This document shows positions 1 through 37,086 of a stretch of DNA of 37,086 nucleotides, in pieces. A program made the position numbers and the translations under genes. This stretch comes from a virus (taxonomy: Duplodnaviria > Heunggongvirae > Uroviricota > Caudoviricetes), in IMG/VR virus record IMGVR_UViG_2671180770_000020, positions 1 to 37,086 of that record; one strand, given 5' to 3'. The first letter of the stretch is position 1, and each line of letters begins with the position of its first letter. The notes under the pieces were generated by a model. It did not search any database. It was not told the origin of the DNA and saw only the letters and a program-made list of their open reading frames with translations.

Positions 1-243
1 ATGCGCCGTACAACCAGTACGTTGTTGCATGAGGCTGGTTATCCTTCAGACTGGATTGAAAAGGCTCTGGCACATGAGCAGAAAGGTGTGCGCGCCGTAT
101 ATAACAAAGCGGAATACGCCAGACAGCGCGCCTACATGTTGCAGCAGTGGGCCGATATGATTGATTCCTGGATTAACGGGGAGCATACGGATCTGATTCC
201 GTTCTCCCCGTCGAAGTTTGAGAAGTGGATGGCGGGGGAATAA
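1..243 (+). CDS. int: Tyrosine integrase, C-terminal fragment (5' part lies outside the window)
   Basis: ORF open from the window edge to TAA at 241-243; sequence ...HEAGYPSDWIEKALAHEQKGVRAVYNKAEY... resembles the C-terminal catalytic region (terminal Tyr) of P4/CP4-57-type integrases. Confidence 0.75.
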   Translation: MRRTTSTLLHEAGYPSDWIEKALAHEQKGVRAVYNKAEYARQRAYMLQQWADMIDSWINGEHTDLIPFSPSKFEKWMAGE

Positions 244-567
244 CGTTTCGCGATCCTTGCACGTTCAACATCACCAGAAGCAACATCCATACACTGAAGC
301 CAAAGGTGAGCGGCAATGCGGAACTGCCCTTTTTTCTCTCTTTCAATCGCGCGTTTTTCGATCTCTATCGCCGCAGGAGTAACGGCGACAATCTTTGACG
401 GACTACGCATTGAAACCTTATTCATGTGATATTTTTCAAGTCGGCTTAACTTTCTCACTTAATCCAACCCTCTCTTAAAATTAATGCCAGCAGATAAAGC
501 CATGCTGAAACAGAGGCCAGGAATAAGTACCATCCTGACCATTTGCTCCAGTGCCTTAGCAGCACAC

Positions 568-816
568 TCATGCAGCGTTGCTCACAGGACGATATACACG
601 TTGCTGAACAGGAGGCTTTTTACCCTGGAACTCTGCCGGGCTTGCTGCCTGACGTTCATCAAGCCAACGCTCAACTTCGTCACGGTTCCATGCGCAGCGT
701 TTGTCAGTGATATACCAGCGTTTAGGAAATTCACCTGCGCGCTCCATACGGTCGATAGTGCTCCATGACAGTGGCACCACCGCCAGGAGTTCCTTCTTAC
801 CTAATGCACCTTTCAT
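568..816 (-). CDS. AlpA/Xis-like excisionase or small DNA-binding regulator
   Basis: 82-aa ORF, ATG at 816 preceded by AGAGGT; sequence ...WSTIDRMERAGEFPKRWYI...WNRDEVERWL... fits the AlpA/MerR-like excisionase fold; sits next to int. Confidence 0.65.
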   Translation of the reverse strand: MKGALGKKELLAVVPLSWSTIDRMERAGEFPKRWYITDKRCAWNRDEVERWLDERQAASPAEFQGKKPPVQQRVYRPVSNAA

Positions 817-865
817 AAATACCTCTCTTGGTTGCAGTGCGGCGCGCGTGTCGCCGCGGTGGTGG

Positions 866-1807
866 TTACATAGATGTTTCGTTTAATTCTTCCCGACGAA
901 CGCTGTAAACGTCGGTGGCTTTTGCCAGCAGTTCGTCATCATCTGAAAGTTTTTGTGCAATGTATTTGTAAGCCTTATCCAGTTCGGAGACAGTGCTGTA
1001 ATTCATCGCTGCGCTGGTAAAGGCCATCAGCATTTCTTCTGGCTCACGGCTATCCGCTTTACGCGTTTGCTCATCAGGCTTTTTCACTGATTTAGCGTTG
1101 ATCAGACTGTTCATTCCCGCAGCAGTGGTCGTTTGCGGAGTAATGTCTCGCTCAACGCGCGGTGCCGTTTCCTGTAATTCGTCTGGTGTGTAGACGCCCA
1201 TGATTACGTCAGGACAGTGCAAGCGAGACCAGCGTTTTGTCGCAAGGTATGCGAGTTGTTGTTTCGGATCACTGGCCCAAAGTGTGGAGTTTCTTACCTG
1301 TGCTTGAGACAGCATTAACTCAAGCACTCGAGGTTGCTCCTCGCCCTTCATGGTTGCCCATACGCGAACACCGCAGCCTTCTTCGTCTTTTAGAGTCCAG
1401 CCTGGTGCGATATATGGATTGCCGTTTTTGGATGTTTTCTCAACAAACTTACCGATCACGCGTTCCCACGGCCCGAACCACTCGTAGTTGATGCGATCTT
1501 TTGTTGGCGACATCGTTGAGATAACTGCGTTTACTAATTGGGCTTCATAACCTAGCGTGCCGTTCACAACATGGGTTTTCTGAGCCACGGCAAACGGGTT
1601 CATTCCCCACTGCGCAGCCTGCATTGCCACGGCCATGCAATCAGCTGGTTTCCCGGCGAGGTGCGCCGGTACCGTTACGCGGCTTTGCGCCATTACCTCG
1701 GCGAATTTCATCAGTTGGTTCAAGCCGTCTGGGCTGAAAATAGTTGCAGCAGTTCCAGCGATTGCTGTGTCTACTGGTGCGTTGATGTTTGCGATGTCGT
1801 TGCTCAT
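866..1807 (-). CDS. Bet/RecT-family single-strand annealing recombinase
   Basis: ATG at 1807 overlaps the upstream stop (ATGA); C-terminal ...ERDITP... and central region resemble lambda Bet. An alternative GTG start at 1834 is possible. Confidence 0.65.
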   Translation of the reverse strand: MSNDIANINAPVDTAIAGTAATIFSPDGLNQLMKFAEVMAQSRVTVPAHLAGKPADCMAVAMQAAQWGMNPFAVAQKTHVVNGTLGYEAQLVNAVISTMSPTKDRINYEWFGPWERVIGKFVEKTSKNGNPYIAPGWTLKDEEGCGVRVWATMKGEEQPRVLELMLSQAQVRNSTLWASDPKQQLAYLATKRWSRLHCPDVIMGVYTPDELQETAPRVERDITPQTTTAAGMNSLINAKSVKKPDEQTRKADSREPEEMLMAFTSAAMNYSTVSELDKAYKYIAQKLSDDDELLAKATDVYSVRREELNETSM

Positions 1808-2625
1808 ATGTACATATCCTGTTTGCGTGCCCACTCAGGGCGTTTAATGATTTCCACACCGCCCCATTCATCGTTGATGCGGCATTCGTGATAGGTATTC
1901 AGATCCCGGCGGAACAGAGCGTGCCCGGCATCGACATCCGGCGCATCCAGCTCGAACACGCGTACCGGATACCGACCACAATCAATGCTTTCGCTCACGG
2001 CAAGAAAGAAAAAACCATGCGGCTGACCAGTAACTCTCATTGCGCCTTCGCGGTACATTGCGTCCTGCACGTGGTAGCGGAATTCCTCGATGTGACGTGC
2101 AAAACGGTCCATATCTGCAACCTTTTTCACGTCGACGATCACGTTGTGCTCGTTCAGCCATTTGTCTGGACGAATTCGGCACAACTCACCCGTATCTTCA
2201 TCGTTCCAGTACATTGATGCTTCGCAGTAACCAGGTGCTTCCAACATCCAGCGTGCCGCCGGATGAGCCATTGCGCTATCACGCATCAGCTCCAGTTTTC
2301 GCCACTGCTCGACATCAAGTACCGTAATACCCATATCCGCCACATCACGAAGAAATGCTTCTTCGTCAGCTTTACCTTGTTTTGTCCGACGATCGAATTT
2401 CGGTGAAACGATGAAGCGTTTGTCGAATTCTCCAGGTTCCAGAAGCAGGCAGTGCAATGCGGTTCCCATATCCAGTGCAGACTTTTTCTCTTCGTCTTCT
2501 GGTGCTGCCTGAACCCATTTAAGAAGCGCCGGATTCTTGGCAACCATGTCCAGTTGCGACTTACTCACGCCGTCACCGGCGTGGTAGTCCTCATTGCTGA
2601 TGTCGAAATAGATGCCAGTATTCAT
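1804..2625 (-). CDS. Phage recombination exonuclease (PD-(D/E)XK, YqaJ/lambda-Exo-like)
   Basis: 273-aa ORF immediately upstream of and translationally coupled to the Bet/RecT-like gene; contains D...E.K-type motifs (e.g. DVKKV). Confidence 0.6.
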   Translation of the reverse strand: MNTGIYFDISNEDYHAGDGVSKSQLDMVAKNPALLKWVQAAPEDEEKKSALDMGTALHCLLLEPGEFDKRFIVSPKFDRRTKQGKADEEAFLRDVADMGITVLDVEQWRKLELMRDSAMAHPAARWMLEAPGYCEASMYWNDEDTGELCRIRPDKWLNEHNVIVDVKKVADMDRFARHIEEFRYHVQDAMYREGAMRVTGQPHGFFFLAVSESIDCGRYPVRVFELDAPDVDAGHALFRRDLNTYHECRINDEWGGVEIIKRPEWARKQDMYI

Positions 2626-2828
2626 AACTTAACCTTGTATTCGTTCTGCTTGTTGGAACGGGTTCCATCGTGGAAATATATTGCGCTCCTGGTTACCTCT
2701 ACCCATTTGCGACGTTCAAGCTCAGCGATGAACCAAGAAACCTTCGATCTTGAGATACCAAGAATCTTTGCCATATCTCGGATGCTGTGTTTTCCACCTC
2801 GCAGCAATGAGAGGAGTGTTGGTTTCAT
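2622..2828 (-). CDS. Small HTH DNA-binding protein
   Basis: 68-aa ORF, ATGA overlaps on both sides; helix-turn-helix-like segment ...IRDMAKILGISRSKVSWFI... Confidence 0.5.
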   Translation of the reverse strand: MKPTLLSLLRGGKHSIRDMAKILGISRSKVSWFIAELERRKWVEVTRSAIYFHDGTRSNKQNEYKVKL

Positions 2829-3124
2829 GCCGCGTCCCTCTGCCCATCAAGCTGATCAGCCAGATCCCAGCGGGCGATAATTGCCATTGCCTCGCGCCGG
2901 TAGGCATCCATTAGTTCTTCGAACTCAGGGCTGTCTTTAGCGGCCTCCAGTACTTCCTGGCGAACGCCTTTAACTGTTACAACGTCGAAAGTTGATGCCA
3001 GTTGATGAAGCCGGATACTCTCAATCAGTTCAACTTGTCGGTCATATAGCTGTTCTGACAGACGGTAGTCCTTGTCGAATGCCAGCATGATTTTTTGAAG
3101 ATTTTTCTGCTGATTAACGTTCAT
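2825..3124 (-). CDS. Hypothetical early protein
   Basis: ORF in the leftward operon; start chosen at ATG 3124 (GGGAGGG 7 nt upstream, and the upstream small ORF stops 2 nt before it). An in-frame ATG at 3139 is the alternative. Confidence 0.5.
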   Translation of the reverse strand: MNVNQQKNLQKIMLAFDKDYRLSEQLYDRQVELIESIRLHQLASTFDVVTVKGVRQEVLEAAKDSPEFEELMDAYRREAMAIIARWDLADQLDGQRDAA

Positions 3125-3126
3125 TA

Positions 3127-3279
3127 TCAGCCCTCCCATATCTCGTTATCGTTGGCCACATCGCGAGCTTCTTTGCTGACGAAAGCCCACTTAATGCCTT
3201 CCTGTAAGGTGCGGAACTTCCAGCTCATGAATCCGCATGCAGTAACGCAGTACCAACCGTTGATGATTTTCCACTGCAT
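3127..3279 (-). CDS. Small hypothetical protein (50 aa), first ORF of the leftward early operon
   Basis: Hand-translated ORF MQWKIINGWYCVTACGF...NEIWEG, stop TGA at 3127-3129 two nt before the next start; not in the ORF track because it is under 60 aa. Confidence 0.3.
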   Translation of the reverse strand: MQWKIINGWYCVTACGFMSWKFRTLQEGIKWAFVSKEARDVANDNEIWEG

Positions 3280-3298
3280 AACTTGTTACCTCGGTCTG

Positions 3299-3375
3299 TT
3301 ACCGTTGAGGTAATAATTATGCTTATTTGGTTTGGTGTCAATAGATATGAGTTAAAAAAATTACCCGTAAGGTAA
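3299..3375. promoter_or_regulatory. Left operator/promoter region: two perfect TTACC-N5-GGTAA palindromes (3299-3313, 3361-3375) bracketing a putative leftward promoter
   Basis: Minus-strand TTGACA at 3336-3341 with a TAATTA/AATTAT -10 candidate at about 3313-3319; one palindrome overlaps the -10, the other lies upstream of the -35. Confidence 0.55.
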
Positions 3376-3386
3376 TCTATCTGGCA

Positions 3387-3410
3387 ATAAAAAAGCCGCC
3401 ATGAGGCGGC
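3387..3410 (-). terminator. Intrinsic terminator after the repressor gene
   Basis: Minus-strand hairpin GCCGCC-loop-GGCGGC followed by a T-run (A-run 3387-3394 on the plus strand), 23 nt past the repressor stop. Confidence 0.6.
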
Positions 3411-3432
3411 TTACTTACTGAAAAATATAGTT

Positions 3433-4017
3433 TTATTGTTTGCTTTTTTCGTTCTGGTTGATGACAAATTCAATGTAACTTTCGATCTTTGCTTTCTCGG
3501 TTTCGGGTAACAATGCGTAGCGTGAGCGGTCATAGTTGATAGTCGCAGGGTCGTGCGGGTGAATCAGTAGTTCATATCCGTGACGCCCGAATGCGGATGC
3601 AACATTCTCCAGGGTGGAAATGGAAACGCTGACCTCATTGTTTAACAGGCGACTGATTGTCACCTGGGCGACGCCGGATGCGCGGTGAAGTTTTCCCTGC
3701 GTTGAAAGGTCGCGGCTTTCGCTCATCCAGCGTTCCAGGTTGTGAGCCGCCAGCTGACCAATGTCGCTTGGGCCGACAGGCTGAAAACCTTCCTGAGAAA
3801 GCGAGCGATCGATATCAAGCCAGTTACGGGGTTTATTGGCGGCAGCTTCAATTTTTCGCGCAACCTGGTCGCCGATAACCTTCTTGCCAAGAGCCCAGCG
3901 GTTTACCAGATTTGCCTGAGTTCCAAGTTTTTCTGCCATCCGCGTCTGAACACCATTGAATTCACGGTCGATCAAGTCGTTGAGATTTTGCCTGCGGACG
4001 TCCTGGATACTTTTCAT
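3433..4017 (-). CDS. Prophage repressor (CI-like) with HTH_XRE domain(s) and no S24/LexA-type peptidase domain
   Basis: 194 aa; N-terminal Cro/CI-type HTH (...QTRMAEKLGTQANLVNRWALGKK...); a second HTH-like segment (...VTISRLLNNEVSVSISTLENVASAFG...); no Ala-Gly cleavage site or Ser/Lys peptidase motif seen; divergent from the cro-like gene. Confidence 0.7.
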   Translation of the reverse strand: MKSIQDVRRQNLNDLIDREFNGVQTRMAEKLGTQANLVNRWALGKKVIGDQVARKIEAAANKPRNWLDIDRSLSQEGFQPVGPSDIGQLAAHNLERWMSESRDLSTQGKLHRASGVAQVTISRLLNNEVSVSISTLENVASAFGRHGYELLIHPHDPATINYDRSRYALLPETEKAKIESYIEFVINQNEKSKQ

Positions 4018-4072
4018 TTTCTGGAAAATCGCCTCATATATGAATCAGTAGATGATTCAATTTAAAGCAATA

Positions 4073-4135
4073 TTACCCAACAGGTAAATGCACCCCACAG
4101 GTAACTATCCTTGATTTTTGTTACCTTATGGGTGA
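4073..4135. promoter_or_regulatory. Right operator/promoter region: TTACC-N5-GGTAA at 4073-4087, GGTAA half-site at 4100-4104, near-palindrome TTACCttatgGGTgA at 4121-4135
   Basis: Putative rightward promoter TTGATT (4111-4116), 17-nt spacer, GAATAT (4134-4139); the 4121-4135 site sits between -35 and -10. Confidence 0.55.
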
Positions 4136-4171
4136 ATATTTATTATCTGAAATAAATATCAGGCAATAGCT

Positions 4172-4402
4172 ATGAGCGATAACGGACATTTCGATTTCAA
4201 AAAGCACTGGCTTGCACTTACTCCGGATGAGCGTGAAGCCTTCGCACAGGAAGCCGGAACGACGAGTCACTATATCCAGACTCACTTAACAGGTAAGCGC
4301 AAAATGCCAGGTAAGGTATTGATGAATGGGCTTTTTAAAGCCTGTAAAACAAGACAATGGCTGCGCTCAAAAGCAGAATTGGCATACTTCTTCTACTCAT
4401 GA
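4172..4402 (+). CDS. Cro-like small DNA-binding protein (first rightward early gene)
   Basis: 76-aa ORF divergent from the repressor; HTH-like ...REAFAQEAGTTSHYIQTHLTGKRK... Confidence 0.5.
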   Translation: MSDNGHFDFKKHWLALTPDEREAFAQEAGTTSHYIQTHLTGKRKMPGKVLMNGLFKACKTRQWLRSKAELAYFFYS

Positions 4403-4424
4403 TATCCAGCCACAACCCTCTGTA

Positions 4425-4448
4425 GACCGCCATCCGGCGGTCTTTTCA
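4425..4448 (+). terminator. Intrinsic terminator just downstream of the cro-like gene (tR1-like position)
   Basis: GACCGCC-atcc-GGCGGTC followed by TTTTCAT. Confidence 0.55.
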
Positions 4449-4457
4449 TATCTATTC

Positions 4458-4472
4458 GTACCTCAAAGGTAA
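4458..4472. promoter_or_regulatory. Near-perfect copy of the palindrome (gTACCtcaaaGGTAA)
   Basis: Directly downstream of the 4425-4448 terminator and upstream of the 4553 gene. Confidence 0.4.
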
Positions 4473-4552
4473 TAAAAAACCAAATCTGGTTGATCTTTTT
4501 TTTGTGTCAGCACAAAATGACCGTAATCCCAATACTAATAACAGGGCTTACC

Positions 4553-4753
4553 ATGGAAATCATTACACGTATTGATGCCGCAAAGCGCGGACTTAAACGC
4601 TACTACACCGGAAAAACATGTAAGCACGGACATGACAGTGAACGCTGGGTTTACAACGGACACTGTGTTGAGTGCACCATGGAATCAAACCGTCGTATCA
4701 GGGCAGAGATTAAGCAGATCATGATTAATTCCTCCCCACAACATTCAAGCTGA
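4553..4753 (+). CDS. Small Cys/His-rich (zinc-finger-like) protein
   Basis: 66 aa from ATG 4553; CKHGHDSERWVYNGHCVEC motif. Alternative starts at 4517 or 4490. Confidence 0.4.
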   Translation: MEIITRIDAAKRGLKRYYTGKTCKHGHDSERWVYNGHCVECTMESNRRIRAEIKQIMINSSPQHSS

Positions 4754-4768
4754 TAGCGGAGATTAATC

Positions 4769-5584
4769 ATGAGCAGACATGCAACAGATTGGGCCTGGGA
4801 GACAGATCCAGGTAGCTCATCATTAAAGCTCATACTGCTCTCGATGGCTGACAGAGCCGATGAATATAACCTCTGCTACCCCAGCATAGAACGCCTCGTT
4901 AAAGACACTTGCCTGAATAAAAAAACCGTGCAGGCCGGGCTTATATCGCTCATGAAAATGGGGCTTATTTCAGATACCGGAGAGAGAAAGGGAGCGACAA
5001 AAAGAGTGCGGGTTTTCTCTCTTAATATAACCAAAAACGGGAACATTAAAGGCAACCGGGAGGGGGGCAATGAACCCGAAAACGGTAATGTTACCGAAAA
5101 CGGGAATATACCCAAAAACGGGATGTTGAATGATCCCAAAAACGGGATGTTGAATGATCCCAAAAACGGGATCCAGAACCAGTCATATAACCAGTCATTT
5201 AACCAAGAGAGGGAGAGCAGGACAAAAAGCGGGGATTCTGTGCCTCATGACCCCGGAGCAAACAACGCCGTGATGAATAACTTTGTTCCTCCTGGTGGGC
5301 CAGGGCAATTAGGCAAATTTGTCATGCATGAACAATGGCAGCCATCAGATGACTTTCTTCGGAAAAGCTCATTGCAGGGGATCTACCTGGACAGTCTGCC
5401 AACGGCACAGGAACTTGCAGAGTTCAGAATTTACTGGATGGCTGAGGGTAAGGCATACCATCAGGCACAGTGGGAGCAGAAGCTGGCAAGGCGGCTGCAG
5501 ATTAGCAGACAGAAGCAATCAACATTACCTGATAACAACGTTCCGCACTGGAACAGCCCTGAAGCATGGGAGGATTTCTTGTGA
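4769..5584 (+). CDS. Replication initiator (lambda O-like; iterons lie inside the gene)
   Basis: 271 aa, GGAG before ATG 4769; coding sequence contains the iteron array and is followed by the P-like gene, as in lambdoid ori/O/P modules. Confidence 0.6.
   Translation: MSRHATDWAWETDPGSSSLKLILLSMADRADEYNLCYPSIERLVKDTCLNKKTVQAGLISLMKMGLISDTGERKGATKRVRVFSLNITKNGNIKGNREGGNEPENGNVTENGNIPKNGMLNDPKNGMLNDPKNGIQNQSYNQSFNQERESRTKSGDSVPHDPGANNAVMNNFVPPGGPGQLGKFVMHEQWQPSDDFLRKSSLQGIYLDSLPTAQELAEFRIYWMAEGKAYHQAQWEQKLARRLQISRQKQSTLPDNNVPHWNSPEAWEDFL
5031..5170. repeat. Iteron array (putative origin of replication)
   Basis: Six copies of CC(C/G)AAAACGG(G/T) at about 5031, 5076, 5094, 5111, 5135, 5159; the last three have 24-bp periodicity (cccaaaaacgggatgttgaatgat x2), followed by an A/T-richer stretch. 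Confidence 0.6.
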
Positions 5585-6366
5585 ACAACGTTTTTACCGC
5601 GATACAAAACCGTGACGGAGAAGCCCTTTCTCGCATGTCAGGTTATGAGCATCAGTACGTCAACAATGACAATGTGGTGAACATGTCAGCAGAGAGGCTT
5701 GTTGATGCCCTTTTCAAACAGCTGAAACAGCTGTTTCCGGCGGCAGTGGTAACCAACCTGAAGACGCCAGAGCAGGAAGTTGCTGCAAAACAGCAGTGGA
5801 TTGCTGCGTTTGCCGAAGGTGGGATCCGAACCCGTGAACAGGTTTCTGCTGGTATGCGCCACGCCCGCGCCAGTGAATCTCCGTTCTGGCCGTCGCCTGG
5901 GCAATTCATCAAGTGGTGTAAAGACAGCAAGATGGTTCTTGGCGTCACCATTGACGATGTGATGGCGGAGTTTCACCGGTACAGCAAGGAAAAAAGTTTA
6001 TATCCTGGTGGTCCCGAAAGATTCCCGTGGCGACATCCGGTTATGTACTGGGTCGTATGTGATACCCGCCGTGCAATGTATCAGCGCCAGCTTAGCGAGA
6101 TTGAGGTTGAGAAACACGCGCGCAGGCTGCTCGATGATTGGGCGAAAAAGGTAGCTTCCGGACAGCAGATACCCGATCCGGTGATCAGCATACAGGCAAA
6201 GCCAGAGCCCATGAGTACACCTCCGGACACAGGGAGAGACGTTTACCATCCACCAGGGCGAAGTTTCGGGTGCATGCCTAACGCCGCCACCCTTGGGGGA
6301 ATAACACCGGCGCAGTGGCTGATGGAGGAATACAGGCGGGGAAAGGCGGCAGGATTTATCAAGTAA
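5581..6366 (+). CDS. Replication protein P-like (DnaB helicase loader)
   Basis: Central region ...QWIAAFAEGGIRTREQVSAGMRHARASESPFWPSPGQFIKWCK... matches remembered lambda P (...QWVLAFRENGITTMEQVNAGMRVARRQNRPFLPSPGQFVAWCR...). Start set at GTG 5581 (GGGAGGA upstream, GTGA overlap); ATG 5566 is the alternative. Confidence 0.75.
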   Translation: MNNVFTAIQNRDGEALSRMSGYEHQYVNNDNVVNMSAERLVDALFKQLKQLFPAAVVTNLKTPEQEVAAKQQWIAAFAEGGIRTREQVSAGMRHARASESPFWPSPGQFIKWCKDSKMVLGVTIDDVMAEFHRYSKEKSLYPGGPERFPWRHPVMYWVVCDTRRAMYQRQLSEIEVEKHARRLLDDWAKKVASGQQIPDPVISIQAKPEPMSTPPDTGRDVYHPPGRSFGCMPNAATLGGITPAQWLMEEYRRGKAAGFIK

Positions 6367-6371
6367 TACCA

Positions 6372-6391
6372 GCGCGATAGCGCATTTTTTT
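6372..6391 (+). terminator. Weak intrinsic terminator after the P-like gene
   Basis: GCGC-gata-GCGC followed by ATTTTTTT; the stem is only 4 bp. Confidence 0.35.
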
Positions 6392-6403
6392 ACGTCTATA
6401 TGA

Positions 6404-6480
6404 TTACCTTATAGGTAATAAAATATTCTAATTTCTATTGATTTCATGTCTTATGTGGTTTTTAATTACCTAAGGGGTAA
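6404..6480. promoter_or_regulatory. Two perfect TTACC-N5-GGTAA palindromes (6404-6418, 6466-6480) upstream of the 6484 gene
   Basis: The second copy ends 3 nt before the ATG and overlaps the ribosome-binding region. Confidence 0.5.
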
Positions 6481-6483
6481 ATC

Positions 6484-6828
6484 ATGAGAAAACAGATACA
6501 GGCTCTTGGTCGACTCAAAACAGGCCAGATGAACAAAACAGAATCTGCGTATTGCCAGCACCTTGAGCTGCGTAAACGTGCAGGAGAAATCGTCTGGTAT
6601 CGATTTGAGGGTATCAAGTTGCGGTTAGCTGACAACACGTTCTATACGCCAGATTTTGCTGTGATGCTCGCCACCGGTGAGATGGAACTGCACGAAGTGA
6701 AAGGTTTCTGGACCGACGACGCCAGGGTGAAAACCAAAGTCGCCGCAGATCAGTATCCGTTCCGAATCATCGGGGTAACGGTTAAACCAAAGAAAGCAGG
6801 TGGTGGCTGGAACATCGAAGAGTTCTGA
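6484..6828 (+). CDS. DUF1064-like phage protein with a PD-(D/E)XK-type motif (putative nuclease/resolvase)
   Basis: 114 aa; ...FYTPDFAVML...ELHEVKGF... gives a D-x(n)-E-x-K signature. Confidence 0.5.
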   Translation: MRKQIQALGRLKTGQMNKTESAYCQHLELRKRAGEIVWYRFEGIKLRLADNTFYTPDFAVMLATGEMELHEVKGFWTDDARVKTKVAADQYPFRIIGVTVKPKKAGGGWNIEEF

Positions 6829-6889
6829 ATCGACGATCTTTTTAGTTATCAATGTAATCAATAAGTTATGTGGATAAGCGAGGATAAAT

Positions 6890-7477
6890 ATGGACGGTAA
6901 TATCAAGGGGTTAGTTTCCGCCGGGCATGAGATGGCTTCGGAACTGAAAGCAGAATGTGGTGCCGTTGATATGCGCAGTGTGGCAAAGCTGATCAGCGAT
7001 TTGGCAACGCAACTGGAAGTGCAATTGGTGCGTGCTAATGCGCTGGCCGAAGACCAGCAGAAAGCGATTGAGTCAATTAAGCAGGCTGATGCGGCTGTTA
7101 AGTTGGCACACGAGAAGTTTTCGGCGCTGGCGGCGGAGAATGCGGGGCTGAAGTCTGATATTCCACTTGGTGCCATCGAGAATGGCAGAGCGTTTGCAGA
7201 CCGTTTAGAGAATTACCAGTTCGAGTGTGAAGGCGGAAATCTAAACATGTGCAGTGATTGGCAGGAGTTTCGCCGTTGCTTCGAGTACTTATCTGAATGG
7301 GCAATGCATAGCCAGACAGAGCACCCAGCCACCGACGCTTTCATGGCTGAAATTCGTGCGCAGGGCGTGGAGATGGCTATGGAGCATATGCAGTCGAGCG
7401 GTTCGTTAACATTTGGAGATTGCTACATATCACTTAACGAGTTCGCCGCCCAGCTTCGCAAAGGAGGCAACCAGTGA
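6890..7477 (+). CDS. Hypothetical early protein (Ead/Ea22-like by recollection)
   Basis: 195-aa acidic ORF, AGGA before ATG 6890. Confidence 0.45.
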   Translation: MDGNIKGLVSAGHEMASELKAECGAVDMRSVAKLISDLATQLEVQLVRANALAEDQQKAIESIKQADAAVKLAHEKFSALAAENAGLKSDIPLGAIENGRAFADRLENYQFECEGGNLNMCSDWQEFRRCFEYLSEWAMHSQTEHPATDAFMAEIRAQGVEMAMEHMQSSGSLTFGDCYISLNEFAAQLRKGGNQ

Positions 7478-8154
7478 GAGAAATTAATTACCAGGCACTG
7501 CGTGAGGCGGCAGAGCAGGCAATGCATGACGACTGGGGATTTGACGCAGACCTTTTCCATGAATTGGTAACACCATCGATTGTGCTGGAACTACTGGATG
7601 AACGGGAAAGAAACCAGCAATACATCAAACGCCGCGACCAGGAGAACGAGGATATTGCGCTAACGGTAGGGAAGCTGCGTGTTGAGCTTGAGGAAGTAAA
7701 ACAACACGCTGAAGAATTATCCGAAACCAAGGCTGTTCGTAACCAATGGCGGCCAGATATTTGCCCAATAACCGGACGTGCATTTTTCATGTGGATTGAG
7801 CATCCAACATTGGGAAATGTGCCGACATATGGTGGCCCATTAGATAGTTACACCATTCCAACAAAGGACGGTGACGGTGAGTTTTCATGTGAGCGTTACG
7901 ATCATGATTTTGGCGGTTGGGTAGAAAGCGAATGTCTTGGGTTATATCTGATTGATGATAGAGAACAATGCAGGGTCTACGAACTGGAGGAACGCGTTAA
8001 GGAACTGGATGCTCGGGAAATATCGCTCCCGGAACGTAGCAGCATGCTTCATCGAACAGATTTTCACGATGATTACCAAACGGTAATGGCATACAAAGTT
8101 TCTGAAGTCATCGCTGCAATCCGCGCCGCAGGCATTCGCATCAAAGGAGAGTGA
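7474..8154 (+). CDS. Hypothetical early protein (Ead/Ea22-like by recollection)
   Basis: 226 aa; GTG start 7474 with AAGGAGG 6 nt upstream, overlapping the previous stop. Confidence 0.45.
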   Translation: MREINYQALREAAEQAMHDDWGFDADLFHELVTPSIVLELLDERERNQQYIKRRDQENEDIALTVGKLRVELEEVKQHAEELSETKAVRNQWRPDICPITGRAFFMWIEHPTLGNVPTYGGPLDSYTIPTKDGDGEFSCERYDHDFGGWVESECLGLYLIDDREQCRVYELEERVKELDAREISLPERSSMLHRTDFHDDYQTVMAYKVSEVIAAIRAAGIRIKGE

Positions 8155-8155
8155 G

Positions 8156-8347
8156 ATGGACGGACAAATATCAATCGTTCGACCAGGAGCATGTGACGAT
8201 CGCGAAATACGAATAATTATTCGTCTGGCAATGGGGAGAGCAATAACTGCTCTCATTACCCCAGAAAATCTCGCATTAGCATTAACAGGAAAGTCAGACC
8301 TGCCAGTAGAGCTAAAGCTGCGAAATGTTGAGATTAAGGTGAAATAG
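8156..8347 (+). CDS. Small hypothetical protein
   Basis: 63-aa ORF tightly packed in the operon. Confidence 0.4.
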   Translation: MDGQISIVRPGACDDREIRIIIRLAMGRAITALITPENLALALTGKSDLPVELKLRNVEIKVK

Positions 8348-8349
8348 CT

Positions 8350-8892
8350 ATGACCACTATTACCAAAGAACGTATCAAATTATTCATTAAAAATCCGCTT
8401 GATAACGGACTTACTCGTGGCGAACAAATGGAACTGGCACGAATTGCACTGGCATCACTGGAAGCCGAACCTGTAAGCCAAGCTTACAACTTGCCAGAAT
8501 TAATCGAAGGCATGGAAGTTTCCATTGATGTAAGCACTTGTGATGCTGATTTCGGTAATCGCTATTTCGGCACCGTCACCGAGGCGTTAGAACTTGATAC
8601 AGCCAAGAATGGTTACATCCTCCTGGTTCAGGACGCAGAGCCAAACTTCGATGTAAATGGCAACTATCCGGTAACTCCGGATGGCTGGATAAGCTGTAGT
8701 GAGCGAATGCCGGATACCAAAACAGCCGTTCTTGTTGCCGTGGAGTTTGACAGGAAGGGTGACTGGCGAATGAAATGGGCTACTTACATCCCGGGGCATC
8801 CTGACGCTAATGATGGGTGGATAATTCCTGGTGCGTCGTGGAAACCGTCACACTGGATGCCGCTACCAGAACCGCCGCAGGAGGTTAAGTGA
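8350..8892 (+). CDS. Hypothetical protein with C-terminal DUF551-like region
   Basis: 180 aa; C-terminal W/P-rich segment (...GWIIPGASWKPSHWMPLPEPP...). Confidence 0.45.
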   Translation: MTTITKERIKLFIKNPLDNGLTRGEQMELARIALASLEAEPVSQAYNLPELIEGMEVSIDVSTCDADFGNRYFGTVTEALELDTAKNGYILLVQDAEPNFDVNGNYPVTPDGWISCSERMPDTKTAVLVAVEFDRKGDWRMKWATYIPGHPDANDGWIIPGASWKPSHWMPLPEPPQEVK

Positions 8893-9014
8893 TGAACAAG
8901 TGCAACGCTCTGCTTTATGCCATGGTGATTGGTTTCGGCCTGGCTGCTGGTATCCGGGTTTATATTACCTGGGAGTCATTAATCAATCTGGCGTGGAGTG
9001 CGATTCGTGGCTAA
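8892..9014 (+). CDS. Small hydrophobic protein (40 aa)
   Basis: Hand-translated MNKCNALLYAMVIGFGLAAGIRVYITWESLINLAWSAIRG; ATG overlaps the preceding stop. Confidence 0.3.
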   Translation: MNKCNALLYAMVIGFGLAAGIRVYITWESLINLAWSAIRG

Positions 9015-9345
9015 ATCCCCCGCAGAACGCAAAGCCGCGCAGCGCGCTCGGCAGTCCGCCGCCGGTGAGCGCAAAATTGAACTGGTGCTGGATAAGCAGG
9101 AGCAGGAAATGCTGGCGCGGAACTGCGCCGCCCGGCGCCCTGGTCGCGATCCCTATGAAATGGCCGAGTACATCGCGCTGCTGATCCGCCAGGATGATGC
9201 ACGTGTGCGCGGGCGTATAAAATCGATCAGCAGAAAACGTTGCGGTAAGTGCGGCGAGAGAGTTCCAGTTAATTCATGCCCGTGTAATGGTGACTCGCAA
9301 TGCTGGGTGACTAAAGGCTGGCATGAAACGAAATTAATAGTGTGA
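9007..9345 (+). CDS. Basic protein with C-terminal Cys-rich zinc-ribbon motif; candidate late-gene regulator
   Basis: About 112 aa from GTG 9007; ...CGKCGERVPVNSCPCNGDSQC...; last early-side gene before a terminator and the terminase genes. Confidence 0.4.
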   Translation: MAKSPAERKAAQRARQSAAGERKIELVLDKQEQEMLARNCAARRPGRDPYEMAEYIALLIRQDDARVRGRIKSISRKRCGKCGERVPVNSCPCNGDSQCWVTKGWHETKLIV

Positions 9346-9394
9346 CATGTCACGAGTGGATTATGCATGATGAATTTGACGGGTTTTGAATACT

Positions 9395-9420
9395 GCCGCC
9401 AACTATGGCGGCTTTATTTT
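9395..9420 (+). terminator. Intrinsic terminator upstream of the terminase genes
   Basis: GCCGCC-aactat-GGCGGC followed by TTTATTTT. Confidence 0.6.
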
Positions 9421-9431
9421 GCATGGTACTA

Positions 9432-9464
9432 TTACCACAACGGTAACTATTACCACGGTGGTTA
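9432..9464. promoter_or_regulatory. Tandem palindrome copies (TTACCacaacGGTAA 9432-9446; TTACCacggtGGTtA 9450-9464) directly upstream of the small terminase start
   Basis: Located between the 9395-9420 terminator and ATG 9464. Confidence 0.45.
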
Positions 9465-10060
9465 TGATGCCTGCTGAACCTAAAACCTATAAACGCAAAT
9501 CAACGCAATTTAAGCCGCTCACAGCAATGCAGGAGGCTTATTGCCAGTCATACATCAAAACGCCTGAAAACCAGACTCAGGCAGCGATTAACGCAGGATT
9601 CTCCCCAAATACAGCGGCAGTTAAAGCCAGTGTCATGATGCGCGATGAACGCATTCAAAAACGGATTGCCGAGTTGATGGAGGAGCGCAACAAACGAATG
9701 CGCGTCAGTGCTGATTACGTTCTCATGCGCCTGGTGGAGATCGACCAGATGGACGTGATCGACATCCTCAACGACGATGGGAGCCTTAAGCCAATCCGCG
9801 AGTGGCCGAAAATCTGGCGCACTACGCTTAGCGGCTTTGATCTGTCATCGACCATCATGAACATGAACGAGGATTCGATAGAGACAATCCTCAAAAAAAT
9901 TAAATGGCCTGACAAGGTGAAGAACCTCGAACTGATTGGTAAGCACGTCGACGTCAACGCGTTCAAAGAACGCCTGGATGTTAATGTGAATGTGACAATT
10001 GCTGATCGCATAGCGGCAGCCAGGAAGCGACTCAAAGAACGTCAGGATGGTAATCAGTGA
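9464..10060 (+). CDS. Terminase small subunit
   Basis: Directly upstream of and overlapping (GTGA) the large terminase; start set at ATG 9464 because the TTG start at 9386 in the ORF track would read through the terminator hairpin. Confidence 0.6.
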   Translation: MMPAEPKTYKRKSTQFKPLTAMQEAYCQSYIKTPENQTQAAINAGFSPNTAAVKASVMMRDERIQKRIAELMEERNKRMRVSADYVLMRLVEIDQMDVIDILNDDGSLKPIREWPKIWRTTLSGFDLSSTIMNMNEDSIETILKKIKWPDKVKNLELIGKHVDVNAFKERLDVNVNVTIADRIAAARKRLKERQDGNQ

Positions 10061-11526
10061 CAGATACAGCGTTATCTCCTGAAGAGCAGTTGATCGAGGA
10101 TATTGCAGGGTTCACTCACGATCCGCTTGGCTATGCCCTCTATGCGTTCCCGTGGGGGGAAGAGGGGACTGAACTGGCACATGCCACCGGCCCACGTCAG
10201 TGGCAAGCCGATGCGTTCCGAGAGATACGTGATCACCTGCAGAATCCAGAGACGCGCTATCAGCCGCTTATGCTGGCACGCGCTTCGGGGCACGGTATTG
10301 GTAAATCAGCATTCATCTCAATGCTGATCAACTGGGGCATGTCCACTTGCGAGGATTGTAAGGTCGTGGTGACCGCCAACACCGACAACCAGCTACGAAC
10401 GAAGACCTGGCCGGAAATTATCAAGTGGTCGAACCTTGCTATCACGAAAGACTGGTTTACCTGTACCGCTACCGCGATGTACAGCAATGACCCTGGGCAC
10501 GACAAACGGTGGCGGGCTGACGCAATACCCTGGTCTGAGCACAACACTGAGGCATTCGCCGGACTACACAACGAGCGCAAACGCATCATCGTGGTATTCG
10601 ATGAAGCGTCGAACATTGCGGATCTGGTGTGGGAAGTTGCTGAGGGTGCGCTTACGGACGAAGACACTGAGATTATCTGGGTGGCGTTCGGAAACCCTAC
10701 ACGTAATACCGGGCGTTTTCGCGAATGTTTCCGCAAATACAAACACCGCTGGAAAACTGCGCAGATTGACAGCCGGACGGTGGAAGGTACTAACAAACAG
10801 CAGTTGCAGAAATGGGTTGATGACTACGGGGAAGACAGCGACTTCGTTAAAATCCGTGTGCGCGGCATATTCCCTGATGCATCTGAATTGCAGTTTATCC
10901 CTACCGGTCTTACTGATGAGGCAATGAAACGGGTGGTAACCGCTGCGCAGGTGGCACATGCTCCGGTGATAATCGGTGTTGACCCGGCATATTCAGGCGT
11001 TGATGACGCGGTGATATACCTGCGGCAGGGGTTGCATAGTAAGGTGCTATGGACTGGCAACAAGACCACTGACGATCTGATTATGGCGAAGCGTATCGCT
11101 GACTTTGAAGACCAGTACCAGGCTGACGCAGTGTTCATCGACTTCGGTTACGGAACTGGTCTGAAGTCAATCGGTGACGGCTGGGGTCGTACATGGCAAC
11201 TTGTTCCGTTCGGTGGCGTGTCTACTGACCCGCAGATGCTCAACAAGCGTGGGGAGATGTTCAACTCATGTAAGACATGGCTGAGGCTGGGCGGGATGCT
11301 GGATGACCAGGAAACAGCGGACGATCTGTCTGCGGCAGAGTACAAAGTTCGCGTGGACGGTAAAATCGTTATCGAACCGAAGGAAGATATCAAAGAACGA
11401 CTTGGGCGTTCACCTGGTAAAGGCGATGCGCTACTGCTGACGTTTGCGTTCCCGGTAGCCAAGAAAACTAATGACCCACGGCAGCAGCAGGGCAGGGCTA
11501 TAACAGACTATGACCCATTTGAATGA
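10057..11526 (+). CDS. Terminase large subunit
   Basis: 489 aa; Walker A-like ...ARASGHGIGKSAF...; acidic nuclease-type C-terminal half; GTG start overlapping the small-subunit stop. Confidence 0.8.
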   Translation: MTDTALSPEEQLIEDIAGFTHDPLGYALYAFPWGEEGTELAHATGPRQWQADAFREIRDHLQNPETRYQPLMLARASGHGIGKSAFISMLINWGMSTCEDCKVVVTANTDNQLRTKTWPEIIKWSNLAITKDWFTCTATAMYSNDPGHDKRWRADAIPWSEHNTEAFAGLHNERKRIIVVFDEASNIADLVWEVAEGALTDEDTEIIWVAFGNPTRNTGRFRECFRKYKHRWKTAQIDSRTVEGTNKQQLQKWVDDYGEDSDFVKIRVRGIFPDASELQFIPTGLTDEAMKRVVTAAQVAHAPVIIGVDPAYSGVDDAVIYLRQGLHSKVLWTGNKTTDDLIMAKRIADFEDQYQADAVFIDFGYGTGLKSIGDGWGRTWQLVPFGGVSTDPQMLNKRGEMFNSCKTWLRLGGMLDDQETADDLSAAEYKVRVDGKIVIEPKEDIKERLGRSPGKGDALLLTFAFPVAKKTNDPRQQQGRAITDYDPFE

Positions 11527-11529
11527 TTT

Positions 11530-12378
11530 TTACTTTTGTGTTTTTGATTTTCTTTGATAGGTGGAATTTAAATCACCATTTATATTTACTAGAGGATTAT
11601 TCAATAATGTACTGATTTCTGGATTGTTAATTCCAGTAACGCCAAATTTCTTTACGGACTCATTAAGGTCTTGTAATGATTTTAGACCTACAAACCCATT
11701 AGCAATTGTATTATTTGTTGCCAAAGGAATGTTTTCCTTATAGGACTCATATTCGTTTTTTAAATTTTTGTGAGCTTTTTCTAGATTTTCTAGTTTAGAT
11801 GTTGTTTCATCAATAACCTTAGATAATTCTAAAATACGAGCTTGTGCTGCGCGCAGTTCTGTCTCCCTCTCTTTCAATTCAGATGTGAGTTGTCCCATTC
11901 TGTCTTTTGAAAGAATTATTTCCTCTTTCATGTCTTGAATGTTTTTTTCAGCGCCTGTTTTTACTTTTTCGTAAGTAATGTCTTTTTTAGCCAGCAATCT
12001 CTGTAGCCGTGTTTCACGTTGTATTTTTCTTGCCTTCCGGTGGTTTTCGATTGAGTCATTATTATCAAGAGGTTTTGCTTGCCATACGTTAATGATATTG
12101 TTTACCCATGGTAATAGGCAGCAGATAGTAATTACAGATAAGCATGGATAAAACATAACAGTTTTCCATGTGCTGTTATCTGAGATGTATGAAATTTTAT
12201 CTATTATATTTGATTTGCTAAAAAACAGATAAAGAAGTGATTTCCAGTTGAAGGCGCACCAGGACATAACAAAAGCACCAAGCACAGGGTTTTTGGCTCT
12301 ATGCACGGCAGTGTTTGCAGTAGATAAAAACAGCTCTTTGAACGATTCAAACATACTAATTACCTTAAAGTTTTTCAT
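11530..12378 (-). CDS. Moron: membrane-anchored coiled-coil protein of unknown function
   Basis: 282 aa from ATG 12378 (MKNFKVI...); markedly AT-rich relative to neighbours; opposite strand to the flanking late genes; two hydrophobic segments then a long Lys/Glu-rich coiled coil; own terminator and palindrome upstream. Confidence 0.55.
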   Translation of the reverse strand: MKNFKVISMFESFKELFLSTANTAVHRAKNPVLGAFVMSWCAFNWKSLLYLFFSKSNIIDKISYISDNSTWKTVMFYPCLSVITICCLLPWVNNIINVWQAKPLDNNDSIENHRKARKIQRETRLQRLLAKKDITYEKVKTGAEKNIQDMKEEIILSKDRMGQLTSELKERETELRAAQARILELSKVIDETTSKLENLEKAHKNLKNEYESYKENIPLATNNTIANGFVGLKSLQDLNESVKKFGVTGINNPEISTLLNNPLVNINGDLNSTYQRKSKTQK

Positions 12379-12382
12379 GATT

Positions 12383-12397
12383 ATACCTTTAAGGTAA
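12383..12397. promoter_or_regulatory. Near-perfect palindrome copy (aTACCtttaaGGTAA) abutting the moron start
   Basis: A minus-strand TATAAT overlaps the site just upstream of ATG 12378. Confidence 0.4.
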
Positions 12398-12410
12398 TTT
12401 GTGGTCATCA

Positions 12411-12436
12411 GGCAAAAAAATACCCGGCGAACCGGG
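12411..12436 (-). terminator. Intrinsic terminator between the tRNA and the moron
   Basis: Minus strand CCCGG-ttcg-CCGGG followed by TATTTTTTTG. Confidence 0.5.
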
Positions 12437-12515
12437 CGAACTGGAAGCAATGAGTTATGCCTTCCGTGGCTGTACTGGTTTACAGCATGAAGTCATCGCA
12501 ATGGCGTCCTGCTGT

Positions 12516-12557
12516 AAAAAGGGCGGTGATAGTCCTTCAAGGGAAACTATCACCGCC
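12516..12557 (-). terminator. Intrinsic terminator immediately downstream of the tRNA
   Basis: Minus strand 12-bp stem GGCGGTGATAGT / ACTATCACCGCC followed by CTTTTTT. Confidence 0.65.
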
Positions 12558-12600
12558 AAGCACCTGGAACTTCTGGCATCACGGTCCTTAGGCGTGATTC

Positions 12601-12677
12601 TGGCGTGGCATGCAGGATTCGAACCTGCGACCAACCGCTTAGAAGGCGGTTGCTCTGTCCAACTGAGCTAATGCCAC
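12601..12677 (-). tRNA. tRNA-Arg (anticodon UCU), 77 nt with encoded CCA
   Basis: Hand-folded cloverleaf: acceptor GUGGCAU/AUGCCAC, D-arm GCUC-AGUUGGACA-GAGC, anticodon arm ACCGC-CUUCUAA-GCGGU, variable loop UGGUC, T-arm GCAGG-UUCGAAU-CCUGC, discriminator G, CCA. Confidence 0.9.
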
Positions 12678-13000
12678 AACACTGAGAGCACTTAGCCTGT
12701 TAAGTGCGCCACACTTTGTCGCGGCTCCATAAATGCTCTCATCGTTGTACCCTCGTCTCTTCCGAGGCGTCACACCGAATCGCCGGGATGGTGAATCCCC
12801 GTGCGCGGAATAAAACCGCTCGACTTGCACATTCCGGCTACCTGGTTCGTTTGCCCGAGCAAGGGAGGGTGCCCCTTAAACGTATCCAGACCGCTATCGG
12901 CGCATGTGCCATACGCCGTACTGCTCAAAATAAAAGCTCACTCCACCTGTTCAATTTAACGATAAGCCAGTCAGGTTAATAACCGGAATGAACACTTTAC

Positions 13001-13015
13001 TTACCTGAAAGGTAA
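13001..13015. promoter_or_regulatory. Perfect palindrome TTACCtgaaaGGTAA upstream of the head gene cluster
   Basis: Lies in the non-coding interval between the tRNA and the first head-module gene (13106). Confidence 0.45.
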
Positions 13016-13105
13016 TAATTCGTGCGTTAAATGTCAACTATCTACGATAAATAAATCATATGTGGTTAAATTGGTAATAATTTAATTGCGTACGGAGTCA
13101 TTGAT

Positions 13106-13312
13106 ATGTGCATGGGTAGCTCACCGTCAGTGCCTGCAACACCAGAAGTTCAGGCAGCACCACAGGAGCAGGATGCCGCCGTTGTTGATGCCCGCGACGA
13201 AGAAACTCGTCGCCGTCGCGCTGCTGCTGGTCGTAGTTCTACGCTGCTTACCGGTTCTCAGGGCGACACATCAACCGCTAATACCAGCGGTAAAACGCTG
13301 CTTGGTCAGTAA
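13106..13312 (+). CDS. Small hypothetical protein preceding the portal gene
   Basis: 68 aa; shares the initiation context cGGAGTCATTGA-N-ATG with the portal gene. Confidence 0.45.
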   Translation: MCMGSSPSVPATPEVQAAPQEQDAAVVDARDEETRRRRAAAGRSSTLLTGSQGDTSTANTSGKTLLGQ

Positions 13313-13326
13313 CCGGAGTCATTGAA

Positions 13327-15006
13327 ATGGCGGAAACAACTAAAGAGCGATTGAACAAACAGTTCGCACAACTTGAAAGCGAGCGTCAGTCGTTCGAGCC
13401 GCACTGGCGCGAGTTGAGTGATTACATCAACCCGCGTGGTTCCCGCTTTCTGACTTCTGAGGTCAACCGTAACGATCGACGCAATACACGCATTATTGAT
13501 TCGACCGGGACTATGGCGGCGCGCACTCTCGCCAGCGGCATGATGTCAGGCATCACAAGCCCCGCGCGTCCGTGGTTTCGCCTGGCTACGCCAGATCCTG
13601 AAATGATGGATTATGGCCCTGTTAAGTTGTGGCTTGAGGCAGTGCAGAACCGCATGAACGATATGTTCAATAAGTCGAATCTCTATCAGTCGCTGCCGCA
13701 GTTATACGGAAGCCTCGGCACATACAGCACCGGTGCAATGGCGGTGATGGAGGATGACGAGGACATCATTCGTACAATGCCATTCCCGATAGGAAGTTAC
13801 TACCTGGCTAACTCACCTCGTGGCAGTGTGGACACCTGTTTTCGCAAGTTCTCTATGACTGTTCGTCAGCTTGTTCAGGAGTTCGGGCTAAATAACGTCA
13901 GCGAATCCGTAAAAAGCATGTGGGAAAGCGGCACCTACGAGAAGTGGATTGAAGTGATGCATTCGGTTTACCCGAACATTGACCGCGATACATCGAAGCT
14001 GGATAGCAAGAACAAGCCATTCAAATCGGTTTATTACGAGGTTGGTGGCGATAACGACAGGTTGTTGCGTGAGTCCGGATTCGATGAGTTTCCAATTATG
14101 GCTCCGCGCTGGGAAGTTAACGGCGAAGATGTTTATGGATCATCATGCCCGGGTATGCTGGCGCTTGGACCTGTTAAGGCATTGCAGCTTCTCCAGAAGC
14201 GCAAGTCGCAGTTGATTGATAAAGCCACCAATCCGCCGATGGTTGCTCCGACTTCCCTCAAGAATCAGCGCGCCTCCCTTCTTCCTGGCGACATCACGTA
14301 TATCGATCAGATTACTGGTCAGGATGGTTTCAGGCCTGCTTATCTGGTTAACCCCAGTACAGCAGATTTGGTGGCAGACATTCAGGACACTCGTCAAATC
14401 ATTAACAGCGCCTACTTTGTCGATCTGTTCATGATGTTGCAGAACATCAATACCCGCTCGATGCCTGTGGAAGCGGTGATCGAAATGAAAGAAGAAAAAC
14501 TTCTGATGTTGGGGCCGGTTCTGGAGCGTCTGAACGACGAATGTCTTAATCCTCTCATTGACCGCGCTTTCTCGATGATGGTGCGTAAAAACATGCTGCC
14601 GCCACCGCCTGACGCGATGGAAGGTATGCCCCTGAAGGTCGAATACATTTCCGTCATGGCTCAGGCGCAGAAGTCTATCGGCCTGTCCAGTCTGGCGTCT
14701 ACGGTCAACTTCATTGGTCAACTTGCGCAAGCGAAACCAGAAGCTCTCGACAAACTCAACGTTGATCAGGCGATCGATGCATTCGCTGATATGTCCGGAG
14801 TGTCTCCAACCGTCATTGTTCCGCAGGAACAGGTTGAGCAGGCTCGCCAGCAACGGGCACAGCAACAACAGCAGCAACAAATGATGGCGATGGGGATGGC
14901 GGCGGCACAGGGGGCCAAGACGCTAAGCGAAGCTAAAACTTCGGATCCGAGTGTGTTGTCAGCTATGGCGAATGCAGTTAGTGGTCAGGGTGGGCAATCA
15001 CAATGA
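13327..15006 (+). CDS. Portal protein (putative)
   Basis: 559 aa, first large gene after terminase; Gln-rich C-terminal tail. Assignment by size and position. Confidence 0.6.
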   Translation: MAETTKERLNKQFAQLESERQSFEPHWRELSDYINPRGSRFLTSEVNRNDRRNTRIIDSTGTMAARTLASGMMSGITSPARPWFRLATPDPEMMDYGPVKLWLEAVQNRMNDMFNKSNLYQSLPQLYGSLGTYSTGAMAVMEDDEDIIRTMPFPIGSYYLANSPRGSVDTCFRKFSMTVRQLVQEFGLNNVSESVKSMWESGTYEKWIEVMHSVYPNIDRDTSKLDSKNKPFKSVYYEVGGDNDRLLRESGFDEFPIMAPRWEVNGEDVYGSSCPGMLALGPVKALQLLQKRKSQLIDKATNPPMVAPTSLKNQRASLLPGDITYIDQITGQDGFRPAYLVNPSTADLVADIQDTRQIINSAYFVDLFMMLQNINTRSMPVEAVIEMKEEKLLMLGPVLERLNDECLNPLIDRAFSMMVRKNMLPPPPDAMEGMPLKVEYISVMAQAQKSIGLSSLASTVNFIGQLAQAKPEALDKLNVDQAIDAFADMSGVSPTVIVPQEQVEQARQQRAQQQQQQQMMAMGMAAAQGAKTLSEAKTSDPSVLSAMANAVSGQGGQSQ

Positions 15007-15299
15007 CAGATTACGAAGACGATCAACTGAAAGAAGAAAACGCCCGTAAGCAACGTGACATGGCGCAGCGTGAAATTGATGACATTCGCTTTGTCATGAG
15101 CAGTGAACAGGGGCGTCGCGTTGTCTGGTCGGTGCTGGAGAAAGGCCGTGTGTTTTCCGCTATCTCACCGATGGACGCTATGGCAATGGCATTTAATGAG
15201 GGGCAACGCAATCTGGCGCTGGAACTGTTTCAGCGCGTTATGGCGCATTGCCCTGAACAGTATTTGAAGATGGCCAAAGAGGCCAGTGAACAGGAGTGA
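15003..15299 (+). CDS. Hypothetical head-module protein
   Basis: 98-aa ORF, ATGA overlap with the portal stop. Confidence 0.45.
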   Translation: MTDYEDDQLKEENARKQRDMAQREIDDIRFVMSSEQGRRVVWSVLEKGRVFSAISPMDAMAMAFNEGQRNLALELFQRVMAHCPEQYLKMAKEASEQE

Positions 15300-15301
15300 T
15301 C

Positions 15302-15997
15302 ATGAATTTATTTGAGCGTTTGCTGTATCGCCGTCTTTGCAATGAGCAACCAGTCGATGGTGGAGCAGCTCCGGCTGCGTCAGAACCGTCAGCGCCTGCA
15401 GGTGATAACCCTGCTCCAGTTGGTGATCCATCACAACAGGAAGGTGATAAGCCACAACCTGTTGCTGATGGCGATAAACCTGCTGATGACAAAAAGTCTG
15501 AAAACGATAAGCAGGATGAAAAAAAGGACGGCGATAAACCAGAGGGTGCGCCTGAGAAGTACGAGTTTCAGGCTGCCGAAGGCGTAGAGCTGGATACAGA
15601 AGCGTTGAAGGAATTCGAGCCGGTGGCGCGAGAACTTAACCTGACCAACGAGCAAGCGCAAAAGCTGGTTGATGCTTATCCGAAGATTCTGGCAGGTGTG
15701 CAGCAGCGCCAGGCAGAAGCCTGGCAGAAAACAACCGAGCAGTGGGCTGCTGATGTAAAAGCTGACAAAGAAATCGGTGGCGACAAGTTGATTTCTAACC
15801 TTAGCGCCGCACAGCGTGCGCTTGACCAGTTCGGGACACCTGAACTCAAAGAATATCTGAACACCACCGGGCTGGGTAATCACCCTGATCTGGTCAAAAC
15901 GTTCGTGAAAATCGGAAAGGCGATGTCTGAAGATGGCATGGTCACCGGTGGTAATGAAGGCCAGCGTAGTGCGGCCGAAGTGCTCTATGGCAAATAA
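15302..15997 (+). CDS. Scaffolding protein (putative)
   Basis: 231 aa, acidic and Pro/Asp/Lys-rich, directly upstream of the major capsid gene; start at ATG 15302 (GGAG 5 nt upstream). Confidence 0.5.
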   Translation: MNLFERLLYRRLCNEQPVDGGAAPAASEPSAPAGDNPAPVGDPSQQEGDKPQPVADGDKPADDKKSENDKQDEKKDGDKPEGAPEKYEFQAAEGVELDTEALKEFEPVARELNLTNEQAQKLVDAYPKILAGVQQRQAEAWQKTTEQWAADVKADKEIGGDKLISNLSAAQRALDQFGTPELKEYLNTTGLGNHPDLVKTFVKIGKAMSEDGMVTGGNEGQRSAAEVLYGK

Positions 15998-16011
15998 GAG
16001 AGGAAATGACA

Positions 16012-16998
16012 ATGGCTGTTAAAGGCTTAACTGCGCTAACGCTGGCTGACTGGGGTAAGCGCGTCGATCCAAACGGGAAAGTCGATAAGATTATCGAGCT
16101 TCTCGGTCAAACTAACCCGATCCTTCAGGATATGCCTTTTGTCGAAGGGAACCTTCCTACCGGACACCGAACCACCATTCGTTCTGGTTTACCTTCAGCT
16201 ACCTGGCGTTTGCTGAACTATGGCGTACAGCCAAGCAAATCAACCACAGTACAGGTCACCGATTCCGTTGGCATGCTGGAAACCTATGCTGAAGTCGATA
16301 AGTCACTGGCTGATCTGAACGGTAATACCGCCGAATTCCGCCTGTCTGAAGACCGCGCATTTATTGAAGCGATGAATCAGCAGATGGCGCAGACGCTGTT
16401 TTATGGTGATTCCAGCGTTAACCCCCAGCAGTTTATGGGGCTGTCCTCCCGCTATTCCAGCCTGTCTGCGGGTAATGCTCAGAACATCATCGATGCTGGT
16501 GGCACGGGTACAGACAACACCTCAATCTGGTTAGTAGTGTGGGGGGAAAATACCGTGCATGGCATCTTCCCGAAAGGGAAGAAGGCTGGCATTCAGATGG
16601 AAGATAAAGGCCAGGTGACACTGGAAGATGCTAATGGCGGCAAGTACGAAGGCTATCGCACCCATTACAAATGGGACAACGGACTTGCTCTGCGTGACTG
16701 GCGTTATGTTGTTCGCATTGCAAACATCGATGTCAGCAATCTTTCAGAACCTTCCTCTGCCGCAAATATTGCGAAGTTGATGGTTAAAGCACTGCATCGC
16801 ATTCCAAACCGTGGCATGGGCCGCCCGGTGTTCTACATGAACCGCACTGTAGGCCAGGCTCTTGATCTGCAATCTCTGGAGAAAACATCTCTGGCGATCA
16901 GCGTAAAAGAGACAGAAGGCGAGTGGTGGACTTCATTCCGTGGTGTACCAATCCGTGAAACTGATGCGCTTCTGGAAACAGAAGCCCGCGTGGTGTAA
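16012..16998 (+). CDS. Major capsid protein (putative)
   Basis: 328 aa following the scaffold-like gene and followed by a hairpin; assigned by position and size. Confidence 0.55.
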   Translation: MAVKGLTALTLADWGKRVDPNGKVDKIIELLGQTNPILQDMPFVEGNLPTGHRTTIRSGLPSATWRLLNYGVQPSKSTTVQVTDSVGMLETYAEVDKSLADLNGNTAEFRLSEDRAFIEAMNQQMAQTLFYGDSSVNPQQFMGLSSRYSSLSAGNAQNIIDAGGTGTDNTSIWLVVWGENTVHGIFPKGKKAGIQMEDKGQVTLEDANGGKYEGYRTHYKWDNGLALRDWRYVVRIANIDVSNLSEPSSAANIAKLMVKALHRIPNRGMGRPVFYMNRTVGQALDLQSLEKTSLAISVKETEGEWWTSFRGVPIRETDALLETEARVV

Positions 16999-17049
16999 CG
17001 CCTGTTATTAACCTGTGGGTCGTAACAGACCCACTAATGGAGAAAGAAG

Positions 17050-17487
17050 ATGATCACCGACAAACTGTTGATGTTCTCCGAAGCACAGGCGGTAACTGAT
17101 ACCGCGGCTTCTACTGACGTAATCGATCTCGGCCCAATTGATGGAAACCGTCGCGATATCGGCGTGGGTTACCCGCTTGAGTTTTGGGCGCTGGTTAACG
17201 AAGCCGCCACGGCAAGTGGTGAGGCAACTGTAAACATCCAGTTGCAGACGAGTGAGAATAACAGCTCTTGGACCACTATTTATGATAGTGGCGCACTGGC
17301 AAAGGCCACCCTGACAGCAGGTAAACGAGTTGTTTCTGCAAAGGTGCCTGCCGGTGTTCAGCGATATTTGCGTGTTAACTACTCCGTCGCAACTGGCCCA
17401 CTAACGGCCGGCAAATTCACTGCGGGTATCAGTCTGGATGTTGATGCCAATACACCGTACCCGATCCGCTCAAAAATAACTGGTTAA
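17050..17487 (+). CDS. Hypothetical virion protein (possible capsid decoration protein)
   Basis: 145 aa, Thr/Ala/Gly-rich, directly after the capsid gene. Confidence 0.4.
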   Translation: MITDKLLMFSEAQAVTDTAASTDVIDLGPIDGNRRDIGVGYPLEFWALVNEAATASGEATVNIQLQTSENNSSWTTIYDSGALAKATLTAGKRVVSAKVPAGVQRYLRVNYSVATGPLTAGKFTAGISLDVDANTPYPIRSKITG

Positions 17488-17497
17488 GGTGATATCG

Positions 17498-17833
17498 ATG
17501 TCTGGTGATAAACCAAGATACCGCGTTCTGCGCCTCTCTCATATCCATAACACACTGTGGCCGGAGGGAGCAGAAATCGAATACGAAGGTGAGCCTGGTA
17601 GCGCACTGGAACCTGTTAACGATGCAGCCAGACAGGCAAAAGCAAAGGTAGCAGGAAAGGTGACTATGGCAGCAACCAGCACCAAAATCATCAACGATGT
17701 GTCAGATGATGGTGAACTGGATAAGCTCCGTGAAGAGTACGAATTGCTCTTTAACGAGAAGCCACACCATAACGCCAAAGCCGAAACGCTCCGCGAGAAG
17801 ATCGCAGATAAGCGTAAAGAACTGGGCGTGTAA
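17498..17833 (+). CDS. Hypothetical head-module protein
   Basis: 111 aa from ATG 17498 (AAGGTGA 5 nt upstream). Confidence 0.4.
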   Translation: MSGDKPRYRVLRLSHIHNTLWPEGAEIEYEGEPGSALEPVNDAARQAKAKVAGKVTMAATSTKIINDVSDDGELDKLREEYELLFNEKPHHNAKAETLREKIADKRKELGV

Positions 17834-17850
17834 GCCTCGCGAATCAGACA

Positions 17851-17871
17851 AGGGGCTTCGGCCCCTTTATT
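17851..17871 (+). terminator. Intrinsic terminator after the capsid gene block
   Basis: AGGGGC-ttcg-GCCCCT followed by TTATT. Confidence 0.6.
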
Positions 17872-17883
17872 GCAGGAGTGTAT

Positions 17884-18207
17884 ATGGAACTCGTAAACCT
17901 CAAAACCGGCACTGACAGCTACCAGGATGAGAGCGGAGAAACCAGAACTCGCGATGAATACCCGTGGGGGCTGTGCATCACTCTTAATAATGACACATTG
18001 AATAAGCTGAAGGCACAACCTCAGGGCGTCGGAACAGAAGTGATGATAACTGCAAAGGCTGTTATTCGAGGCCTGTCTGCCAGAGAAACTGACGATGGTG
18101 TTAATCGCAGCGCCGATCTGCAGATCACTGATATGGCGATCGCTCCTGTTTCCGGGGATGTAGAAAAATCAGCGGCTGAAACTCTGTACGGTAACGGAGG
18201 TGAGTGA
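17884..18207 (+). CDS. Hypothetical virion protein
   Basis: 107 aa from ATG 17884 (GGAG upstream). Confidence 0.4.
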   Translation: MELVNLKTGTDSYQDESGETRTRDEYPWGLCITLNNDTLNKLKAQPQGVGTEVMITAKAVIRGLSARETDDGVNRSADLQITDMAIAPVSGDVEKSAAETLYGNGGE

Positions 18208-18812
18208 TGGCCTCTGTAGTAGAGATCTGTAATCGTGCGCTGTCCAATATTGGCAATAGCCGCAGCATTAACAGCCTGACGGAAGCCAGCAAGGAAGCGG
18301 GGGAATGTTCGCTGCACTTTGAGGCCTGCCGTGATGCTGTGCTTTCTGATTTTGACTGGAACTTTGCTACCAAACGCGTGGCGCTTGCAGATACGAGCAA
18401 TCCACCGCCTGACTGGGAATATGCGTACCAGTACCCGTCCGATTGTCTGCGCATTACTGAAATTATGCTTCCTGGTGTACGCAATCCAACAGCAGCAATG
18501 CGCGTTCAGTACGAAGTTGGTGCAGACACCAACGGAACAGGAAAATTGATCTATACAGACCAGCCGCAGGCATGGCTCAAGTATGTCTCTCGCGTTTCAG
18601 ATGTGAACATGTTTGATGCCATTTTTATGGAGGCGCTGGCCTGGCGTCTTGCGGCAGCCATTAACATGGCGCTGACTGGGAATGCGGATCTCGGTACATT
18701 TGCTCTCAATATGTACAATCGCGTGATTCTTAGTGCTGGTTCGCATAGCCAGAATGAATCACAGGAACCACAGCCACCGGTTGACGAGTTTACCATTGCG
18801 AGGTTGTCCTGA
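18207..18812 (+). CDS. Hypothetical virion protein (possible head-tail connector/adaptor)
   Basis: 201 aa from ATG 18207 (GGAGGTGA upstream). Confidence 0.4.
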   Translation: MASVVEICNRALSNIGNSRSINSLTEASKEAGECSLHFEACRDAVLSDFDWNFATKRVALADTSNPPPDWEYAYQYPSDCLRITEIMLPGVRNPTAAMRVQYEVGADTNGTGKLIYTDQPQAWLKYVSRVSDVNMFDAIFMEALAWRLAAAINMALTGNADLGTFALNMYNRVILSAGSHSQNESQEPQPPVDEFTIARLS

Positions 18813-21283
18813 TGGCTATCAGTTGGATCCAGCCCAGCTTTGCCGGTGGTGAGATTGGACCGTCGTTGTACGGGCGTATCGACATGGCGAAGTACCAGGT
18901 AGCATTGCGCAAGTGCGATAACTTTATCGTGCGGCAGTATGGCGGCGTTGAGAATCGACCTGGTACGCGTTTTGTCGGTGCCGCCAAATACCCAAATCGG
19001 AAATGCCGCCTGATACCGTTCCAGTTCTCGACGGTTCAGACTTATGCTCTGGAGTTCGGACACCAGTACATGCGCGTTATCAAAGATGGTGCGTTGGTGC
19101 TGAACAGCAGCAATGTTATTTATGAAATTGCCACGCCATATACTGAAGCCGATCTGTTCCGAATTAAATTCACGCAAAGCGCAGACGTGCTTACGCTGGT
19201 TCATCCGGCATACCCGCCGAAAGAGTTGCGACGTTATGCGCATGACAACTGGCAACTGGTTGATGTGGTAACGAAGAACGGGCCATTTGAAGATATCAAT
19301 ATTGACGAGTCAGTGACGGTTTATGCCAGCTCCAGCACCGGGACAATTACGTTAACGGCAAGCGCCTCTATTTTTGGCGCGGAGCAGGTAGGCAAATTGT
19401 TCTATCTGGAACAGCCAGCAGTGGATTCAGTACCGGTATGGGAAACCAGTAAGAGTACGTCGATTGGCGATATTCGCCGTGCAGACAGTAACTACTATCG
19501 CGCCGTTACAGCAGGCAAAACAGGTACTTTGCGCCCTTCGCATACAGAAGGCACATCATGGGATGGCTGGGGCGGATCCGGTGATGATGATACTGGCATT
19601 GAGTGGGAATATCTGCACAGTGGTTTTGGCATTGCCCGTATCACTGCTGCAAATGGCACTACTGCAACTGCTGAGGTGATTTCCTATATCCCTTCGCAGG
19701 TCGTTGGCGAGGATAATGCCAGCTATAAATGGGCTAAATATGCCTGGAACAGTGTTAATGGTTATCCTGGCACTGTTGTTTATTATCAACAACGTCTTTA
19801 CTTCGCCGCATCGACTGCGTTCCCTCAGACTATCTGGGCCAGCCGTACCGGGGATTATAAGGATTTTGGCAAAAGCAATCCTACGCAGGATGACGACAGA
19901 ATTATCTACACCTATGCCGGGCGTCAGGTTAATGAGATCCGTCACCTGATTGATGTTGGTTCGCTGGTGGCGCTGACTTCCGGAGGTGAGTACGTCATCA
20001 CCGGCGACCAGAACAAAGTGTTAACCCCATCATCATTTGCATTCAGCTCTCAGGGATCAAATGGCTCAAGCAACGTCCCGCCAATTGCCGTGGCGAATAT
20101 TGCTCTGTTCGTCCAGGAGAAAGGCAGCGTTGTCCGTGATCTGGCCTACTCATTCGATGTTGACGGCTATCAGGGGAACGACCTGACCATCCTTGCCAAT
20201 CATCTTTTTCAGAAGCACAGCATTGTTGACTGGTGCTTCTCGATTGTCCCTTACTCCAGTGCCTTCTGCATTCGTGATGACGGTAAATTACTGGTGATGA
20301 CCTATTTGCGTGATCAGCAGGTTTTTGCATGGGCACCACAATCCAGTACCGGAAAATATGAAAGCACATGCAGTATCAGCGAAGGCAATGAAGATGCGGT
20401 GTATTTCGTCGTTAACAGAACCGTTAACGGGCAAACAGTGAGATACATCGAGAGACTGTCCAGCCGTTTATTTACCAGCGATGAAGATGCTTTCTTTGTT
20501 GATTCTGGCCTTAGCTATGATGGAAGAAATACGTCTGACAGAACGATGACCATCACTGGTGGTTCTGGTGAATGGGATTACCGTGCGGAATATACAATCA
20601 GTGTTTCTGGTGGCGCGTACTTCACCAGTAGTGATGTCGGCGCGCAACTACAGTTCCCTTATACCGGAACCGATCCTGGTATTGGCGATGAAGTGTCAAA
20701 AGAATTACGTTGCGACATTATTTCTGTAACCAGCAATACTGCTGTAGTGGTTCGTGCTAACAGGAACGTCCCGCCATCCCTCAGGAATACGGCCACCACG
20801 AACTGGCAGATGGCGCGCCGGACATTTGGCGGCTTGTCTCATCTTGAAGGCCAGACCGTAAACATTCTTTCTGATGCGAATGTTGAGCCACAGAAAGTTG
20901 TTTCCGGAGGTGCCGTCACACTGGAATCTCCGGGGGCTGTAGTGCACATCGGCCTGCCAATAACTGCTGAATTCGAAACACTGGATATCAACATTAACGG
21001 ACAGGAAACGCTGCTGGACAAAAAACAGGTGATCCCCTCCGTTACTCTGGTTGTGAATGCCAGTCGCGGCATCTGGGCGACTACGCCTGGCGGTAAATGG
21101 TACGAATATCCACAGCGTGAATTCGAGTTCTACGATGATCCTGTTGATGATGCTACCGGAAAAGTAGAAGTGAAACTGGACAGTAACTGGGGCAAAAACG
21201 GACGTGTAAAAATCCGTCAGCTTGATCCGTTGCCGCTGTCTGTTCTTGCCGTTATTCCTCGCCTTACTGTTGGGGGATTCTGA
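18812..21283 (+). CDS. Large virion structural protein (823 aa; possible tail hub or tube component)
   Basis: Long ORF in the late operon, translationally coupled on both sides; function assigned by size and context only. Confidence 0.5.
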   Translation: MAISWIQPSFAGGEIGPSLYGRIDMAKYQVALRKCDNFIVRQYGGVENRPGTRFVGAAKYPNRKCRLIPFQFSTVQTYALEFGHQYMRVIKDGALVLNSSNVIYEIATPYTEADLFRIKFTQSADVLTLVHPAYPPKELRRYAHDNWQLVDVVTKNGPFEDINIDESVTVYASSSTGTITLTASASIFGAEQVGKLFYLEQPAVDSVPVWETSKSTSIGDIRRADSNYYRAVTAGKTGTLRPSHTEGTSWDGWGGSGDDDTGIEWEYLHSGFGIARITAANGTTATAEVISYIPSQVVGEDNASYKWAKYAWNSVNGYPGTVVYYQQRLYFAASTAFPQTIWASRTGDYKDFGKSNPTQDDDRIIYTYAGRQVNEIRHLIDVGSLVALTSGGEYVITGDQNKVLTPSSFAFSSQGSNGSSNVPPIAVANIALFVQEKGSVVRDLAYSFDVDGYQGNDLTILANHLFQKHSIVDWCFSIVPYSSAFCIRDDGKLLVMTYLRDQQVFAWAPQSSTGKYESTCSISEGNEDAVYFVVNRTVNGQTVRYIERLSSRLFTSDEDAFFVDSGLSYDGRNTSDRTMTITGGSGEWDYRAEYTISVSGGAYFTSSDVGAQLQFPYTGTDPGIGDEVSKELRCDIISVTSNTAVVVRANRNVPPSLRNTATTNWQMARRTFGGLSHLEGQTVNILSDANVEPQKVVSGGAVTLESPGAVVHIGLPITAEFETLDININGQETLLDKKQVIPSVTLVVNASRGIWATTPGGKWYEYPQREFEFYDDPVDDATGKVEVKLDSNWGKNGRVKIRQLDPLPLSVLAVIPRLTVGGF

Positions 21284-21747
21284 TGATCGATGTTCAAATT
21301 ATTCCCGCAACCGAAGAGCATCTTCAGATGATTTTGCCGGATGTTCGTCAGGCTGATATTGACGAACTGTATGCGGTATCACTGATGACTACCGAAGATG
21401 CGCTGCGTGTTGGTCTGCGTACTGCGACTATGGCCTGGTCAGGATTTGCGAACGGAGAACTGGTAACCATGTTTGGCGTATCTCCGGCGTCAATGATCGG
21501 TGGCAATGGTACGCCATGGCTGGTCGGGACCAGCCGTATTGAAAAATATCAGAAGACATTTCTGCGCCACTGCCGCCCTGTATTGCAGCAGATGCTGGCA
21601 GTTTATCCGCGCCTGGAAAACTACGTCGACGAGCGAAACCATGTTGCCAAAGCATGGCTGCACTGGCTTGGATTCAGGCTTGAAGAAGCCGCGCCTTATG
21701 GTGCTCTTGGTCTTAATTTCCACAGATTTCACATGGAGAGAAAATAA
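21283..21747 (+). CDS. Hypothetical virion protein
   Basis: 154-aa ORF, overlapping start. Confidence 0.4.
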   Translation: MIDVQIIPATEEHLQMILPDVRQADIDELYAVSLMTTEDALRVGLRTATMAWSGFANGELVTMFGVSPASMIGGNGTPWLVGTSRIEKYQKTFLRHCRPVLQQMLAVYPRLENYVDERNHVAKAWLHWLGFRLEEAAPYGALGLNFHRFHMERK

Positions 21748-22292
21748 TGTGCGATCCGGTTATTGCTGGTGGCGCAATGCTCGCCATGAGTGGCATTCAG
21801 GCATACACCCAGTACCAACAGGGAAAGTATGCCTCGAAGGTTGCAGAAGCGAACGCAGATATAGCCACTGCTCAGGCAAATGATGCAATAAACAGAGGTA
21901 ACGCTGAAGCTGAGCAACGGCGCAGAGAGACCCGACAGCGGCTTGGTACACAAGCGGCGACAATGGGGGCGACCGGCGCCGATTTATCTACCGGTAACGC
22001 GCTGGATATATTTGGCGACACTGCCCAGTTTGGCGCTCTTGATTCGCTGACGACGGTGAATAACGCGCAACGCGAGGCTTACGGTTATCAGGTTCAGGCT
22101 GCCAACTATAAAGCAGAAGCCAGTTCAGCCCGTAAACAGGGGAATGTGGGAGCAGCAACAACATTGCTCACTGCGCCTCTGAAGGCATACGGTGCGTACC
22201 AGATGTTTGGTGGGACGTGGAGTCCGTTTACTCAAAGCACCCCCGCGCCAATCAGGGCAGCAGCAGGAACCAGATTACCCGGAGGATTATAA
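21747..22292 (+). CDS. Hypothetical virion protein
   Basis: 181 aa, Ala/Gln-rich. Confidence 0.4.
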   Translation: MCDPVIAGGAMLAMSGIQAYTQYQQGKYASKVAEANADIATAQANDAINRGNAEAEQRRRETRQRLGTQAATMGATGADLSTGNALDIFGDTAQFGALDSLTTVNNAQREAYGYQVQAANYKAEASSARKQGNVGAATTLLTAPLKAYGAYQMFGGTWSPFTQSTPAPIRAAAGTRLPGGL

Positions 22293-24805
22293 TGCCAGTC
22301 GTACCAACAGTATCCGGACGTCAGGTTGAGAGCCGTGGAGTTCAGTCAGCAGGCTTGCAGACGTTTTCTCAGCCAGGTATTGGTGATGCTTTTGTTCGGG
22401 CAGGGACAGAGGCAATTGATGTTCTGGGTCAGGCAAAACAGCGCGCCAATATTGCCTTGATTCAGGAGGCATCCCTTAAACTCAGTCAGACAGGCAGTGA
22501 TCTGCTGAATAATCCTGAAACAGGATTGCTTAACCTGAAAGGGAAAAATGCTATTGGAAAAGGTCAGGAGTATACGCAGCAGTTTGATGCCCAGGTCGAG
22601 CAACTGGCTATGTTGCTGCCGGATGAACAGGCTCGTAATGCTTTCATGCAGCAGGCGCAGCAGCAGCGCATTCAGTTCACTACGCAGGCCGGGCGGCACG
22701 AGATAGGGCAAATAAATGCCTACGAAGAAGGCCAGTTTCAGGCTACGCTGCTGAACAATGGTAAAAATGCCGCAGCATTGTATGGCGACAACGCCGCATA
22801 CGTATTGGCTAATAAGCAAACTTTCCAGCAAATTGAGGATTACGGCATTGCACATGGCTGGAGTGACGAGCAAATCCAGGCCAAGAAAATCGAGTTTAAA
22901 GAAGCAACAGCAAAAGCAACTGCTCAAAATGCTATTGGAGCAAACTATCTTCAGGTAAGACAGCAAAACGGCGAGTTAAGCGATACTGCTGCTGGATCTC
23001 GCCGTGCTGTAGCAGATAGTGGCTCTTCCGATCGTACCCGCGGTATACGCAACAATAACCCCGGCAATCTTGAATACAGCAAAACTAATCCGTGGGTTGG
23101 GCAGACTGGTGATGATGGTCGCTTTGCCAAATTCGAAACCCCTGAACACGGTATTCGTGCATTAGGGCGGAACCTGATGTCGTATCAGCGGCAGGGTATT
23201 GATACCGTCAGCGAGATAATTAATCGCTGGGCACCGCCTACTGATAAAAATGACACTATGTCGTATATCAAAGCAGTGTGCGAACAACTTGGCGTTTCTG
23301 CTGATGAGCCTCTCGATGCATCAAATCCTGATACCCTGAAGGCGCTTTGTGCAGCCATTATCCATCATGAAAACGGTAGCCAGCCATACAGTGATCAGCA
23401 GTTAACTGCAGGTGTTAGTGCTGCGCTGGGGCTTTCTCAGCTACCGACAAAAAATAAACGTTATACCGGTGTAGCCTGGTTCGATGCTTTAAGTGAATCA
23501 GATCAGGCCAGCGTGTTGCGACAGACTGATGCACTAGCCAGACAACAGCAGGCTGAATATAAAACGATGCTCGATAGCCGGGTTCGCGATGCGACGGCTG
23601 CGTATATGCGTGGCGTTGAATTTCCTAACCCACCTGGTGAGGATGATTTTATTGCAGCTTATGGAGTCAGAGAAGGAAACCTGCGATATACCGAGTTTAA
23701 GAATACGCAGATCGCCGGACAGTATATAGGCTCTTTCCGCAACATGCCGACAAGCAGCATTACAGCATATGTTGAGCAATTACGCCCGGATACTGGTGAG
23801 ACAGGGGAGGGTTATGCGGAACGAGCCGCTCTTTATGACAACGTTGTGTCGGCTGCAAGTCAGGTGATAAAGCAGCGACAGGCTGATCCTGTACAGTTCT
23901 CTCTTGCCGCCGGACAGGCAAAGCCTATCGACATGAGCAATAAGGATAACTTTGGACAGAGCGTTGCCTTGCGTGCTGCTCAGGTCAGTGACCTTGCTAA
24001 GTCATATGGCACTCCACTGACGTTCTTTTCCAAAGACGAGGCCAATCAGATCGGTGTTTTCTTTCGTGATGCGCCCGTTTCCCAACAGGCAGCATATCTC
24101 GATACCATCAGGCAGAGCACTGGTGGTGGGCAGGTGTATATGTCAGCACTACAGCAGATCAGTGCTAACGCTCCATCTGCTGCCGTTGCCGGGATACTGA
24201 TGGATAAGCCAGGTGGTATTTTGGCAGAAAAAAACTGGTTTAATCCGGATGTTTCCGTGTCTCCTGAAACCGCTGCGCAGACAATTCTTGCTGGCGCGGC
24301 GGCTCGTAAAGGTACTGATGACGCGAAAGGTATTCCGATGCCTAAAGATGCTGATCTTCGCCTTGAGTTTTCTGACATGGTGAAGGATGCATTTGCTGGT
24401 GATGCTCAGGGGGCATCAATGGCATACGAGATCGCAAAGGACTATTACGCTGGTGTGATGGCGAAAAAAGGCGTGGTATCAGGCGAAATTGACAATGATA
24501 TCTGGAAACAGGCTGTTAACGTAGCTACAGGTGGCGTGCATGACTATAACGGAATGGGGAGTGTTCTTTTGCCGTGGGGAATGTCTGCAGAGCAATTCGA
24601 TAAGCAGGTTAATCAGGCTTGGAATGAACAAGTTGTTGGCACAGGGATAAAAACACCGCCTGGTCAGTATGGTTTGCAAAGTTACGGCGATAGTCAGTAC
24701 CTGGTGAAACTTGGTACTGGTTATCTGCTGAAAGATGATGGTTCTCCCGTTGTTCTTAATCTGACACAGAAGCGTCAGAGATTCTCCGGAGATATTCCGC
24801 AATGA
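22292..24805 (+). CDS. Large virion protein (837 aa; putative internal/ejection protein)
   Basis: ATG 22292 with GGAGGA upstream; contains a compact conserved-looking segment ...GIRNNNPGNLEYSKTNPWVGQTGDDGRFAKFETPEHGIRALGRNL... Confidence 0.5.
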   Translation: MPVVPTVSGRQVESRGVQSAGLQTFSQPGIGDAFVRAGTEAIDVLGQAKQRANIALIQEASLKLSQTGSDLLNNPETGLLNLKGKNAIGKGQEYTQQFDAQVEQLAMLLPDEQARNAFMQQAQQQRIQFTTQAGRHEIGQINAYEEGQFQATLLNNGKNAAALYGDNAAYVLANKQTFQQIEDYGIAHGWSDEQIQAKKIEFKEATAKATAQNAIGANYLQVRQQNGELSDTAAGSRRAVADSGSSDRTRGIRNNNPGNLEYSKTNPWVGQTGDDGRFAKFETPEHGIRALGRNLMSYQRQGIDTVSEIINRWAPPTDKNDTMSYIKAVCEQLGVSADEPLDASNPDTLKALCAAIIHHENGSQPYSDQQLTAGVSAALGLSQLPTKNKRYTGVAWFDALSESDQASVLRQTDALARQQQAEYKTMLDSRVRDATAAYMRGVEFPNPPGEDDFIAAYGVREGNLRYTEFKNTQIAGQYIGSFRNMPTSSITAYVEQLRPDTGETGEGYAERAALYDNVVSAASQVIKQRQADPVQFSLAAGQAKPIDMSNKDNFGQSVALRAAQVSDLAKSYGTPLTFFSKDEANQIGVFFRDAPVSQQAAYLDTIRQSTGGGQVYMSALQQISANAPSAAVAGILMDKPGGILAEKNWFNPDVSVSPETAAQTILAGAAARKGTDDAKGIPMPKDADLRLEFSDMVKDAFAGDAQGASMAYEIAKDYYAGVMAKKGVVSGEIDNDIWKQAVNVATGGVHDYNGMGSVLLPWGMSAEQFDKQVNQAWNEQVVGTGIKTPPGQYGLQSYGDSQYLVKLGTGYLLKDDGSPVVLNLTQKRQRFSGDIPQ

Positions 24806-26604
24806 GTTACTTTGGCCTTAATCCAGTAAACCAGAATCAGCAGCTTGACGAAGCAGCATCAAATCCAGCTGGCTTTAACAGCGATGTTGGTTTTTTCGAC
24901 AATGCTGTAGGAGCGGCATTGTCTGGTTTGTACTCCGGGCTGGTGGCAAAGCCAGATCAGTTGCTATGGGCAGGGATGGATAAAATCGTATCCCCGATTG
25001 CTCAGTTTGTTAACGAAAACACCTCGCTCAATGACACTTCAGTTTCATACATTGCTGAGCAGAGAAAACTAGCAGAGCAGCAGGTTAAGCGGCTGACGCC
25101 TGATGCCGCGACAACCGGAACCGCCGGGCAGGTTCTTTATGGGTTGTTCGATATGGGCGGGCAGGCTGTTGTCGGTACAACGCTCGGTGGTCCTGTCGGA
25201 GGTGCAGCGGCGGTAACTTCGCTACAGGGTTTTTCTGAGTTTGAACGGCTGACAGCACAGGGTGTTGATTTCAGGACGGCGCAGGAAGCGGGATTAGTGC
25301 AGGGCATTACTGCTGGTGCCGGAACACTGATCCCTATGAGCCTCGGGTTACGTGCTGGTGGTGCGCTGGCGGAAGGTGTGGCGGCTCAGCTTGCGCGGAC
25401 GGGTGAGAGTTCAGTGCGACGCGCCGCAGCAACCGCAGTACGTGCAACGCCAGATATTGCCTATGCCGCAGGTACAAATATTGCGTTCGGTATGGCACAG
25501 CGTGGGCTTACTGCAAAAACGCTTCGTGATGGTGGCTATAGCGAAATGGCTAACCAGTATGATGTGTTGGATCGACAGGCAATTGCTATTGATGCTGTTC
25601 TTGGGGTGGCGTTTGGTGGTGTCGGCAGATTTATTAACTCTCGCGGCGAGTCTACAAACGCACCAAATTTTTCACCAGTTGATATCGATGCTGCACTGGC
25701 GGCGAATGCCGCTCATCATGCTGAAATTGATATTGCGCCCGGCGTGCCGATCAACGTGCTTTCGCGCAATTCTCACATTCAGGCTCTGCGAAAAGCTATG
25801 TCTGATGTTAGCCAGGGGAGACCTGTAGACGTTGCCAGCATTGTTGAGTCTGCATCTTTCAGTGAAATTCCTGGGCGCAAGAGTCTGCTGTCTCAGGCAG
25901 TTAATGAGGCTCTGTCATCTGTAGATGATGGAGTAACGGCGCGCGCTATAGAAAATCGGTTGCTTGAAGAACAGGCCGCGCAGCTTTTGCCGCGTGGAGA
26001 TAGACAGGTTTACCAGTCTGAAATCGCTAATAGCCAACGAATTATTGAAAATCTCACTGAACAGCGCGCACAAATTCTTGCAGAAGAGCCAACCGGTAGC
26101 GGTAAAGCTTTGTCTCGTGCTCGATCAGATAAACAGGTCAGACTTCGCGATATTGACCAACGAATCCGGCAGGCACAAGAACGCCTGGAATTTTCCCGTA
26201 ACGCGTTGGCACCGCATGAGCCTGGCGGTCAGTTTTTTGAAGCTCGAGCAGAACTGGCACGGCGACAGCAGGCTGAAAGTGAACTTAATGCTCAGGCTGT
26301 TTCATTCTATAAAACAGCAGAGGTCAGTACGCCAGACGAAGTAGCTCCTTTTGAGCCCGGTAAGATATTGCAACAGGCAGAACAAAAGATGATGGCAGAT
26401 CCGGCAGGAGATATTGATCTGCGCATAGCTGAAGATTCGCTGCTTGAATCACCGGACATGATAATAACCGTGCTGGATGATGATGGTAATCCACAATCGC
26501 GCAGCGCGCGTGAAGTGCTGGATGAAGCGAACAGGGAAAGTGAACAGGCAATACAGGATTCCAGCCTGTTTGATGTCGCTGTGGCGTGTTTCTTGAGAGG
26601 TTAA
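24802..26604 (+). CDS. Large virion protein (600 aa; putative internal/ejection protein)
   Basis: Ala/Gly-rich N-terminal half with hydrophobic stretches; ATGA overlap with the upstream gene. Confidence 0.45.
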   Translation: MSYFGLNPVNQNQQLDEAASNPAGFNSDVGFFDNAVGAALSGLYSGLVAKPDQLLWAGMDKIVSPIAQFVNENTSLNDTSVSYIAEQRKLAEQQVKRLTPDAATTGTAGQVLYGLFDMGGQAVVGTTLGGPVGGAAAVTSLQGFSEFERLTAQGVDFRTAQEAGLVQGITAGAGTLIPMSLGLRAGGALAEGVAAQLARTGESSVRRAAATAVRATPDIAYAAGTNIAFGMAQRGLTAKTLRDGGYSEMANQYDVLDRQAIAIDAVLGVAFGGVGRFINSRGESTNAPNFSPVDIDAALAANAAHHAEIDIAPGVPINVLSRNSHIQALRKAMSDVSQGRPVDVASIVESASFSEIPGRKSLLSQAVNEALSSVDDGVTARAIENRLLEEQAAQLLPRGDRQVYQSEIANSQRIIENLTEQRAQILAEEPTGSGKALSRARSDKQVRLRDIDQRIRQAQERLEFSRNALAPHEPGGQFFEARAELARRQQAESELNAQAVSFYKTAEVSTPDEVAPFEPGKILQQAEQKMMADPAGDIDLRIAEDSLLESPDMIITVLDDDGNPQSRSAREVLDEANRESEQAIQDSSLFDVAVACFLRG

Positions 26605-26609
26605 ATTAA

Positions 26610-29084
26610 ATGAGACAGGAATGTATACAAGCGGTCCAGCAGGCGGCGCAGCGCACGTTAACGGCGCGAGAAATACAGAACATTGAAGACCGCATTTATC
26701 GAAATATGCGCTCCATTGCTCGTGATGACCCGATGTCGTGGAGACAACTTTCCGAATCAGAGCGGCTATATCGTGCAGCACAATTGGCATCTGAAGAATT
26801 ACAGCGAGAAGCGGCATTAAAGAAACGTCGTGTGGCCCTCACTATAGCCGCACGTCAGAGATTGGATAAATTTATCAATAGCTATCAAGGGGCTGATGGG
26901 AAACTCGGCGCTCTTAACCGTACTATTGCTTTTAATGCAGACGGTAAATCGAATTTCCTCTCTGTTGAGTCCAGAACAAAAGCCACTCGTGATTATGCAT
27001 TGAGTCAATTGCAAGAGGCATTTGAAGCAGTTGATCCTCGCTTTTTTGGCCTGTTTGAAGATGAAGCTGGCGTGCGTGACCTAGTATATGAAATGCGAGG
27101 GCAAAATACTGGCAATGCTAAAGCAAGAAAAGGTGCTAAGGCGTGGAGAGAAGTGACAGATCTACTGCGCCGCCGGTTTAATGATGCTGGTGGGGACATT
27201 GGCTATCTCGAAAACTGGGGGATCCCTCAACATCATTCTATGGAAAAGGTTGGGGCGGTATCAAAGGATAAGTGGGTTAGCGATGTTATAGGTAAGCTGG
27301 ATCGCAAATATTATATCCGAGCCGATGGACAACTGATGAATGATGCCGAGTTGTCTGCATTTCTTGGAGAGGCTTATAACACGATCGCTACTGGTGGGCT
27401 GAATAAGCTTACTGATACCGGAATGCGAATTTCCAGCGCACGTGCTAACCGTGGTAATGCATCACGACAGATACATTTCAAAGATGCAGATTCCTATCTG
27501 CAATATCAGCAACTTTATGGCGATCGCTCTCTATGGGAAATCATGGTCGGTCACCTGGAAGGTATCAGTAAAGATATTGCACTGGTGGAAACATATGGCC
27601 CAAACCCCGATCATGTTTTCCGCTCTCTTCTTGATCAGGTGAAGGCAGAAACGGCAACAGCTAACCCGAGTAAAACCGGTAAAGTCGAGCGGCTGGCGAA
27701 CAACACAGAGAATCTGTACAACTTTATTTCCGGAAAGACACAGCCTGTAGCGAATCCGCACATCGCGCGATGGTCTGACAATATCCGCAACTGGCTGGTT
27801 GCCAGCAGACTCGGATCCGCGTTGCTATCATCGTTCTCTGATCTTGGAACCATGTATCTGTCTGCGAAGGTGACCAACCTTCCAATGAACCAGTTATTCC
27901 GCAACCAGCTTGAAGCTATGGACCCAACGAACCGTACTGAGCTTGCGCGGGCGCGCCGCGCTGGTCTGGCGATGGAATCTCTACTTGGCAGCGTTAACCG
28001 CTGGGCGATGGATAATATGGGGCCGTCTGTGTCTCGTTGGGCGGCAACGGCGGTAATGCGTGCCAGTGGACTTACAGCATGGTCAGATGCGCACAAGCGC
28101 GCCTATGGCGTAACAATGATGGGAAGCCTGGGAGAAGTAGTGTCACGGACACCAGACCTTCGTAGCCTCGATGGCTCTGATTTTCGTATCCTGAAAAGCA
28201 AAGGGATTACTGAAACAGACTGGAGCGTATGGAAGCTGGCGCAACAGGAGGACTGGGGGAACGGCAATAATACGATGCTGACACCGGAAAGCATTATGCG
28301 TATCCCTGATTCAGCAGTTAAACATCTTGGTGAGCCTGAACGTGTGAAATTTGAGGCAATGCGTAAACTGCTCGGTGCCGTAACTGAAGAAGTTGATATG
28401 GCTGTTATTACACCTGGCGCACGTGAACAGATGTTCGTAGGGTCTGGTCTTCAGCGTGGAACATGGAAAGGTGAATTAACGAGAAGTGTTTTCCTGTTTA
28501 AATCGTTCCCTATCTCGGTTGTTATGCGTCACTGGTCACGCGCTATGGGTATGCCGTCTGCTGGTGGGCGTGCGGCATATATTGCGACGTTTATTGCCAG
28601 TACGACCATTCTTGGCGCTTTGTCGCAGCAACTTAACGACCTTGCGTCTGGTCGTAATTCTCGAGAGATGACAGGAGAAGGTGCCGCAAAATTCTGGCTT
28701 GGTGCTCTACTGAAAGGTGGTGGCCTTGGCCTTTACGGTGACTTTTTATTGTCAGATCACACTAGGTACGGAAGCGGCGCGCTGGCGTCGATGCTTGGCC
28801 CGGTAGCTGGTCTGGTTGATGACGTAGTGAAGATTGCTCAGGGCATACCGTTAAATGCTGTGGAAGGGAAGAGTGAGCAGACTGGTGGTGATCTGGTGAA
28901 GCTGGGGAAAGGTTTGATGCCAGGTGCGAATCTCTGGTACTTAAAGGCGGCTCTCGATCATATGATCTTTAACCAGATGCAGGAGTATTTTTCACCAGGC
29001 TATTTGCGTAAAATGGAGCAACGTTCGAAGAAAGAGTTTAATCAGACATACTGGTGGCGACCTCAGGATGTCACTCCGCAATAA
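26610..29084 (+). CDS. Large virion protein (824 aa; putative internal/ejection protein)
   Basis: Last large gene of the late operon; Gly-rich hydrophobic segment near the C-terminus (...LGALLKGGGLGLYGDFLL...). Confidence 0.45.
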   Translation: MRQECIQAVQQAAQRTLTAREIQNIEDRIYRNMRSIARDDPMSWRQLSESERLYRAAQLASEELQREAALKKRRVALTIAARQRLDKFINSYQGADGKLGALNRTIAFNADGKSNFLSVESRTKATRDYALSQLQEAFEAVDPRFFGLFEDEAGVRDLVYEMRGQNTGNAKARKGAKAWREVTDLLRRRFNDAGGDIGYLENWGIPQHHSMEKVGAVSKDKWVSDVIGKLDRKYYIRADGQLMNDAELSAFLGEAYNTIATGGLNKLTDTGMRISSARANRGNASRQIHFKDADSYLQYQQLYGDRSLWEIMVGHLEGISKDIALVETYGPNPDHVFRSLLDQVKAETATANPSKTGKVERLANNTENLYNFISGKTQPVANPHIARWSDNIRNWLVASRLGSALLSSFSDLGTMYLSAKVTNLPMNQLFRNQLEAMDPTNRTELARARRAGLAMESLLGSVNRWAMDNMGPSVSRWAATAVMRASGLTAWSDAHKRAYGVTMMGSLGEVVSRTPDLRSLDGSDFRILKSKGITETDWSVWKLAQQEDWGNGNNTMLTPESIMRIPDSAVKHLGEPERVKFEAMRKLLGAVTEEVDMAVITPGAREQMFVGSGLQRGTWKGELTRSVFLFKSFPISVVMRHWSRAMGMPSAGGRAAYIATFIASTTILGALSQQLNDLASGRNSREMTGEGAAKFWLGALLKGGGLGLYGDFLLSDHTRYGSGALASMLGPVAGLVDDVVKIAQGIPLNAVEGKSEQTGGDLVKLGKGLMPGANLWYLKAALDHMIFNQMQEYFSPGYLRKMEQRSKKEFNQTYWWRPQDVTPQ

Positions 29085-29093
29085 GGAAGTGTT

Positions 29094-29267
29094 GTGTTTT
29101 TAATTATTTTGAGTGTGATAATTTCTGGTGGGTTGTTATTTATTGACCGCTACAAATATTTTCTTAACCCTCAGACTCAAGCTATTTGCTGGTTCATCTT
29201 TGTTGTGCAGGGAATAGTTCTTGTTGCAAGCCTTATTGAGGGGAGGCCTCTGATTTTTACTGGGTAA
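29094..29267 (+). CDS. Small hydrophobic protein (57 aa)
   Basis: Hand-translated from GTG 29094 (AAGGAAG upstream): VFLIILSVIISGGLLFIDRYKYFLNPQTQAICWFIFVVQGIVLVASLIEGRPLIFTG; missing from the ORF track because it is short. Confidence 0.3.
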   Translation: MFLIILSVIISGGLLFIDRYKYFLNPQTQAICWFIFVVQGIVLVASLIEGRPLIFTG

Positions 29268-29279
29268 ATAGGTGACTAC

Positions 29280-29576
29280 ATGCAAGCGATAGGATTCATT
29301 GTTTATATCGTCGTTGGCCTTTTTCAGTTGGCAGCAATTATGGCTGGGCTTGAATCATGGTGGGGATTGCACTGGATAATTGCAGCCCCCATTGCTTTCA
29401 TCGTGAGCTATATTCCATTTGTTGGAGCGATTGTTGGTATGGTTGGCGCTGTGGATGTATGGCGGTGGGAGTGGTGGCAGGCTGGCCTTCTCTTCTTTGG
29501 TGGGATCATCTTTGCTATTGTCTGCGGTGGAATGTCATCATTTTTCGAACGGCTATCATTCAGAAAAGGAACGTGA
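29280..29576 (+). CDS. Integral membrane protein (98 aa, about 3-4 predicted TM helices)
   Basis: AGGTGA upstream of ATG 29280; strongly hydrophobic with Trp-rich loops; followed by a terminator. Confidence 0.5.
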   Translation: MQAIGFIVYIVVGLFQLAAIMAGLESWWGLHWIIAAPIAFIVSYIPFVGAIVGMVGAVDVWRWEWWQAGLLFFGGIIFAIVCGGMSSFFERLSFRKGT

Positions 29577-29585
29577 CATGTCACA

Positions 29586-29609
29586 GGCCGCTTTCGCGGC
29601 CTTGTTTTT
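29586..29609 (+). terminator. Intrinsic terminator after the membrane-protein gene
   Basis: GGCCGC-tttc-GCGGCC followed by TTGTTTTT. Confidence 0.55.
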
Positions 29610-29648
29610 AACGAATGCCACCGCCGCCCGGGCGGGAATCCGCAGACA

Positions 29649-29671
29649 CAAAAAAGCCCGCGTCGCGGGCT
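29649..29671 (-). terminator. Intrinsic terminator after the minus-strand gene 29679-30314
   Basis: Minus strand AGCCCGC-gac-GCGGGCT followed by TTTTTT (A-run 29650-29655 on plus). Confidence 0.55.
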
Positions 29672-29678
29672 TAACGAA

Positions 29679-30314
29679 TTATTCTATTGGCAGCTTATGC
29701 TTTGAAATTATGGCCAATCTGTTTTGGAAGTTTTCCGCATCACCCCACAACCAGGTTTCACCTTTCTCAAGCTCTTCCTCGTTATTCATCTCTATCAGTT
29801 CGCATGTCATCATGTCGTAACCATAGAGGTGGAGGCCAAGTTCCAGTGCGTCATACATGCGAGCCTGCCAGAACGACATGCCTTCATGAGTCTGGTTGCG
29901 ATCAGACACGATGATATCGTACCGTTCCAAGAGGTAGTTCATGAAGATGATGCCGGCGAAATCATGAAGCACAGCACGATGCTTAGGCTTCTGGGTTCTC
30001 CATACCAATATCTGCGTGACAGGTCGGCAGTTAAGATAGCTGTCAGGCTGGATAATGACACGATTGTAATACACAACCTCTTCGGTGAGGTCATTTATCA
30101 GTGCCAGTTCAAAGTGCGCCTGTGGAATCTCGCCTTTCTTACGATCGTCTACACGGACAACGCGGTATCCAGGAGCCAGAGAAACGCCTTTGACATCAGA
30201 TGTGACATCGTTGCCGTTCACTAACTCTGAATACAGGGCGCGGTTGTCTGGAGTTTCGTTCAGATGAGCGAAAACCTCAGTTACCTTTGCCGGATTCAGC
30301 AGTTGTTGTGGCAT
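29679..30314 (-). CDS. Hypothetical cytoplasmic protein (211 aa) in the accessory island
   Basis: ATG 30314 with GAGGTGA upstream; no recognisable motif. Confidence 0.5.
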   Translation of the reverse strand: MPQQLLNPAKVTEVFAHLNETPDNRALYSELVNGNDVTSDVKGVSLAPGYRVVRVDDRKKGEIPQAHFELALINDLTEEVVYYNRVIIQPDSYLNCRPVTQILVWRTQKPKHRAVLHDFAGIIFMNYLLERYDIIVSDRNQTHEGMSFWQARMYDALELGLHLYGYDMMTCELIEMNNEEELEKGETWLWGDAENFQNRLAIISKHKLPIE

Positions 30315-30352
30315 ACATCACCTCATAATATAGAAACTTCATTAAACGGGAT

Positions 30353-30367
30353 TTACCCGTAAGGTAA
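30353..30367. promoter_or_regulatory. Perfect palindrome TTACCcgtaaGGTAA (identical 15-mer to the 3361-3375 copy)
   Basis: Between the antirepressor stop (with a downstream hairpin at 30409-30424) and the start of gene 29679-30314. Confidence 0.5.
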
Positions 30368-30432
30368 TAGTACGCTATTCACCTGCAATCTGTACAGAAT
30401 TATTTAAAGGCACATCCCTGTGCCGCCGCCCG

Positions 30433-31083
30433 TCAGAAGAACCCTGCCTTGTCGTTGATGTATTCCGCGTGAGTCTGGATATCACGCAGGCATTTGCTCA
30501 CACCGACGATGTAGCAGAACATGGTGGTCAGCTCCGCCGCCGCGCCCGATACATCGTGCCCGTCTTCCTGTAACTGGTTCAGCAGATTCATCAGCAGTGA
30601 GTTCTCCGTCAGGCCGAGAACACCAGATGGGGAATGAATCAGACTGCGGTAGCCGGGCTTCAGCGGTGCACTGTATTCTTTTTTGTCTTCCAGCTTGATC
30701 GCCTCCATAATGGCTGGCATGAAGCCTGACAAGACCTTCTCCACTTTTGTTTCTTGTTGTCTTAAACGTTTCTCGCATTCAATGAAGTAGCGTCGCACCT
30801 GGCGACCTTTTTCGTTACGCTCGACCATCGCCAGCTCTTTGGCTGTATCGAGGGTGAGGTGGTAGTCTTTTGCAGGACGGCCTCTGCCTATTTTTTCCCG
30901 AACTTGGGAAATAATCATAAAGTCTTGATTTTCAACGAAACCATATTCAGCAATTCGTTCGACAATCCACGAAGCAAATCGCTTACCCACATCGAGGAAA
31001 GTGTGTAAATCACGGGCATTAACGAGAAGAGCGGTTTCGTTGGATATAGTGCCGTTGAATACGGGGATGAGTTGAGCGTTCAT
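30433..31083 (-). CDS. Antirepressor (AntA-type N-terminal domain)
   Basis: 216 aa; N-terminal ...LIPVFNGT...NARDLHTFLDVGKRFASWIVERIAEYGFVENQDFMI... matches the remembered AntA/AntB antirepressor domain; GGAG upstream of ATG 31083. Confidence 0.7.
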   Translation of the reverse strand: MNAQLIPVFNGTISNETALLVNARDLHTFLDVGKRFASWIVERIAEYGFVENQDFMIISQVREKIGRGRPAKDYHLTLDTAKELAMVERNEKGRQVRRYFIECEKRLRQQETKVEKVLSGFMPAIMEAIKLEDKKEYSAPLKPGYRSLIHSPSGVLGLTENSLLMNLLNQLQEDGHDVSGAAAELTTMFCYIVGVSKCLRDIQTHAEYINDKAGFF

Positions 31084-31240
31084 TATGGCGTCTCCACTTA
31101 GCGAATTACATCACCACCGCTGAGACCAATCAGATGGTGGTGAACTGAACGGAGTTGGTCTTACCGGCCTAAGTGGTACCGGCGTCCTTTCGGACCCCCA
31201 TTCAGCCCACCATAATTCTGGCATGACTGTGCTATACGCA

Positions 31241-31263
31241 TAAAAAAACCACGTCTGGCGTGG
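31241..31263 (-). terminator. Intrinsic terminator between the small Ant-like gene and the antirepressor gene
   Basis: Minus strand CCACG-ccaga-CGTGG followed by TTTTTTTAT. Confidence 0.45.
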
Positions 31264-31354
31264 TATGCGCCACTTAGTAATCCGGGAGACCAATCCCGGC
31301 ACTGGATTTTGCCAGTGCCCGATTACTATGGCACAAGAGGAGTGCGATGTAAAT

Positions 31355-31369
31355 TTACCGCAAAGGTAA
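31355..31369. promoter_or_regulatory. Perfect palindrome TTACCgcaaaGGTAA in the leader upstream of the antirepressor gene
   Basis: Followed by the near-palindrome GGTAATTACA at about 31389-31398. Confidence 0.45.
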
Positions 31370-31400
31370 ATATAAGCACTCCGCTTGGTAATTACAAACC

Positions 31401-31658
31401 TTATCTGGTTTGTTTTCGTAATTGTTCGGCACAATAGTCGAGATGTGTTTGCAGATCCTGCATAGACATCTGTGAGCTGGTGACGTAGTTAATCAGTGCA
31501 GTCAGTTCGGCAAGTGGGCCATCGACATTAAATCCATCCTTATCGAGATCCCGGAGTAATTTCATCAAGTGCGATCCCTCCACCAGTGACCTGACGCCTC
31601 CCGGCGTGTGAATCCTTTCGGTAAATCCCTCTTCCAGTGGATAGTGATACTGCTGCAT
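31401..31658 (-). CDS. Small protein (85 aa) paralogous to the C-terminal domain of the adjacent antirepressor; LexA-box-associated
   Basis: MQQYHYPLEEGFTERIHTPGGVRSLVEGSHLMKLLRDLDKDGFNVDGPLAELTALINY...DLQTHLDY aligns by eye with antirepressor residues about 130-205 (...YSAPLKPGYRSLIHSPSGVLGLTENSLLMNLLNQLQEDGHDVSGAAAELTTMF...DIQTHAEY); GGAGAAG upstream of ATG 31658. Confidence 0.6.
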   Translation of the reverse strand: MQQYHYPLEEGFTERIHTPGGVRSLVEGSHLMKLLRDLDKDGFNVDGPLAELTALINYVTSSQMSMQDLQTHLDYCAEQLRKQTR

Positions 31659-31679
31659 CTTATCTTCTCCATGCAATAA

Positions 31680-31695
31680 CTGTATAAATATACAG
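31680..31695. promoter_or_regulatory. LexA (SOS) box CTGT-N8-ACAG
   Basis: aaCTGTATAAATATACAGta at 31678-31697, a near-consensus match to TACTGTATATATATACAGTA, 22-37 nt upstream of the small Ant-like gene start on the transcribed side. Confidence 0.7.
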
Positions 31696-31734
31696 TAGCA
31701 AATAATTTGTTTGCTATCCAGCACGTTTTGCGAA

Positions 31735-31749
31735 TCACCTGAAAGGTAA
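31735..31749. promoter_or_regulatory. Near-perfect palindrome copy (tCACCtgaaaGGTAA) upstream of the LexA box
   Basis: About 40 bp beyond the LexA box in the divergent intergenic region shared with the tail fiber gene. Confidence 0.4.
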
Positions 31750-31853
31750 TATCTGTTCGTATTTATGGGTTATCTATCCATATATGGTTTTTAAGGTAAT
31801 AGAATAACCGGATATGCGGCGCAACGGGTGCTGCGACTATCTGGAGATTTAAC

Positions 31854-33848
31854 ATGACGGTCTCAACCGAAGTTGACCACAACGAATATACAGGTAACGG
31901 TGTTACAACTACGTTCCCTTATACCTTTAGGATTTTCCAGAAATCTGATCTGGTGGTGCAGGTGATTGACCTTGACGAGAATATCACTGTGCTGGCTCTT
32001 GATACTGATTACGCAGTCACTGGTGCGGGAGGCTATAGAGGCGGTAATATAATACTGTCGAAGGCATTGGCCAACGGTTATCAGATCTCTATATCACGAG
32101 AGCTCCCGGTTACTCAGGAAACAGATCTGCGTAATCAGGGTAAATTCTTTGCAGAGGTGCATGAGGATGCGTTTGATAAGCTAACGATGCTGATTCAACA
32201 ATGTCGTAGCTTGTTTCGTCTTGCACTTTGCAAGCCATCAAGTATTGCAAACTGGTACGACGCTTTAAATAACAGGATTAGAAATCTTAAAGATCCAGAA
32301 AGCCCTCAGGATGCAGTAACTTTAAGTTATCTTGAAGGGTATATAGAAGGTGGTGATAGTACTTTGCGTCCAGATATTACAAGAACTGGAGCTGTAGGGA
32401 ATAATATACAGCAAGCCATAAACTTATCTATAGCCGGTCAAACTGTAATTACGATGAAAGATGATGAAATTGTATCTTCATTGTTAAATGAATATGGTGT
32501 TGAAATTGAGCAACGCAGGGGGCGTGTATTTAATACAGAAGGTGTTCAACTAACAACGTATTCTGACCCTCGTTCCCGTTTTGTAACTGGTGACCAATAT
32601 CTTAATTATGTTATTAGCAAGATGATAAAAGCAGATGGCGTGGATAAATCACAGAAAACATATATTTTGTGGTCTGGTGACTCCACGATTGTTGGTGTTA
32701 ACTCTGAATTATGGCCACCAGCAACTATTGCTGATTTTTATGCAAAAAGGTATGGAATTATTGATGTAAAAAATACATCGTTAGGTCATTCAGGTAAAAC
32801 TCTATACGAATGGGGTAATTGGTATATTGATCAGGAATGGTCTGTTTTTTCTGCTGCTGATTTGATTGTTTTACGCTGGGGAATTAACGATCCATATTAT
32901 GGTTATACATTGGATCAAGTAAAAGACGCATTAGATAGAGGCCTTTCCAAGTTACGAAATAACAAATCAGTTTCCCAGCAATCAATTATTATCATGTCCC
33001 CAAACTCAACATCAGACACACCAAACGGACGTGATGAAAAATGGTATGAACAGTTAACAGCCGTACTTAGAGCCAAAGCAAAACAATATAAGTGTATGTT
33101 TTTTGATACTTACGGTATGTGGCAGGATTCGCGAGGATCTGCTGGTAACTGGCTTGACGACCCTTATGGCGATGGCAGGGGAATACACCCAAACTCAACA
33201 TTTAGCGCACAGATACATAAATTATTATTTGAATATATTTATGGACCGTGTGCTGTTATAAATGGGAGTAGCAACCTTTTTTCTAACAATGGTTCTTCCA
33301 TACAATTCATCAATAGCTCATATCCGCCAAATACTTTTCACATGGGGACTTCATGGTGGAGAACAAACCCTGATGATGCTTCTTGGCCTCTTGACGGTGT
33401 TATTCAGGTTGATAGATTTGTTGACGGAATAGTAGTACAAAAAAATTATGGTTATTCTTCAGATAATGCTCGCGTTTGCTTAATGAGGATTGGAAGGATT
33501 AGTGAGAATACATGGAGTACATGGCGAGGTAATCAGTATGATATGAGTGGCATATTGCAAAATGGTTGGTCTGTAGGTGAGGCAAGAAGTGGAACATATC
33601 AGAAATCAGCCGAGGGCGTTGTTACTTTATCTGCTGTTTTAACAGGTGGAAATACATCTGTTGGCACAGTTATTATGGTATTGCCAGAAGGGTTTAGACC
33701 AAAGAATGATATTTCTTATATTCCATCAGGTACTGATTCATCGGTTGCCCTCATTAATATACTTTCAAACGGTAAAGTTACAATTCAGAGCTATCCGTCA
33801 GGAACAGTTCTTGTAATTAATACGACATTCCCTTCATTAGTTAATTAG
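31854..33848 (+). CDS. Tail fiber/tailspike with C-terminal SGNH/GDSL-type esterase domain
   Basis: 664 aa; N-terminal virion-anchoring-like segment (MTVSTEVDHNEYTGNGVTTTFPYTF...); GDS(L)-like motif ...ILWSGDSTIVG... and downstream ...DGRGIHPN... (Asp/His catalytic-type motif); C-terminal two-thirds is clearly more AT-rich than the N-terminus. Confidence 0.7.
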   Translation: MTVSTEVDHNEYTGNGVTTTFPYTFRIFQKSDLVVQVIDLDENITVLALDTDYAVTGAGGYRGGNIILSKALANGYQISISRELPVTQETDLRNQGKFFAEVHEDAFDKLTMLIQQCRSLFRLALCKPSSIANWYDALNNRIRNLKDPESPQDAVTLSYLEGYIEGGDSTLRPDITRTGAVGNNIQQAINLSIAGQTVITMKDDEIVSSLLNEYGVEIEQRRGRVFNTEGVQLTTYSDPRSRFVTGDQYLNYVISKMIKADGVDKSQKTYILWSGDSTIVGVNSELWPPATIADFYAKRYGIIDVKNTSLGHSGKTLYEWGNWYIDQEWSVFSAADLIVLRWGINDPYYGYTLDQVKDALDRGLSKLRNNKSVSQQSIIIMSPNSTSDTPNGRDEKWYEQLTAVLRAKAKQYKCMFFDTYGMWQDSRGSAGNWLDDPYGDGRGIHPNSTFSAQIHKLLFEYIYGPCAVINGSSNLFSNNGSSIQFINSSYPPNTFHMGTSWWRTNPDDASWPLDGVIQVDRFVDGIVVQKNYGYSSDNARVCLMRIGRISENTWSTWRGNQYDMSGILQNGWSVGEARSGTYQKSAEGVVTLSAVLTGGNTSVGTVIMVLPEGFRPKNDISYIPSGTDSSVALINILSNGKVTIQSYPSGTVLVINTTFPSLVN

Positions 33849-33999
33849 TTGTTTTTAGATTGCGACTAAAAATCGCAATCTAAAAAACACAAATGATGAT
33901 TTTGTTGTTTACTTATAACATAATAATTCATATATGGTTTGGTTTTGATGGTGTTCTACCAGAAACTGGAGATTTGATGAATGTTAAATGGTGGTTGAT

Positions 34000-34404
34000 A
34001 TGTCATTTCAAATAACTAATGATCATGTAAATCAGTATCTTACTGTTGGTTCTCTTGCTGCGGTTATTGGTGGGACTCCACCTGAAGTTGCTTTGGGTTC
34101 ACTTGCCGGAGCTGTGATTTTTGTTACCTCTGCTATCGAGTATCCAATCCGTCGTCGTGTTCTTCTGTCAGTGCTCAGCTTTATTTGCGGCCTTCTCTTT
34201 TACAAACCAGCAGCATCAATTCTTATTGGCATAGCCAGCCTGATCCCTACCATCACACAGGACTCTTTTGAGAAAGGGATTGTTTTCTCTGCTGGCGCAT
34301 TCGTGTCAGCAATTGTCGCTGTGCGTATTGGTATCTGGCTCTATCACCGTTCCGATAATCCACGCGAATTAATGCCGGGGAGAAAAGACGATGGTAACGC
34401 ATGA
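34000..34404 (+). CDS. Holin-like membrane protein
   Basis: 134 aa from ATG 34000 (GGTGG upstream); multiple TM segments; first gene of the lysis cassette. Confidence 0.5.
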   Translation: MSFQITNDHVNQYLTVGSLAAVIGGTPPEVALGSLAGAVIFVTSAIEYPIRRRVLLSVLSFICGLLFYKPAASILIGIASLIPTITQDSFEKGIVFSAGAFVSAIVAVRIGIWLYHRSDNPRELMPGRKDDGNA

Positions 34405-34699
34405 GCTTTTTTTACTTATCACCAATGCGGTTATTTGTACTGGCATAGCAATTCGCGTTGTCACTTTCCAGCGTAACGGATCTCAACATCGAAGATGGGG
34501 TGGGTGGATTGCTTATTTCCTGATTGTTGCTGCTGCGAGTATTCCAGTTCGTGTCGTTTATGCAATCTGGTTACGCACGCCAATGGCTGTGGATTTATCT
34601 GAGGTCATTATCAACGCTGTCATGCTTGCTGCGGTTCTTAAAACTCGCGGTAACGTCGTTCAGATTTTCAAAATAACGAGGTCTAAATATGGAGATTAA
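34391..34699 (+). CDS. Second small membrane protein (holin/antiholin-like)
   Basis: 102 aa, about 3 TM helices, overlapping its neighbours on both sides. Confidence 0.45.
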
Positions 34700-35318
34700 A
34701 CAATTCCAGCGAGCTGCTGGTATTAGCGAGGCGCTGGCCGCTCGCTGGTTCTCGCATATAACTTCTGCGATGAAAGAGTTTGGTATCAGCAAACCAGAAG
34801 ATCAGGCAATGTTTATTGCTCAGGTCGGGCATGAGTCTGGAGGCTTCACCCGGTTGCAGGAAAATTTCAACTACAGCGTAACCGGATTGGCTAACTTCGT
34901 TCAGGCTGGGCGTCTCACTCAGGGGCAGGCTAATGCACTTGGTCGCCGTGCTGGTGAACCACCATTGCCACTCGAGCGCCAGCGCGCGATCGCAAATCTG
35001 GTGTACAGCAAACGCATGGGGAACAATGCCCCTGGTGATGGCTGGAATTACCGTGGGCGCGGGCTTATCCAGATTACCGGTTTGAATAACTATCGTGACT
35101 GTGGAAACGGTCTGAAAGTTGACCTGCTGGAGAATCCTGAACTGTTGGCGCAGGACGAATACGCGGCTCGTAGCGCGGCGTGGTTCTTCTCCAGCAAAGG
35201 TTGCATGAAGTATACCGGCGATATTGCACGTGTAACTCTGATTATCAATGGTGGCAGGAATGGCATCGACGACCGGCGCGCGCGGTACGTCACTGCCAGT
35301 AAGGTGCTGGCTGTATGA
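34689..35318 (+). CDS. Endolysin, glycoside hydrolase family 19 (chitinase-like lysozyme)
   Basis: 209 aa; ...[12 protein letters not shown]...[17 protein letters not shown]... are the conserved catalytic-region motifs of GH19 endolysins. Confidence 0.8.
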
Positions 35319-35797
35319 TCTGGGTATTCGTAAAAGCATACTGGAAACAGATGCTTATCGTGTTGATGCTTGCTGCTCTGTTCATCGTCGGAGTGGTTGC
35401 TTGGAATATACACGGCAGCCGCCAGTACGATGCCGGGTATGCGCAGGCGGAAGAAGACCGCAAAGACGAAGAAGACAAAGTTCGTCAGTACTACGAACAG
35501 GAGAAAGTGACCAATGAACGTGAAGCTCAGCAGAGGATCGACCAGGCGCGCAATGATGCTCTTGATGCTGCCGCTCGCGCTGGCCGGTTGCAGCAACAAC
35601 TCTTTGCCATCCGTGAGCAGCTCAGGCAGTATAACGCCATTGTCGGCGCTGGGACGTCAGCCGCAGACACCGGAGTTTTGCTTGCCGACGTGCTCAGCAA
35701 ATCTCTCGAGAGAAACAGACAACTGGCAGAGTATGCTGACCGGGCAGCCGAAGCCGGAAGAGTCTGCGAAAAACAGTATGACACCCTGACCAGATAG
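35315..35797 (+). CDS. Rz-like inner-membrane spanin
   Basis: 160 aa; N-terminal TM helix then coiled coil; ATGA overlap with the endolysin; contains an embedded lipoprotein ORF. Confidence 0.6.
35514..35789 (+). CDS. Rz1-like outer-membrane lipoprotein spanin, embedded in the Rz frame
   Basis: Alternative-frame ORF wholly inside the Rz gene; lipobox ...LPLALAGC...; Pro/Ser-rich mature part. Confidence 0.55.
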   Translation: MNVKLSRGSTRRAMMLLMLPLALAGCSNNSLPSVSSSGSITPLSALGRQPQTPEFCLPTCSANLSRETDNWQSMLTGQPKPEESAKNSMTP

Positions 35798-35946
35798 CAT
35801 GGCATTTTTCATGGTACTGATTTCCTGTGACGGTATATAAAACGGTACGAGGAAAATTTAGTTTTGGAAAAATGTTATCACTCAATTGGTTATGGTATCC
35901 GTAAATAATTGAGTGGGAATGATTTGATCCCTGCACTATGAATGAA

Positions 35947-35978
35947 CAAAACCCTCTGTTACTACAGAGGGTTTTTTA
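35947..35978 (+). terminator. Intrinsic (possibly bidirectional) terminator after the lysis cassette
   Basis: AAAACCCTCTGT-tact-ACAGAGGGTTTTTT. Confidence 0.6.
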
Positions 35979-36015
35979 TACTCACGAATCATAGGCTTGA
36001 AGTTACTGACATCGC

Positions 36016-36555
36016 TTAGTTAAACCAGCTGTCCGATTTGTTCTCTTCTGCTTTGCCCACGCTTTTCATCAGATCGCGACCGCCTTCAGTCATATTCCTG
36101 TTTGCGTCAGCTTCAGATTGCACCACATCGGTTTGCGCAGCTTTGTGCTTCAGTTCCTGATCGATAAATTCGTTTTCTCGCTTAACGCGGGCTTCTTCTT
36201 TCGCCAGCGCCAGTTTTTGTTTCTGAATCTCTAAGCTGCGTAGCTCATCTTCATAACTTTGATCGCGTTTTTTGTCCGCAGTGGCTTCGGCGTCCAGTTT
36301 ATCCTGACGAGCTTTCTTATTCGCCGCTGCCGTTGCCGCTCTTTTATTAGCCGCGGCCTGGGCGTTTGCGCGACGTTGCTTCTCTTGCTGGATTTCCCTG
36401 TTGCGCTCCGCGACCCATTCGTCATGCTGCCTTTGCTCTTCATTTTTACCTTGCTGTTCCGCTTCTGCGACAGCAGAGAGTTGATCCTGCAATGATGAGG
36501 CGATAGCCGGATAGCTTAAGGAGGCTAAGATGGCGCAAAGAAAAACTTTCTTCAT
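36016..36555 (-). CDS. Secreted coiled-coil protein of unknown function (host-flanking gene or terminal moron)
   Basis: 179 aa; GGAGGA upstream of ATG 36555; N-terminal signal peptide MKKVFLCAILASLSYPAIASS; highly charged Gln/Lys/Ala-rich body. Confidence 0.55.
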   Translation of the reverse strand: MKKVFLCAILASLSYPAIASSLQDQLSAVAEAEQQGKNEEQRQHDEWVAERNREIQQEKQRRANAQAAANKRAATAAANKKARQDKLDAEATADKKRDQSYEDELRSLEIQKQKLALAKEEARVKRENEFIDQELKHKAAQTDVVQSEADANRNMTEGGRDLMKSVGKAEENKSDSWFN

Positions 36556-36570
36556 GACTCCTCCTGATCA

Positions 36571-37086
36571 TTAGCTCTTTTCAGGACATTTGGTATTTGG
36601 CTGAATACGCGTTTCGTTATACGTCGTGGTAATAACAACGGCTAAACCTGTCGTAAACTGGCACTCTTTACCCACCTGGGTGGAGGTATACACTTTGGTG
36701 CCTTCCTTATACGTTAGAGAAACACCTTCCACTAAGGTTTTATCATTCACCATAGAACCTGCTGCCGCGCCTACAGCTCCGCCGCCAACTGCACCTGCCG
36801 TCGTTCCGGAATTGCTGCCAGACCCCACGTTGTGGCCGATTACACCGCCAGCGCCTGCACCAATAAGCGCGCCGAAGGCTTGTGCGTTCCGTTTATTTCG
36901 GGAGTTGTCTACGGCAACTTTTGCGGGAAGAATGGAAATAATATTAACGGTTTTAGTTTCTTGTTTGGTATTCAGTTGATCGGTTTGATAAACATCGGCG
37001 GCATGATCATCAGCATTTGACTGGCATCCTGCCAGAGTAAATGACGCTAACATTGCCACAGGCAGAAGACATTTTTTAAATTTCAT
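36571..37086 (-). CDS. Lipoprotein with glycine-zipper (SlyB/Pcp-like) domain
   Basis: 171 aa with its start codon at the window edge; lipobox ...FTLAGC...; Gly/Ala-rich ...GALIGAGAGGVIGHNVGSG...GAVGGGAVGAAAGS... Confidence 0.55.
   Translation of the reverse strand: MKFKKCLLPVAMLASFTLAGCQSNADDHAADVYQTDQLNTKQETKTVNIISILPAKVAVDNSRNKRNAQAFGALIGAGAGGVIGHNVGSGSNSGTTAGAVGGGAVGAAAGSMVNDKTLVEGVSLTYKEGTKVYTSTQVGKECQFTTGLAVVITTTYNETRIQPNTKCPEKS

Follow-up and report, generated by a model that had tools for sequence, protein, structure and literature searches.

A 15-bp palindrome, TTACC-N5-GGTAA, lies on both sides of the repressor gene in a phiV10-like prophage (Uetakevirus, phiV10/epsilon15-type), raising the questions of which protein reads it and how much of the prophage that protein controls. 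The window analyzed here is the whole stretch of 37,086 nucleotides of IMG/VR record IMGVR_UViG_2671180770_000020. A preliminary description had taken the palindromes for operators of the immunity region. They do behave like operators of the repressor encoded at 3433-4017, but the motif is not confined to that region, as 10 more copies are found outside it. Judging from sequence comparisons, the palindromes are most likely operators of the prophage's own SPC32H/epsilon15-type repressor (Rep) throughout the prophage. We infer both the role of Rep as the binder of the palindromes and the assignments of PL, PR, and the other promoters.

The palindrome and the sites flanking the repressor gene

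Scanning the whole window for TTACC-N5-GGTAA revealed 14 matches with at most one mismatch, 9 of which are perfect. Our 100 dinucleotide-preserving shuffles of the window gave a mean of 0.66 and a maximum of 4, which rules out a chance origin. The centres of all 14 copies are intergenic, intergenic DNA being ~7.9% of the prophage in the gene map (binomial P ~4e-16). Positions A3, C4, C5, G11, G12, and T13 are invariant in 14 of 14 copies, and the symmetrised consensus of the set is aTTACCt-N3-aGGTAAt. Recent duplication is an unlikely source of the copies, since their spacers and flanking sequences vary, and a host IHF site was rejected as the identity of the palindrome because its consensus is different. 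A second motif, ATATRTGGTT, occurs 8 times in the whole window with one mismatch allowed versus 4.05 expected, an enrichment that is not significant; three of its copies are exact and well placed.

The features identified on the left of the repressor gene, together with the gene itself, are as follows:

3299-3313, OL-proximal operator, TTACCGTTGAGGTAA; shares one base with the PL -10 and covers the start region; half-sites invariant in five clades
3313-3341, minus strand, predicted leftward early promoter PL: TTGACA (3341-3336), 17-bp spacer, AATTAT (3318-3313), matching the consensus at 10/12 positions
3361-3375, OL-distal operator, TTACCCGTAAGGTAA; 19 bp upstream of the PL -35 and 62 bp centre-to-centre from 3299-3313
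3393-3412, minus strand, intrinsic terminator downstream of rep; phiV10 annotates a terminator at the same place
3433-4017, minus strand, rep, encoding an SPC32H-type repressor of 194 aa; its N-terminal HTH has the recognition helix ANLVNRW, and its C-terminal domain is HTH_3-like

Both operators in this list, as well as the copy at 4073-4087, are perfect as previously claimed, and the leftward TTGACA placed at 3336-3341 was confirmed (TGTCAA on the plus strand). The left-region alignment revealed that, at PL, GTCAATAG is invariant across the five Rep clades. Given their positions, the two operators, 62 bp apart, would bracket PL, one upstream of the -35 and the other over the transcription start.

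On the right of rep, we identified the following:

4060-4088, minus strand, putative rep promoter (PRM analogue): TTTACC (4088-4083), 17-bp spacer, TTAAAT (4065-4060); its -35 and spacer lie inside the operator at 4073-4087
4073-4087, rep-proximal OR operator, TTACCCAACAGGTAA, a perfect copy
4090-4104, decayed middle OR operator, GCACCCCACAGGTAA, with 2 mismatches
4111-4139, plus strand, predicted rightward early promoter PR: TTGATT (4111-4116), 17-bp spacer, GAATAT (4134-4139)
4121-4135, cro-proximal OR operator, TTACCTTATGGGTGA, within the spacer and -10 of PR
4172-4402, plus strand, cro-like gene encoding a 76-aa protein with an HTH fold (PHROG 35 "transcriptional repressor", E = 5.6e-13)
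4424-4443, terminator 3' of the cro-like gene

The one-mismatch copy at 4121-4135 and the hexamers TTGATT and GAATAT are indeed present where the preliminary description had placed them. Its "half-site" at 4100-4104 does contain GGTAA, which is in fact the surviving half of the decayed operator at 4090-4104; this operator is intact as TTACCATAACGGTAA in epsilon15, SPC32H, and BUCT711 (OR alignment). The reported overlap between the sites and the promoter hexamers was also borne out, and these hexamers are invariant across the five repressor clades. A promoter scan offered an alternative for PR, namely TTGTTA (4118-4123) with TATTAT (4141-4146). The putative rep promoter scores 8/12, i.e., below the scan threshold, and epsilon15 has the same hexamers and spacing (OR alignment). 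The model of the cro-like protein is a 5-helix HTH whose nearest predicted structural matches are YdaS and the 434 repressor DNA-binding domain.

The arrangement suggests that the OR set originally comprised three operators, the middle one of which would have decayed in the window. By its position, the cro-proximal operator, occupying the PR spacer and -10, would block RNA polymerase, and the rep-proximal operator over the -35 of the weak predicted rep promoter would allow autoregulation.

Sites before other transcription units

The 10 copies beyond the interval of the preliminary description, and their surroundings, are:

4458-4472, operator GTACCTCAAAGGTAA, 3' of the cro terminator and 17 bp upstream of TTGATC-17-CAAAAT, a possible promoter of the replication genes; orthologous copies in phiV10, Tyrion, and BUCT711
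6404-6418, upstream operator of a second 62-bp bracket, 19 bp upstream of the -35 TTGATT (6438-6443)
6466-6480, downstream operator of that bracket, which overlaps the -10 TTTAAT (6461-6466) by one base and extends over the DUF1064 gene's ribosome-binding site (start codon ATG at 6484)
9432-9464, a pair of operators at 9432-9446 and 9450-9464, spaced by 18 bp, between the terminator at 9395-9412 and the terS start codon; the epsilon15 equivalent, 12-27, is annotated "repressor"
12383-12397, operator in the spacer of a predicted leftward promoter, ATGACC-17-TATAAT (12408-12380), of a 283-aa accessory gene
13001-13015, operator upstream of the head-gene operon; the epsilon15 equivalent, 2931-2947, is annotated "repressor"
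30353-30367, operator upstream of an accessory gene (29679-30314, minus strand; 211 aa), at a distance of 38 bp
31355-31369, operator abutting the -10 of a predicted leftward promoter, TTGTAA-17-TATATT (31397-31369), which would drive an isrK-like RNA, a C4 RNA, and an AntA-domain antirepressor
31735-31749, operator TCACCTGAAAGGTAA in the divergent ant/tailspike control region; the epsilon15 equivalent, 19895-19911, is annotated "repressor"

Operators overlap predicted core promoters at PL, PR, 12383, and 31355; sigma-70 scans revealed no convincing canonical sigma-70 promoter overlapping the sites at 9432/9450, 13001, 30353, and 31735. The 6404/6466 pair repeats the geometry of the PL bracket base for base. 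The lysis-cassette operator of relatives was not found in the window.

Since the same operator occurs at approximately ten further control regions, one repressor would directly silence most of the prophage's transcription units. Besides a second early-right promoter and the DUF1064-gene bracket, Rep would act on terS and the head operon, on the ant/tailspike region, on two accessory genes, and on a second antirepressor module that has two small RNAs in front of it.

These sites are also well preserved among relatives. Our footprinting covered five Rep clades at 43-99% identity. Across the clades, the half-sites, the PL -35, and the PR -35 (TTGATT, in all five) are invariant and the flanks drift; the outlying sites likewise keep their positions in clades whose Rep is only 43% identical, with invariant half-sites and diverging flanks. 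The motif occurs in 13-18 copies versus <1 expected in phiV10, Tyrion, epsilon15, SPC32H, and BUCT711, and in 11-12 copies per 20-kb locus in three further divergent prophages. In addition, a comparison of 15 genomes uncovered that spacings between adjacent sites are quantised, with 27 of the 60 short spacings measuring 62 bp (+/-1), and 62-bp operator pairs bracket two promoters in nearly all relatives.

Rep and the other candidate readers

Rep is a full-length homologue of SPC32H Rep (PDB 5D50_A over residues 1-190, E = 3.5e-42), in which an N-terminal HTH domain is joined to a C-terminal domain for tetramerisation and Ant binding. Pfam gives HTH families only for it and no Peptidase_S24 (self-cleavage) domain. 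A CI-like identity was rejected, the protein being an SPC32H-type Rep that has no self-cleavage domain and is paired with a LexA-controlled anti-repressor. The elements of this pairing are:

31401-31658, minus strand, ant, encoding an 85-aa anti-repressor homologous to SPC32H Ant (PDB 5D50_E, E = 1.6e-47)
31680-31695, a perfect LexA box, CTGTATAAATATACAG, directly upstream of ant and kept in 6 phages (ant-region alignment)

A second protein of the window (30433-31083) has an Ant-like domain, fused to an AntA domain. In SPC32H, LexA cleavage reportedly leads to expression of Ant, which takes tetrameric Rep off the DNA. Given that Rep lacks a self-cleavage domain, induction of the present prophage would run by the same route, from LexA cleavage to Ant expression to removal of tetrameric Rep from DNA. 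At the operator, two N-terminal HTH domains of Rep would each read one TTACC/GGTAA half-site, the half-site centres being 10 bp apart. PMC9638917, in its summary of Kim et al. 2016, describes SPC32H Rep as a tetramer when bound to palindromic DNA sites, with weak binding by the dimeric form.

We also compared the motif with the specificity determinants of Rep, using Rep clades at 99, 78, 45, and 43% identity, ~80 further homologues, and three divergent prophage contexts. The NLVNRW helix does not vary among the clades (43-99% identity) and is almost constant in the ~80 further homologues (minor variants NLVSRW, NLINRW, NLISRW, and NVISRW); the C-terminal HTH_3-like segment is 33% identical to that of epsilon15. 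As both motif and helix are essentially invariant within the family, this covariation comparison has no power. The motif was not found near the genes of distant N-terminal-domain homologues with a different helix 3 (Hydrogenovibrio, Thiomicrospira, and Paraburkholderia), which is a weak control. Nor does conservation tell whether Rep or the cro-like protein is the binder, because the latter is even better conserved (76% identity to epsilon15, with a nearly invariant HTH).

The cro-like protein (4172-4402) could be considered as the main reader of the palindromes, with Rep binding elsewhere or acting only via protein contacts. It has an HTH fold and matches a "transcriptional repressor" family of PHROG, its HTH segment, AGTTSHYIQTHLTG, hardly varies among the clades that have the invariant motif, and co-binding at OR is plausible given that Cro and CI share operators in lambda-type switches. 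However, a lytic-phase repressor at sites preceding late, packaging, and antirepressor genes would harm the phage, the epsilon15 record labels the sites as repressor sites, SPC32H Rep is reported to bind palindromic DNA as a tetramer, and the paired 62-bp geometry fits a protein with four DNA-binding heads. Collectively, we regard this alternative as unlikely.

Even less probable is a strict lambda-like OL/OR arrangement in which only the immunity-region copies function and the other ten are relics or chance matches. Several outlying sites do lack a recognisable overlapping sigma-70 promoter, and the lysis-cassette site was lost from the window with no obvious consequence. Against this, less than one copy per genome is expected by chance, the outlying sites hold their position with half-sites invariant amid diverging flanks where Rep is 43% identical, and the 6404/6466 pair has exactly the PL bracket geometry.

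There is an equally slim chance that the palindrome serves positive control, either as the site of an activator or as a component of a phage-specific promoter. This notion fits the frequent run of the right half-site into a -10-like TAATAA/TAATAT, the several sites preceding genes without good -35 boxes, and the presence of other candidate regulators in the phage (a PerC-like protein and a PHROG 536 member). Against it, at PL, PR, 12383, and 31355 the site occupies the spacer, -10, or start region of otherwise good sigma-70 promoters, which is a repressing rather than an activating position, and early, late, and antirepressor units all have sites, as would be expected of global silencing more than of activation at a particular stage.

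Beyond repression by Rep as such, we tentatively propose that Rep may be a fixed-geometry promoter clamp on top of a self-reinforcing induction circuit. In the clamp, two operators spaced by exactly 62 bp, one on each side of a core promoter, would be bridged by a single Rep tetramer. This layout (operator, 19 bp, -35, 17 bp, and a -10 sharing one base with the second operator) serves both PL and the promoter ahead of the DUF1064 gene, and Enterobacteriaceae prophages conserve it. In the circuit, Rep would also directly repress the larger antirepressor (AntA plus Ant-like domains) preceded by the isrK-like and C4 RNAs, and Ant triggered through LexA would unlock more antirepressor, a positive feedback that would commit the prophage to induction. 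A tetramer binding model has been proposed for SPC32H Rep, and the rigid 62-bp pairs provide a simple way to test it.

E. coli, O157:H7 included, commonly carries prophages of the phiV10 type, and according to the phiV10 record this phage alters the O157 antigen. A complete operator set maps what the repressor silences and traces the path that SOS induction would take through the prophage. It also holds a lesson for annotation, in that the motif marks nearly every transcription unit in phiV10-type prophages rather than the immunity region alone; the phiV10 GenBank record is without these operator features.

Comparison with known repressor systems

The preliminary description had seen in these sites the OL/OR geometry of divergent repressor and cro-like genes. 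Lambda indeed has the same order of leftward early operon, repressor gene, and divergent cro-like gene, with clustered operators between the divergent genes overlapping PR and the repressor promoter and a second cluster at the leftward early promoter. The gene order and promoter overlap support that geometry, but ten further copies before other transcription units make it too narrow a picture. Unlike lambda's, the window's repressor has no S24 peptidase domain and, by homology with SPC32H, would be inactivated by an anti-repressor; its operators measure 15-17 bp, have a different consensus, and include approximately ten sites outside the immunity region, late genes among them.

Dispersal of many operators of one repressor before separate operons, including one before a module of C4 RNA and antirepressor, is a likeness to P1 C1 (immI, c4-icd-ant). 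The P1 operators are asymmetric 17-mers, whereas those of the window are palindromic, and the window's module also has an isrK-like RNA. In the Pfam and PDB searches, the only strong homologues of Rep are SPC32H-type HTH proteins, which would probably set it apart from the P1 C1 family.

With SPC32H (PDB 5D50 and 5D4Z), the window shares a full-length Rep homologue without an autocleavage domain, a close Ant homologue, and a LexA box before ant, and the SPC32H genome has 18 copies of the same motif. The two differ in the C-terminal, Ant-binding domain of Rep, which is only ~39% identical although Ant is closely similar, and in the window's additional protein with an Ant-like domain. Full-text literature searches for the motif and the genus returned nothing relevant; in the vB_EcoP_ZX5 paper, overexpression served to test the repressor and an anti-repressor, and no operators were mapped.

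The closest precedent is annotated in epsilon15, whose RefSeq record (NC_004775.2) contains seven "protein_bind: repressor" features, all ATTACC-N5-GGTAAT, which may be predictions. They are orthologous in position to the window sites 9432, 13001, 31735, 3299/3361, and 6404, and represent only 7 of the ~15 copies found in that genome, with none marked at OR. Besides the identical motif, epsilon15 shares the layout, with sites on the left of the repressor gene, ahead of terS and of the head operon, between ant and the tail fibre gene, and ahead of the gene next after the replication genes, as well as 62-bp pairs and an OR triple with 17/30-bp spacing. In contrast, the window's Rep and the epsilon15 repressor have only 43% identity. 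Sites are gone from the window at OR (the middle one), at OL (the third one), and in the lysis cassette, and others have been gained before accessory genes (12383 and 30353) and before the isrK/C4/AntA module, which is absent from epsilon15. The sites are real, most likely functional, and known in kind, the motif being already annotated in epsilon15, and the window's operator set leaves the family picture unchanged. The window combines the Rep architecture, the enriched consensus, the orthologous sites (lysis-cassette excepted), and the Ant under a LexA box that characterise the Uetakevirus Rep regulon.

Abundance and distribution of the palindrome

The palindrome TTACC-N5-GGTAA occurs 14 times in the window when up to one mismatch is allowed, far above chance (0.66 expected from 100 shuffles, 0/100 of which gave as many). 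The preliminary description had placed it around the repressor gene, and its perfect copies (3299-3313, 3361-3375, and 4073-4087), one-mismatch copy (4121-4135), GGTAA (4100-4104), and promoter hexamers (leftward TTGACA, 3336-3341; TTGATT, 4111-4116; GAATAT, 4134-4139) were all verified in the sequence. The motif is not, however, restricted to this immunity region: ten more copies start at 4458, 6404, 6466, 9432, 9450, 12383, 13001, 30353, 31355, and 31735. All 14 are intergenic, the non-coding share of the prophage being only ~8% in our gene map (P ~4e-16). The ACC and GGT bases are unchanged in every copy, and the symmetrised consensus is aTTACCt-N3-aGGTAAt.

Relatives were scanned with the same tolerance, the chance expectation being <1 copy in each.

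Motif copies with up to one mismatch in relatives
epsilon15: 15
phiV10: 14
Tyrion: 15
SPC32H: 18
Klebsiella phage BUCT711: 13
three 20-kb prophage loci (Serratia, E. coli, Raoultella): 11-12 each

The epsilon15 RefSeq record holds seven features labeled "protein_bind, repressor, lysogeny", which may be predictions, and all seven contain ATTACC-N5-GGTAAT. Three are on the left side of the repressor gene; the others precede the terminase gene terS, the head operon, and the gene next in line after the replication genes, or fall between gp19 (at the position of the anti-repressor gene ant) and the tail fibre gene. Window sites 3299/3361, 9432, 13001, 6404, and 31735, in that order, have the corresponding positions.

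The predicted repressor switch and its probable operators

Identity of the region to Escherichia phage phiV10 and other members of Uetakevirus, the genus of epsilon15-like temperate podoviruses, is 98%, and its genes follow the phiV10 order between the integrase and the lysis genes. No peptidase S24 domain was found in the 194-aa product of 3433-4017 (minus strand), which is a full-length homologue of Salmonella phage SPC32H Rep (PDB 5D50 chain A, E = 3.5e-42). Two further components were located.

Components of the switch near ant
31401-31658, minus: ant, 85-aa ORF; product closely homologous to Ant, the anti-repressor of SPC32H (5D50 chain E, E = 1.6e-47 over residues 2-84)
31680-31695: perfect LexA box CTGTATAAATATACAG, directly upstream of ant, kept in six phages

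Because the Rep homologue, the Ant homologue, and the LexA box occur together, the window is assigned the Rep/Ant/LexA switch described for SPC32H. In a published summary of that system, the Rep tetramer binds palindromic DNA sites, dimer binding is weak, and the tetrameric Ant breaks apart the Rep tetramer (PMC9638917). The Rep C-terminal domain (3433-3750), the reported target of Ant, is ~39% identical between the window and SPC32H, and this pairing of a close Ant with a diverged Rep domain raises the question of Ant/Rep cross-reactivity between Uetakeviruses.

Control regions were aligned across five Rep clades (99, 78, 45, and 43% protein identity). To the left of rep, the flanks diverge but neither half-site pair varies, nor does the block GTCAATAG; this block is the -35 of PL, the predicted leftward early promoter, read on the other strand. 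PL (TTGACA-17-AATTAT) scored 10/12 in the promoter scan; operator 3299-3313 has one base in common with its -10 and overlies the start region, and 19 bp separate its -35 from the upstream operator 3361-3375. To the right of rep, epsilon15, SPC32H, and BUCT711 have three operators spaced 17 and 30 bp centre to centre, the middle one being degraded to GCACCCCACAGGTAA in the window and Tyrion. The GGTAA previously read as a half-site is the remnant of this decayed operator. In PR, the predicted rightward promoter toward the cro-like gene (4172-4402, plus strand), the -35 TTGATT is invariant and operator 4121-4135 occupies the spacer and -10, where a bound protein would block RNA polymerase. We also infer a weak rep promoter, with leftward TTTACC (4088-4083), a 17-bp spacer, and TTAAAT (4065-4060), which scores below the scan threshold and whose hexamers and spacing are shared by epsilon15. 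Since its -35 falls inside operator 4073-4087, autoregulation of rep is suggested.

Sites outside the immunity region and neighboring elements

Downstream of ant, the minus-strand segment 30433-31397 resembles P1 immI.

Second antirepressor module
31397-31369, minus: predicted promoter
31355: palindrome site
31242-31318, minus: isrK-like sRNA
31133-31217, minus: C4 antisense RNA
30433-31083, minus: AntA-domain protein, 216 aa

Over its final 80 residues, the AntA-domain protein shares 40% identity with the short Ant. The module RNAs and palindrome 31355 are kept in phiV10 and Tyrion and absent from epsilon15 and SPC32H.

Settings of distal palindrome sites
6404 and 6466: flank TTGATT (6438-6443), 17-bp spacer, TTTAAT (6461-6466), past the terminator behind the P-like replication gene
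9432 and 9450: terminator on one side, terS start codon on the other
12383: inside the spacer of ATGACC-17-TATAAT (promoter score 10/12)
13001 and 31735: kept in all clades aligned
31355: adjoins the -10 of predicted promoter TTGTAA-17-TATATT

The promoter adjoining 31355 would drive the isrK-like RNA, the C4 antisense RNA, and the AntA-domain protein. The 6404/6466 layout repeats that of PL to the base (operator, 19 bp, -35, 17 bp, and a -10 with one base in the second operator), and the whole bracket is kept in the five clades. Across 15 genomes and loci, adjacent-site spacings cluster at a few fixed values, with 62 bp (+/-1) making up 27 of the 60 short spacings and 17/18, 30/31, 47/48, and 75/76 bp also recurring. 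No palindrome was found upstream of the lysis cassette in the window (33849-33987), where phiV10, epsilon15, Tyrion, and SPC32H have one; also missing is the O-antigen modification gene, whose place is between the tailspike gene and the lysis genes.

The 283-aa accessory gene (11530-12381, minus strand) belongs to PHROG 4780, of unknown function. Its probable start codon is the ATG at 12357, not the one at 12381, because the PHROG alignment opens at residue 10 and a transcription start set by the predicted -10 (12385-12380) would fall downstream of 12381. A tRNA-Arg (anticodon TCT; 12601-12677, minus strand) in the variable stretch that separates terL from the head operon is also found in phiV10, SPC32H, and BUCT711.

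A second element, distinct from the palindrome, reads CATAT(A/G)TGGTT followed 5-6 bp on by GGTAATA (13057-13096, 31779-31805, 33929-33950, and 6451-6466). On the plus strand it precedes the head operon, tailspike gene, and lysis cassette, and may be a late promoter or activator site; with one mismatch it shows no significant excess (8 versus 4.05 expected). A stretch of ~40 bp before the head operon, ATATGTGGTTAAATTGGTAATAATTTAATTGCGTACGGAG, does not vary among 7 phages.

The binding protein and comparison with known systems

Several observations point to the N-terminal domain of Rep as the likely binder. The NLVNRW helix of this domain is the same in all the Rep clades and nearly so in ~80 further homologues (minor variants NLVSRW, NLINRW, NLISRW, and NVISRW), and identity to epsilon15 Rep is 54% in this domain versus 33% in the C-terminal HTH_3-like segment. 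Distant homologues of the domain outside Enterobacteriaceae (Paraburkholderia, Hydrogenovibrio, and Thiomicrospira; 35-40% identity) open with MKSIYDIRR and have different C-terminal domains and a different helix 3; TTACC-N5-GGTAA was not found near their genes. The Paraburkholderia ORF runs on into a long C-terminal extension. Within the family, motif and recognition helix are both essentially invariant, giving a covariation test no power. Lambda Cro shares its operators with the repressor, and by analogy the cro-like protein, which has an HTH fold and is even more conserved than Rep, may share these sites. Overexpression in the ZX5 paper, where operators were not mapped, shows that the repressor, 99.5% identical to the window Rep, governs the lytic-lysogenic choice.

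Collectively, the palindrome set is real and, judged from sequence, very probably functional. The motif and its repressor assignment are already on record for Uetakevirus; we add a map of all 14 sites in a phiV10-type prophage, a decayed operator in place of the "half-site", the conserved brackets of 62 bp around promoters, and the operator before the second antirepressor module. The immunity region appears to work like the lambda switch, whereas the autocleaving repressor and the confinement of operators to the immunity region, both lambda features, are not seen in the window. The dispersed layout is like that of P1 C1, including an operator before a C4/antirepressor module, but the operator and repressor are of another kind. 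All those features of the epsilon15/SPC32H Rep regulon that could be tested are present in the window.

Follow-up and report, generated by a model that had tools for sequence, protein, structure and literature searches.

Two questions are raised by a 194-aa protein encoded in the window, the whole 37,086-nucleotide stretch of viral DNA analysed here. If this presumed repressor lacks an autocleavage domain, how is it inactivated on induction? And do the two helix-turn-helix (HTH) segments ascribed to it both read DNA? The system with which the locus is compared throughout, the Rep-Ant pair of Salmonella phage SPC32H, was reportedly described by Kim and Ryu in 2013 and by Kim et al. in 2016.

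Identification of the repressor

Judged by homology, the product of the gene at 3433..4017 is the master lysogeny repressor, Rep, and the phage is a temperate E. coli podophage of the epsilon15/phiV10 type (genus Uetakevirus). Its immediate setting is as follows.

3433..4017, minus strand: rep, encoding the 194-aa lysogeny repressor (from the ORF list; ATG start; coordinates include the stop codon)
3393..3412, minus strand: intrinsic terminator 3' of rep; the same terminator is annotated in phiV10
4172..4402, plus strand: cro-like early gene of 76 aa, divergent from rep (phrog_35 'transcriptional repressor', E 5.6e-13)
4424-4443: terminator of the cro-like gene

According to phmmer, residues 1-190 of Rep match the PDB chain 5d50_A, 'Repressor' (E 3.5e-42, ~43% identity). 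Residues 89-190 match 5d4z, a C-terminal construct comprising Rep residues 92-198. When an AF2 model of Rep was compared with the PDB using Foldseek, 5d50 (chains A/K/I) and 5d4z were likewise the best matches, followed by generic XRE HTH proteins. The GenBank record of epsilon15 also cites 5d50_A.

The rep region is 97-98% identical at the nucleotide level to phiV10, HEMP4, TL-2011b, ZX5 and further E. coli Uetakevirus podophages. The protein is 100% identical to that of HEMP4 and 99.5% identical to phiV10 p40 and vB_EcoP_ZX5 ORF21. Identity falls to about 76-78% in Enterobacter phages and about 45% in Klebsiella phages, and is 43.2% to epsilon15 gp38 and 42.7% to SPC32H rep (KC911856). Among 5.8 billion proteins we found 86 relatives, mostly of about 194 aa with a few shorter fragments, distributed over Escherichia, Citrobacter, Lelliottia, Serratia, Raoultella and others.

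Overexpression of ZX5 ORF21 abolished free phage and lowered the mRNA of holin and endolysin by >99.9% (PMC9782041). Given the 99.5% identity of the two proteins, Rep is predicted to repress lytic genes in the same manner.

Domain organization of Rep and absence of an autocleavage module

In a citing paper, SPC32H Rep is described as having a DNA-binding domain (DBD) at its N-terminus, a dimerisation domain in the middle (MDD) and, at the C-terminus, the CAD (PMC9986798). Three corresponding domains were delimited in the protein encoded here.

3802..4017, minus strand: N-terminal HTH DNA-binding domain, Rep residues 1-72, with the recognition helix at residues 35-43 (AF2 helices, alignments, PHROG)
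3562..3753, minus strand: second HTH_3-fold domain, Rep residues 89-152, the equivalent of the SPC32H MDD (PF01381 and the 5d4z alignment)
3436..3561, minus strand: C-terminal domain, Rep residues 153-194, the equivalent of the SPC32H CAD (5d50_A/5d4z alignment; 43% identity)

The three segments align with SPC32H Rep without gaps except in the linker, with identities of 53% in the N-terminal, 34% in the middle and 43% in the C-terminal domain. The AF2 model, built from 44 homologues and of moderate confidence (pLDDT 67), contains three helical blocks (residues 4-59, 85-150 and 164-193) with low-confidence linkers between them. Its global TM-score to 5d50 is low (~0.33) because the model does not fix the arrangement of the domains, and it served for secondary structure and for the ranking of matches only. 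Alignment and AF2 blocks thus agree on the three-part layout of an SPC32H-type Rep; the roles of the domains are those assigned in PMC9986798.

The preliminary description had assigned an N-terminal HTH to the protein, and this assignment was borne out. The first AF2 block contains HTH helices at residues 24-31 and 35-43, and PHROG repressor families cover residues 1-76 (E 1e-10 to 1e-11). Pfam matches in this region were sub-threshold only (YdaS-type PF15943, E 3e-4, residues 21-61; DUF739). A second HTH had been placed near residues 120-150, which proved roughly right. The second AF2 block is a five-helix XRE-like domain with HTH helices at residues 106-114 and 118-125, and HTH_3 (PF01381) matches residues 106-147 (38.5 bits, cut-off 23; E 1.2e-9); HTH_26 was matched as well. 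The gathering threshold of HTH_3 is therefore passed by the middle domain of Rep and not by the N-terminal one, and PHROG repressor or regulator families match both halves of the protein. As a separate matter, duplication of an HTH within Rep received no support: hhalign of the N-terminal against the middle sub-alignment gave a probability of 16%, with nothing but the HTH helices aligned.

The protein had also been described as devoid of the S24 peptidase module of LexA and CI, and the searches agreed. A Pfam profile search of Rep returned no Peptidase_S24 match at E<=1, no LexA/CI-type C-terminal fold was among the Foldseek PDB matches of the AF2 model, and precomputed Pfam annotation held no S24 domain in the 86 homologues. 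Ten other ORFs of the window gave no S24 match at E<=0.01, and a search elsewhere in the window found no further repressor, S24 protein or ImmA-like protease. We propose that Rep, lacking the S24 module, is not cleaved upon RecA activation. The contrary reading, that Rep is inactivated by proteolysis through a cryptic autocleavage activity or an ImmA-type partner protease, deserves almost no credence. The searches of Rep and the neighbouring ORFs found no S24 or other peptidase domain. Homology to 5d50_A, with its three non-catalytic domains, accounts for the entire chain, and cleavage is not the outcome given for such repressors in reviews (PMC7380047).

Operators and early promoters

With at most one mismatch allowed, the palindrome TTACC-N5-GGTAA occurs at 14 sites in the window, against 0.66 expected by chance. 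The sites start at 3299, 3361, 4073, 4121, 4458, 6404/6466, 9432/9450, 12383, 13001, 30353, 31355 and 31735; an additional site, with two mismatches, starts at 4090. The palindrome is identical in form to the sites annotated as 'protein_bind: repressor' in the epsilon15 record, with which these sites are syntenic, and the operator sequence is the same in this phage and SPC32H. The sites most relevant to the switch are the following.

3299-3313 and 3361-3375: left operator pair (OL) with a spacing of 62 bp, on either side of a leftward early promoter predicted at 3313-3341 on the minus strand
4073-4087 (perfect), 4090-4104 (two mismatches) and 4121-4135 (one mismatch): right operators (OR) between rep and the cro-like gene
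31355..31369: perfect Rep-type operator, flanked by two predicted tandem promoters that precede isrK and kept in phiV10 (20497-20511)
31735..31749: Rep-type operator with one mismatch between the ant promoter and the tailspike gene, syntenic with the epsilon15 repressor-binding site at 19895-19911

The predicted leftward promoter between the OL sites reads TTGACA-17-AATTAT, and syntenic pairs at the identical 62-bp spacing are present in phiV10, SPC32H and epsilon15. On the right, the operator at 4121-4135 overlaps the −35/spacer region of a predicted rightward promoter at 4118-4146. The OR sites are spaced by 17 and 31 bp here versus 17 and 30 bp in SPC32H and epsilon15. Operator spacing is thus kept in four genomes, both at OR (17 plus 30-31 bp) and in the 62-bp pairs found at OL and bordering the replication region. 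Based on these sites, Rep is predicted to bind operators and would recognise palindromes of about 19 bp with the form W-A-TTACC-N5-GGTAA-T-W.

The operators are scattered over the whole window, some of them with conserved spacing. At about six helical turns, the 62-bp pairs would fit a Rep tetramer that bridges two sites, and thus looping mediated by tetramers.

Contribution of the second HTH to DNA binding

The middle domain of Rep is, by its profile match, a bona fide HTH_3 fold. By analogy with the SPC32H homologue it is probably a dimerisation module, such that Rep would have two HTH segments in terms of fold and not of DNA binding. The earlier suggestion of two HTH segments thus holds for the folds and probably fails for the second domain as a reader of DNA.

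We also considered that Rep has two functional DNA-binding domains, with the middle HTH_3 contacting DNA as well and each subunit reading two elements. The middle domain carries the canonical HTH_3 signature above the Pfam cut-off, and its putative recognition helix is conserved: among 44 homologues R123 is invariant and Q118 nearly so, and T120 is invariant among four phages. The GenBank note on phiV10 p40 reads 'two helix-turn-helix motifs (PF01381); similar to putative repressor epsilon15p38'. Nevertheless, we regard this arrangement as highly improbable. The homologue's middle domain is described as a dimerisation domain and its DBD as N-terminal (PMC9986798 and PMC9638917). The middle domain of Rep has a net charge of 0 versus +5 for the N-terminal domain. 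It is also the least conserved folded domain with respect to SPC32H, yet the operator sequence is unchanged. Finally, in a symmetrised profile of 18 perfect operators from two divergent genomes, no position outside the ~19-bp palindrome was conserved.

In a four-phage alignment all six residues of the N-terminal recognition-helix motif, N36-L-V-N-R-W41, are invariant. The alignment of 44 homologues shows no variation at N36, R40 or W41 and almost none at L37, whereas V38 and N39 are the majority residues. The domain roles of the homologue, the difference in charge and the conservation of N36-W41 together indicate that only the N-terminal domain of Rep reads DNA. The constancy of the operator despite middle domains that are 34% identical, and its restriction to a single palindrome, point to the same conclusion.

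A small antirepressor behind a LexA box

The preliminary description had linked the repressor to a LexA-box module at 30433-31749. This region comprises a small LexA-controlled ant, isrK, C4 and a larger antirepressor gene. The LexA box proved real and unique in the window; the region is, however, not one LexA-controlled gene. Its elements nearest the box are as follows.

31401..31658, minus strand: ant, small antirepressor of 85 aa (coordinates include the stop codon; PDB 5d50_E 'Anti-repressor protein', E 1.4e-47)
31678..31697: LexA (SOS) box, AACTGTATAAATATACAGTA, twenty bases upstream of the small ant, agreeing with the consensus at 18/20 positions

Homologues of both partners of the 5D50 complex are therefore present in the window. 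The small Ant shares about 89% identity with SPC32H Ant and 98.8% with the small Ant of ZX5; no Pfam family was found for it. A ribosome-binding site (RBS), GGAG, lies at 31667-31670, eight bases 5' of the gene.

When the window was searched with the 20-nt LexA consensus allowing two mismatches, AACTGTATAAATATACAGTA was the single match, and 100 shuffles gave none. By contrast, the core CTGT-N8-ACAG with one mismatch was not enriched in the window (14 found vs 12.9 expected), and the full 20-nt consensus alone was discriminating. The LexA box, a TGGATA −35-like element, the RBS and the adjoining Rep-type palindrome are conserved in phiV10, SPC32H and epsilon15.

The two partners also occur together. 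Among 50,697 phage records, all of those bearing Ant also contained Rep (35/35), and 35/36 of those with a full-length Rep contained Ant, the sole exception being PP488543 (138 kb). Consistent with the initial proposal, a repressor without self-cleavage that is inactivated by a LexA-controlled antirepressor matches the published SPC32H Rep-Ant system as described in secondary sources (PMC9638917, PMC9986798 and PMC7380047). SPC32H, with a Rep that is 43% identical, is the one phage in which the small LexA-controlled Ant has been tested.

A second antirepressor behind isrK and C4 RNAs

On the minus strand, the small ant is followed 3' by the Rep-type operator at 31355..31369, isrK, C4 and a gene for a 216-aa antirepressor, in this order.

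31242..31318, minus strand: isrK-family sRNA gene (Rfam RF01394, 67.7 bits, cut-off 50), with its own terminator at 31248-31264
31133..31217, minus strand: C4-family antisense RNA (Rfam RF01695, 61.2 bits, cut-off 45)
30433..31083, minus strand: second, large antirepressor of 216 aa (AntA PF08346, E 8e-28; phrog_377 'anti-repressor Ant')

The large antirepressor consists of an AntA N-terminal domain and, from about residue 137, an Ant-like C-terminal domain. The latter shares 40% identity with the small Ant, matches 5d50_E (E 5e-14) and, in an alignment, is identical to that of ZX5 ORF4. In total, the window encodes a single Rep and two Ant-like domains. PhiV10 likewise has isrK and C4, and the Ant-like C-terminus of its large antirepressor looks truncated; SPC32H and epsilon15 have neither the RNAs nor the large ant. 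We take the arrangement of isrK, C4 and large ant to recall the immI operon of P1.

A search for exact complementarity between C4 and the leader of the large ant identified two C4 loops. One, CCACTTAG, pairs over 8 nt with 31094-31101, overlapping the RBS; the other, AGACCAA, pairs over 7 nt with 31123-31129. Duplex energies of the whole IsrK and C4 sequences with the leader did not clearly exceed those of shuffled sequences, of which 15/300 and 83/300, respectively, reached the observed value. Control of the large ant by IsrK and C4 is accordingly a suggestion from complementarity. A 37-aa ORF (31111..31224, minus strand) overlaps C4 and stops 28 nt before the ATG of the large ant, so that no icd-like coupling of the overlap type was seen.

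In ZX5, overexpression of ORF4, the large antirepressor, reduced lysogens from 1e9 to 1e6 (~1000-fold) and rep mRNA by 75% (PMC9782041). The drop in rep mRNA hints that Rep may activate its own promoter. The ZX5 lysogen induced spontaneously at high titre, and the antirepressor examined in that work was the large Bro-N one (PMC9782041).

These data raise the possibility that physiological induction depends on the large AntA/Ant-domain antirepressor, under the control of IsrK, C4 and Rep, and that the small Ant is redundant or serves for crosstalk with other prophages. The large protein is the one that was tested, and works, in the closest relative, ZX5 (PMC9782041), and its C-terminal domain is Ant-like. 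Moreover, the order isrK-small ORF-antirepressor has been characterised in Gifsy-1 as a translational switch (PMC4825925), and antirepressors that act on non-cognate repressors have been documented (PMC3121763). Nevertheless, we consider this unlikely. It is the small ant and its LexA box that are strictly conserved and that accompany Rep in nearly every record, whereas the module of isrK, C4 and large ant is absent from two of the compared phages and seemingly truncated at the Ant-like C-terminus in phiV10. The routes through the small and the large Ant are, furthermore, not mutually exclusive.

A model for the switch

Overall, the locus is very probably explained by a non-cleavable Rep that silences the prophage from its operators and by a LexA-controlled small Ant that acts as inducer, where the unchanged application of this scheme to the present phage is inferred. 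The direct basis comprises the domain content of Rep, the absence of S24, the homology of both partners, the LexA box, the enrichment and synteny of the operators and the co-occurrence of Rep and Ant. Binding as a tetramer, the mechanism of Ant, the dependence on LexA and the repressor and antirepressor phenotypes are taken from the literature on homologues and would apply here by analogy.

In this model, the N-terminal HTH of Rep would read the operators, the middle HTH_3-fold domain would dimerise, and the short C-terminal domain would form tetramers and dock Ant. Bound to the operator clusters at the divergent early promoters that flank rep, and to about ten other sites at the boundaries of transcription units, Rep would keep the prophage silent. 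DNA damage that inactivates host LexA would free the promoter of the small ant, some 27 kb distant in the window. The 85-aa product would then bind the C-terminal domains of Rep and pull it off the DNA. The 216-aa Ant-domain protein behind isrK/C4 and the Rep operator probably has a reinforcing or modulating role in the switch.

The CAD of SPC32H Rep is described as a p53-like 'TetDloop' that forms tetramers and binds Ant (PMC9986798). On DNA, SPC32H Rep is a tetramer in which the DNA-binding pairs are formed across dimers; tetrameric Ant takes two Rep dimers and thereby breaks the Rep tetramer (PMC9638917). Self-cleavage of LexA leads to production of an antirepressor that inhibits the repressor through protein-protein contact (PMC7380047). 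From the enriched and syntenic palindromes at spacings of 17/30 and 62 bp, we predict that Rep likewise binds its operators as a tetramer and would be released by a tetrameric Ant.

Comparison with known systems

The solved precedent is the Rep-Ant pair of SPC32H (5D50, 5D4Z). The two phages belong to the same genus and share gene positions, full-length homology of Rep with its three-domain layout, a closely similar Ant, the LexA box with a Rep-type palindrome upstream of ant, and the operator palindrome with its spacing. They differ in that the Rep proteins are 43% identical and that SPC32H is without isrK, C4 and the large antirepressor.

ZX5 (ORF21/ORF4) and phiV10 (p40) are closer still in sequence, with near-identical Rep and small ant and, in ZX5, an identical Ant-like C-terminal domain of the large antirepressor. 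In ZX5 the roles of repressor and antirepressor were shown by overexpression (PMC9782041). The N-terminal domain of the large antirepressor is, however, Bro-N in those phages and AntA here.

The same logic is found in Gifsy-1/Gifsy-3, with GfoR/GfhR and the LexA-controlled GfoA/GfhA, and in CI-Tum of coliphage 186, where a non-cleavable repressor is combined with a small LexA-controlled antirepressor encoded outside the immunity region (PMC3121763 and PMC7380047). The likeness to Rep-Ant is one of circuit logic, with no relationship in sequence seen, and the Gifsy pairs have been proposed to act as dimers, whereas those of SPC32H are tetramers.

With lambda CI, P22 C2 and LexA, Rep shares a repressor-type N-terminal HTH, divergent early promoters, multiple operators and induction linked to SOS. 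By contrast, Rep has neither the S24 peptidase domain nor a cleavage site. The SOS signal would therefore enter through LexA control of ant and not through RecA-stimulated self-cleavage.

Finally, the large ant resembles P1 immI (C4 RNA-icd-ant) and isrK-orf45-anrP of Gifsy-1 in being preceded by isrK and C4 RNAs, in the complementarity of C4 loops to its leader and RBS, and in the Rep operator at its promoter region. The module differs in being attached here downstream of an SPC32H-type LexA-controlled ant. In Gifsy-1, isrK-orf45-anrP is a translational switch (PMC4825925), and in the window the 37-aa ORF over C4 occupies the position that orf45 has there.

Significance

The Rep-Ant switch is already known at the levels of structure, genetics and database annotation. 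The present finding re-identifies it, given the crystal structures 5D50/5D4Z, the genetics of SPC32H and the overexpression results for a protein of 99.5% identity. Its use lies mainly in annotation: many copies of rep in the databases are labelled 'helix-turn-helix protein' and copies of ant 'hypothetical protein'.

Residual interest lies in a possible two-tier antirepressor module, so far undescribed, and in the geometry of the operators. Both the second Ant-domain antirepressor behind isrK/C4 and the operator geometry could guide induction work on phiV10-type prophages, including the O157 typing phages.

It is conceivable, and we put it forward tentatively, that antirepression in phiV10-like E. 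coli phages works in two tiers, a circuit for which SPC32H offers no described counterpart. The SOS response would first derepress the small Ant and so remove Rep. The loss of Rep would then allow the Rep-operated promoter (31355-31369) to drive isrK, C4 and the second Ant-domain protein, whose translation the C4 and IsrK RNAs would gate. If true, such a circuit would lock induction in by feed-forward or set a threshold for it, and immunity modules of the SPC32H type and the P1/Gifsy type would be fused onto one repressor surface.

Antirepressor genes and intervening RNAs

The second antirepressor encoded in the window comprises an AntA N-terminal domain and an Ant-like C-terminal domain. The latter is homologous to small Ant, the 85-aa antirepressor (40% identity), and is identical to the C-terminal domain of ORF4, the large antirepressor of E. 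coli phage ZX5. By contrast, the N-terminal domain of the large antirepressor is Bro-N in ZX5 and phiV10, indicating an exchange of N-terminal domains while the Ant-like module stays constant. The phiV10 version seems to have a truncated Ant-like C-terminus.

30433-31083, minus strand: second antirepressor (large ant), 216 aa
31111-31224, minus strand: putative 37-aa ORF, overlapping the C4 RNA
31133-31217, minus strand: C4-family antisense RNA (Rfam)
31242-31318, minus strand: isrK-family sRNA (Rfam), with its own terminator

The isrK- and C4-family RNAs separate the small and large ant genes (31133-31318, minus strand). The large ant leader is exactly complementary to two C4 loops, and one of these complementarities overlaps its RBS. 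Both RNA families are likewise present in phiV10; unlike the window, SPC32H and epsilon15 lack both. The 37-aa ORF may be translated or may merely be C4 sequence read as an ORF. Its ZX5 counterpart is annotated as an 'ash family protein', and orf45 occupies the same position in the isrK locus of Gifsy-1.

Other ORFs and a tRNA gene

29679-30314, minus strand: 211-aa ORF, phrog_1349, downstream of large ant
36016..36555, minus strand: DUF5384 ORF, beyond the lysis cassette
36571..37086, minus strand: ORF with glycine-zipper and TraT-like matches, beyond the lysis cassette
11530-12450, minus strand: 306-aa ORF, listed with a TTG start, with the terminase genes on one side and the tRNA on the other
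12604-12677, minus strand: tRNA gene

The 211-aa ORF had no match in Pfam or PADLOC; the intergenic region upstream of it contains a perfect Rep-type operator (30353-30367). In the region 33849-37086, no O-antigen acetyltransferase gene separates the tailspike (31854..33848) from the lysis genes, whereas phiV10 carries one at this location. Two ORFs, both on the minus strand, lie past the lysis cassette. PHROGs labels the family of the second 'DNA methyltransferase', an assignment that its Pfam matches do not support.

The 306-aa ORF matches phrog_4780, a family labelled unknown function. No Pfam family was found for it, and its PADLOC matches were weak and coiled-coil/SMC-like (LmuB, E 7e-5). 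Because it stands in place of the shorter phiV10 p03, the ORF is possibly a moron. Rep-type palindromes lie on either side of the tRNA gene, at 12383 and 13001; SPC32H has an annotated tRNA-Arg at the matching position.

Genome-wide distribution of Rep-type operators

The window contains 14 TTACC-N5-GGTAA palindromes, the predicted binding sites of the lysogeny repressor Rep, versus 0.66 expected.

Starts of the 15-bp palindromes
3299, 3361, 4073, 4121, 4458, 6404, 6466
9432, 9450, 12383, 13001, 30353, 31355, 31735

These palindromes are not confined to the immunity region, but occur at transcription-unit boundaries genome-wide. Pairs spaced by exactly 62 bp occur at two syntenic places and are kept in phiV10, SPC32H and epsilon15. 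Together, the spread of the palindromes and the 62-bp pairs suggest that a tetrameric repressor effects global repression and DNA looping.

What the first reader, a model, noticed from the sequence alone, without database searches (positions are those of the whole stretch)
4458..31749. The same operator palindrome is scattered at the head of most transcription units across the prophage
Beyond the immunity region there are perfect copies at 6404-6418, 6466-6480, 9432-9446, 13001-13015, 30353-30367 (the identical 15-mer to 3361-3375) and 31355-31369, and one-mismatch copies at 4458-4472, 9450-9464, 12383-12397 and 31735-31749. A 10-specified-base palindrome is expected about 0.04 times in 37 kb of random sequence; 9 perfect copies were found, all intergenic. 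Copies usually sit just past an intrinsic terminator and just before the next gene (early, late, moron and antirepressor loci). This resembles a distributed-operator (stoperator-like) layout, or a shared site for another phage regulator.
Basis: seen in the sequence. Interest (0 to 1): 0.85.

Follow-up and report, generated by a model that had tools for sequence, protein, structure and literature searches.

The report
Dispersed repressor operators in ε15-like prophage
The repeated palindrome is real and is most likely the binding site of the prophage's main repressor, placed on the promoter of nearly every transcription unit; the same layout is already annotated in the public record of the related phage ε15, so this confirms a known design rather than revealing a new one.

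Summary
Confirmed. TTACC-N5-GGTAA occurs 9 times perfectly and 14 times with at most one mismatch in the 37-kb window (0.01 and 0.66 expected). Every copy lies in the 7.6% of the sequence that is intergenic.

The window is a phiV10/ε15-type (Uetakevirus) prophage next to yfgI. Its repressor (3433-4017, -) and small antirepressor (31401-31658, -, behind a LexA box) are homologues of the crystallised Rep/Ant pair of Salmonella phage SPC32H.

The motif sits at the same syntenic places in phiV10, ε15, SPC32H, Tyrion, and a Klebsiella and a Serratia relative. Half-sites are 95% conserved; the 5-bp spacer is 54% conserved. The public ε15 record already annotates seven such sites as repressor-binding sites, including those before terminase, portal, tailspike and a RuvC-like gene. 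The distributed-operator reading is therefore right but not new.

"Stoperator-like" does not fit. The site is a symmetric palindrome, and at least seven copies lie on promoter cores, four of them conserved across genera. Typically the last T of the -10 is the first T of TTACC, with a partner site 62 bp upstream. That points to promoter occlusion, probably with looping by tetrameric Rep.

The closest functional analogue is the dispersed C1 operators of phage P1.

The parts
3299..3313 (.). OL1 operator (perfect), centred on +1 of leftward early promoter PL
   Evidence: -35 TTGACA 3341-3336 and -10 AATTAT 3318-3313 on the - strand. The last T of the -10 is the first T of TTACC. TTGACA-17-(A/G)ATTAT|TACC is invariant in 6 phages.
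3361..3375 (.). OL2 operator (perfect), 62 bp from OL1 (about -62 of PL), just past the rep terminator (3412-3393, -)
   Evidence: the 62-63 bp spacing is conserved in phiV10, Tyrion, ε15, SPC32H and BUCT711
3433..4017 (-). rep: immunity repressor, homologue of SPC32H Rep
   Evidence: PDB 5D50_A, E 3.5e-42, full length; N-terminal NLVNRW..G.K.IG..AR.IE invariant across the genus; HTH_3
4073..4087 (.). OR operator (perfect) between rep and p41
4090..4104 (.). degenerate OR operator (2 mismatches), 17 bp from 4073; perfect in ε15, SPC32H and BUCT711
4121..4135 (.). OR operator (1 mismatch) in the spacer of rightward promoter PR (-35 TTGATT 4111-4116, invariant)
4172..4402 (+). p41, Cro-position small HTH protein; possible second user of the operators
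   Evidence: phrog_35 transcriptional repressor, E 5.6e-13; 27% identity to the Rep HTH, E 0.004
4458..4472 (.). weak operator (left half GTACC) after the p41 terminator (4424-4443), before the replication genes. The weak left half is conserved at this position across the genus.
6404..6418 (.). operator (perfect) after the terminator 6372-6391; about -62 of the DUF1064-gene promoter
6466..6480 (.). operator (perfect) centred on +1 of promoter TTGATT(6438-6443)-17-TTTAAT(6461-6466); it also covers the Shine-Dalgarno of gene 6484-6828
   Evidence: promoter hexamers, operator pair and 62-bp spacing conserved in 6 phages
9432..9446 (.). operator (perfect) centred on +1 of the terminase promoter (extended -10 TGgTACTAT 9424-9432), after terminator 9395-9412
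   Evidence: annotated as a repressor site at the equivalent place in ε15 (12-27)
9450..9464 (.). second, weaker operator (GGTTA), covering the terS ribosome-binding site; terS starts at ATG 9464
12383..12397 (.). operator (1 mismatch) in the spacer of leftward promoter ATGACC-17-TATAAT (12408..12380) of the 274-aa accessory gene (11530-12354, -)
13001..13015 (.). operator (perfect) at the left edge of the conserved head/tail module, 98 bp before gp3 (13106). A conserved GGTAA half-site (13073-13077) lies exactly where the right half of a 62-bp partner would be.
   Evidence: annotated as a repressor site in ε15 (2931-2947)
30353..30367 (.). operator (perfect) centred on +1 of leftward promoter TGTACA(30396-30391)-18-TACTAT(30372-30367) of the 211-aa accessory gene (29679-30314, -)
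   Evidence: homology with another prophage begins at 30352
31355..31369 (.). operator (perfect) abutting the -35 (TTTACA 31353-31348) of the isrK promoter; centre about -44
   Evidence: the 5' end of the isrK model, 31318, lies 7 nt past the -10 CATAGT 31330-31325
30433..31318 (-). isrK sRNA (31318-31242), C4 antisense RNA (31217-31133) and AntA-family antirepressor gene (31083-30433): an immI-like module downstream of operator 31355
31401..31658 (-). ant: small antirepressor, homologue of SPC32H Ant
   Evidence: PDB 5D50_E, E 5e-47
31680..31695 (.). LexA box CTGTATAAATATACAG in front of ant
   Evidence: conserved in 6 phages
31735..31749 (.). operator (1 mismatch, TCACC) between divergent ant and tailspike. 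It lies 60 bp before a conserved GGTAA half-site (31795-31799) that abuts the tailspike -10 (TCCATA 31777-31782, 17 bp, TAGAAT 31800-31805).
   Evidence: annotated as a repressor site in ε15 (19895-19911)

Best explanation
The palindrome (A)TTACC-N5-GGTAA(T) is the operator of the prophage's immunity repressor Rep (3433-4017, -). Rep is a homologue of the tetrameric Rep of Salmonella phage SPC32H.

This phage family does not rely on one pair of repressed early promoters plus an antitermination cascade. Instead it is cut into short transcription units, each insulated by a terminator and each with its own promoter and its own Rep operator. In the lysogen Rep therefore shuts every unit directly.

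Operator positions:
- At the strong promoters (PL, the DUF1064-gene promoter, the terminase promoter, the 211-aa gene promoter) the operator begins at the last base of the -10 hexamer and covers +1. This is promoter occlusion.
- At PR and the 274-aa gene promoter it lies in the -35/-10 spacer.
- PL and the DUF1064-gene promoter have a second operator exactly 62 bp (about six helical turns) upstream. The head-gene promoter has the same geometry, with a half-site as the downstream partner. One tetramer, which has two pairs of DNA-binding domains, probably holds both sites and loops the promoter.

Induction. DNA damage removes LexA from the box in front of ant. Ant then disassembles Rep tetramers, and all units are released at once.

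Shown here: the sites, their statistics, their positions relative to conserved promoter hexamers, their conservation, and the homology of Rep and Ant.

Inferred: Rep binding at each dispersed site, the transcription start points (except isrK, which is supported by the Rfam model boundary), looping, and the lack of an antitermination cascade.
For: 1. The dispersed copies have the same sequence as the operators flanking rep.

2. The ε15 GenBank record annotates ATTACC-N5-GGTAAT as 'protein_bind: repressor'. It does so at the immunity region and also before terS, before gp3/portal, between gp19 and tailspike, and before the RuvC-like gene.

3. Rep and Ant of the window match PDB 5D50 chains A and E (E 3.5e-42 and 5e-47). 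A canonical LexA box precedes ant.

4. The layout is syntenic in phiV10 (14 sites), Tyrion (15), SPC32H, ε15, Klebsiella BUCT711 and a Serratia prophage. At 9 orthologous sites in 6 phages, half-site columns are 95% identical, against 54% for N5 and 69% for flanks. Weak sites stay weak at the same positions.

5. The Rep N-terminal domain is invariant in its putative recognition helix, although the proteins are only 43% identical overall.

6. Independent link between domain and half-site. Pseudomonas siphovirus PseuP_224 has an unrelated backbone, but its cI N-terminus is homologous to the Rep N-terminus (E 1e-12). It carries TTACC-N4-GGTAA four times, only around cI. The Rep-less relative phiSG1 has none.

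7. Promoter overlap is conserved across genera at PL, PR, the DUF1064-gene promoter and terS. The isrK TSS is consistent with the Rfam model start.

8. The 62-bp spacing holds in 11 of 12 pairs across four host genera. Full-site to half-site distances of 72 and 60 bp are invariant in 4 phages.

9. SPC32H Rep is a tetramer with an N-terminal DNA-binding domain and a C-terminal 'TetDloop' tetramerisation fold, which is associated with DNA looping (PMC9986798; PMC9638917).

10. In phage ZX5, whose Rep is 99.5% identical, Rep overexpression abolished free phage and cut holin and endolysin mRNA by more than 99.9% (PMC9782041).

11. Host control: 0 perfect copies in 100 kb of E. coli chromosome.
Against: - No binding data for any dispersed site could be consulted. 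The ε15 features may be purely predicted, and the primary papers (Kropinski 2007; Kim & Ryu 2013; Kim 2016) are not in the held library.
- At the head-gene and tailspike promoters the full site lies about 70-80 bp upstream of the likely -10. Simple occlusion cannot apply there.
- At the isrK promoter the site is centred near -44, a position from which λ CI activates PRM. Rep could activate rather than repress there.
- Promoter hexamers were called by consensus. The scan as a whole found no more promoter-like sites than shuffles do in 2800-13400 (12 against 13.5).
- The ZX5 transcript data do not separate direct from indirect repression.
- The absence of a Q/N-type antiterminator is only a failure to find one by Pfam or PHROGs.
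Confidence: 0.8

Rival explanations
1. Roadblock (stoperator-like) function. Rep bound at the copies between co-directional genes (4458, 6404/6466, 9432/9450, 13001) mainly stops RNA polymerase that reads through from upstream promoters, rather than blocking initiation.
For: These copies lie in short gaps of the rightward gene array, each just past a terminator-like hairpin. A bound tetramer would back up a leaky terminator. The 4458 and 13001 sites do not overlap an obvious promoter core.
Against: - The site is a symmetric palindrome, not an oriented asymmetric site. The repressor is a tetramer related to SPC32H Rep, not a monomer.
- 6466 and 9432 sit exactly on +1 of conserved promoters.
- The leftward copies (12383, 30353, 31355) and the divergent-region copy (31735) have no upstream co-directional transcription to stop.
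Confidence: 0.12
2. The dispersed copies are used mainly by another phage regulator. The candidate is the Cro-position protein p41 (4172-4402), or an activator made from the early-left operon. Such a protein would set lytic timing, and Rep would matter only at OL/OR.
For: - p41 belongs to a PHROG of transcriptional repressors, and its HTH is weakly similar to that of the Rep N-terminal domain.
- By the λ paradigm (established knowledge), Cro and CI share operators.
- The sites at about -70/-80 of the late promoters and at -44 of isrK are at activator-like distances.
Against: - The similarity of p41 to Rep is marginal (E 0.004).
- The motif follows the Rep-type N-terminal domain into an unrelated Pseudomonas phage.
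- ε15 curators assigned the sites to the repressor.
- Rep overexpression alone silences late transcripts in ZX5.
Confidence: 0.12
3. The palindrome is a phage-specific promoter or other polymerase-recognition element repeated at unit heads, in the manner of T7-type promoters, and not a repressor site.
For: It occurs at the heads of transcription units, and at several loci its left flank doubles as the end of a -10 hexamer.
Against: - Its position relative to the promoter hexamers varies: +1, -17, -25, -44, -62, about -70/-80.
- It is dyad-symmetric.
- No phage RNA polymerase or sigma factor was seen among the proteins scanned.
- Ordinary sigma-70 hexamers are conserved beside it.
Confidence: 0.03
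4. The copies persist chiefly as junction sequences for mosaic exchange. Short conserved operator/terminator blocks would serve as recombination points at which accessory cassettes are swapped between related phages.
For: - Homology with SPC32H and Tyrion starts exactly at 13001, with ε15 at 12998, and with another E. coli prophage at 30352.
- Different accessory genes in that other prophage each carry their own perfect copy.
- The N5 of site 31355 is inverted between the window and phiV10.
Against: - Junctions at unit heads are expected anyway, because variable genes sit between units.
- 15 bp is very short for homologous exchange.
- This does not explain the strict half-site conservation with a free spacer, nor the 62-bp geometry.
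- It is compatible with the operator function and not an alternative to it.
Confidence: 0.08

Closest known systems
Repressor-binding sites annotated in Salmonella phage ε15 (GenBank AY150271.2; Kropinski et al. 2007, Virology 369:234)
   Same: Same genus. Same consensus, ATTACC-N5-GGTAAT. Same syntenic positions: OL, before terS, before gp3/portal, the gp19(ant)-tailspike gap, and before the first nin-like gene.
   Different: - The window's Rep is only 43% identical to ε15 gp38.
- The window has extra copies on accessory cassettes absent from ε15 (12383, 30353, 31355).
- The window lacks the lysis-unit copy.
- ε15 annotates 7 of its 11 perfect copies.
- I could not read the paper, so I do not know which sites were tested.
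Rep/Ant lytic switch of Salmonella phage SPC32H (PDB 5D50, 5D4Z; Kim & Ryu 2013; Kim et al. 2016)
   Same: Homologous Rep and Ant. A LexA box precedes ant. The SPC32H genome carries the same motif at the same places.
   Different: The published work, as far as secondary sources show, concerns Rep oligomerisation and its disassembly by Ant. Whether it treats the dispersed sites is unknown to me.
C1 repressor regulon of phage P1 (22 dispersed operators; immI operon c4-icd-ant)
   Same: One immunity repressor controls many promoters scattered over the genome (PMC8546580) and is inactivated by antirepressor proteins. The window even has a C4 antisense RNA and an AntA-family gene downstream of one operator.
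   Different: - The P1 operator is an asymmetric 17-mer (ATTGCTCTAATAAATTT).
- C1 is unrelated in sequence.
- P1 is a plasmid prophage.
- Here induction runs through a LexA-controlled small Ant.
Stoperators of cluster A mycobacteriophages (L5 gp71 and relatives)
   Same: Many copies of the repressor site are spread through the genome in short intergenic gaps. The effect is whole-genome silencing by one repressor (PMC9283540).
   Different: Stoperators are asymmetric 13-mers, are bound by a monomer using two domains, depend on orientation, and act on elongation. Here the site is a palindrome for a tetrameric HTH repressor and lies mostly on promoter cores.
λ CI at OL/OR (cooperative binding and looping)
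   Same: Graded-affinity operator clusters flank the repressor gene. Paired sites suggest cooperative or looped binding by an oligomeric repressor.
   Different: λ has operators only at the immunity region and reaches late genes through the N and Q antiterminators. Here every unit has its own operator, and the loops would be short (62 bp).
cI of Pseudomonas siphovirus PseuP_224
   Same: Its N-terminal DNA-binding domain is homologous to that of Rep (E 1e-12). It uses the same half-sites, TTACC/GGTAA.
   Different: The spacer is N4. There are only four copies, all around cI. The phage is lambda-like and has an annotated Q antiterminator.

Membership tests
Uetakevirus (ε15/SPC32H-type) Rep-Ant immunity regulon | Repressor homologous to SPC32H Rep / ε15 gp38 | tested here: met
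   PDB 5D50_A, E 3.5e-42 over residues 1-190; alignment
Uetakevirus (ε15/SPC32H-type) Rep-Ant immunity regulon | Small antirepressor Ant, divergent from tailspike, behind a LexA box | tested here: met
   5D50_E, E 5e-47; CTGTATAAATATACAG at 31680-31695, conserved
Uetakevirus (ε15/SPC32H-type) Rep-Ant immunity regulon | ATTACC-N5-GGTAAT operators on both sides of the repressor gene | tested here: met
Uetakevirus (ε15/SPC32H-type) Rep-Ant immunity regulon | Further copies at the syntenic places annotated as repressor sites in ε15 (terS, gp3/portal, ant-tailspike, first nin-like gene) | tested here: met
Uetakevirus (ε15/SPC32H-type) Rep-Ant immunity regulon | Rep physically binds the dispersed copies and represses the adjacent promoters | not testable with these tools
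   Only indirect support: conservation, the ZX5 overexpression data, and the link between domain and half-site in PseuP_224
Stoperators (cluster A mycobacteriophages) | Asymmetric 13-14 bp site bound by a monomeric repressor | tested here: not met
   The site is a perfect hyphenated palindrome. The Rep homologue is a tetramer.
Stoperators (cluster A mycobacteriophages) | Site orientation correlates with the direction of transcription | tested here: not met
   The half-sites are symmetric, so there is no orientation. Only the free N5 differs, and it is even inverted between the window and phiV10 at 31355.
Stoperators (cluster A mycobacteriophages) | Sites lie within transcribed intergenic gaps away from promoters and act on elongation | tested here: inconclusive
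   At least 7 copies overlap promoter cores. The copies at 4458, 6404, 13001 and 31735 do not, and could act as roadblocks.
Stoperators (cluster A mycobacteriophages) | Repressor of the L5 gp71 family | tested here: not met
   the only PDB sequence matches at E <= 0.001 are the SPC32H Rep chains. No match to the mycobacteriophage repressor structure described in PMC9283540.
P1-type C1 dispersed-operator regulon | One immunity repressor with operators at many scattered promoters | tested here: met
   (15 sites at 11 loci). Compare the 22 operators in P1. This is a functional analogy only.
P1-type C1 dispersed-operator regulon | Asymmetric 17-bp operator ATTGCTCTAATAAATTT and a C1-family repressor | tested here: not met
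   Different, symmetric motif. Rep is an HTH_3/SPC32H-type protein.
P1-type C1 dispersed-operator regulon | immI-like module (C4 antisense RNA plus antirepressor) under a repressor-controlled promoter | tested here: met
   C4, 61.2 bits; isrK, 67.7 bits; AntA, E 8e-28; operator 31355 abuts the -35 of the isrK promoter. That this promoter is actually controlled by Rep is inferred.

The most novel reading that the evidence does not exclude
The dispersed operators are not independent switches but the nodes of one physical structure.

Each Rep tetramer carries two pairs of DNA-binding domains. It would bridge two operators: 62-bp micro-loops at PL, at the DUF1064-gene promoter and at the head-gene promoter, and long-range bridges between the single sites. 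The whole prophage would then be folded into a silenced multi-loop body that Ant dissolves in one step.

On this reading the operator also serves as a portable 'plug'. Any accessory cassette that lands behind a copy, or recombines at one, joins the immunity regulon. That would explain why unrelated accessory genes in different prophages each carry a perfect copy.
Probability: 0.25. Interest if true: 0.5.

Novelty: already known. Interest (0 to 1): 0.25.

Why it matters
The result shows how a common family of E. coli and Salmonella prophages is kept silent. The family includes phiV10, ε15 and SPC32H, which are serotype-converting and widespread in O157 and other STEC strains. Instead of a λ-style cascade, one repressor sits on almost every promoter, and one LexA-controlled antirepressor releases all of them.

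Three practical consequences follow:
- It gives a ready rule for annotating these prophages: a 15-bp motif marks unit heads and true start codons. For example, terS starts at 9464, not at the upstream TTG.
- It predicts that accessory genes behind an operator are lytic-phase genes rather than lysogenic-conversion genes.
- It offers a compact natural set of promoters with graded repression by one protein.

None of this overturns current understanding.

Tried and rejected
1. Primary literature. I tried to read Kropinski et al. 2007 (PMC2698709), Kim & Ryu 2013 (PMC3807360) and Kim et al. 2016 (PMC4983836 and by DOI). None is held. What I say about their content beyond the GenBank and PDB records and secondary citations is from memory and is marked as such.

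2. A full-text search for ATTACC/GGTAAT returned only primer lists.

3. Covariation test. I looked for relatives with a changed recognition helix and a correspondingly changed motif. None was found: all Rep homologues down to 43% identity keep the helix and the motif. The nearest substitute was PseuP_224, with the same half-sites and an N4 spacer.

4. Sodalis phiSG1 as a comparison genome. It is a degraded composite without Rep, useful only as a negative control.

5. Host transcription-factor site. Rejected because 100 kb of E. coli chromosome holds no perfect copy, and only 5 one-mismatch copies against roughly 2-3 expected by chance.

6. RNA-level hairpin as the function of the motif. The 5-bp stem (2 G-C) is too weak, and the copies lie on both sides of start points. 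Not pursued.

7. Function of the accessory genes behind operators. Pfam, PHROGs, PADLOC and NCBIfam gave only coiled-coil noise or families of unknown function.

8. The identical 15-mer at 3361 and 30353 as a sign of duplication. The flanks share nothing, and phiV10 has a different N5 at OL2, so it is probably coincidence within an A-rich spacer.

Full report
**What the window is.** The window is about 97% identical to Escherichia phages phiV10, PAS61 and phiv142-3, and about 80% identical to Salmonella phage ε15 over shared genes. It is a Uetakevirus prophage. Its right end abuts yfgI/yfgH (36016-37086), as in other E. coli lysogens. The window starts inside the early-left operon, so int and attL are not included.

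- TTACC-N5-GGTAA has 9 perfect copies (0.01 expected) and 14 copies with at most one mismatch (0.66 expected). A two-mismatch copy at 4090 is syntenic with perfect copies in relatives.
- It is the dominant hyphenated palindrome of the window.
- A weight matrix trained only on five relatives finds 13 window sites at >=14 bits, against 0.035 in shuffles, with a clean gap to the next score (9.4).
- All sites fall in the 7.6% of the window that is intergenic on my gene map.
- 100 kb of E. coli chromosome has no perfect copy, and one-mismatch copies only at roughly chance level.

**Whose site it is.**
- The gene at 3433-4017 (-) is a full-length homologue of the SPC32H repressor Rep (PDB 5D50_A, E 3.5e-42).
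- The gene at 31401-31658 (-) is a homologue of its antirepressor Ant (5D50_E, E 5e-47). It is preceded by a canonical LexA box at 31680-31695.
- The decisive point for novelty is the GenBank record of ε15. It carries seven 'protein_bind: repressor / lysogeny' features, and every one is ATTACC-N5-GGTAAT. Three are left of the repressor gene. The other four are before terS, before gp3/portal, between gp19 (the Ant homologue) and the tailspike gene, and before the RuvC-like gene. The dispersed-operator layout is therefore already on public record for this genus.
- From memory, which I could not check because the paper is not held, Kropinski et al. 2007 described this 17-bp hyphenated inverted repeat as the ε15 operator.

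**Conservation.**
- The same motif occupies the same syntenic places in phiV10 (14 sites), Tyrion (15), SPC32H, ε15, Klebsiella phage BUCT711 and a Serratia prophage whose Rep is 54% identical.
- At nine orthologous sites aligned over six phages, half-site columns are 95% identical, the N5 spacer 54% and the 10-bp flanks 69%.
- Weak sites are weak at the same place in every phage: GTACC/ACACC/ATACC after the p41 terminator, and GGTGA or TCACC/ACACC in PR. This is what a conserved affinity hierarchy looks like.
- The Rep proteins are only 43% identical overall but share an invariant N-terminal stretch, ANLVNRW..G.K.IG..AR.IE. Secondary literature places the DNA-binding domain of SPC32H Rep at the N-terminus.

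**An independent link between protein domain and half-site.** Pseudomonas siphovirus PseuP_224 has an unrelated lambda-like backbone and an annotated Q antiterminator. Its cI N-terminus is homologous to that of Rep (39% over 71 residues, E 1e-12). Its genome holds TTACC-N4-GGTAA four times, two on each side of cI and nowhere else. Conversely phiSG1, a relative by its portal gene that has no Rep homologue, has no copy. The half-site follows the DNA-binding domain. The dispersal is peculiar to Uetakeviruses.

**How the sites sit on promoters.**

| Promoter | Hexamers | Operator position |
|---|---|---|
| PL (leftward) | TTGACA-17-AATTAT | Last T of the -10 is the first T of OL1, so OL1 covers +1; OL2 is 62 bp further up. 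The whole arrangement is invariant in six phages. |
| DUF1064 gene (6484) | TTGATT-17-TTTAAT | Same design: operator on +1 (also covering the Shine-Dalgarno), partner 62 bp upstream, terminator before it. Conserved in six phages. |
| Terminase | Extended -10 TGgTACTAT | Fused to operator 9432; a weaker copy lies over the terS ribosome-binding site. |
| 211-aa accessory gene | TGTACA-18-TACTAT | -10 fused to operator 30353. |
| PR | TTGATT (-35) | Operator in the -35/-10 spacer. |
| 274-aa gene | ATGACC-17-TATAAT | Operator in the -35/-10 spacer. |
| isrK | -35 TTTACA | Operator 31355 abuts the -35. The Rfam isrK model begins at 31318, 7 nt past the -10, which independently supports this start; the operator centre is near -44. 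|
| Head genes and tailspike | Likely -10 abutted by a conserved GGTAA half-site | The full site lies further upstream. Its distance to the half-site is invariant in four phages: 72 bp (the geometry of a 62-bp pair) and 60 bp. |

The 62-bp spacing holds in 11 of 12 pairs across four host genera. SPC32H Rep is a tetramer whose C-terminal tetramerisation domain has a fold associated with DNA looping. I therefore infer, but have not shown, that one tetramer holds both sites of a pair.

**Why 'stoperator-like' is the wrong label.** By the definition in PMC9283540, stoperators are asymmetric 13-mers bound by a monomer. They are orientation-dependent and stop elongation in intergenic gaps. The present site is symmetric, its repressor family is tetrameric, and most copies are on promoter cores. 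A secondary roadblock role for copies that follow terminators in the rightward array (4458, 6404, 13001) remains possible.

The better functional analogue is P1. Its C1 repressor has 22 operators dispersed over the genome, and its immI operon (c4 RNA, ant) is repressor-controlled. The window also has an isrK sRNA, a C4 antisense RNA and an AntA-family gene in a row behind operator 31355. The P1 operator and repressor are, however, unrelated to these.

**Working model.** The genome is cut into terminator-insulated units, each with its own promoter and Rep operator. No Q- or N-type antiterminator was detected among the early genes, which is weak negative evidence. Rep silences all units directly. 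DNA damage lifts LexA from the ant promoter, and Ant takes Rep tetramers apart. The Ant mechanism is from secondary sources and from my memory of the abstracts. In ZX5, whose Rep is 99.5% identical, Rep overexpression removed free phage and reduced holin and endolysin mRNA by more than 99.9%. That is consistent with the model but does not prove direct action.

**What is perhaps not yet described.**
- The strict fusion of the -10 to the operator.
- The 62-bp pairing, and its half-site variant at the head-gene promoter.
- Operators on accessory cassettes: 12383, 30353 and 31355 here; three other perfect copies beside different accessory genes in another E. coli prophage.
- Homology blocks with distant relatives begin exactly at 13001 and 30352, so operators mark mosaic boundaries.

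These are refinements of a known system.

Noticed in passing
window 9342-9353 and 29573-29584; L001 (ε15) 2142, 19517, 39612; also L002, L004, L005, L006, L009: A second dispersed palindrome, GTGACATGTCAC, overlaps the TGA stop codon of the last gene of the early-right and late operons, just before their intrinsic terminators. Two or three copies sit at syntenic operon ends in six of the related phage genomes fetched (0.1 expected per window). Function unknown; it marks unit ends as the Rep operator marks unit heads.
   Followed up: partly
window 13058-13067, 31780-31789, 33930-33939 (perfect); 6451-6460 (1 mismatch); about 4481 (2 mismatches): The motif (C)ATATRTGGTT recurs a few tens of bases downstream of the Rep sites. 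It occurs before gp3, the tailspike gene, the lysis genes, the DUF1064 gene and the replication genes, and is conserved across genera. At the tailspike gene it forms the -35/spacer of TCCATA-17-TAGAAT. It could be a shared promoter core or the site of a second regulator.
   Followed up: partly
window 31318-31242 (-), 31217-31133 (-), 31083-30433 (-): Rfam finds an isrK Hfq-binding sRNA (67.7 bits) and a C4 antisense RNA (61.2 bits) in tandem upstream of an AntA/AntB-family antirepressor gene. This is a P1 immI / Gifsy-1 isrK-type module and a second antirepression circuit beside the SPC32H-type Ant.
   Followed up: partly
window 31340-31385; L002 20484-20524: Operator 31355 is the centre of a longer inverted repeat just past the ant stop codon. 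In phiV10 the arms are 18 bp and perfect, and the 5-bp loop is inverted relative to the window (TTTGC against GCAAA). In the window the inner left arm has diverged.
   Followed up: no
window 5074-5205 (inside the DnaT-like gene 4769-5584): Three adjoining tandem-repeat arrays: period 18 x2.8, period 24 x2.6 at 100% identity, and period 12 x2.4. They resemble origin iterons placed inside the replication-initiator gene, as in λ O.
   Followed up: no
window 12601-12677 (-): A tRNA-Arg (anticodon UCU) lies between the head-gene operator and the 274-aa accessory gene. It is followed on the - strand by two terminator-like hairpins (12557-12522 and 12437-12422).
   Followed up: no
window 11530-12354 (-) and 29679-30314 (-): Two accessory genes sit behind Rep operators: a 274-aa protein (weak matches to SMC-type coiled-coil regions only) and a 211-aa protein. 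Neither has an assignable family in Pfam, PHROGs (families of unknown function only), PADLOC or NCBIfam. Their operators predict expression in the lytic phase, not in the lysogen.
   Followed up: partly
window 9386-10060; L002 41-715: The phiV10 record starts terS at an upstream codon, which places both terS operators inside the gene. Comparison with ε15 and the sequence itself put the real start at ATG 9464 in the window.
   Followed up: yes
window 2622-2828 (-) and 132-458 (-): The early-left operon encodes a 68-aa MarR-like winged-helix protein and a PerC/ANR-like 'transcriptional activator' (phrog_868). These are candidate regulators of the weak late promoters.
   Followed up: no

Follow-up and report, generated by a model that had tools for sequence, protein, structure and literature searches.

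What governs the entry of transcription into the terminase genes of this prophage, and does the small basic protein encoded just before them take part? The window (the whole stretch of DNA analysed, 37,086 nt) stems, as judged by sequence comparison, from a Uetakevirus (epsilon15/phiV10/SPC32H-like) prophage of the phiV10 lineage, and over this stretch it is 94-99% identical to Escherichia Uetakevirus-type phages. A first-pass annotation had placed a control region ahead of the terminase genes, and this proved correct. We read the region as the junction between a nin-like operon and the packaging genes, where an operon-end terminator is followed by two operators of the prophage repressor Rep, a strong one (O1) and a weaker one (O2). 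Taken as a whole, with direct control of terminase entry by Rep included, this explanation is in our judgement probable. The features of the junction are as follows.

9007 to 9345, plus strand: gene for a protein modelled as ribbon-helix-helix (RHH) with a C-terminal Cys-rich zinc ribbon, last of the nin-like operon (epsilon15 gp49 / PhiV10p55 family; phrog_536)
9342 to 9353, no strand: perfect 12-bp palindrome GTGACATGTCAC, overlapping the TGA stop of the 112-aa gene; predicted binding site of the RHH-zinc-ribbon protein
9363 to 9389, plus strand: 8-codon remnant (MHDEFDGF, then stop) of a small accessory ORF, from translation and comparison with L014-type loci
9395 to 9420, plus strand: intrinsic terminator closing the nin-like operon (stem 9395-9412, T-tract 9413-9420); hairpin conserved in 77 loci and annotated in relatives
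9424 to 9432, plus strand: putative -35-less extended -10 promoter TGgTACTAT for the terminase operon, proposed from its conservation pattern
9431 to 9447, no strand: operator O1, ATTACCACAACGGTAAC, 1 mismatch to ATTACC-N5-GGTAAT; predicted Rep site with a homologous annotation in epsilon15
9449 to 9465, no strand: operator-like O2, ATTACCACGGTGGTTAT, 1 mismatch to ATTACC-N5-GGTAAT; weaker, lineage-specific, predicted Rep site
9467 to 10060, plus strand: small terminase subunit (Terminase_2; PF03592, E=1e-29), start moved to the second ATG
10057 to 11526, plus strand: large terminase subunit, overlapping the 3' end of the small-subunit gene

The 9007-9345 gene is the last of the rightward nin-like operon and lies directly before the terminator and the terminase genes, which follow the operon directly on its 3' side and on the same strand. 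An Rfam scan gave no match in 9000-9500, its sole matches elsewhere in the window being tRNA, isrK and C4, and a full-text literature search found no Uetakevirus transcriptome study.

Terminator, probable operators and terminase start

By its G+C-rich hairpin, T-tract and operon-end position, the element at 9395-9420 qualifies as a rho-independent terminator, as had been proposed from first inspection. The stem comprises 7 bp (6 G-C) with a loop of 4 nt and is followed by TTTATTTT at 9413-9420; the fold energy is -13.8 kcal/mol (z = -4.4), and terminators are annotated at the homologous place in the epsilon15 and phiV10 records. Compared with its relatives, the spacer between the 112-aa gene and this terminator is best described as the deletion scar of an accessory ORF, with no regulatory element. 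The ORF is intact in ~30 related loci, where it lies between the same gene and the terminator, and the length of the spacer ranges from ~23 nt to ~240 nt among relatives. The sole promoter-like match within it, GTGACA-18-CATGAT at 9342-9371, is weak and not conserved.

Beyond the terminator stand two tandem palindromes, first reported at 9432-9464, a range that forms the core of O1 and O2. With up to 2 mismatches allowed, the window has 16 matches to their motif, ATTACC-N5-GGTAAT (1.17 expected; none of 100 shuffles reaches 16); with at most 1 mismatch, 10 matches remain. Well-matched sites surround the rep gene at 3298, 3360 and 4072 (OL/OR) and head transcription units at 6403/6465, 9431/9449, 13000, 30352 and 31734. 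The components of the Rep system are:

3433 to 4017, minus strand: prophage repressor Rep, E=3.5e-42 to SPC32H Rep (PDB 5D50_A), N-terminal DNA-binding region included
6403 to 6481, no strand: Rep operator pair 62 bp apart (6403-6419, 6465-6481), heading the operon of which the 112-aa gene is the last
31401 to 31661, minus strand: SPC32H-type antirepressor Ant, E=1.4e-47 to PDB 5D50_E
31679 to 31697: LexA box upstream of ant, from sequence

Rep and Ant of the window are thus homologues of the crystallised SPC32H pair; that both genes are present is observed, and so is what the motifs are, how many there are, where they lie and how far they are conserved. The pair at 6403/6465 brackets a promoter-like TTGATT-17-TTTAAT and has syntenic counterparts in epsilon15, PAT1, Tyrion and SPC32H, while syntenic operator sites, including the one before the small terminase gene, are found in epsilon15, phiV10, PAT1, Tyrion and SPC32H. 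One operator type is common to all relatives examined. Furthermore, the epsilon15 record carries a 'protein_bind repressor' feature at 12..27, directly before the small terminase gene and with a terminator just upstream. Motif statistics and this annotation together make it most likely that the tandem palindromes are Rep operators. They had been taken for an extra operator input to an antitermination or activator switch; an operator they appear to be, only not an extra one, the Rep operator being the main feature of the region.

The terminator-O1-O2-ATG module is shared, at fixed length, by 77 loci. Across 24 sequence variants, the half-sites of O1 are invariant except for the last base (C/T) and its spacer is variable. 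O2 is an imperfect copy (GGTTAT half-site) that overlaps the Shine-Dalgarno sequence GGTGG (9457-9461) and adjoins the start codon. In the Salmonella lineage it is degenerate (ATTACT/ATTGCT...GGTAAC), its conservation as an operator is poor beyond the E. coli lineage, and its conserved core doubles as the Shine-Dalgarno sequence. A terminator with an operator 13-19 nt further on recurs three times along the rightward operon (4424/4457, ~6372/6403 and 9395/9431).

Two other roles for these repeats have to be weighed. Small terminases of several pac phages bind repeats situated within or next to the gene that encodes them, and the repeats here, which adjoin the small terminase gene, might be the packaging recognition site of this subunit. 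We consider this very improbable because the identical motif also flanks the repressor gene, at OL and OR, and precedes no fewer than five other operons; moreover, the depositors of the epsilon15 record ascribed it to the repressor. Alternatively, the palindromes might act in the leader RNA, where they would fold, hide the Shine-Dalgarno sequence and both AUGs and so throttle translation of the small terminase. Indeed, 9421-9475 folds at -20.7 kcal/mol (z = -3.9), with ACCAC pairing to GUGGU of the Shine-Dalgarno sequence and the AUGs paired. However, any two DNA palindromes fold like that, a compensatory change is seen in none of 15 consensus pairs (14 variants), and the 17-bp motif occurs at no fewer than 10 non-leader sites, those around rep included, which leaves RNA-level control improbable.

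The small terminase subunit scores 104 bits against PF03592 (cut-off 26), and its start is most likely ATG 9467. The TTG start at 9386 is implausible because reading from it would pass through the hairpin and the operators. In dismissing it, the first-pass annotation was right; its own choice, ATG 9464, is less likely, since that codon is ACG, ATT or ACA in relatives whereas ATG 9467 is conserved. The gap from GGTGG (9457-9461) to ATG 9467 is 5 nt, and that to 9464 only 2 nt. In three related records the gene starts at the ATG homologous to 9467, and the phiV10 record has the long TTG form.

Possible routes to terminase transcription

With Rep operators at the terminase entry, the following scheme can be proposed. 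In the lysogen, Rep on O1 and O2 would shut the terminase genes, and the terminator would shield them from upstream transcription. Upon SOS induction, loss of LexA would allow Ant to be made, Ant would remove Rep from the operators and terminase transcription would follow. Here the physical binding of Rep, the promoter and repression itself are inferred. Nothing in this scheme requires the RHH-zinc-ribbon protein.

As the source of the transcript, we give an even chance to the extended -10 promoter TGgTACTAT at 9424-9432, the -10 and +1 of which would be overlapped by O1. Among 24 sequence variants, TG and TA are invariant while the n, third and fourth positions vary (hypergeometric p ~0.024). 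The hexamer matches at 4 of 6 positions, and such motifs are common by chance. A consensus scan from the terminator to the ATG found no -35/-10 promoter. Furthermore, a CATATRTGGTT-type late-promoter motif is common to the regions upstream of portal, tailspike, lysis and the nin operon, and it is absent before the small terminase gene.

The terminase genes might instead have no promoter of their own and be fed only by nin-operon transcripts that pass the terminator at 9395-9420. These transcripts would come from PR (~4118) and from the Rep-controlled promoter (~6435-6463); terminase would be kept at a low, catalytic level, and Rep at O1/O2 would merely stop stray read-through in the lysogen. 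The lack of a -35/-10 promoter after the terminator agrees with such attenuation, as do the position of the terminase genes directly downstream on the same strand, the only moderate strength of a terminator with a 7-bp stem and the repetition of the terminator-then-operator layout along the operon. Yet TG-n-TA..AT is conserved at exactly the promoter-critical positions, and it is kept together with O1 in two loci (L049 and L235) that have lost the terminator and have another gene directly adjacent. A roadblock would also add little, as the upstream promoters are already under Rep operators in the lysogen. We therefore regard attenuation without a dedicated promoter as possible but unlikely.

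The 112-residue protein and its palindrome

The ORF at 9007-9345 has a GTG start, which agrees with the N-termini of its homologues, and encodes 112 aa with a pI of 9.7 (24 K+R versus 14 D+E), Cys at positions 40, 79, 82, 91, 93 and 99 and His at 106. It was thus correctly described at first sight as a basic protein with a Cys-rich tail. Among 61 distant homologues, C79 and C82 are invariant and C99 is nearly so. The protein has no Pfam or NCBIfam match at E<=0.1, Q families included, and a PDB sequence search returned nothing; with these searches empty, Q, Ogr and other known regulator families were rejected. A first structure model, built from a shallow alignment, reached a pLDDT of 67 and gave meaningless Foldseek matches. 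It was replaced by a model based on a 61-sequence alignment (pLDDT 92), in which the predicted fold is a ribbon-helix-helix plus a zinc ribbon.

The protein probably binds GTGACATGTCAC at its own stop codon, as the distribution of GTGAC-N2-GTCAC suggests. Of 31 diverse loci with unrelated downstream DNA, 24 have the palindrome no more than 40 nt from the stop, and near-stop copies also occur in ZF40, a Yersinia P2-like phage and phiKO2. It is found at the stop of the gene, or at most ~13 nt from it, in prophages of Escherichia, Salmonella, Klebsiella, Pantoea, Xenorhabdus, Serratia, Pectobacterium and Yersinia; beyond the gene and the palindrome the sequence differs among these prophages, yet the palindrome is kept with the gene. 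Phage genomes that carry the gene have one to three copies, with three each in epsilon15, SPC32H, ZF40 and Vibrio phage K233 (0.03-0.05 expected) and a single one in the Yersinia P2-like phage. The window holds a second exact copy:

29573 to 29584, no strand: GTGACATGTCAC, overlapping the stop of the last structural-operon ORF, 1 nt before a terminator at 29585-29610

Copies syntenic with this site are present in epsilon15, phiV10, PAT1, Tyrion and SPC32H. The Uetakevirus copies stand on either side of the terminase operon and at the end of the structural operon, each time beside an intrinsic terminator, and the RHH-zinc-ribbon protein could therefore set the level of transcription across operon ends. 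Alternatively, it could bridge its sites as MatP does matS. A literature search found no paper containing GTGACATGTCAC. Tentatively, and with somewhat less than even confidence, we propose that the 112-aa protein is the first recognised member of a phage RHH-plus-zinc-ribbon DNA-binding family (phrog_536) with GTGAC-N2-GTCAC as its cognate site.

Could this protein then act like Q, by passing RNA polymerase through the terminator or by firing a terminase promoter? The Q/tR'-type layout had been the initial interpretation of the region. Its gene is indeed the last before the terminator and the terminase genes, and an intrinsic terminator ahead of late genes is present at 9395-9420. Its probable site at 9342-9353 lies 42 nt upstream of that terminator, the other Uetakevirus copies are also terminator-adjacent, and in Vibrio phage K233 one copy stands 19 nt upstream of the small terminase ATG. 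Moreover, the regions upstream of portal, tailspike and lysis are without good -35 elements, so some activator may exist. A Q system, however, depends on a constitutive promoter and a Q-binding site downstream of the Q gene and ahead of the terminator; a promoter with a Q-binding element was sought in the spacer between the 112-aa gene and the terminator and none was found, this spacer being a scar of variable length that holds no conserved promoter. The protein matches neither Q nor any other known activator family, and the distance from palindrome to terminator varies from ~23 to ~240 nt among relatives. Its homologues in ZF40 and phiKO2 are distant from the late promoter, and both genomes have a Q-like protein of their own; homologues also close a P2-like early operon. 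Both SPC32H and SPN1S are viable despite a replaced N-terminal basic helix in their copies, and at the other two palindrome-terminator pairs read-through would enter convergent genes. Altogether, the Q/tR'-type layout is not supported, and we hold a Q-like role of the protein to be doubtful.

Implications and relation to known systems

A terminator and a repressor operator before the terminase genes are already annotated in the epsilon15 reference record and are, as such, an ordinary find. The annotation is corrected in one respect: the small terminase is to be read from ATG 9467, and the phiV10-style TTG start is wrong. More broadly, the lysogeny repressor of this group appears to be placed at the head of most transcription units, including the packaging, portal and tailspike operons. 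This architecture is flat, unlike the cascade of lambda, and predicts that removal of Rep by Ant opens the whole genome at once.

What appears to be new is the probable 12-bp target site of the zinc-ribbon protein at its own stop codon, so far undescribed. An RHH-zinc-ribbon protein and GTGAC-N2-GTCAC are seen to occur together widely, a pairing which, if real, would add a new phage regulator. It would also raise the question why the site mimics the half-sites of matS, a motif otherwise avoided by prophages (PMC3603311).

With MatP/matS, the system has in common only the half-sites and the predicted fold class. The spacer of the phage site is 2 nt (12-bp site) and that of matS 3 nt; the 13-bp matS, defined as GTGAC-RNY-GTCAC, was sought in these phages and not found. 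Unlike MatP, the protein has a zinc ribbon in place of the coiled coil and lacks the four-helix bundle. Homology to MatP was rejected (hhalign probability 0.5%, no detectable sequence homology). To DksA/TraR there is a weak profile likeness over a helix and CxxC-G-x2-(L/I)P...G...C, with E=0.03 against TraR chains, below significance, and an hhalign probability of 66%. The second CxxC of the C4 finger of DksA/TraR is missing from the phage protein, TraR and DksA are absent from the results of both fold searches, and this identity was kept as a weak lead only.

The region resembles the Q/PR'/tR' module of lambda in that the gene immediately preceding the terminator, itself followed by the late genes, codes for a small zinc-containing protein. 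Unlike lambda Q, it has no sequence or fold relation to Q, its spacer holds no promoter or Q-binding element and is of variable length, and other phages carry members of its gene family alongside genuine Q-like genes.

The closest parallel is epsilon15 (NC_004775) with the Rep/Ant/LexA switch of SPC32H (PDB 5D50). The same 17-bp palindrome, ATTACC-N5-GGTAAT, stands at the same place, after a rho-independent terminator and directly before the small terminase gene; the other sites, at OL, OR and the heads of further operons, are likewise the same, and Rep and Ant are homologous. The window differs from epsilon15 and SPC32H by a deletion scar that separates the upstream gene from the terminator. 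It differs from the Salmonella phages by a second, well-matched operator over the ribosome-binding site, which is degenerate there.

The small terminase start and its upstream module

An intrinsic terminator and, behind it, two tandem palindromes stand before the small terminase gene, as the first-pass annotation had described. The terminator consists of a 7-bp stem with six G-C pairs (9395–9412) followed by TTTATTTT, with an energy of −13.8 kcal/mol (z = −4.4), and the palindromes, here O1 and O2, read ATTACCACAACGGTAAC at 9431–9447 and ATTACCACGGTGGTTAT at 9449–9465. That annotation also rightly doubted the long TTG-9386 frame of the small terminase, which is annotated in phiV10 and would carry translation through the terminator hairpin and both palindromes. 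Its own choice, ATG 9464, did not hold: this codon is ACG and ATT in two related loci (L012 and L038, respectively) and ACA in epsilon15, PAT1, Tyrion and SPC32H, whereas the second ATG (9467) is invariant among relatives. Furthermore, GGTGG (9457–9461) lies 5 nt from ATG 9467, and the start annotated in EC.W1-9, TL-2011b and epsilon15 is the homologous ATG. Taken together, this places the predicted start at ATG 9467, one codon after 9464.

Over positions 8800–10100 the window is 94–99% identical to the Escherichia Uetakevirus-type phages EC.W1-9, TL-2011b and phiv142-3, with phiV10 counted in this set only over the part that its record covers, and about 78–86% identical to epsilon15-like Salmonella and Enterobacter phages. 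The gene order is that of the Uetakevirus group (repressor region, replication, nin-like, terminase, portal/structural, tailspike, lysis). Within the replication-initiator gene (4769–5584), two identical 20-mers (TGGGATCATTCAACATCCCG, reverse strand) occur 24 bp apart at 5119–5162; these iteron-like repeats may indicate the origin.

Terminator, O1, O2 and ATG form a unit of fixed length in 77 fetched loci, and a wider scan of the module yielded 24 distinct versions. The O1 half-sites ATTACC and GGTAA are unchanged in all versions, while three of the five spacer positions vary. The E. coli lineage retains the left half of O2, which is ATTACT or ATTGCT in Salmonella phages, and the invariant O2 core GGTGG doubles as the Shine-Dalgarno sequence; as a candidate operator, O2 is less convincing than O1. 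In two loci (L049 and L235) the terminator is missing and another gene abuts, yet O1 keeps its spacing to the start codon. A LexA-box promoter, together with the UmuD-like ORF that it drives, is inserted between the regulator-gene palindrome and the small terminase gene in L049 (2182–2640) and in L091/L092 (Citrobacter, Pseudocitrobacter), and these loci, too, lack the terminator and keep O1.

Predicted repressor operators and terminase transcription

The epsilon15 reference record carries seven features labelled 'protein_bind: repressor', of which the one at 12..27 lies directly before the small terminase gene, just preceded by a terminator annotated at the record's end. The consensus drawn from these features, ATTACC-N5-GGTAAT, occurs 16 times in the window with at most two mismatches (against an expectation of 1.17; no shuffle out of 100 attains this count) and 10 times with at most one, the well-matched sites being clustered at particular places rather than scattered.

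Predicted Rep operator motifs, and terminator-operator units along the rightward operon
3298, 3360: left of the repressor gene
4072: right of the repressor gene
6403, 6465: before the nin-like operon; 62 bp apart, as at OL 3298/3360
9431, 9449: O1 and O2, upstream of the small terminase gene
13000: before the portal operon
30352: Rep operator motif
31734: between ant and the tailspike gene
4424–4473; 6372–6481: terminator + Rep operator units

A syntenic operator set is present in epsilon15, phiV10, PAT1, Tyrion and SPC32H. Along the rightward operon, a terminator is followed 13–19 nt on by an operator three times (4424/4457, ~6372/6403 and 9395/9431), and the operators at 6403 and 6465 flank a promoter-like TTGATT-17-TTTAAT. 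The likely ligand is also encoded: ORF 3433–4017 (−) is homologous to the SPC32H repressor that has been crystallised, N-terminal DNA-binding part included (E=3.5e-42, PDB 5D50_A), and ORF 31401–31661 (−) is an SPC32H-type antirepressor, Ant (E=1.4e-47, PDB 5D50_E). The ant gene is divergent from the tailspike gene, with one Rep operator (31734) in between and a LexA box, TACTGTATATTTATACAGT, upstream of ant at 31679–31697. Rep of SPC32H forms a tetramer, and Ant, itself under LexA control, removes it. A summary is given in PMC9638917. Record annotation and motif statistics thus predict binding of Rep to ATTACC-N5-GGTAAT, and the operator input that had been proposed for the terminase entry is supported by the match of the palindromes to the annotated epsilon15 site. 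The terminase entry is a terminator plus a predicted repressor operator, an arrangement already annotated in epsilon15.

Near ant, Rfam matches to C4 antisense RNA and the isrK Hfq-binding RNA lie at 31133–31217 (−) and 31242–31318 (−), upstream of a BRO/KilAC-type antirepressor-like ORF (30433–31083, −). The arrangement resembles P1 immI and would be present in addition to the SPC32H-type Ant.

A consensus scan after the terminator found no promoter with a −35 element. TGgTACTAT (9424–9432), a sequence of the extended −10 form, directly precedes O1 and shares two bases with it. None of the 24 variants departs from its TG, from the TA that opens the hexamer or from the closing AT, which is part of O1; the 'n' base and hexamer positions 3 and 4 vary, giving once the improved TACAAT and once TATTAT. 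With 5 of the 10 positions upstream of O1 variable, the probability of variation sparing all four key positions is 0.024, a conservation pattern that is suggestive but not proof. We see an even chance that the terminase genes are transcribed from this putative extended −10 promoter; the alternative, which we consider less likely, is transcription solely by read-through of the terminator. If the promoter is real, transcription would start near 9439, with the −10/+1 region lying under O1 and the leader under O2, the classical geometry of repression.

A further motif, CATATRTGGTT, precedes the portal operon (13057–13067), the tailspike gene (31779–31789), the lysis genes (~33939–33949) and the nin-like operon (6449–6459, where it reads CTTATGTGGTT). 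It is conserved at the portal and tailspike regions in five phages, is absent before the small terminase gene, and may mark a common promoter class lacking a good −35 element.

The regulator gene and the Q-type reading

The basic, Cys-rich protein reported at 9007–9345 is indeed encoded there (GTG start, 112 aa, pI 9.7; Cys 40, 79, 82, 91, 93 and 99, His 106), and the N-termini of homologues agree with a start at 9007. No Pfam or NCBIfam family matched it, and PHROGs labels its family just 'transcriptional regulator'. A structure model built with 61 diverse homologues as input has a mean pLDDT of 92.4; kinship of the C-terminal half to TraR, hinted at by a weak profile resemblance, finds no support at the structural level.

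The first-pass annotation had likened the layout of this region to an antitermination or activator switch of the Q/tR' type. The spacer between regulator gene and terminator holds a complete small ORF in about 30 loci; in the window and the phiV10 lineage this ORF is mostly deleted (an 8-codon remnant at 9363–9389), and in the epsilon15 lineage the spacer measures only about 23 nt. The sole promoter-like match within it uses a palindrome half as −35 and is unconserved. The DNA from regulator gene to terminator is no conserved control element. Moreover, the phiKO2 homologue lies mid nin-like region, downstream of that phage's Q gene; that of Pectobacterium phage ZF40 lies upstream of a Q-like gene; that of a Yersinia P2-like phage ends the early operon; and in a Vibrio siphovirus lysis genes intervene before the small terminase gene. 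In SPC32H and SPN1S the N-terminal basic helix is replaced, and these phages are still viable. Altogether, with no family match, an unconserved spacer and homologues that coexist with Q genes elsewhere, the terminase entry region is very probably not a Q-type switch.

Another candidate regulator is a small ORF after the cro-like gene (4553–4753), with a CxxH...CxxC zinc-finger-like product (MEIITRIDAAKRGLKRYYTGKTCKHGHDSERWVYNGHCVEC...).

A palindrome that accompanies the regulator gene

A perfect 12-bp palindrome, GTGACATGTCAC (9342–9353), encloses the stop codon of the regulator gene, and an identical copy at 29573–29584 again covers a TGA stop, 1 nt before the terminator ending the structural operon. 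In epsilon15 and SPC32H the palindrome occurs three times, after the regulator gene, the large terminase gene and the structural operon, the latter two each beside a terminator. Copies occupy these three positions in PAT1, too (with AG as center dinucleotide after the large terminase gene), and in Tyrion, counting one that spans its record ends; in phiV10 the regulator-gene copy is mutated (GTGACATGTTAC) and two exact copies remain. At the corresponding place behind the large terminase gene, the window carries a reverse-strand insert and no longer has the palindrome.

Insert after the large terminase gene
11530–12677, −: insert, where relatives have a terminator and the third palindrome copy
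11530–12450, −: 306-aa ORF within the insert; no significant Pfam match
12601–12677, −: tRNA-Arg(TCT) within the insert

GTGAC-N2-GTCAC is expected about 0.04 times per genome, so that P(at least 3) is about 1e-5. Among 27 species-representative bacterial genomes with a homologue (50–88% identity), the site lies −1 to +13 nt from the stop in 21 and is one base off in two more. Beyond the palindrome the DNA is unrelated between loci, and the center dinucleotide is AT, AC, AG, CT or GT. In phages of other types the site again lies by the homologue's stop: 2 nt after it in ZF40, and over it in the Yersinia P2-like phage (GTGACGCGTCAC) and phiKO2 (GTGACTGGTCAC). The 48 kb of ZF40 contain three exact copies. 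Three are also present in Vibrio phage K233, although its homologue shares only 35% identity; two of the K233 copies precede a start codon by exactly 19 nt, in one case that of the small terminase gene.

Copies of GTGAC-N2-GTCAC in three phages
epsilon15 (L083): 2142, 19517, 39612
ZF40 (L238): 5125, 7622, 14944
Vibrio K233 (L241): 21342, 33227, 35942

Since the site is kept beside the gene through complete turnover of its surroundings, mostly along with additional copies elsewhere in the genome, the gene most simply encodes a site-binding protein. Its product, a putative ribbon-helix-helix (RHH)-zinc-ribbon protein, and GTGAC-N2-GTCAC thus form a probable new protein-site pair, predicted from this association. 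The Uetakevirus copies beside terminators suggest control of transcription across operon ends; the copy positions in ZF40 and K233 do not fit one simple rule.

In summary, our analysis yields a revised start codon for the small terminase, a putative promoter under repressor control that can be tested, and this probable new pair. A literature search for the 12-mer GTGACATGTCAC did not find it, and the 112-aa protein has no detectable sequence homology to MatP. The half-sites of the palindrome are those of E. coli matS, given as GTGAC-RNY-GTCAC (PMC3603311), with a spacer one base shorter.

What the first reader, a model, noticed from the sequence alone, without database searches (positions are those of the whole stretch)
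11530..12450. AT-rich opposite-strand moron encoding a membrane-anchored coiled-coil protein
Inserted between large terminase and the tRNA, on the opposite strand, with much lower GC than its neighbours, its own upstream terminator (12411-12436) and a palindrome copy overlapping its promoter region. The 282-aa product has two hydrophobic segments and a long charged coiled coil. This is typical of horizontally acquired cargo such as superinfection-exclusion or abortive-infection proteins.
Basis: partly seen in the sequence, partly recalled or inferred. Interest (0 to 1): 0.6.

Follow-up and report, generated by a model that had tools for sequence, protein, structure and literature searches.

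The report
Prophage cargo gene: membrane-anchored coiled-coil protein
A small, AT-rich add-on gene in an E. coli prophage encodes a membrane-anchored coiled-coil protein from a large, unstudied family that sits in phage accessory slots, probably blocks rival phages, and appears to be switched by the prophage's own repressor.

Summary
An 887-bp cassette (11527-12413) lies between the large terminase gene and tRNA-Arg in a phiV10/epsilon15-like (Uetakevirus) prophage. It is on the opposite strand and has the lowest GC in the window (0.34 against 0.49).

- **Gene:** it is real; dN/dS in the N-terminal module is 0.08. The start is probably 12354 (274 aa), not 12378 or 12450.
- **Protein:** about 60 residues of short helices, then one continuous 146-residue helix (membrane segment plus coiled coil), then a disordered tail.
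- **Family:** at least 319 clusters, with no Pfam, PADLOC or PDB relative. The N-module is conserved (78% identity). The C-module is swapped between alleles (21%).
- **Context:** always a lone gene. It occurs in this slot, in lambdoid replication/nin slots, twice in the P2 gpA-gpQ anti-phage hotspot, in SSU5-like phage-plasmids, in a Vibrio inovirus and in the Cronobacter chromosome. phiv142-3 has the slot empty.
- **Regulation:** the "palindrome" is the phage's operator motif TTACC-N5-GGTAA (14 sites; 0.66 expected). It overlaps the -10 box and is identical to the integrase-promoter core. The gene is therefore probably repressor-controlled rather than simply lysogen-expressed.

The best reading is a new single-protein phage-exclusion factor (about 0.45). 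This is untested.

The parts
11527..12413 (.). Variable cargo cassette (promoter, operator and gene) in the terL/tRNA-Arg slot
   Evidence: Homology with phiV10 and EC.W1-9 ends at the terL stop on the left and resumes at about 12414 on the right. GC is 0.34.
11530..12354 (-). CDS, most likely form: 274 aa from the conserved Met. RefSeq annotates 11530-12378 (282 aa, WP_000787770.1). The maximal ORF extends to 12450.
   Evidence: Met9 invariant; most homologues start there. One search shows a conserved AAGG Shine-Dalgarno and ATG. dN/dS is 0.08. phrog_4780 matches at E 1e-121.
11884..12354 (-). Conserved N-terminal module (residues 1 to about 157 of the 274-aa form): short helices, a membrane helix and the first third of the stalk
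   Evidence: Median pairwise identity is 77.7% across 124 members. Nearly invariant residues are R19, F28, W32, N36, W37, P70 and P82 across 102 distant members. pLDDT is 88-98.
12220..12288 (-). First hydrophobic segment (residues 23-45). It is kinked at the invariant F-N-W-K motif. Whether it spans the membrane, is re-entrant or is interfacial is uncertain.
   Evidence: AlphaFold gives helices 23-35 and 37-45. The segment stays below the 1.2 hydropathy threshold.
12082..12165 (-). Main predicted transmembrane segment (residues 64-91), the start of the continuous 63-208 helix
   Evidence: Kyte-Doolittle hydropathy reaches 2.02. Helix 63-208 is predicted.
11731..12045 (-). Basic juxtamembrane helix and coiled-coil stalk (residues about 104-208)
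   Evidence: Unbroken heptad register, score 1.725 against a shuffle 95th percentile of 1.65. pLDDT is 95-98.
11533..11883 (-). Allele-specific C-terminal module (residues about 158-274): the distal coiled coil plus a low-confidence Asn-rich tail of about 65 aa
   Evidence: Median pairwise identity is 20.6%. Nucleotide identity to the BE311 allele falls from 97% to below 45% after codon 170 of the 282-aa form. The tail is found only in the closest alleles.
12380..12408 (-). Sigma-70-type promoter: -35 ATGACC (12408-12403), 17-nt spacer, -10 TATAAT (12385-12380). The predicted transcript start is about 12373.
   Evidence: 10 of 12 matches. The TGATGAC...TAnnAT arrangement is conserved upstream of alleles in four other contexts. 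The transcript start is an inference.
12383..12397 (.). Operator-like palindrome ATACCTTTAAGGTAA (TTACCTTAAAGGTAT on the gene's strand), lying in the spacer and overlapping the -10 box
   Evidence: It is one of 14 TTACC-N5-GGTAA sites. PR has the same architecture. The 19-nt core is identical to the integrase promoter of phiV10 and AB104.
12363..12366 (-). AAGG Shine-Dalgarno, 8 nt upstream of the ATG at 12354
   Evidence: Read from the sequence. Purine-rich and conserved in position in other alleles.
12422..12437 (-). Backbone terminator that insulates the slot from tRNA-Arg read-through
   Evidence: It is identical in phiV10 and EC.W1-9.
12601..12677 (-). tRNA-Arg(TCT), right flank of the slot. 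It has its own terminator at 12557..12522.
   Evidence: The cargo gene uses AGA for 5 of its 11 Arg codons.
10057..11526 (+). Large terminase gene, left flank of the slot, convergent with the cargo gene (stop codons 3 nt apart)

Best explanation
This is a self-contained accessory cassette in the terL/tRNA-Arg cargo slot of a Uetakevirus prophage.

**Product.** It encodes a roughly 274-aa inner-membrane-anchored protein. The protein has a conserved N-terminal membrane module whose last helix runs on without a break as a stalk of about 145 residues. The stalk ends in an allele-specific distal coiled coil and a disordered tail.

**Proposed function.** It is a single-protein phage-exclusion factor that acts at the inner membrane.
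- The conserved membrane module is the anchor or effector, and probably oligomerises through the stalk.
- The swappable C-terminal module sets which competing phage component is recognised (ejection or entry proteins, or an early protein).
- The outcome is either a block to genome entry or infection-triggered membrane damage.

**Proposed regulation.** Expression is tied to the prophage's immunity circuit by an operator that overlaps the -10 box.
- It would be low in a settled lysogen.
- It would be on just after infection or on induction.
- It would be silenced late by convergent terminase transcription.
- Copies that moved to phages with a different repressor, or to a chromosome, would be constitutive.

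**Shown here:** cassette boundaries, dispensability, coding constraint, architecture, family size, modular N/C pattern, contexts, and operator identity and position.

**Inferred:** membrane topology, oligomerisation, who binds the operator and with what effect, and the exclusion function itself.
For: **Cargo status.**
- The slot is empty in phiv142-3 and holds different cargo in phiV10.
- Cassette boundaries were mapped.
- GC is the lowest 0.3% of the window.

**Real protein.**
- dN/dS is 0.08.
- 141 close relatives were found, and 319 clusters at E<=1e-10.

**Architecture.**
- AlphaFold mean pLDDT is 83.4, with a single helix over residues 63-208.
- Hydropathy and heptad register agree.

**Specificity-like modularity.**
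- N-module identity is 77.7% against 20.6% for the C-module.
- 1138 of 1500 pairs have N>=60% with C<25%.
- The recombination gradient is visible at nucleotide level.

**Always a lone gene in accessory positions of unrelated temperate phages.**
- The same slot in other prophages.
- Lambdoid replication/nin slots.
- An ant-proximal region.
- An SSU5-like phage-plasmid.
- A Vibrio inovirus.
- Two independent P2-like prophages, exactly between gpA and the portal gene. Rousset et al. 2022 (PMC9122126) showed this locus to be a reservoir of anti-phage systems.

**Works without a phage.** It is conserved as a stand-alone chromosomal gene in Cronobacter sakazakii and in Providencia.

**Regulation.**
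- 14 operator sites against 0.66 expected; equivalent sites in phiV10.
- The position across the -10 box matches PR.
- The core is identical to Pint.
- The palindrome has decayed in one Klebsiella lambdoid copy (KO-TP1) and in the Cronobacter copy. Another Klebsiella lambdoid (L014), whose own OR operators differ, still keeps it.

**Precedents.** Membrane-anchored exclusion at the entry site is known for P22 SieA (PMC10883804) and SNIPE (PMC13190303).
Against: - No detectable homology to any tested exclusion or defence protein. Pfam, NCBIfam, PADLOC and PDB give only coiled-coil noise. hhalign against lambda SieB gives probability 1.3%.
- There is no enzymatic or recognisable effector domain.
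- An operator over the -10 box predicts repression in the lysogen. That is unusual for prophage defence genes and fits an early lytic function equally well.
- The Cronobacter and Providencia chromosomal copies are not in recognisable defence islands.
- Topology is uncertain: only one segment is clearly membrane-spanning by hydropathy.
- The hotspot argument is guilt by location, from two contigs.
- No expression or phenotype data exist. No paper mentions the protein or phrog_4780.
Confidence: 0.45

Rival explanations
1. It is an early lytic-cycle accessory that serves the phage itself. Possible roles are host takeover at the membrane (for example blocking division or envelope functions), countering a membrane-based host defence, or tuning lysis timing. 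It would be expressed when the repressor is absent and shut off later by convergent late transcription.
For: - The operator overlaps the -10 box as at PR, and its core is identical to the integrase promoter. Both are functions that are off in a lysogen.
- The gene converges on terL with no terminator between them.
- In lambdoid phages the family sits in the accessory slot between the replication genes and ninB. From my own knowledge, not tested here: lambda's ren, which counters Rex exclusion, lies at this position.
- The variable C-module could track variable host targets.
Against: - Stand-alone chromosomal copies have a good -10 box and no operator, in Cronobacter (many strains) and in Providencia. 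These are hard to reconcile with a host-damaging takeover function.
- Copies in phages with a different repressor would be constitutive.
- The phage phiv142-3 is viable without it.
- The prophage already has a full lysis cassette, including an Rz-like gene.
Confidence: 0.28
2. It is a lysogenic-conversion or host-fitness factor unrelated to phages, for example envelope-stress tolerance, a membrane-organising scaffold, or a role in colonisation.
For: - Stand-alone chromosomal copies are conserved in Cronobacter next to lac genes.
Against: - The hypervariable, recombining C-module is typical of conflict genes, not of housekeeping scaffolds.
- The family is overwhelmingly phage-borne and occupies accessory or defence hotspots.
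- It is rare in E. coli: 61-87 of 5426 complete genomes.
Confidence: 0.15
3. It is a structural, assembly or packaging protein of the phage, placed there because of its position beside the terminase and head genes.
For: - It lies next to terL and the portal gene.
- Weak PHROG hits to tape-measure proteins, E of 4e-6 or weaker.
Against: - The tape-measure hits cover only the coiled coil.
- The slot is empty in phiv142-3, and phiV10 carries an unrelated gene there.
- The gene is on the opposite strand with foreign composition.
- Relatives occur in inoviruses, in P2-like phages and in chromosomes.
Confidence: 0.02
4. It is a chance ORF in AT-rich spacer DNA and not a gene.
For: AT-rich DNA has few stop codons in some frames. 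There is no Pfam hit.
Against: - dN/dS is 0.08, with 34 synonymous against 14 non-synonymous differences.
- Hundreds of homologues have invariant residues.
- The AlphaFold model is confident.
- The promoter and ribosome-binding site are conserved.
Confidence: 0.01

Closest known systems
P22 SieA (inner-membrane superinfection-exclusion protein; PMC10883804)
   Same: Both are prophage-borne lone genes that encode an inner-membrane protein in a podovirus accessory slot. SieA blocks DNA delivery by interfering with the ejection-protein conduit. This is the closest functional model for what is proposed here.
   Different: SieA is 162-164 aa with three predicted transmembrane helices, no coiled coil and a conserved FxRYPxEAxxFNK motif. 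It lies between genes 16 and 9 of P22-like phages. No sequence relationship to the present protein was detected: none of the Pfam, PHROG or PADLOC hits is an exclusion-protein family. The present protein is 274 aa, mostly one long helix, and sits in a different slot.
Lambda / P22 SieB (Pfam PF14163)
   Same: Both are opposite-strand lone genes embedded in a phage operon, with hydrophobic helices followed by a helical cytoplasmic part. SieB aborts the lytic growth of other phages.
   Different: There is no homology: hhalign probability 1.3% and no Pfam hit. SieB lacks the long coiled coil and the conserved-N/variable-C pattern.
SNIPE (membrane anchor + DUF4041 coiled coil + GIY-YIG nuclease; PMC13190303)
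   Same: Both are single membrane-anchored proteins with a coiled-coil region. In SNIPE, specificity regions have diversified, and the protein acts where phage DNA enters the cell.
   Different: SNIPE's conserved part is a C-terminal nuclease and its N-terminus is variable. Here the membrane module is the conserved part, the C-terminus is variable, and there is no nuclease or DUF4041.
T4 Imm, HK97 gp15 and other small membrane exclusion proteins (own knowledge)
   Same: All are small phage-encoded inner-membrane proteins that block genome entry. T4 Imm is made early in lytic infection, which matches the timing predicted here from the operator.
   Different: They are much smaller, have no stalk and are not homologous. 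The comparison is from memory and was not tested here.
phrog_4780 / phrog_13369 / phrog_35327 (PHROGs families of unknown function)
   Same: The protein is a member of phrog_4780 (E 1e-121) and is related to the other two (E 1e-23 and 1e-19).
   Different: None of these families has an assigned function, so membership names the protein without explaining it.
Scattered-operator immunity of phage P1 (C1 repressor with operators across the genome, plus the c4/ant immI module; own knowledge)
   Same: This prophage has 14 operator-like sites at nearly every transcription unit. It also has a C4 antisense RNA/isrK + AntA module. The cargo promoter is one node of that regulon.
   Different: The operator here is a symmetric TTACC-N5-GGTAA. 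The putative repressor is a two-HTH protein unrelated to C1. Binding has not been shown.

Membership tests
Phage moron (independent accessory unit, sensu Hendrix) | Lies between two genes that are adjacent in related phages | tested here: met
   phiv142-3 has terL followed directly by the terminator and tRNA-Arg region. Cassette boundaries were mapped against phiV10 and EC.W1-9.
Phage moron (independent accessory unit, sensu Hendrix) | Nucleotide composition differs from its neighbours | tested here: met
   GC is 0.338 against 0.487, the lowest 0.3% of windows. GC3 is 0.30 against 0.53-0.59 in terL, portal and capsid genes.
Phage moron (independent accessory unit, sensu Hendrix) | Own promoter and own terminator | tested here: inconclusive
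   A promoter-like site matching 10 of 12 positions is conserved across alleles. No terminator follows the gene: its stop is 3 nt from the terL stop, and only weak hairpins lie inside terL. The upstream terminator belongs to the backbone.
Phage moron (independent accessory unit, sensu Hendrix) | Expressed from the repressed prophage | not testable with these tools
   The operator over the -10 box argues against simple constitutive expression in this phage. RNA data or reporter fusions are needed.
phrog_4780 | Full-length match to the family profile | tested here: met
   E 1.1e-121, residues 9-282 against profile positions 1-269 of 275.
P22 SieA family | About 160-200 aa with 3-4 transmembrane helices, the FxRYPxEAxxFNK motif, and a position between genes 16 and 9 of P22-like phages (PMC10883804) | tested here: not met
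   The protein is 274 aa with one clear and one weak hydrophobic segment. The motif is absent from the sequence. The slot and phage type differ.
SieB (PF14163) | Sequence or profile similarity to lambda/P22 SieB | tested here: not met
   No Pfam hit. hhalign of the family alignment against lambda SieB gives probability 1.3%.
SNIPE / DUF4041-nuclease defence proteins | DUF4041 domain and a C-terminal GIY-YIG/T5orf172 nuclease | tested here: not met
   Neither domain is found in this protein or in 102 family members.
Any system in PADLOC-DB v2.0.0 | Significant match outside low-complexity or coiled-coil regions | tested here: not met
   Only coiled-coil matches to LmuB, JetC, DruC and PD-Lambda-1, with E of 6e-5 or weaker, all confined to residues about 105-253. 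The same holds for 102 relatives.
i-spanin (Rz-like) | N-terminal transmembrane helix plus periplasmic coiled coil, encoded in the lysis cassette with a partner o-spanin | tested here: not met
   The gene is about 23 kb from the lysis genes and has no partner gene. The closely related prophage in E. coli AB104 (99.9% identical at this locus) is annotated with a DUF2514 Rz-like gene, matching the window ORF at 35315-35797. Relatives occur in non-lytic inoviruses and in chromosomes.
Anti-phage systems of the P2 gpA-gpQ hotspot (Rousset et al. 2022) | Encoded between gpA and the portal gene of P2-like prophages | tested here: inconclusive
   This gene itself is not in a P2-like phage. Two distant superfamily members occupy that hotspot: P0205 (N-module profile E 5e-20) and P0214 (E 2.5e-18). 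The validated 2TM protein of the AC1 system shows no similarity by eye. Activity was not tested.

The most novel reading that the evidence does not exclude
This gene belongs to a large, so far unrecognised superfamily of single-protein, membrane-anchored coiled-coil phage-exclusion factors. The superfamily has at least 319 clusters at 50% identity and no Pfam or defence-database entry. It spreads among podo-, sipho-, myo- and inoviral temperate phages and phage-plasmids. In Uetakeviruses the factor would be gated by the prophage's own repressor. It would then protect the cell in the window when immunity is down, just after infection or on induction. That timing logic is known for lytic phages such as T4 (Imm) but has not been described for prophage cargo.
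Probability: 0.2. Interest if true: 0.75.

Novelty: new variant of a known kind. Interest (0 to 1): 0.55.

Why it matters
- **A new family to test.** If the exclusion function holds, this adds a widespread, enzyme-free, single-gene family to the list of phage-encoded anti-phage factors. Its modular layout (conserved membrane module, swappable C-terminal module) makes specificity directly testable by domain swaps.
- **A cargo slot to mine.** The terL/tRNA-Arg position is a cargo slot in Uetakeviruses, comparable to the P2/P4 hotspots, and could be searched for further systems.
- **An unusual regulatory link.** Accessory cargo is plugged into a P1-like regulon of 14 scattered operators. This bears on when prophage cargo is expressed and on how cassettes adapt, or lose the operator, after moving to phages with another repressor.
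- **Annotation.** The start codon should probably be moved to the conserved Met. The family merits a domain model.

Tried and rejected
**Sequence and profile searches that found nothing useful**
- Pfam, NCBIfam, PADLOC and PDB sequence searches gave only coiled-coil noise.
- The same was true for 102 distant relatives.
- A profile search through the word-indexed database with a diverse N-module alignment reached no new or named relatives.

**Structure searches**
- The first AlphaFold model, from 29 sequences, was poor (pLDDT 67.6).
- The afdb50 library was unavailable.

**Candidate relatives tested and rejected**
- Lambda SieB: hhalign probability 1.3%.
- P22 SieA: different size, helix count and motif.
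- The 2TM protein of the validated AC1 '2TM+1TM+TIR' system: no similarity by eye.
- Mimicry of the prophage's own proteins by the C-module: no tblastn hit below E 0.6 in the window.

**Literature**
- No paper mentions WP_000787770 or phrog_4780.
- The ZX5 repressor paper does not define operators.
- The epsilon15 genome paper is not held.
- The LF82 'Gally' transcriptome paper concerns a P22-like prophage, not a Uetakevirus.

**Other**
- Rfam found nothing in the cassette or in the conserved non-coding stretch beside the tRNA.
- I first read the palindrome as a separate late-promoter or activator site. I dropped that reading once the same motif turned up three times in the cI-cro intergenic region.
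Full report
**1. What is there**

The window is a phiV10/epsilon15-like (Uetakevirus) prophage of E. coli. Around the finding it is 99.9% identical to strain AB104, where the gene is annotated as hypothetical protein WP_000787770.1.

Between the large terminase gene (10057-11526, +) and tRNA-Arg(TCT) (12601-12677, -) lies an opposite-strand ORF, 11530-12450. Its GC is 0.338 against 0.487 for the window. That is the lowest 0.3% of all windows of that length.

**2. Boundaries and dispensability**

Homology with phiV10 and with phage EC.W1-9 stops at the terL stop codon. It resumes at about 12414, just before a hairpin with a T-run at 12437..12422. The variable cassette is therefore 11527-12413. 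The 'upstream terminator' is part of the backbone. It insulates the slot from read-through from the tRNA gene, which has a further terminator at 12557..12522.

The slot's contents differ between phages:
- In phiV10 it holds an unrelated gene of the N4 gp49 / Sf6 gp66 family.
- In the phage phiv142-3 it is empty.
- In other E. coli, Salmonella and Klebsiella prophages it holds other alleles of the present family.

The gene is thus dispensable cargo, not a structural or assembly gene.

**3. The gene and its start**

Between this allele and the BE311 allele, the N-terminal 168 codons show 34 synonymous and 14 non-synonymous differences. This gives dN/dS = 0.08, so the reading frame is real.

In an alignment of 29 homologues, all but two begin at the Met that is residue 9 of the annotated 282-aa form. 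That Met is invariant.

Upstream, a block is conserved in alleles from five different contexts. It consists of:
- a -35-like TGATGACC element;
- a palindrome;
- a -10 box of form TAnnAT;
- an A-rich stretch;
- AAGG followed by the ATG.

With the -10 box at 12385-12380, the transcript would start near 12373. That is downstream of the ATG at 12378. I therefore place the start at 12354 (274 aa). This is an inference from conservation, not a mapped start.

**4. The protein**

With a 102-sequence alignment, AlphaFold gives mean pLDDT 83.4. The model has:
- four short helices (residues 2-60);
- one unbroken helix from residue 63 to 208;
- a low-confidence tail.

Residues 64-91 form the only strongly hydrophobic stretch. 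Residues 23-45 are weakly hydrophobic and are kinked at an invariant F-N-W-K motif. The heptad register is continuous over about 90 residues.

The helix that emerges from the membrane is strongly basic. I therefore infer that the stalk is cytoplasmic, at roughly 70% confidence. Topology was not testable here.

**5. The family**

The protein belongs to phrog_4780 (E 1e-121), whose function is unknown. A profile of the N-module finds 319 clusters at 50% identity with E<=1e-10. All carry the module at the extreme N-terminus, and most are 200-400 aa long.

No relative is known outside the family:
- Neither this protein nor 102 distant relatives match any Pfam or PADLOC family beyond coiled-coil noise.

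Across 124 close members, the N-module has median pairwise identity 77.7% and the C-module 20.6%. One allele is 93% identical in the N-module and 26% in the C-module. Nucleotide identity slides from 97% to below 45% across codons 100-170. This is the mark of recombinational module exchange.

**6. Contexts**

The gene is always alone. In the contexts examined here it sits on the strand opposite its phage neighbours, except in the Vibrio inovirus and in P2-like prophages, where gpA is co-oriented with it. Contexts found:
- the terL slot of Uetakevirus-like prophages;
- the slot between replication genes and ninB or nin-like genes in Klebsiella lambdoid phages;
- the ant-proximal accessory region of another podovirus-like prophage;
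- between parA and tail genes in SSU5-like phage-plasmids of about 112 kb;
- a Vibrio parahaemolyticus inovirus;
- two independent P2-like prophages, between gpA and the portal gene;
- phage-free chromosomal sites in Cronobacter sakazakii and Providencia.

Rousset et al. showed that the gpA-gpQ locus is a hotspot of anti-phage systems (PMC9122126).

The close family is rare in E. coli. It was detected in 61-87 of 5426 complete genomes. The exact allele and locus occur in 18.

**7. The palindrome is the phage's operator**

Allowing one mismatch, the window has 14 sites against 0.66 expected (maximum 4 in 100 shuffles). phiV10 has 14 sites at equivalent places.

The sites lie as follows:
- Two lie in the cI-cro intergenic region, with a third, weaker copy (two mismatches, at about 4091) read from the sequence. 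The one at 4121 sits between a -35-like TTGATT and the -10 region of the rightward promoter.
- Two lie at the left operator region.
- The others precede the replication, nin-like, terminase, head and antirepressor/tailspike units.

The cargo promoter has the same layout. Its -35 is followed by 5 nt and then by an operator whose last three bases begin the TATAAT box. Its 19-nt core (ATTACCTTAAAGGTATA.T) is identical to the sequence upstream of the integrase gene in phiV10 and AB104.

The putative repressor (3433-4017) has two helix-turn-helix domains and no peptidase domain. An AntA antirepressor gene with C4 and isrK antisense RNAs lies at 30.4-31.3 kb.

I infer that the cargo gene is part of the repressor regulon. 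It would be low in a stable lysogen, on after infection or induction, and later opposed by convergent terminase transcription.

The palindrome's fate outside Uetakeviruses is mixed:
- It survives in one Klebsiella lambdoid prophage (L014) whose own operators differ.
- It has decayed in a second Klebsiella lambdoid phage (KO-TP1).
- It has decayed in the Cronobacter copy.

This suggests that it matters only alongside the matching repressor. Those Klebsiella copies also retain about 200 bp of Uetakevirus backbone upstream. That points to transfer from a Uetakevirus slot.

**8. Interpretation**

The architecture, the conserved-N/variable-C pattern, the lone-gene mobility among unrelated temperate phages, the occupancy of the P2 hotspot and the existence of phage-free copies together favour a single-protein exclusion or defence factor acting at the inner membrane (confidence about 0.45). 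P22 SieA and SNIPE are mechanistic precedents, not relatives.

The operator makes an early lytic accessory role a serious rival (about 0.28). A phage-unrelated host function is less likely (about 0.15). Structural and 'not a gene' readings are effectively excluded.

**9. Novelty and score**

The kind of element, a prophage cargo gene for a membrane protein, is familiar. The family is uncharacterised, large and absent from domain and defence databases. Its wiring to the immunity operator is unusual. I rate it a new variant of a known kind, with interest 0.55. It is a well-defined, cheap-to-test candidate, but no function has been shown.

Noticed in passing
window 3299, 3361, 4073, 4121, 4458, 6404, 6466, 9432, 9450, 12383, 13001, 30353, 31355, 31735 (15-nt sites): There is a genome-wide set of 14 TTACC-N5-GGTAA palindromes (0.66 expected). 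They sit in front of nearly every transcription unit, and phiV10 has the same 14-site pattern. This looks like a P1-style scattered-operator immunity system, which I could not find described in the papers available here.
   Followed up: partly
window 31133-31217 (-) and 31242-31318 (-); 30433-31083 (-): Rfam finds a C4 antisense RNA (61 bits) and isrK (68 bits) immediately upstream of an AntA-family antirepressor gene. This is a P1/P7 immI-like module. The repressor at 3433-4017 has two HTH domains and no self-cleavage domain, so induction probably goes through the antirepressor.
   Followed up: partly
window 12601-12677 (-) and 11530-12354 (-): The cargo gene uses the rare AGA codon for 5 of its 11 arginines. 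The terminase, portal and capsid genes use none. The adjacent co-oriented tRNA-Arg(TCT) reads AGA.
   Followed up: partly
window 12671-12919: About 250 nt of non-coding DNA upstream of the tRNA gene is 82-83% identical to unannotated stretches of P1, P7, cdtI, mEp460 and 2H10. It has no Rfam match. Its function is unknown.
   Followed up: partly
window 9386-9470: The listed small-terminase ORF and the RefSeq annotation both start upstream of two operator sites (9432, 9450). The real start is probably the ATG near 9467. The phiV10 annotation has the same issue.
   Followed up: no
window 12355-12370 and 12387-12402: A 16-nt inverted repeat (94% complementary) is specific to this allele group. 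It duplicates an operator half-site into the 5' leader and creates the extra in-frame ATG at 12378 that annotation uses as the start.
   Followed up: partly
window 11524-11532: The terL and cargo stop codons are convergent and 3 nt apart, with no terminator between them. Late transcription must run antisense through the cargo gene and the tRNA gene. Alternatively the head genes use their own promoter at the 13001 operator.
   Followed up: no
window about 31950-33700: A second low-GC block (below 0.40) covers most of the 664-aa tailspike-like ORF (31854-33848). This is consistent with a separately acquired receptor-binding module.
   Followed up: no
L038 1-1513 and 8001-9545 (Pantoea P2-like prophage): The same P2-like prophage carries a NACHT/STAND-type gene next to its repressor gene. 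It also carries a 514-aa member of the present superfamily as the main occupant of the gpA-portal hotspot, beside one 58-aa ORF.
   Followed up: no
NZ_CP079771.1 (41,027-bp E. coli 'plasmid', hit H82): A 41-kb record labelled as a plasmid carries this gene family. Its size suggests an excised or episomal Uetakevirus genome.
   Followed up: no

Follow-up and report, generated by a model that had tools for sequence, protein, structure and literature searches.

A tRNA-Arg(UCU) gene and a conserved structured leader RNA between the terminase and portal genes of an epsilon15/phiV10-like prophage

What does a temperate phage gain from a single arginine tRNA gene placed on the minus strand between two plus-strand genes, and to what transcription unit does that gene belong? 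The question arises in the window analyzed here (the whole stretch of DNA, 37,086 nt long), an epsilon15/phiV10-like prophage adjoining guaA, a position seen in the closest genome. The tRNA gene is placed between the large terminase gene (10057-11526, plus strand) and the portal gene (13327-15006, plus strand), in an interval that also holds an AT-rich cargo ORF (11530-12378, minus strand; 282 aa, GC 0.34, PHROG 4780). An attP at guaA has been published for this phage group (PMC9782041).

The 501 bases around the tRNA were found at 98-99.8% identity in prophages of about 500 of the 5,426 complete E. coli genomes. This block is equally close to phiV10, TL-2011b, O157 typing phages 9 and 10, phiv142-3 and ZX5, all of which are Uetakevirus, that is, epsilon15-like podophages. 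For phiV10, the two typing phages, phiv142-3 and TL-2011b, a block of 486-501 nt is 98-99% identical and occupies the same terminase-portal position. The cargo slot is variable among these relatives: the tRNA of phiV10 is essentially that of the window, whereas its downstream cargo is an Sf6 gp66-like gene instead of the 282-aa ORF. PHROG and Pfam searches on the cargo proteins and on the first pL gene of the lambdoid phage mEp460 returned only matches of "unknown function."

The tRNA-Arg(UCU) gene and its codons

The first-pass annotation had read a minus-strand cloverleaf with the anticodon UCU and an encoded CCA from the letters alone. ARAGORN and the Rfam tRNA model agreed, placing a 77-nt tRNA-Arg(UCU) at 12601-12677 (minus strand). 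It was the one tRNA that ARAGORN reported in the whole window (anticodon tct at position 35), and RF00005 matched 12604-12677 (-) over its full length at 73.3 bits, compared with a gathering score of 29 (E 2e-14), with posterior probabilities near 1 across the alignment. The gene product reads GUGGCAU UA GCUC AGUUGGACA GAGC A ACCGC CUUCUAA GCGGU UGGUC GCAGG UUCGAAU CCUGC AUGCCAC G CCA. It has a 7-bp acceptor stem (GUGGCAU/AUGCCAC), a 4-bp D stem, 5-bp anticodon and T stems, the conserved U8, A14 and G18-G19, the T-loop GUUCGAAUC, and a 3' end of G-CCA, so that the CCA is encoded. The anticodon UCU occupies positions 34-36 of a 7-nt loop, CUUCUAA, with U33 and A37. The identity elements of E. 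coli ArgRS are A20, C35 and U36; all three are present, A20 coming from the D-loop AGUUGGACA, and they are retained in 12 of the 12 phage-encoded tRNA-Arg(UCU) variants collected.

Related loci yielded 37 tRNA-Arg(UCU) genes with 13 distinct sequences. Within the family that includes the gene of the window, the 3' strand of the acceptor stem is AUGCCAC, AUGCCGC or AUGCUGC, with pairing kept through G-U wobble, and the cloverleaf and identity positions are maintained across the variants of E. coli, Salmonella and Klebsiella phages. The wobble-compatible acceptor variants indicate selection on a working tRNA. The tRNA is real and specific to the phage, and it is almost certainly functional.

The gene is already known: it is identical to the phiV10 sequence (77/77), and a tRNA-Arg is annotated in KP869107, KP869108 and MN187550 and, by PGAP, in E. 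coli genomes. In the phiV10 RefSeq record the tRNA annotation is missing, and a hypothetical CDS is drawn over the tRNA. One tRNA has been reported for ZX5, another Uetakevirus phage (PMC9782041). Identity falls to 73/77 in Salmonella phage SPN1S and 72/77 in a Klebsiella phage, and is 64/77 with K-12 argU and 57/77 and 51/77 with argO and argN of Stx phage 933W.

Alignment to K-12 argU bore out the earlier observation that the D-arm resembles this gene and the acceptor stem GUGGCAU does not. The two tRNAs have the same anticodon and 7-nt loop, an identical T-arm, and a near-identical D-stem and D-loop, and both have A20, C35, U36, G73 and an encoded CCA. In contrast, the acceptor stem of argU is GCGCCCU/AGGGCGC, there are further differences in the anticodon stem, at position 20a and in the variable loop, and argU has its own close promoter, whereas the phage tRNA is preceded by a 320-nt leader. 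The fold was thus accepted by ARAGORN and the host gene is not identical, in keeping with the view that the phage carries its own variant of the tRNA and not a copy of the host gene. The 933W genes argO (UCU) and argN are comparable in being phage-borne rare-codon tRNA-Arg genes on a regulated transcript between terminators; unlike the gene described here, they lie in a late operon downstream of Q/pR', in a three-tRNA cluster, without the leader element.

Codon usage was compared with one greedy ORF caller (>=100 aa) applied to the window and to 50 kb of the host chromosome, a count that had been proposed in the first-pass annotation. AGA occurred at 7.2 per 1000 codons in phage ORFs and at 1.9 in host ORFs (3.8-fold; Fisher p 1.6e-10), and AGG at 4.55 and 1.57 (2.9-fold; Fisher p 1.7e-5), enrichments that fit a role in codon supply. 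The host argU tRNA is of low abundance. The AT-rich cargo and the tail fiber had been guessed to be rich in these codons, and this held: the cargo ORF has 6 AGR codons and the tailspike gene (31854-33848; GC 0.39) has 16. The replication gene at 4769-5584 has 9, and AGR codons also cluster in tail and injection genes. ATA is likewise enriched 3.2-fold in phage ORFs, and no matching tRNA is carried.

The proposal that the tRNA supplies decoding of rare AGA/AGG codons therefore stood in part. The enrichment is there, but the capsid/head genes (15003-18018) contain no AGA or AGG codon, and the tRNA is present in only 31 of the 56 epsilon15-like loci that carry the upstream leader; its absence from the other 25 indicates that it is dispensable. 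A lower AGA content was expected in the flanking genes of tRNA-less relatives, but the value found was 4.5 per 1000 compared with 2.9 in loci with the tRNA, in a comparison of partial loci without phylogenetic control; this is the opposite of simple co-adaptation. Codon supply appears to be the most likely role of the tRNA, and the case for it is weaker than the codon counts alone imply.

Promoter, leader and terminators of the tRNA unit

The tRNA lies within a conserved non-coding unit of ~600 nt that comprises, in order, a promoter/operator region, the leader, the tRNA, a hairpin, a terminator-like hairpin (T1), a spacer and a second terminator (T2). A candidate sigma-70 promoter was read from the sequence at 13008-13036 (minus strand), where 17 nt separate a perfect -35 TTGACA (13036-13031) from a weak -10 TACCTT (13013-13008). 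Transcription is predicted to start near 13001, and the tRNA lies ~320 nt downstream of the candidate promoter. A consensus promoter scan of the window did not flag this site because its -10 matches at only 3 of 6 positions.

The -10 of the candidate promoter is overlapped by an operator-like palindrome, TTACCTGAAAGGTAA (13001-13015, no strand). Allowing up to one mismatch, the window has 14 copies of TTACC-N5-GGTAA, compared with 0.66 expected. The HTH repressor gene (3433-4017) has paired copies on each flank, the remaining sites are for the most part in or beside intergenic regions, and in SPN1S-type relatives the palindrome recurs just before the leader. A promoter-like site for the cargo ORF, ATGACC-17-TATAAT, was found by sequence scan at 12380-12408 (minus strand), and it too is overlapped by a one-mismatch copy (12383-12397). 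From this arrangement we infer that the palindrome is the operator of the prophage repressor, and the tRNA unit is probably repressor-controlled. If so, the unit would be early and dependent on derepression, as are pL and the P1 ban operon, which argues against a moron expressed in the lysogen. That the moron named in the first-pass annotation is expressed in the lysogen is thus doubtful, given the palindrome at the promoters of both the tRNA unit and the cargo ORF and on the flanks of the repressor gene.

Upstream of the tRNA, the unit contains a conserved, pseudoknotted leader RNA whose core of ~175 nt (12747-12921, minus strand) is supported by nhmmer (E 7e-40) and covariation. Its structure was proposed by inspection, an RNAalifold consensus and a scan for complementarity between column pairs. 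The core comprises helices P1, P2/P2a, a variable P3, P4 (loop UUCACCA), P5 (CCUCG-GAAGAGA-CGAGG) and the pseudoknot PK2, with a further loop pairing, PK1, proposed. In an alignment of 38 sequences, 93% of cells were paired and 16 of the 35 pairs were altered on both sides; none of 500 shuffles reached any of five covariation measures, and sliding the 3' partners by 1-3 columns as a control reduced pairing to 29-44%. P1, P2/P2a, P4, P5 and PK2 are well supported by this covariation. In PK2 the loop UCACC pairs with GGUG, and a C-G pair switches to A-U in the mEp460 group. PK1 (GCACAU/AUGUGC) was proposed only because its two strands are complementary and invariant; no covariation was seen in it, and the pairing is broken in two variants. 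Between the core and the tRNA lies domain 2 (12678-12746, minus strand), a long hairpin CAAC..GAGAGCAUU / AGUGCUCUC..GUUG that abuts tRNA position 1. It was found by motif search in at least 34 of 106 unique downstream sequences, and the variant GAGAGCGCAC/GUGCGCUCCC preserves the stem.

The possibility that the leader encodes a protein was considered and rejected: ORFs drawn across it are inconsistent between phages (mEp460 gp37, Tyrion gp54, phiV10 p04), substitutions in its stems are compensatory, and indels are not multiples of three. Rfam 15 gave no match to 12680-12925, even at E<=10, or to the homologous leaders of mEp460 and mEp390, and a search of the window at gathering and permissive thresholds found only tRNA, isrK and C4. 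No description of the element was found in the searchable literature, whose coverage is incomplete, so that newness is not proven. The leader is robustly supported as a structured RNA, currently unclassified.

Conservation extends downstream of the tRNA, where 190-215 nt are shared by E. coli, Salmonella and Klebsiella relatives. Directly after the CCA is a trailer hairpin, AUCACG...CGUGAU (12577-12598, minus strand), which is weak alone (-5.9 kcal/mol) and nearly invariant in these relatives. It is followed by T1, a 14-bp terminator-like hairpin with CUUUUU (12516-12557, minus strand). The hairpin terminator with a 12-bp stem described in the first-pass annotation was recovered here: the stem GGCGGUGAUAGU / ACUAUCACCGCC is a perfect 12-bp helix extendable to 14 pairs (12557-12522), followed by CUUUUUAC, with an MFE of -23.1 kcal/mol (z = -6.6 compared with shuffles). 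Both the tRNA and this hairpin stand where the first-pass annotation had placed them, and neither is likely to have arisen by chance. The stem is kept by compensatory changes in the Salmonella and Klebsiella relatives, and the U-tract is short (4-5 U), in the relatives as well.

The conserved spacer after T1 (12440-12519, minus strand) forms two hairpins in an RNAalifold consensus of 9 diverse sequences. The first, UUUACAGCA / UGCUGUAAA, is invariant, and its 5' strand is formed by the U-tract of T1; the pairs of the spacer hairpins are invariant or compensated, and a single-sequence fold also made them. T2, 115 nt further on than T1, consists of GCCCGG-UUCG-CCGGGU and then AUUUUUUU (12414-12437, minus strand; 6 pairs and 7 U); it is more canonical than T1, and its variant GCCCAC/GUGGGC is compensatory. 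Both T1 and T2 have the form of an intrinsic terminator, a G+C-rich hairpin followed by a U-tract. In phiV10 and many relatives, the SD/ATG of the cargo gene lies within about 10 nt of T2 with no detectable promoter, so that these genes would be transcribable only by read-through; the cargo ORF of the window, unlike these promoterless relatives, has its own promoter-like site. The notion that the tRNA has its own terminator oversimplifies this arrangement, as does that of moron cargo: T1 is present, but the tRNA is one module of the ~600-nt unit and not a self-contained gene.

Occurrence of the leader and the tRNA slot

The leader was searched for with an invariant 19-mer in viral contigs and a second motif in species-representative genomes, with confirmation by nhmmer. 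The 225 bases upstream of the tRNA matched the lambdoid phages mEp460, cdtI, 2H10, Ayreon, mEp390, Stx2c and some Stx2a phages, P1/P7-like phages and plasmids, Klebsiella and Enterobacter phages, and one phage deposited as a Stenotrophomonas phage. In total, the element was found at 152 loci in 109 unique variants. Confirmed genome matches were all in Enterobacterales, save one short contig binned as Bacillota. The element is thus common to three unrelated temperate-phage lineages of Enterobacterales, the epsilon15-like, lambdoid and P1/P7 phages. No second copy was found in the same phage, except for a tandem duplicate in one contig.

The surroundings of the leader differ between these lineages. 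At 74 loci it adjoins either the repressor gene of a lambdoid phage or the mEp460 first pL gene, at 56 it lies in the terminase-portal interval of epsilon15-like phages, at 17 it lies upstream of ban in P1-like phages, and 5 loci were unplaced. The tRNA was found only at the epsilon15-like loci (31 with, 25 without), and wherever a tRNA lies downstream of the leader it is tRNA-Arg(UCU), with a constant distance between the two. In mEp460 and mEp390 the leader begins 35-45 nt past a good pL-like promoter, just beyond the cI terminator, and in these two phages and an Stx2a phage no gene, N included, is annotated for ~400-780 nt after the repressor gene. In P7 the leader lies between tRNA-Ile and ban, within the C1-controlled ban operon; in P1/P7 it is just upstream of ban and ~2.4 kb downstream of the operator. 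In most cases the leader lies at or close to the beginning of an operon under known or apparent repressor control.

In epsilon15-like and lambdoid phages without the tRNA, a larger multi-hairpin domain, closed by GUGGUGA/UCACCAC, fills the slot; it starts with GUGG, as does the acceptor stem of the tRNA. A T1-like hairpin with the same following architecture is also found in the pL leaders of mEp460 and Stx2c. Because the tRNA is optional and the slot is otherwise filled, the tRNA resembles optional cargo carried in a slot that varies within the conserved non-coding unit.

Proposed role of the unit and competing explanations

Our main reading, with a probability of roughly 0.6, is that a working tRNA-Arg(UCU) gene forms a module of an early transcription unit and supplies scarce AGA/AGG decoding. 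Transcription would start from the promoter at 13036-13008, whose -10 lies under the probable repressor operator, so that the lysogen would not express the unit, which induction or infection would turn on. The transcript would open with ~320 nt of structured leader that includes the pseudoknotted element. RNase P, which matures tRNA 5' ends in E. coli, would cleave the 5' end of the tRNA, and the 3' end would be trimmed to the encoded CCA, as in the standard E. coli pathway. Most transcripts would stop at T1 or at the stronger T2, and read-through would feed the cargo gene. The mature tRNA would be charged by the host ArgRS, because A20, C35 and U36 are present, and would read AGA and, less well, AGG. 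With AGA and AGG ~3-4 times commoner in phage than in host ORFs, the scarcity of the host argU tRNA would limit decoding, a shortage that the phage tRNA would relieve. The promoter, the operator-binding protein, the processing sites and the termination efficiency are all predictions from the DNA.

The same observations were weighed under other explanations. The optional presence of the tRNA beside a constant leader at the epsilon15-like site (31 loci with, 25 without) would also be expected if the tRNA were a processing or structural module, an RNase P handle or embedded domain that ends the leader or punctuates the transcript, with decoding incidental. RNase P matures the phage regulatory RNAs P1 C4 and P4 CI; moreover, the domain that fills the tRNA-less slot starts with the same GUGG, and domain 2 abuts tRNA position 1. 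However, all 31 loci strictly conserve the anticodon, A20 and the complete cloverleaf, and the tRNA is always a tRNA-Arg(UCU), which is more than a mere processing handle would need, and we regard this explanation as unlikely. A copy of a host gene, an attachment-site remnant or a functionless pseudo-tRNA is highly improbable. The T-arm and D-arm are indeed near-identical to those of argU, a known prophage integration site (DLP12), but the 64/77 identity and the different acceptor 3' strand are not those of an att duplication, and the insertion is beside guaA, with the insertion point ~13 kb away from the tRNA in a near-identical prophage. The score of 73 bits and the variants that preserve pairing speak against a pseudo-tRNA.

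The failure of tRNA carriage to track AGA usage among relatives would also suit a role in counter-defence, in which the phage tRNA makes up for host tRNA-Arg(UCU) lost to cleavage or depletion by an anticodon nuclease or tRNA-targeting defence of the host, its altered anticodon and acceptor stems making it a poorer nuclease substrate. T5 tRNAs that neutralise tRNA-cleaving defences are documented, the likely early, repressor-controlled expression fits such a role, and the whole anticodon stem (ACCGC/GCGGU compared with ACGAC/GUCGU in argU) differs, as does the acceptor stem. The 7-nt anticodon loop CUUCUAA, however, is the same as that of argU, so that a nuclease reading the loop would still cut. 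To our knowledge, no defence nuclease of E. coli is specific for tRNA-Arg(UCU), and nothing in the window ties the tRNA to such a system. We consider counter-defence quite unlikely and codon supply by an early-expressed tRNA the preferred reading.

A separate question is what the leader does. We hold tentatively, at somewhat less than even odds, that the core is an undescribed class of phage regulatory RNA that acts with host machinery alone and carries the tRNA as optional cargo; on that reading, the core, domain 2, the tRNA slot and T1/T2 would together make up the ~600-nt non-coding unit. The position of the leader, at or close to the start of early, untranslated, terminator-containing transcripts in three lineages with no obvious dedicated protein in common, suggests a cis-acting RNA that works with the host machinery. 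The leading candidate, suggested by analogy, is a put-like RNA that would modify RNA polymerase in cis and carry transcription past T1/T2, or across Rho-sensitive untranslated RNA, to the cargo or early genes. The put RNA of HK022 is a cis-acting antiterminator just downstream of pL, and the leader in lambdoid relatives sits likewise. The put RNA is about 70 nt long, has two stem-loops and occurs twice per phage, as putL and putR (PMC9378689). The leader, in contrast, is pseudoknotted, spans about 175 nt and occurs once per record, and membership of the put family itself was rejected, as size, pseudoknots and copy number do not fit. Pattern, nhmmer and blastn comparisons of the leader with the 22-30 kb segment of HK022, which may not contain the put sites, revealed no similarity.

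The cargo genes that abut T2 in relatives imply some read-through. A crude scan for intrinsic terminators downstream of the leader in all contexts gave 47 of 113 compared with 52-58 of 113 in controls, which is no enrichment, so that the idea of antitermination draws mainly on the epsilon15-like arrangement. As an alternative, the leader may be a stable RNA that acts in trans, with RNase P cleavage at the tRNA setting its 3' end. In this respect P1/P7 C4 and P4 CI RNA are similar, each a structured 5' RNA of a repressor-controlled operon with a plausible RNase P-defined end, but they are unrelated to the leader in sequence and structure. A true C4/isrK module is present elsewhere in the window, the C4 model matching 31133-31217 and not the leader. 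A further alternative is a large ornate RNA comparable in spirit to GOLLD and ROOL, which are large conserved non-coding phage RNAs that are often adjacent to tRNA genes; the leader matches neither of these Rfam models nor any other, and its sequence and host range (Enterobacterales) differ.

Rare-codon arginine tRNAs are common in phages, and the tRNA alone adds little; the leader is the part worth a further look. For annotation, the tRNA gene is best assigned to an early non-coding unit that is probably under repressor control. The leader occupies a position where lambdoid phages put antitermination signals. Should it turn out to be a protein-independent antiterminator, or else a stable phage RNA of a new kind, it would explain early and cargo expression in N-less lambdoid and epsilon15-like phages, and it would also offer a compact regulatory part.

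Leader element and the tRNA slot

The pseudoknotted RNA upstream of the tRNA-Arg(UCU) gene is a conserved leader element of ∼175 nt with strong covariation (window 12747–12921, minus strand), and its domain 2, a long hairpin, occupies 12678–12746 on the same strand and abuts the 5′ end of the tRNA. The element also occurs in lambdoid pL leaders and in the ban leader of P1 and P7, and comparison with Rfam gave no match. Multiple copies were seen at just one locus, an IMG/VR contig (L031) with two in tandem on the same strand (3997–4155 and 4805–4960) at a spacing of ∼800 nt, the second being the diverged one. Small hairpins of the form CCGGG-AAAGA-CCGG recur several times 3′ of the element in two further sequences (L011 and L012); these hairpins resemble the element's own P5 hairpin (CCUCG-GAAGAGA-CGAGG) and bear a loose likeness to lambda boxB loops.

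In the tRNA-less relatives mEp460 (2717–2860), Tyrion and a Stx2c phage, the slot of the tRNA holds a multi-hairpin domain of ∼140 nt with the closing stem GUGGUGA/UCACCAC. The mEp460 and Stx2c pL leaders also have, 3′ of this domain, a hairpin (GGCGGUACCAG...CUGGUACCGC + UUUUUACA) like the terminator-like hairpin T1.

The RefSeq record of phiV10 (NC_007804.2) has no tRNA feature; the hypothetical protein PhiV10p04 (3229–3480) is annotated across the tRNA on the opposite strand. The equivalent plus-strand ORFs of the window (12399–12671 and 12704–12979) look spurious.

T1–T2 spacer and cargo ORF

The minus-strand spacer between T1 and terminator T2 (12440–12521) is conserved at the level of the tRNA. 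Within an invariant hairpin, the U-tract of T1 (UUUACAGCA) forms the 5′ strand and pairs with UGCUGUAAA; the U-tract would be sequestered in this hairpin when transcription reads through T1.

The cargo ORF (11530–12378, minus strand) is AT-rich (GC 0.34) and encodes 282 amino acids; it belongs to PHROG 4780, of unknown function, and had no match in Pfam. Its promoter-like site leaves nearly no leader ahead of the first ATG, and translation may really begin at an internal ATG (12354), which has AAGG upstream of it.

Dispersed palindrome and antirepressor module

The palindrome TTACC-N5-GGTAA is present in 14 copies in the window (0.66 expected), at 3299, 3361, 4073, 4121, 4458, 6404, 6466, 9432, 9450, 12383, 13001, 30353, 31355 and 31735. 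The majority are intergenic or adjoin intergenic regions, and the HTH repressor gene is flanked on both sides. The copies are likely a dispersed operator set, recalling the scattered C1 operators of P1.

Two Rfam families, C4 antisense RNA and isrK, match 31133–31318 on the minus strand (61 and 68 bits, respectively), directly upstream of an AntA/Ant antirepressor gene (30433–31083, minus strand). The combination is an RNA-controlled antirepressor module, similar to immI of P1, in an epsilon15-like podophage.
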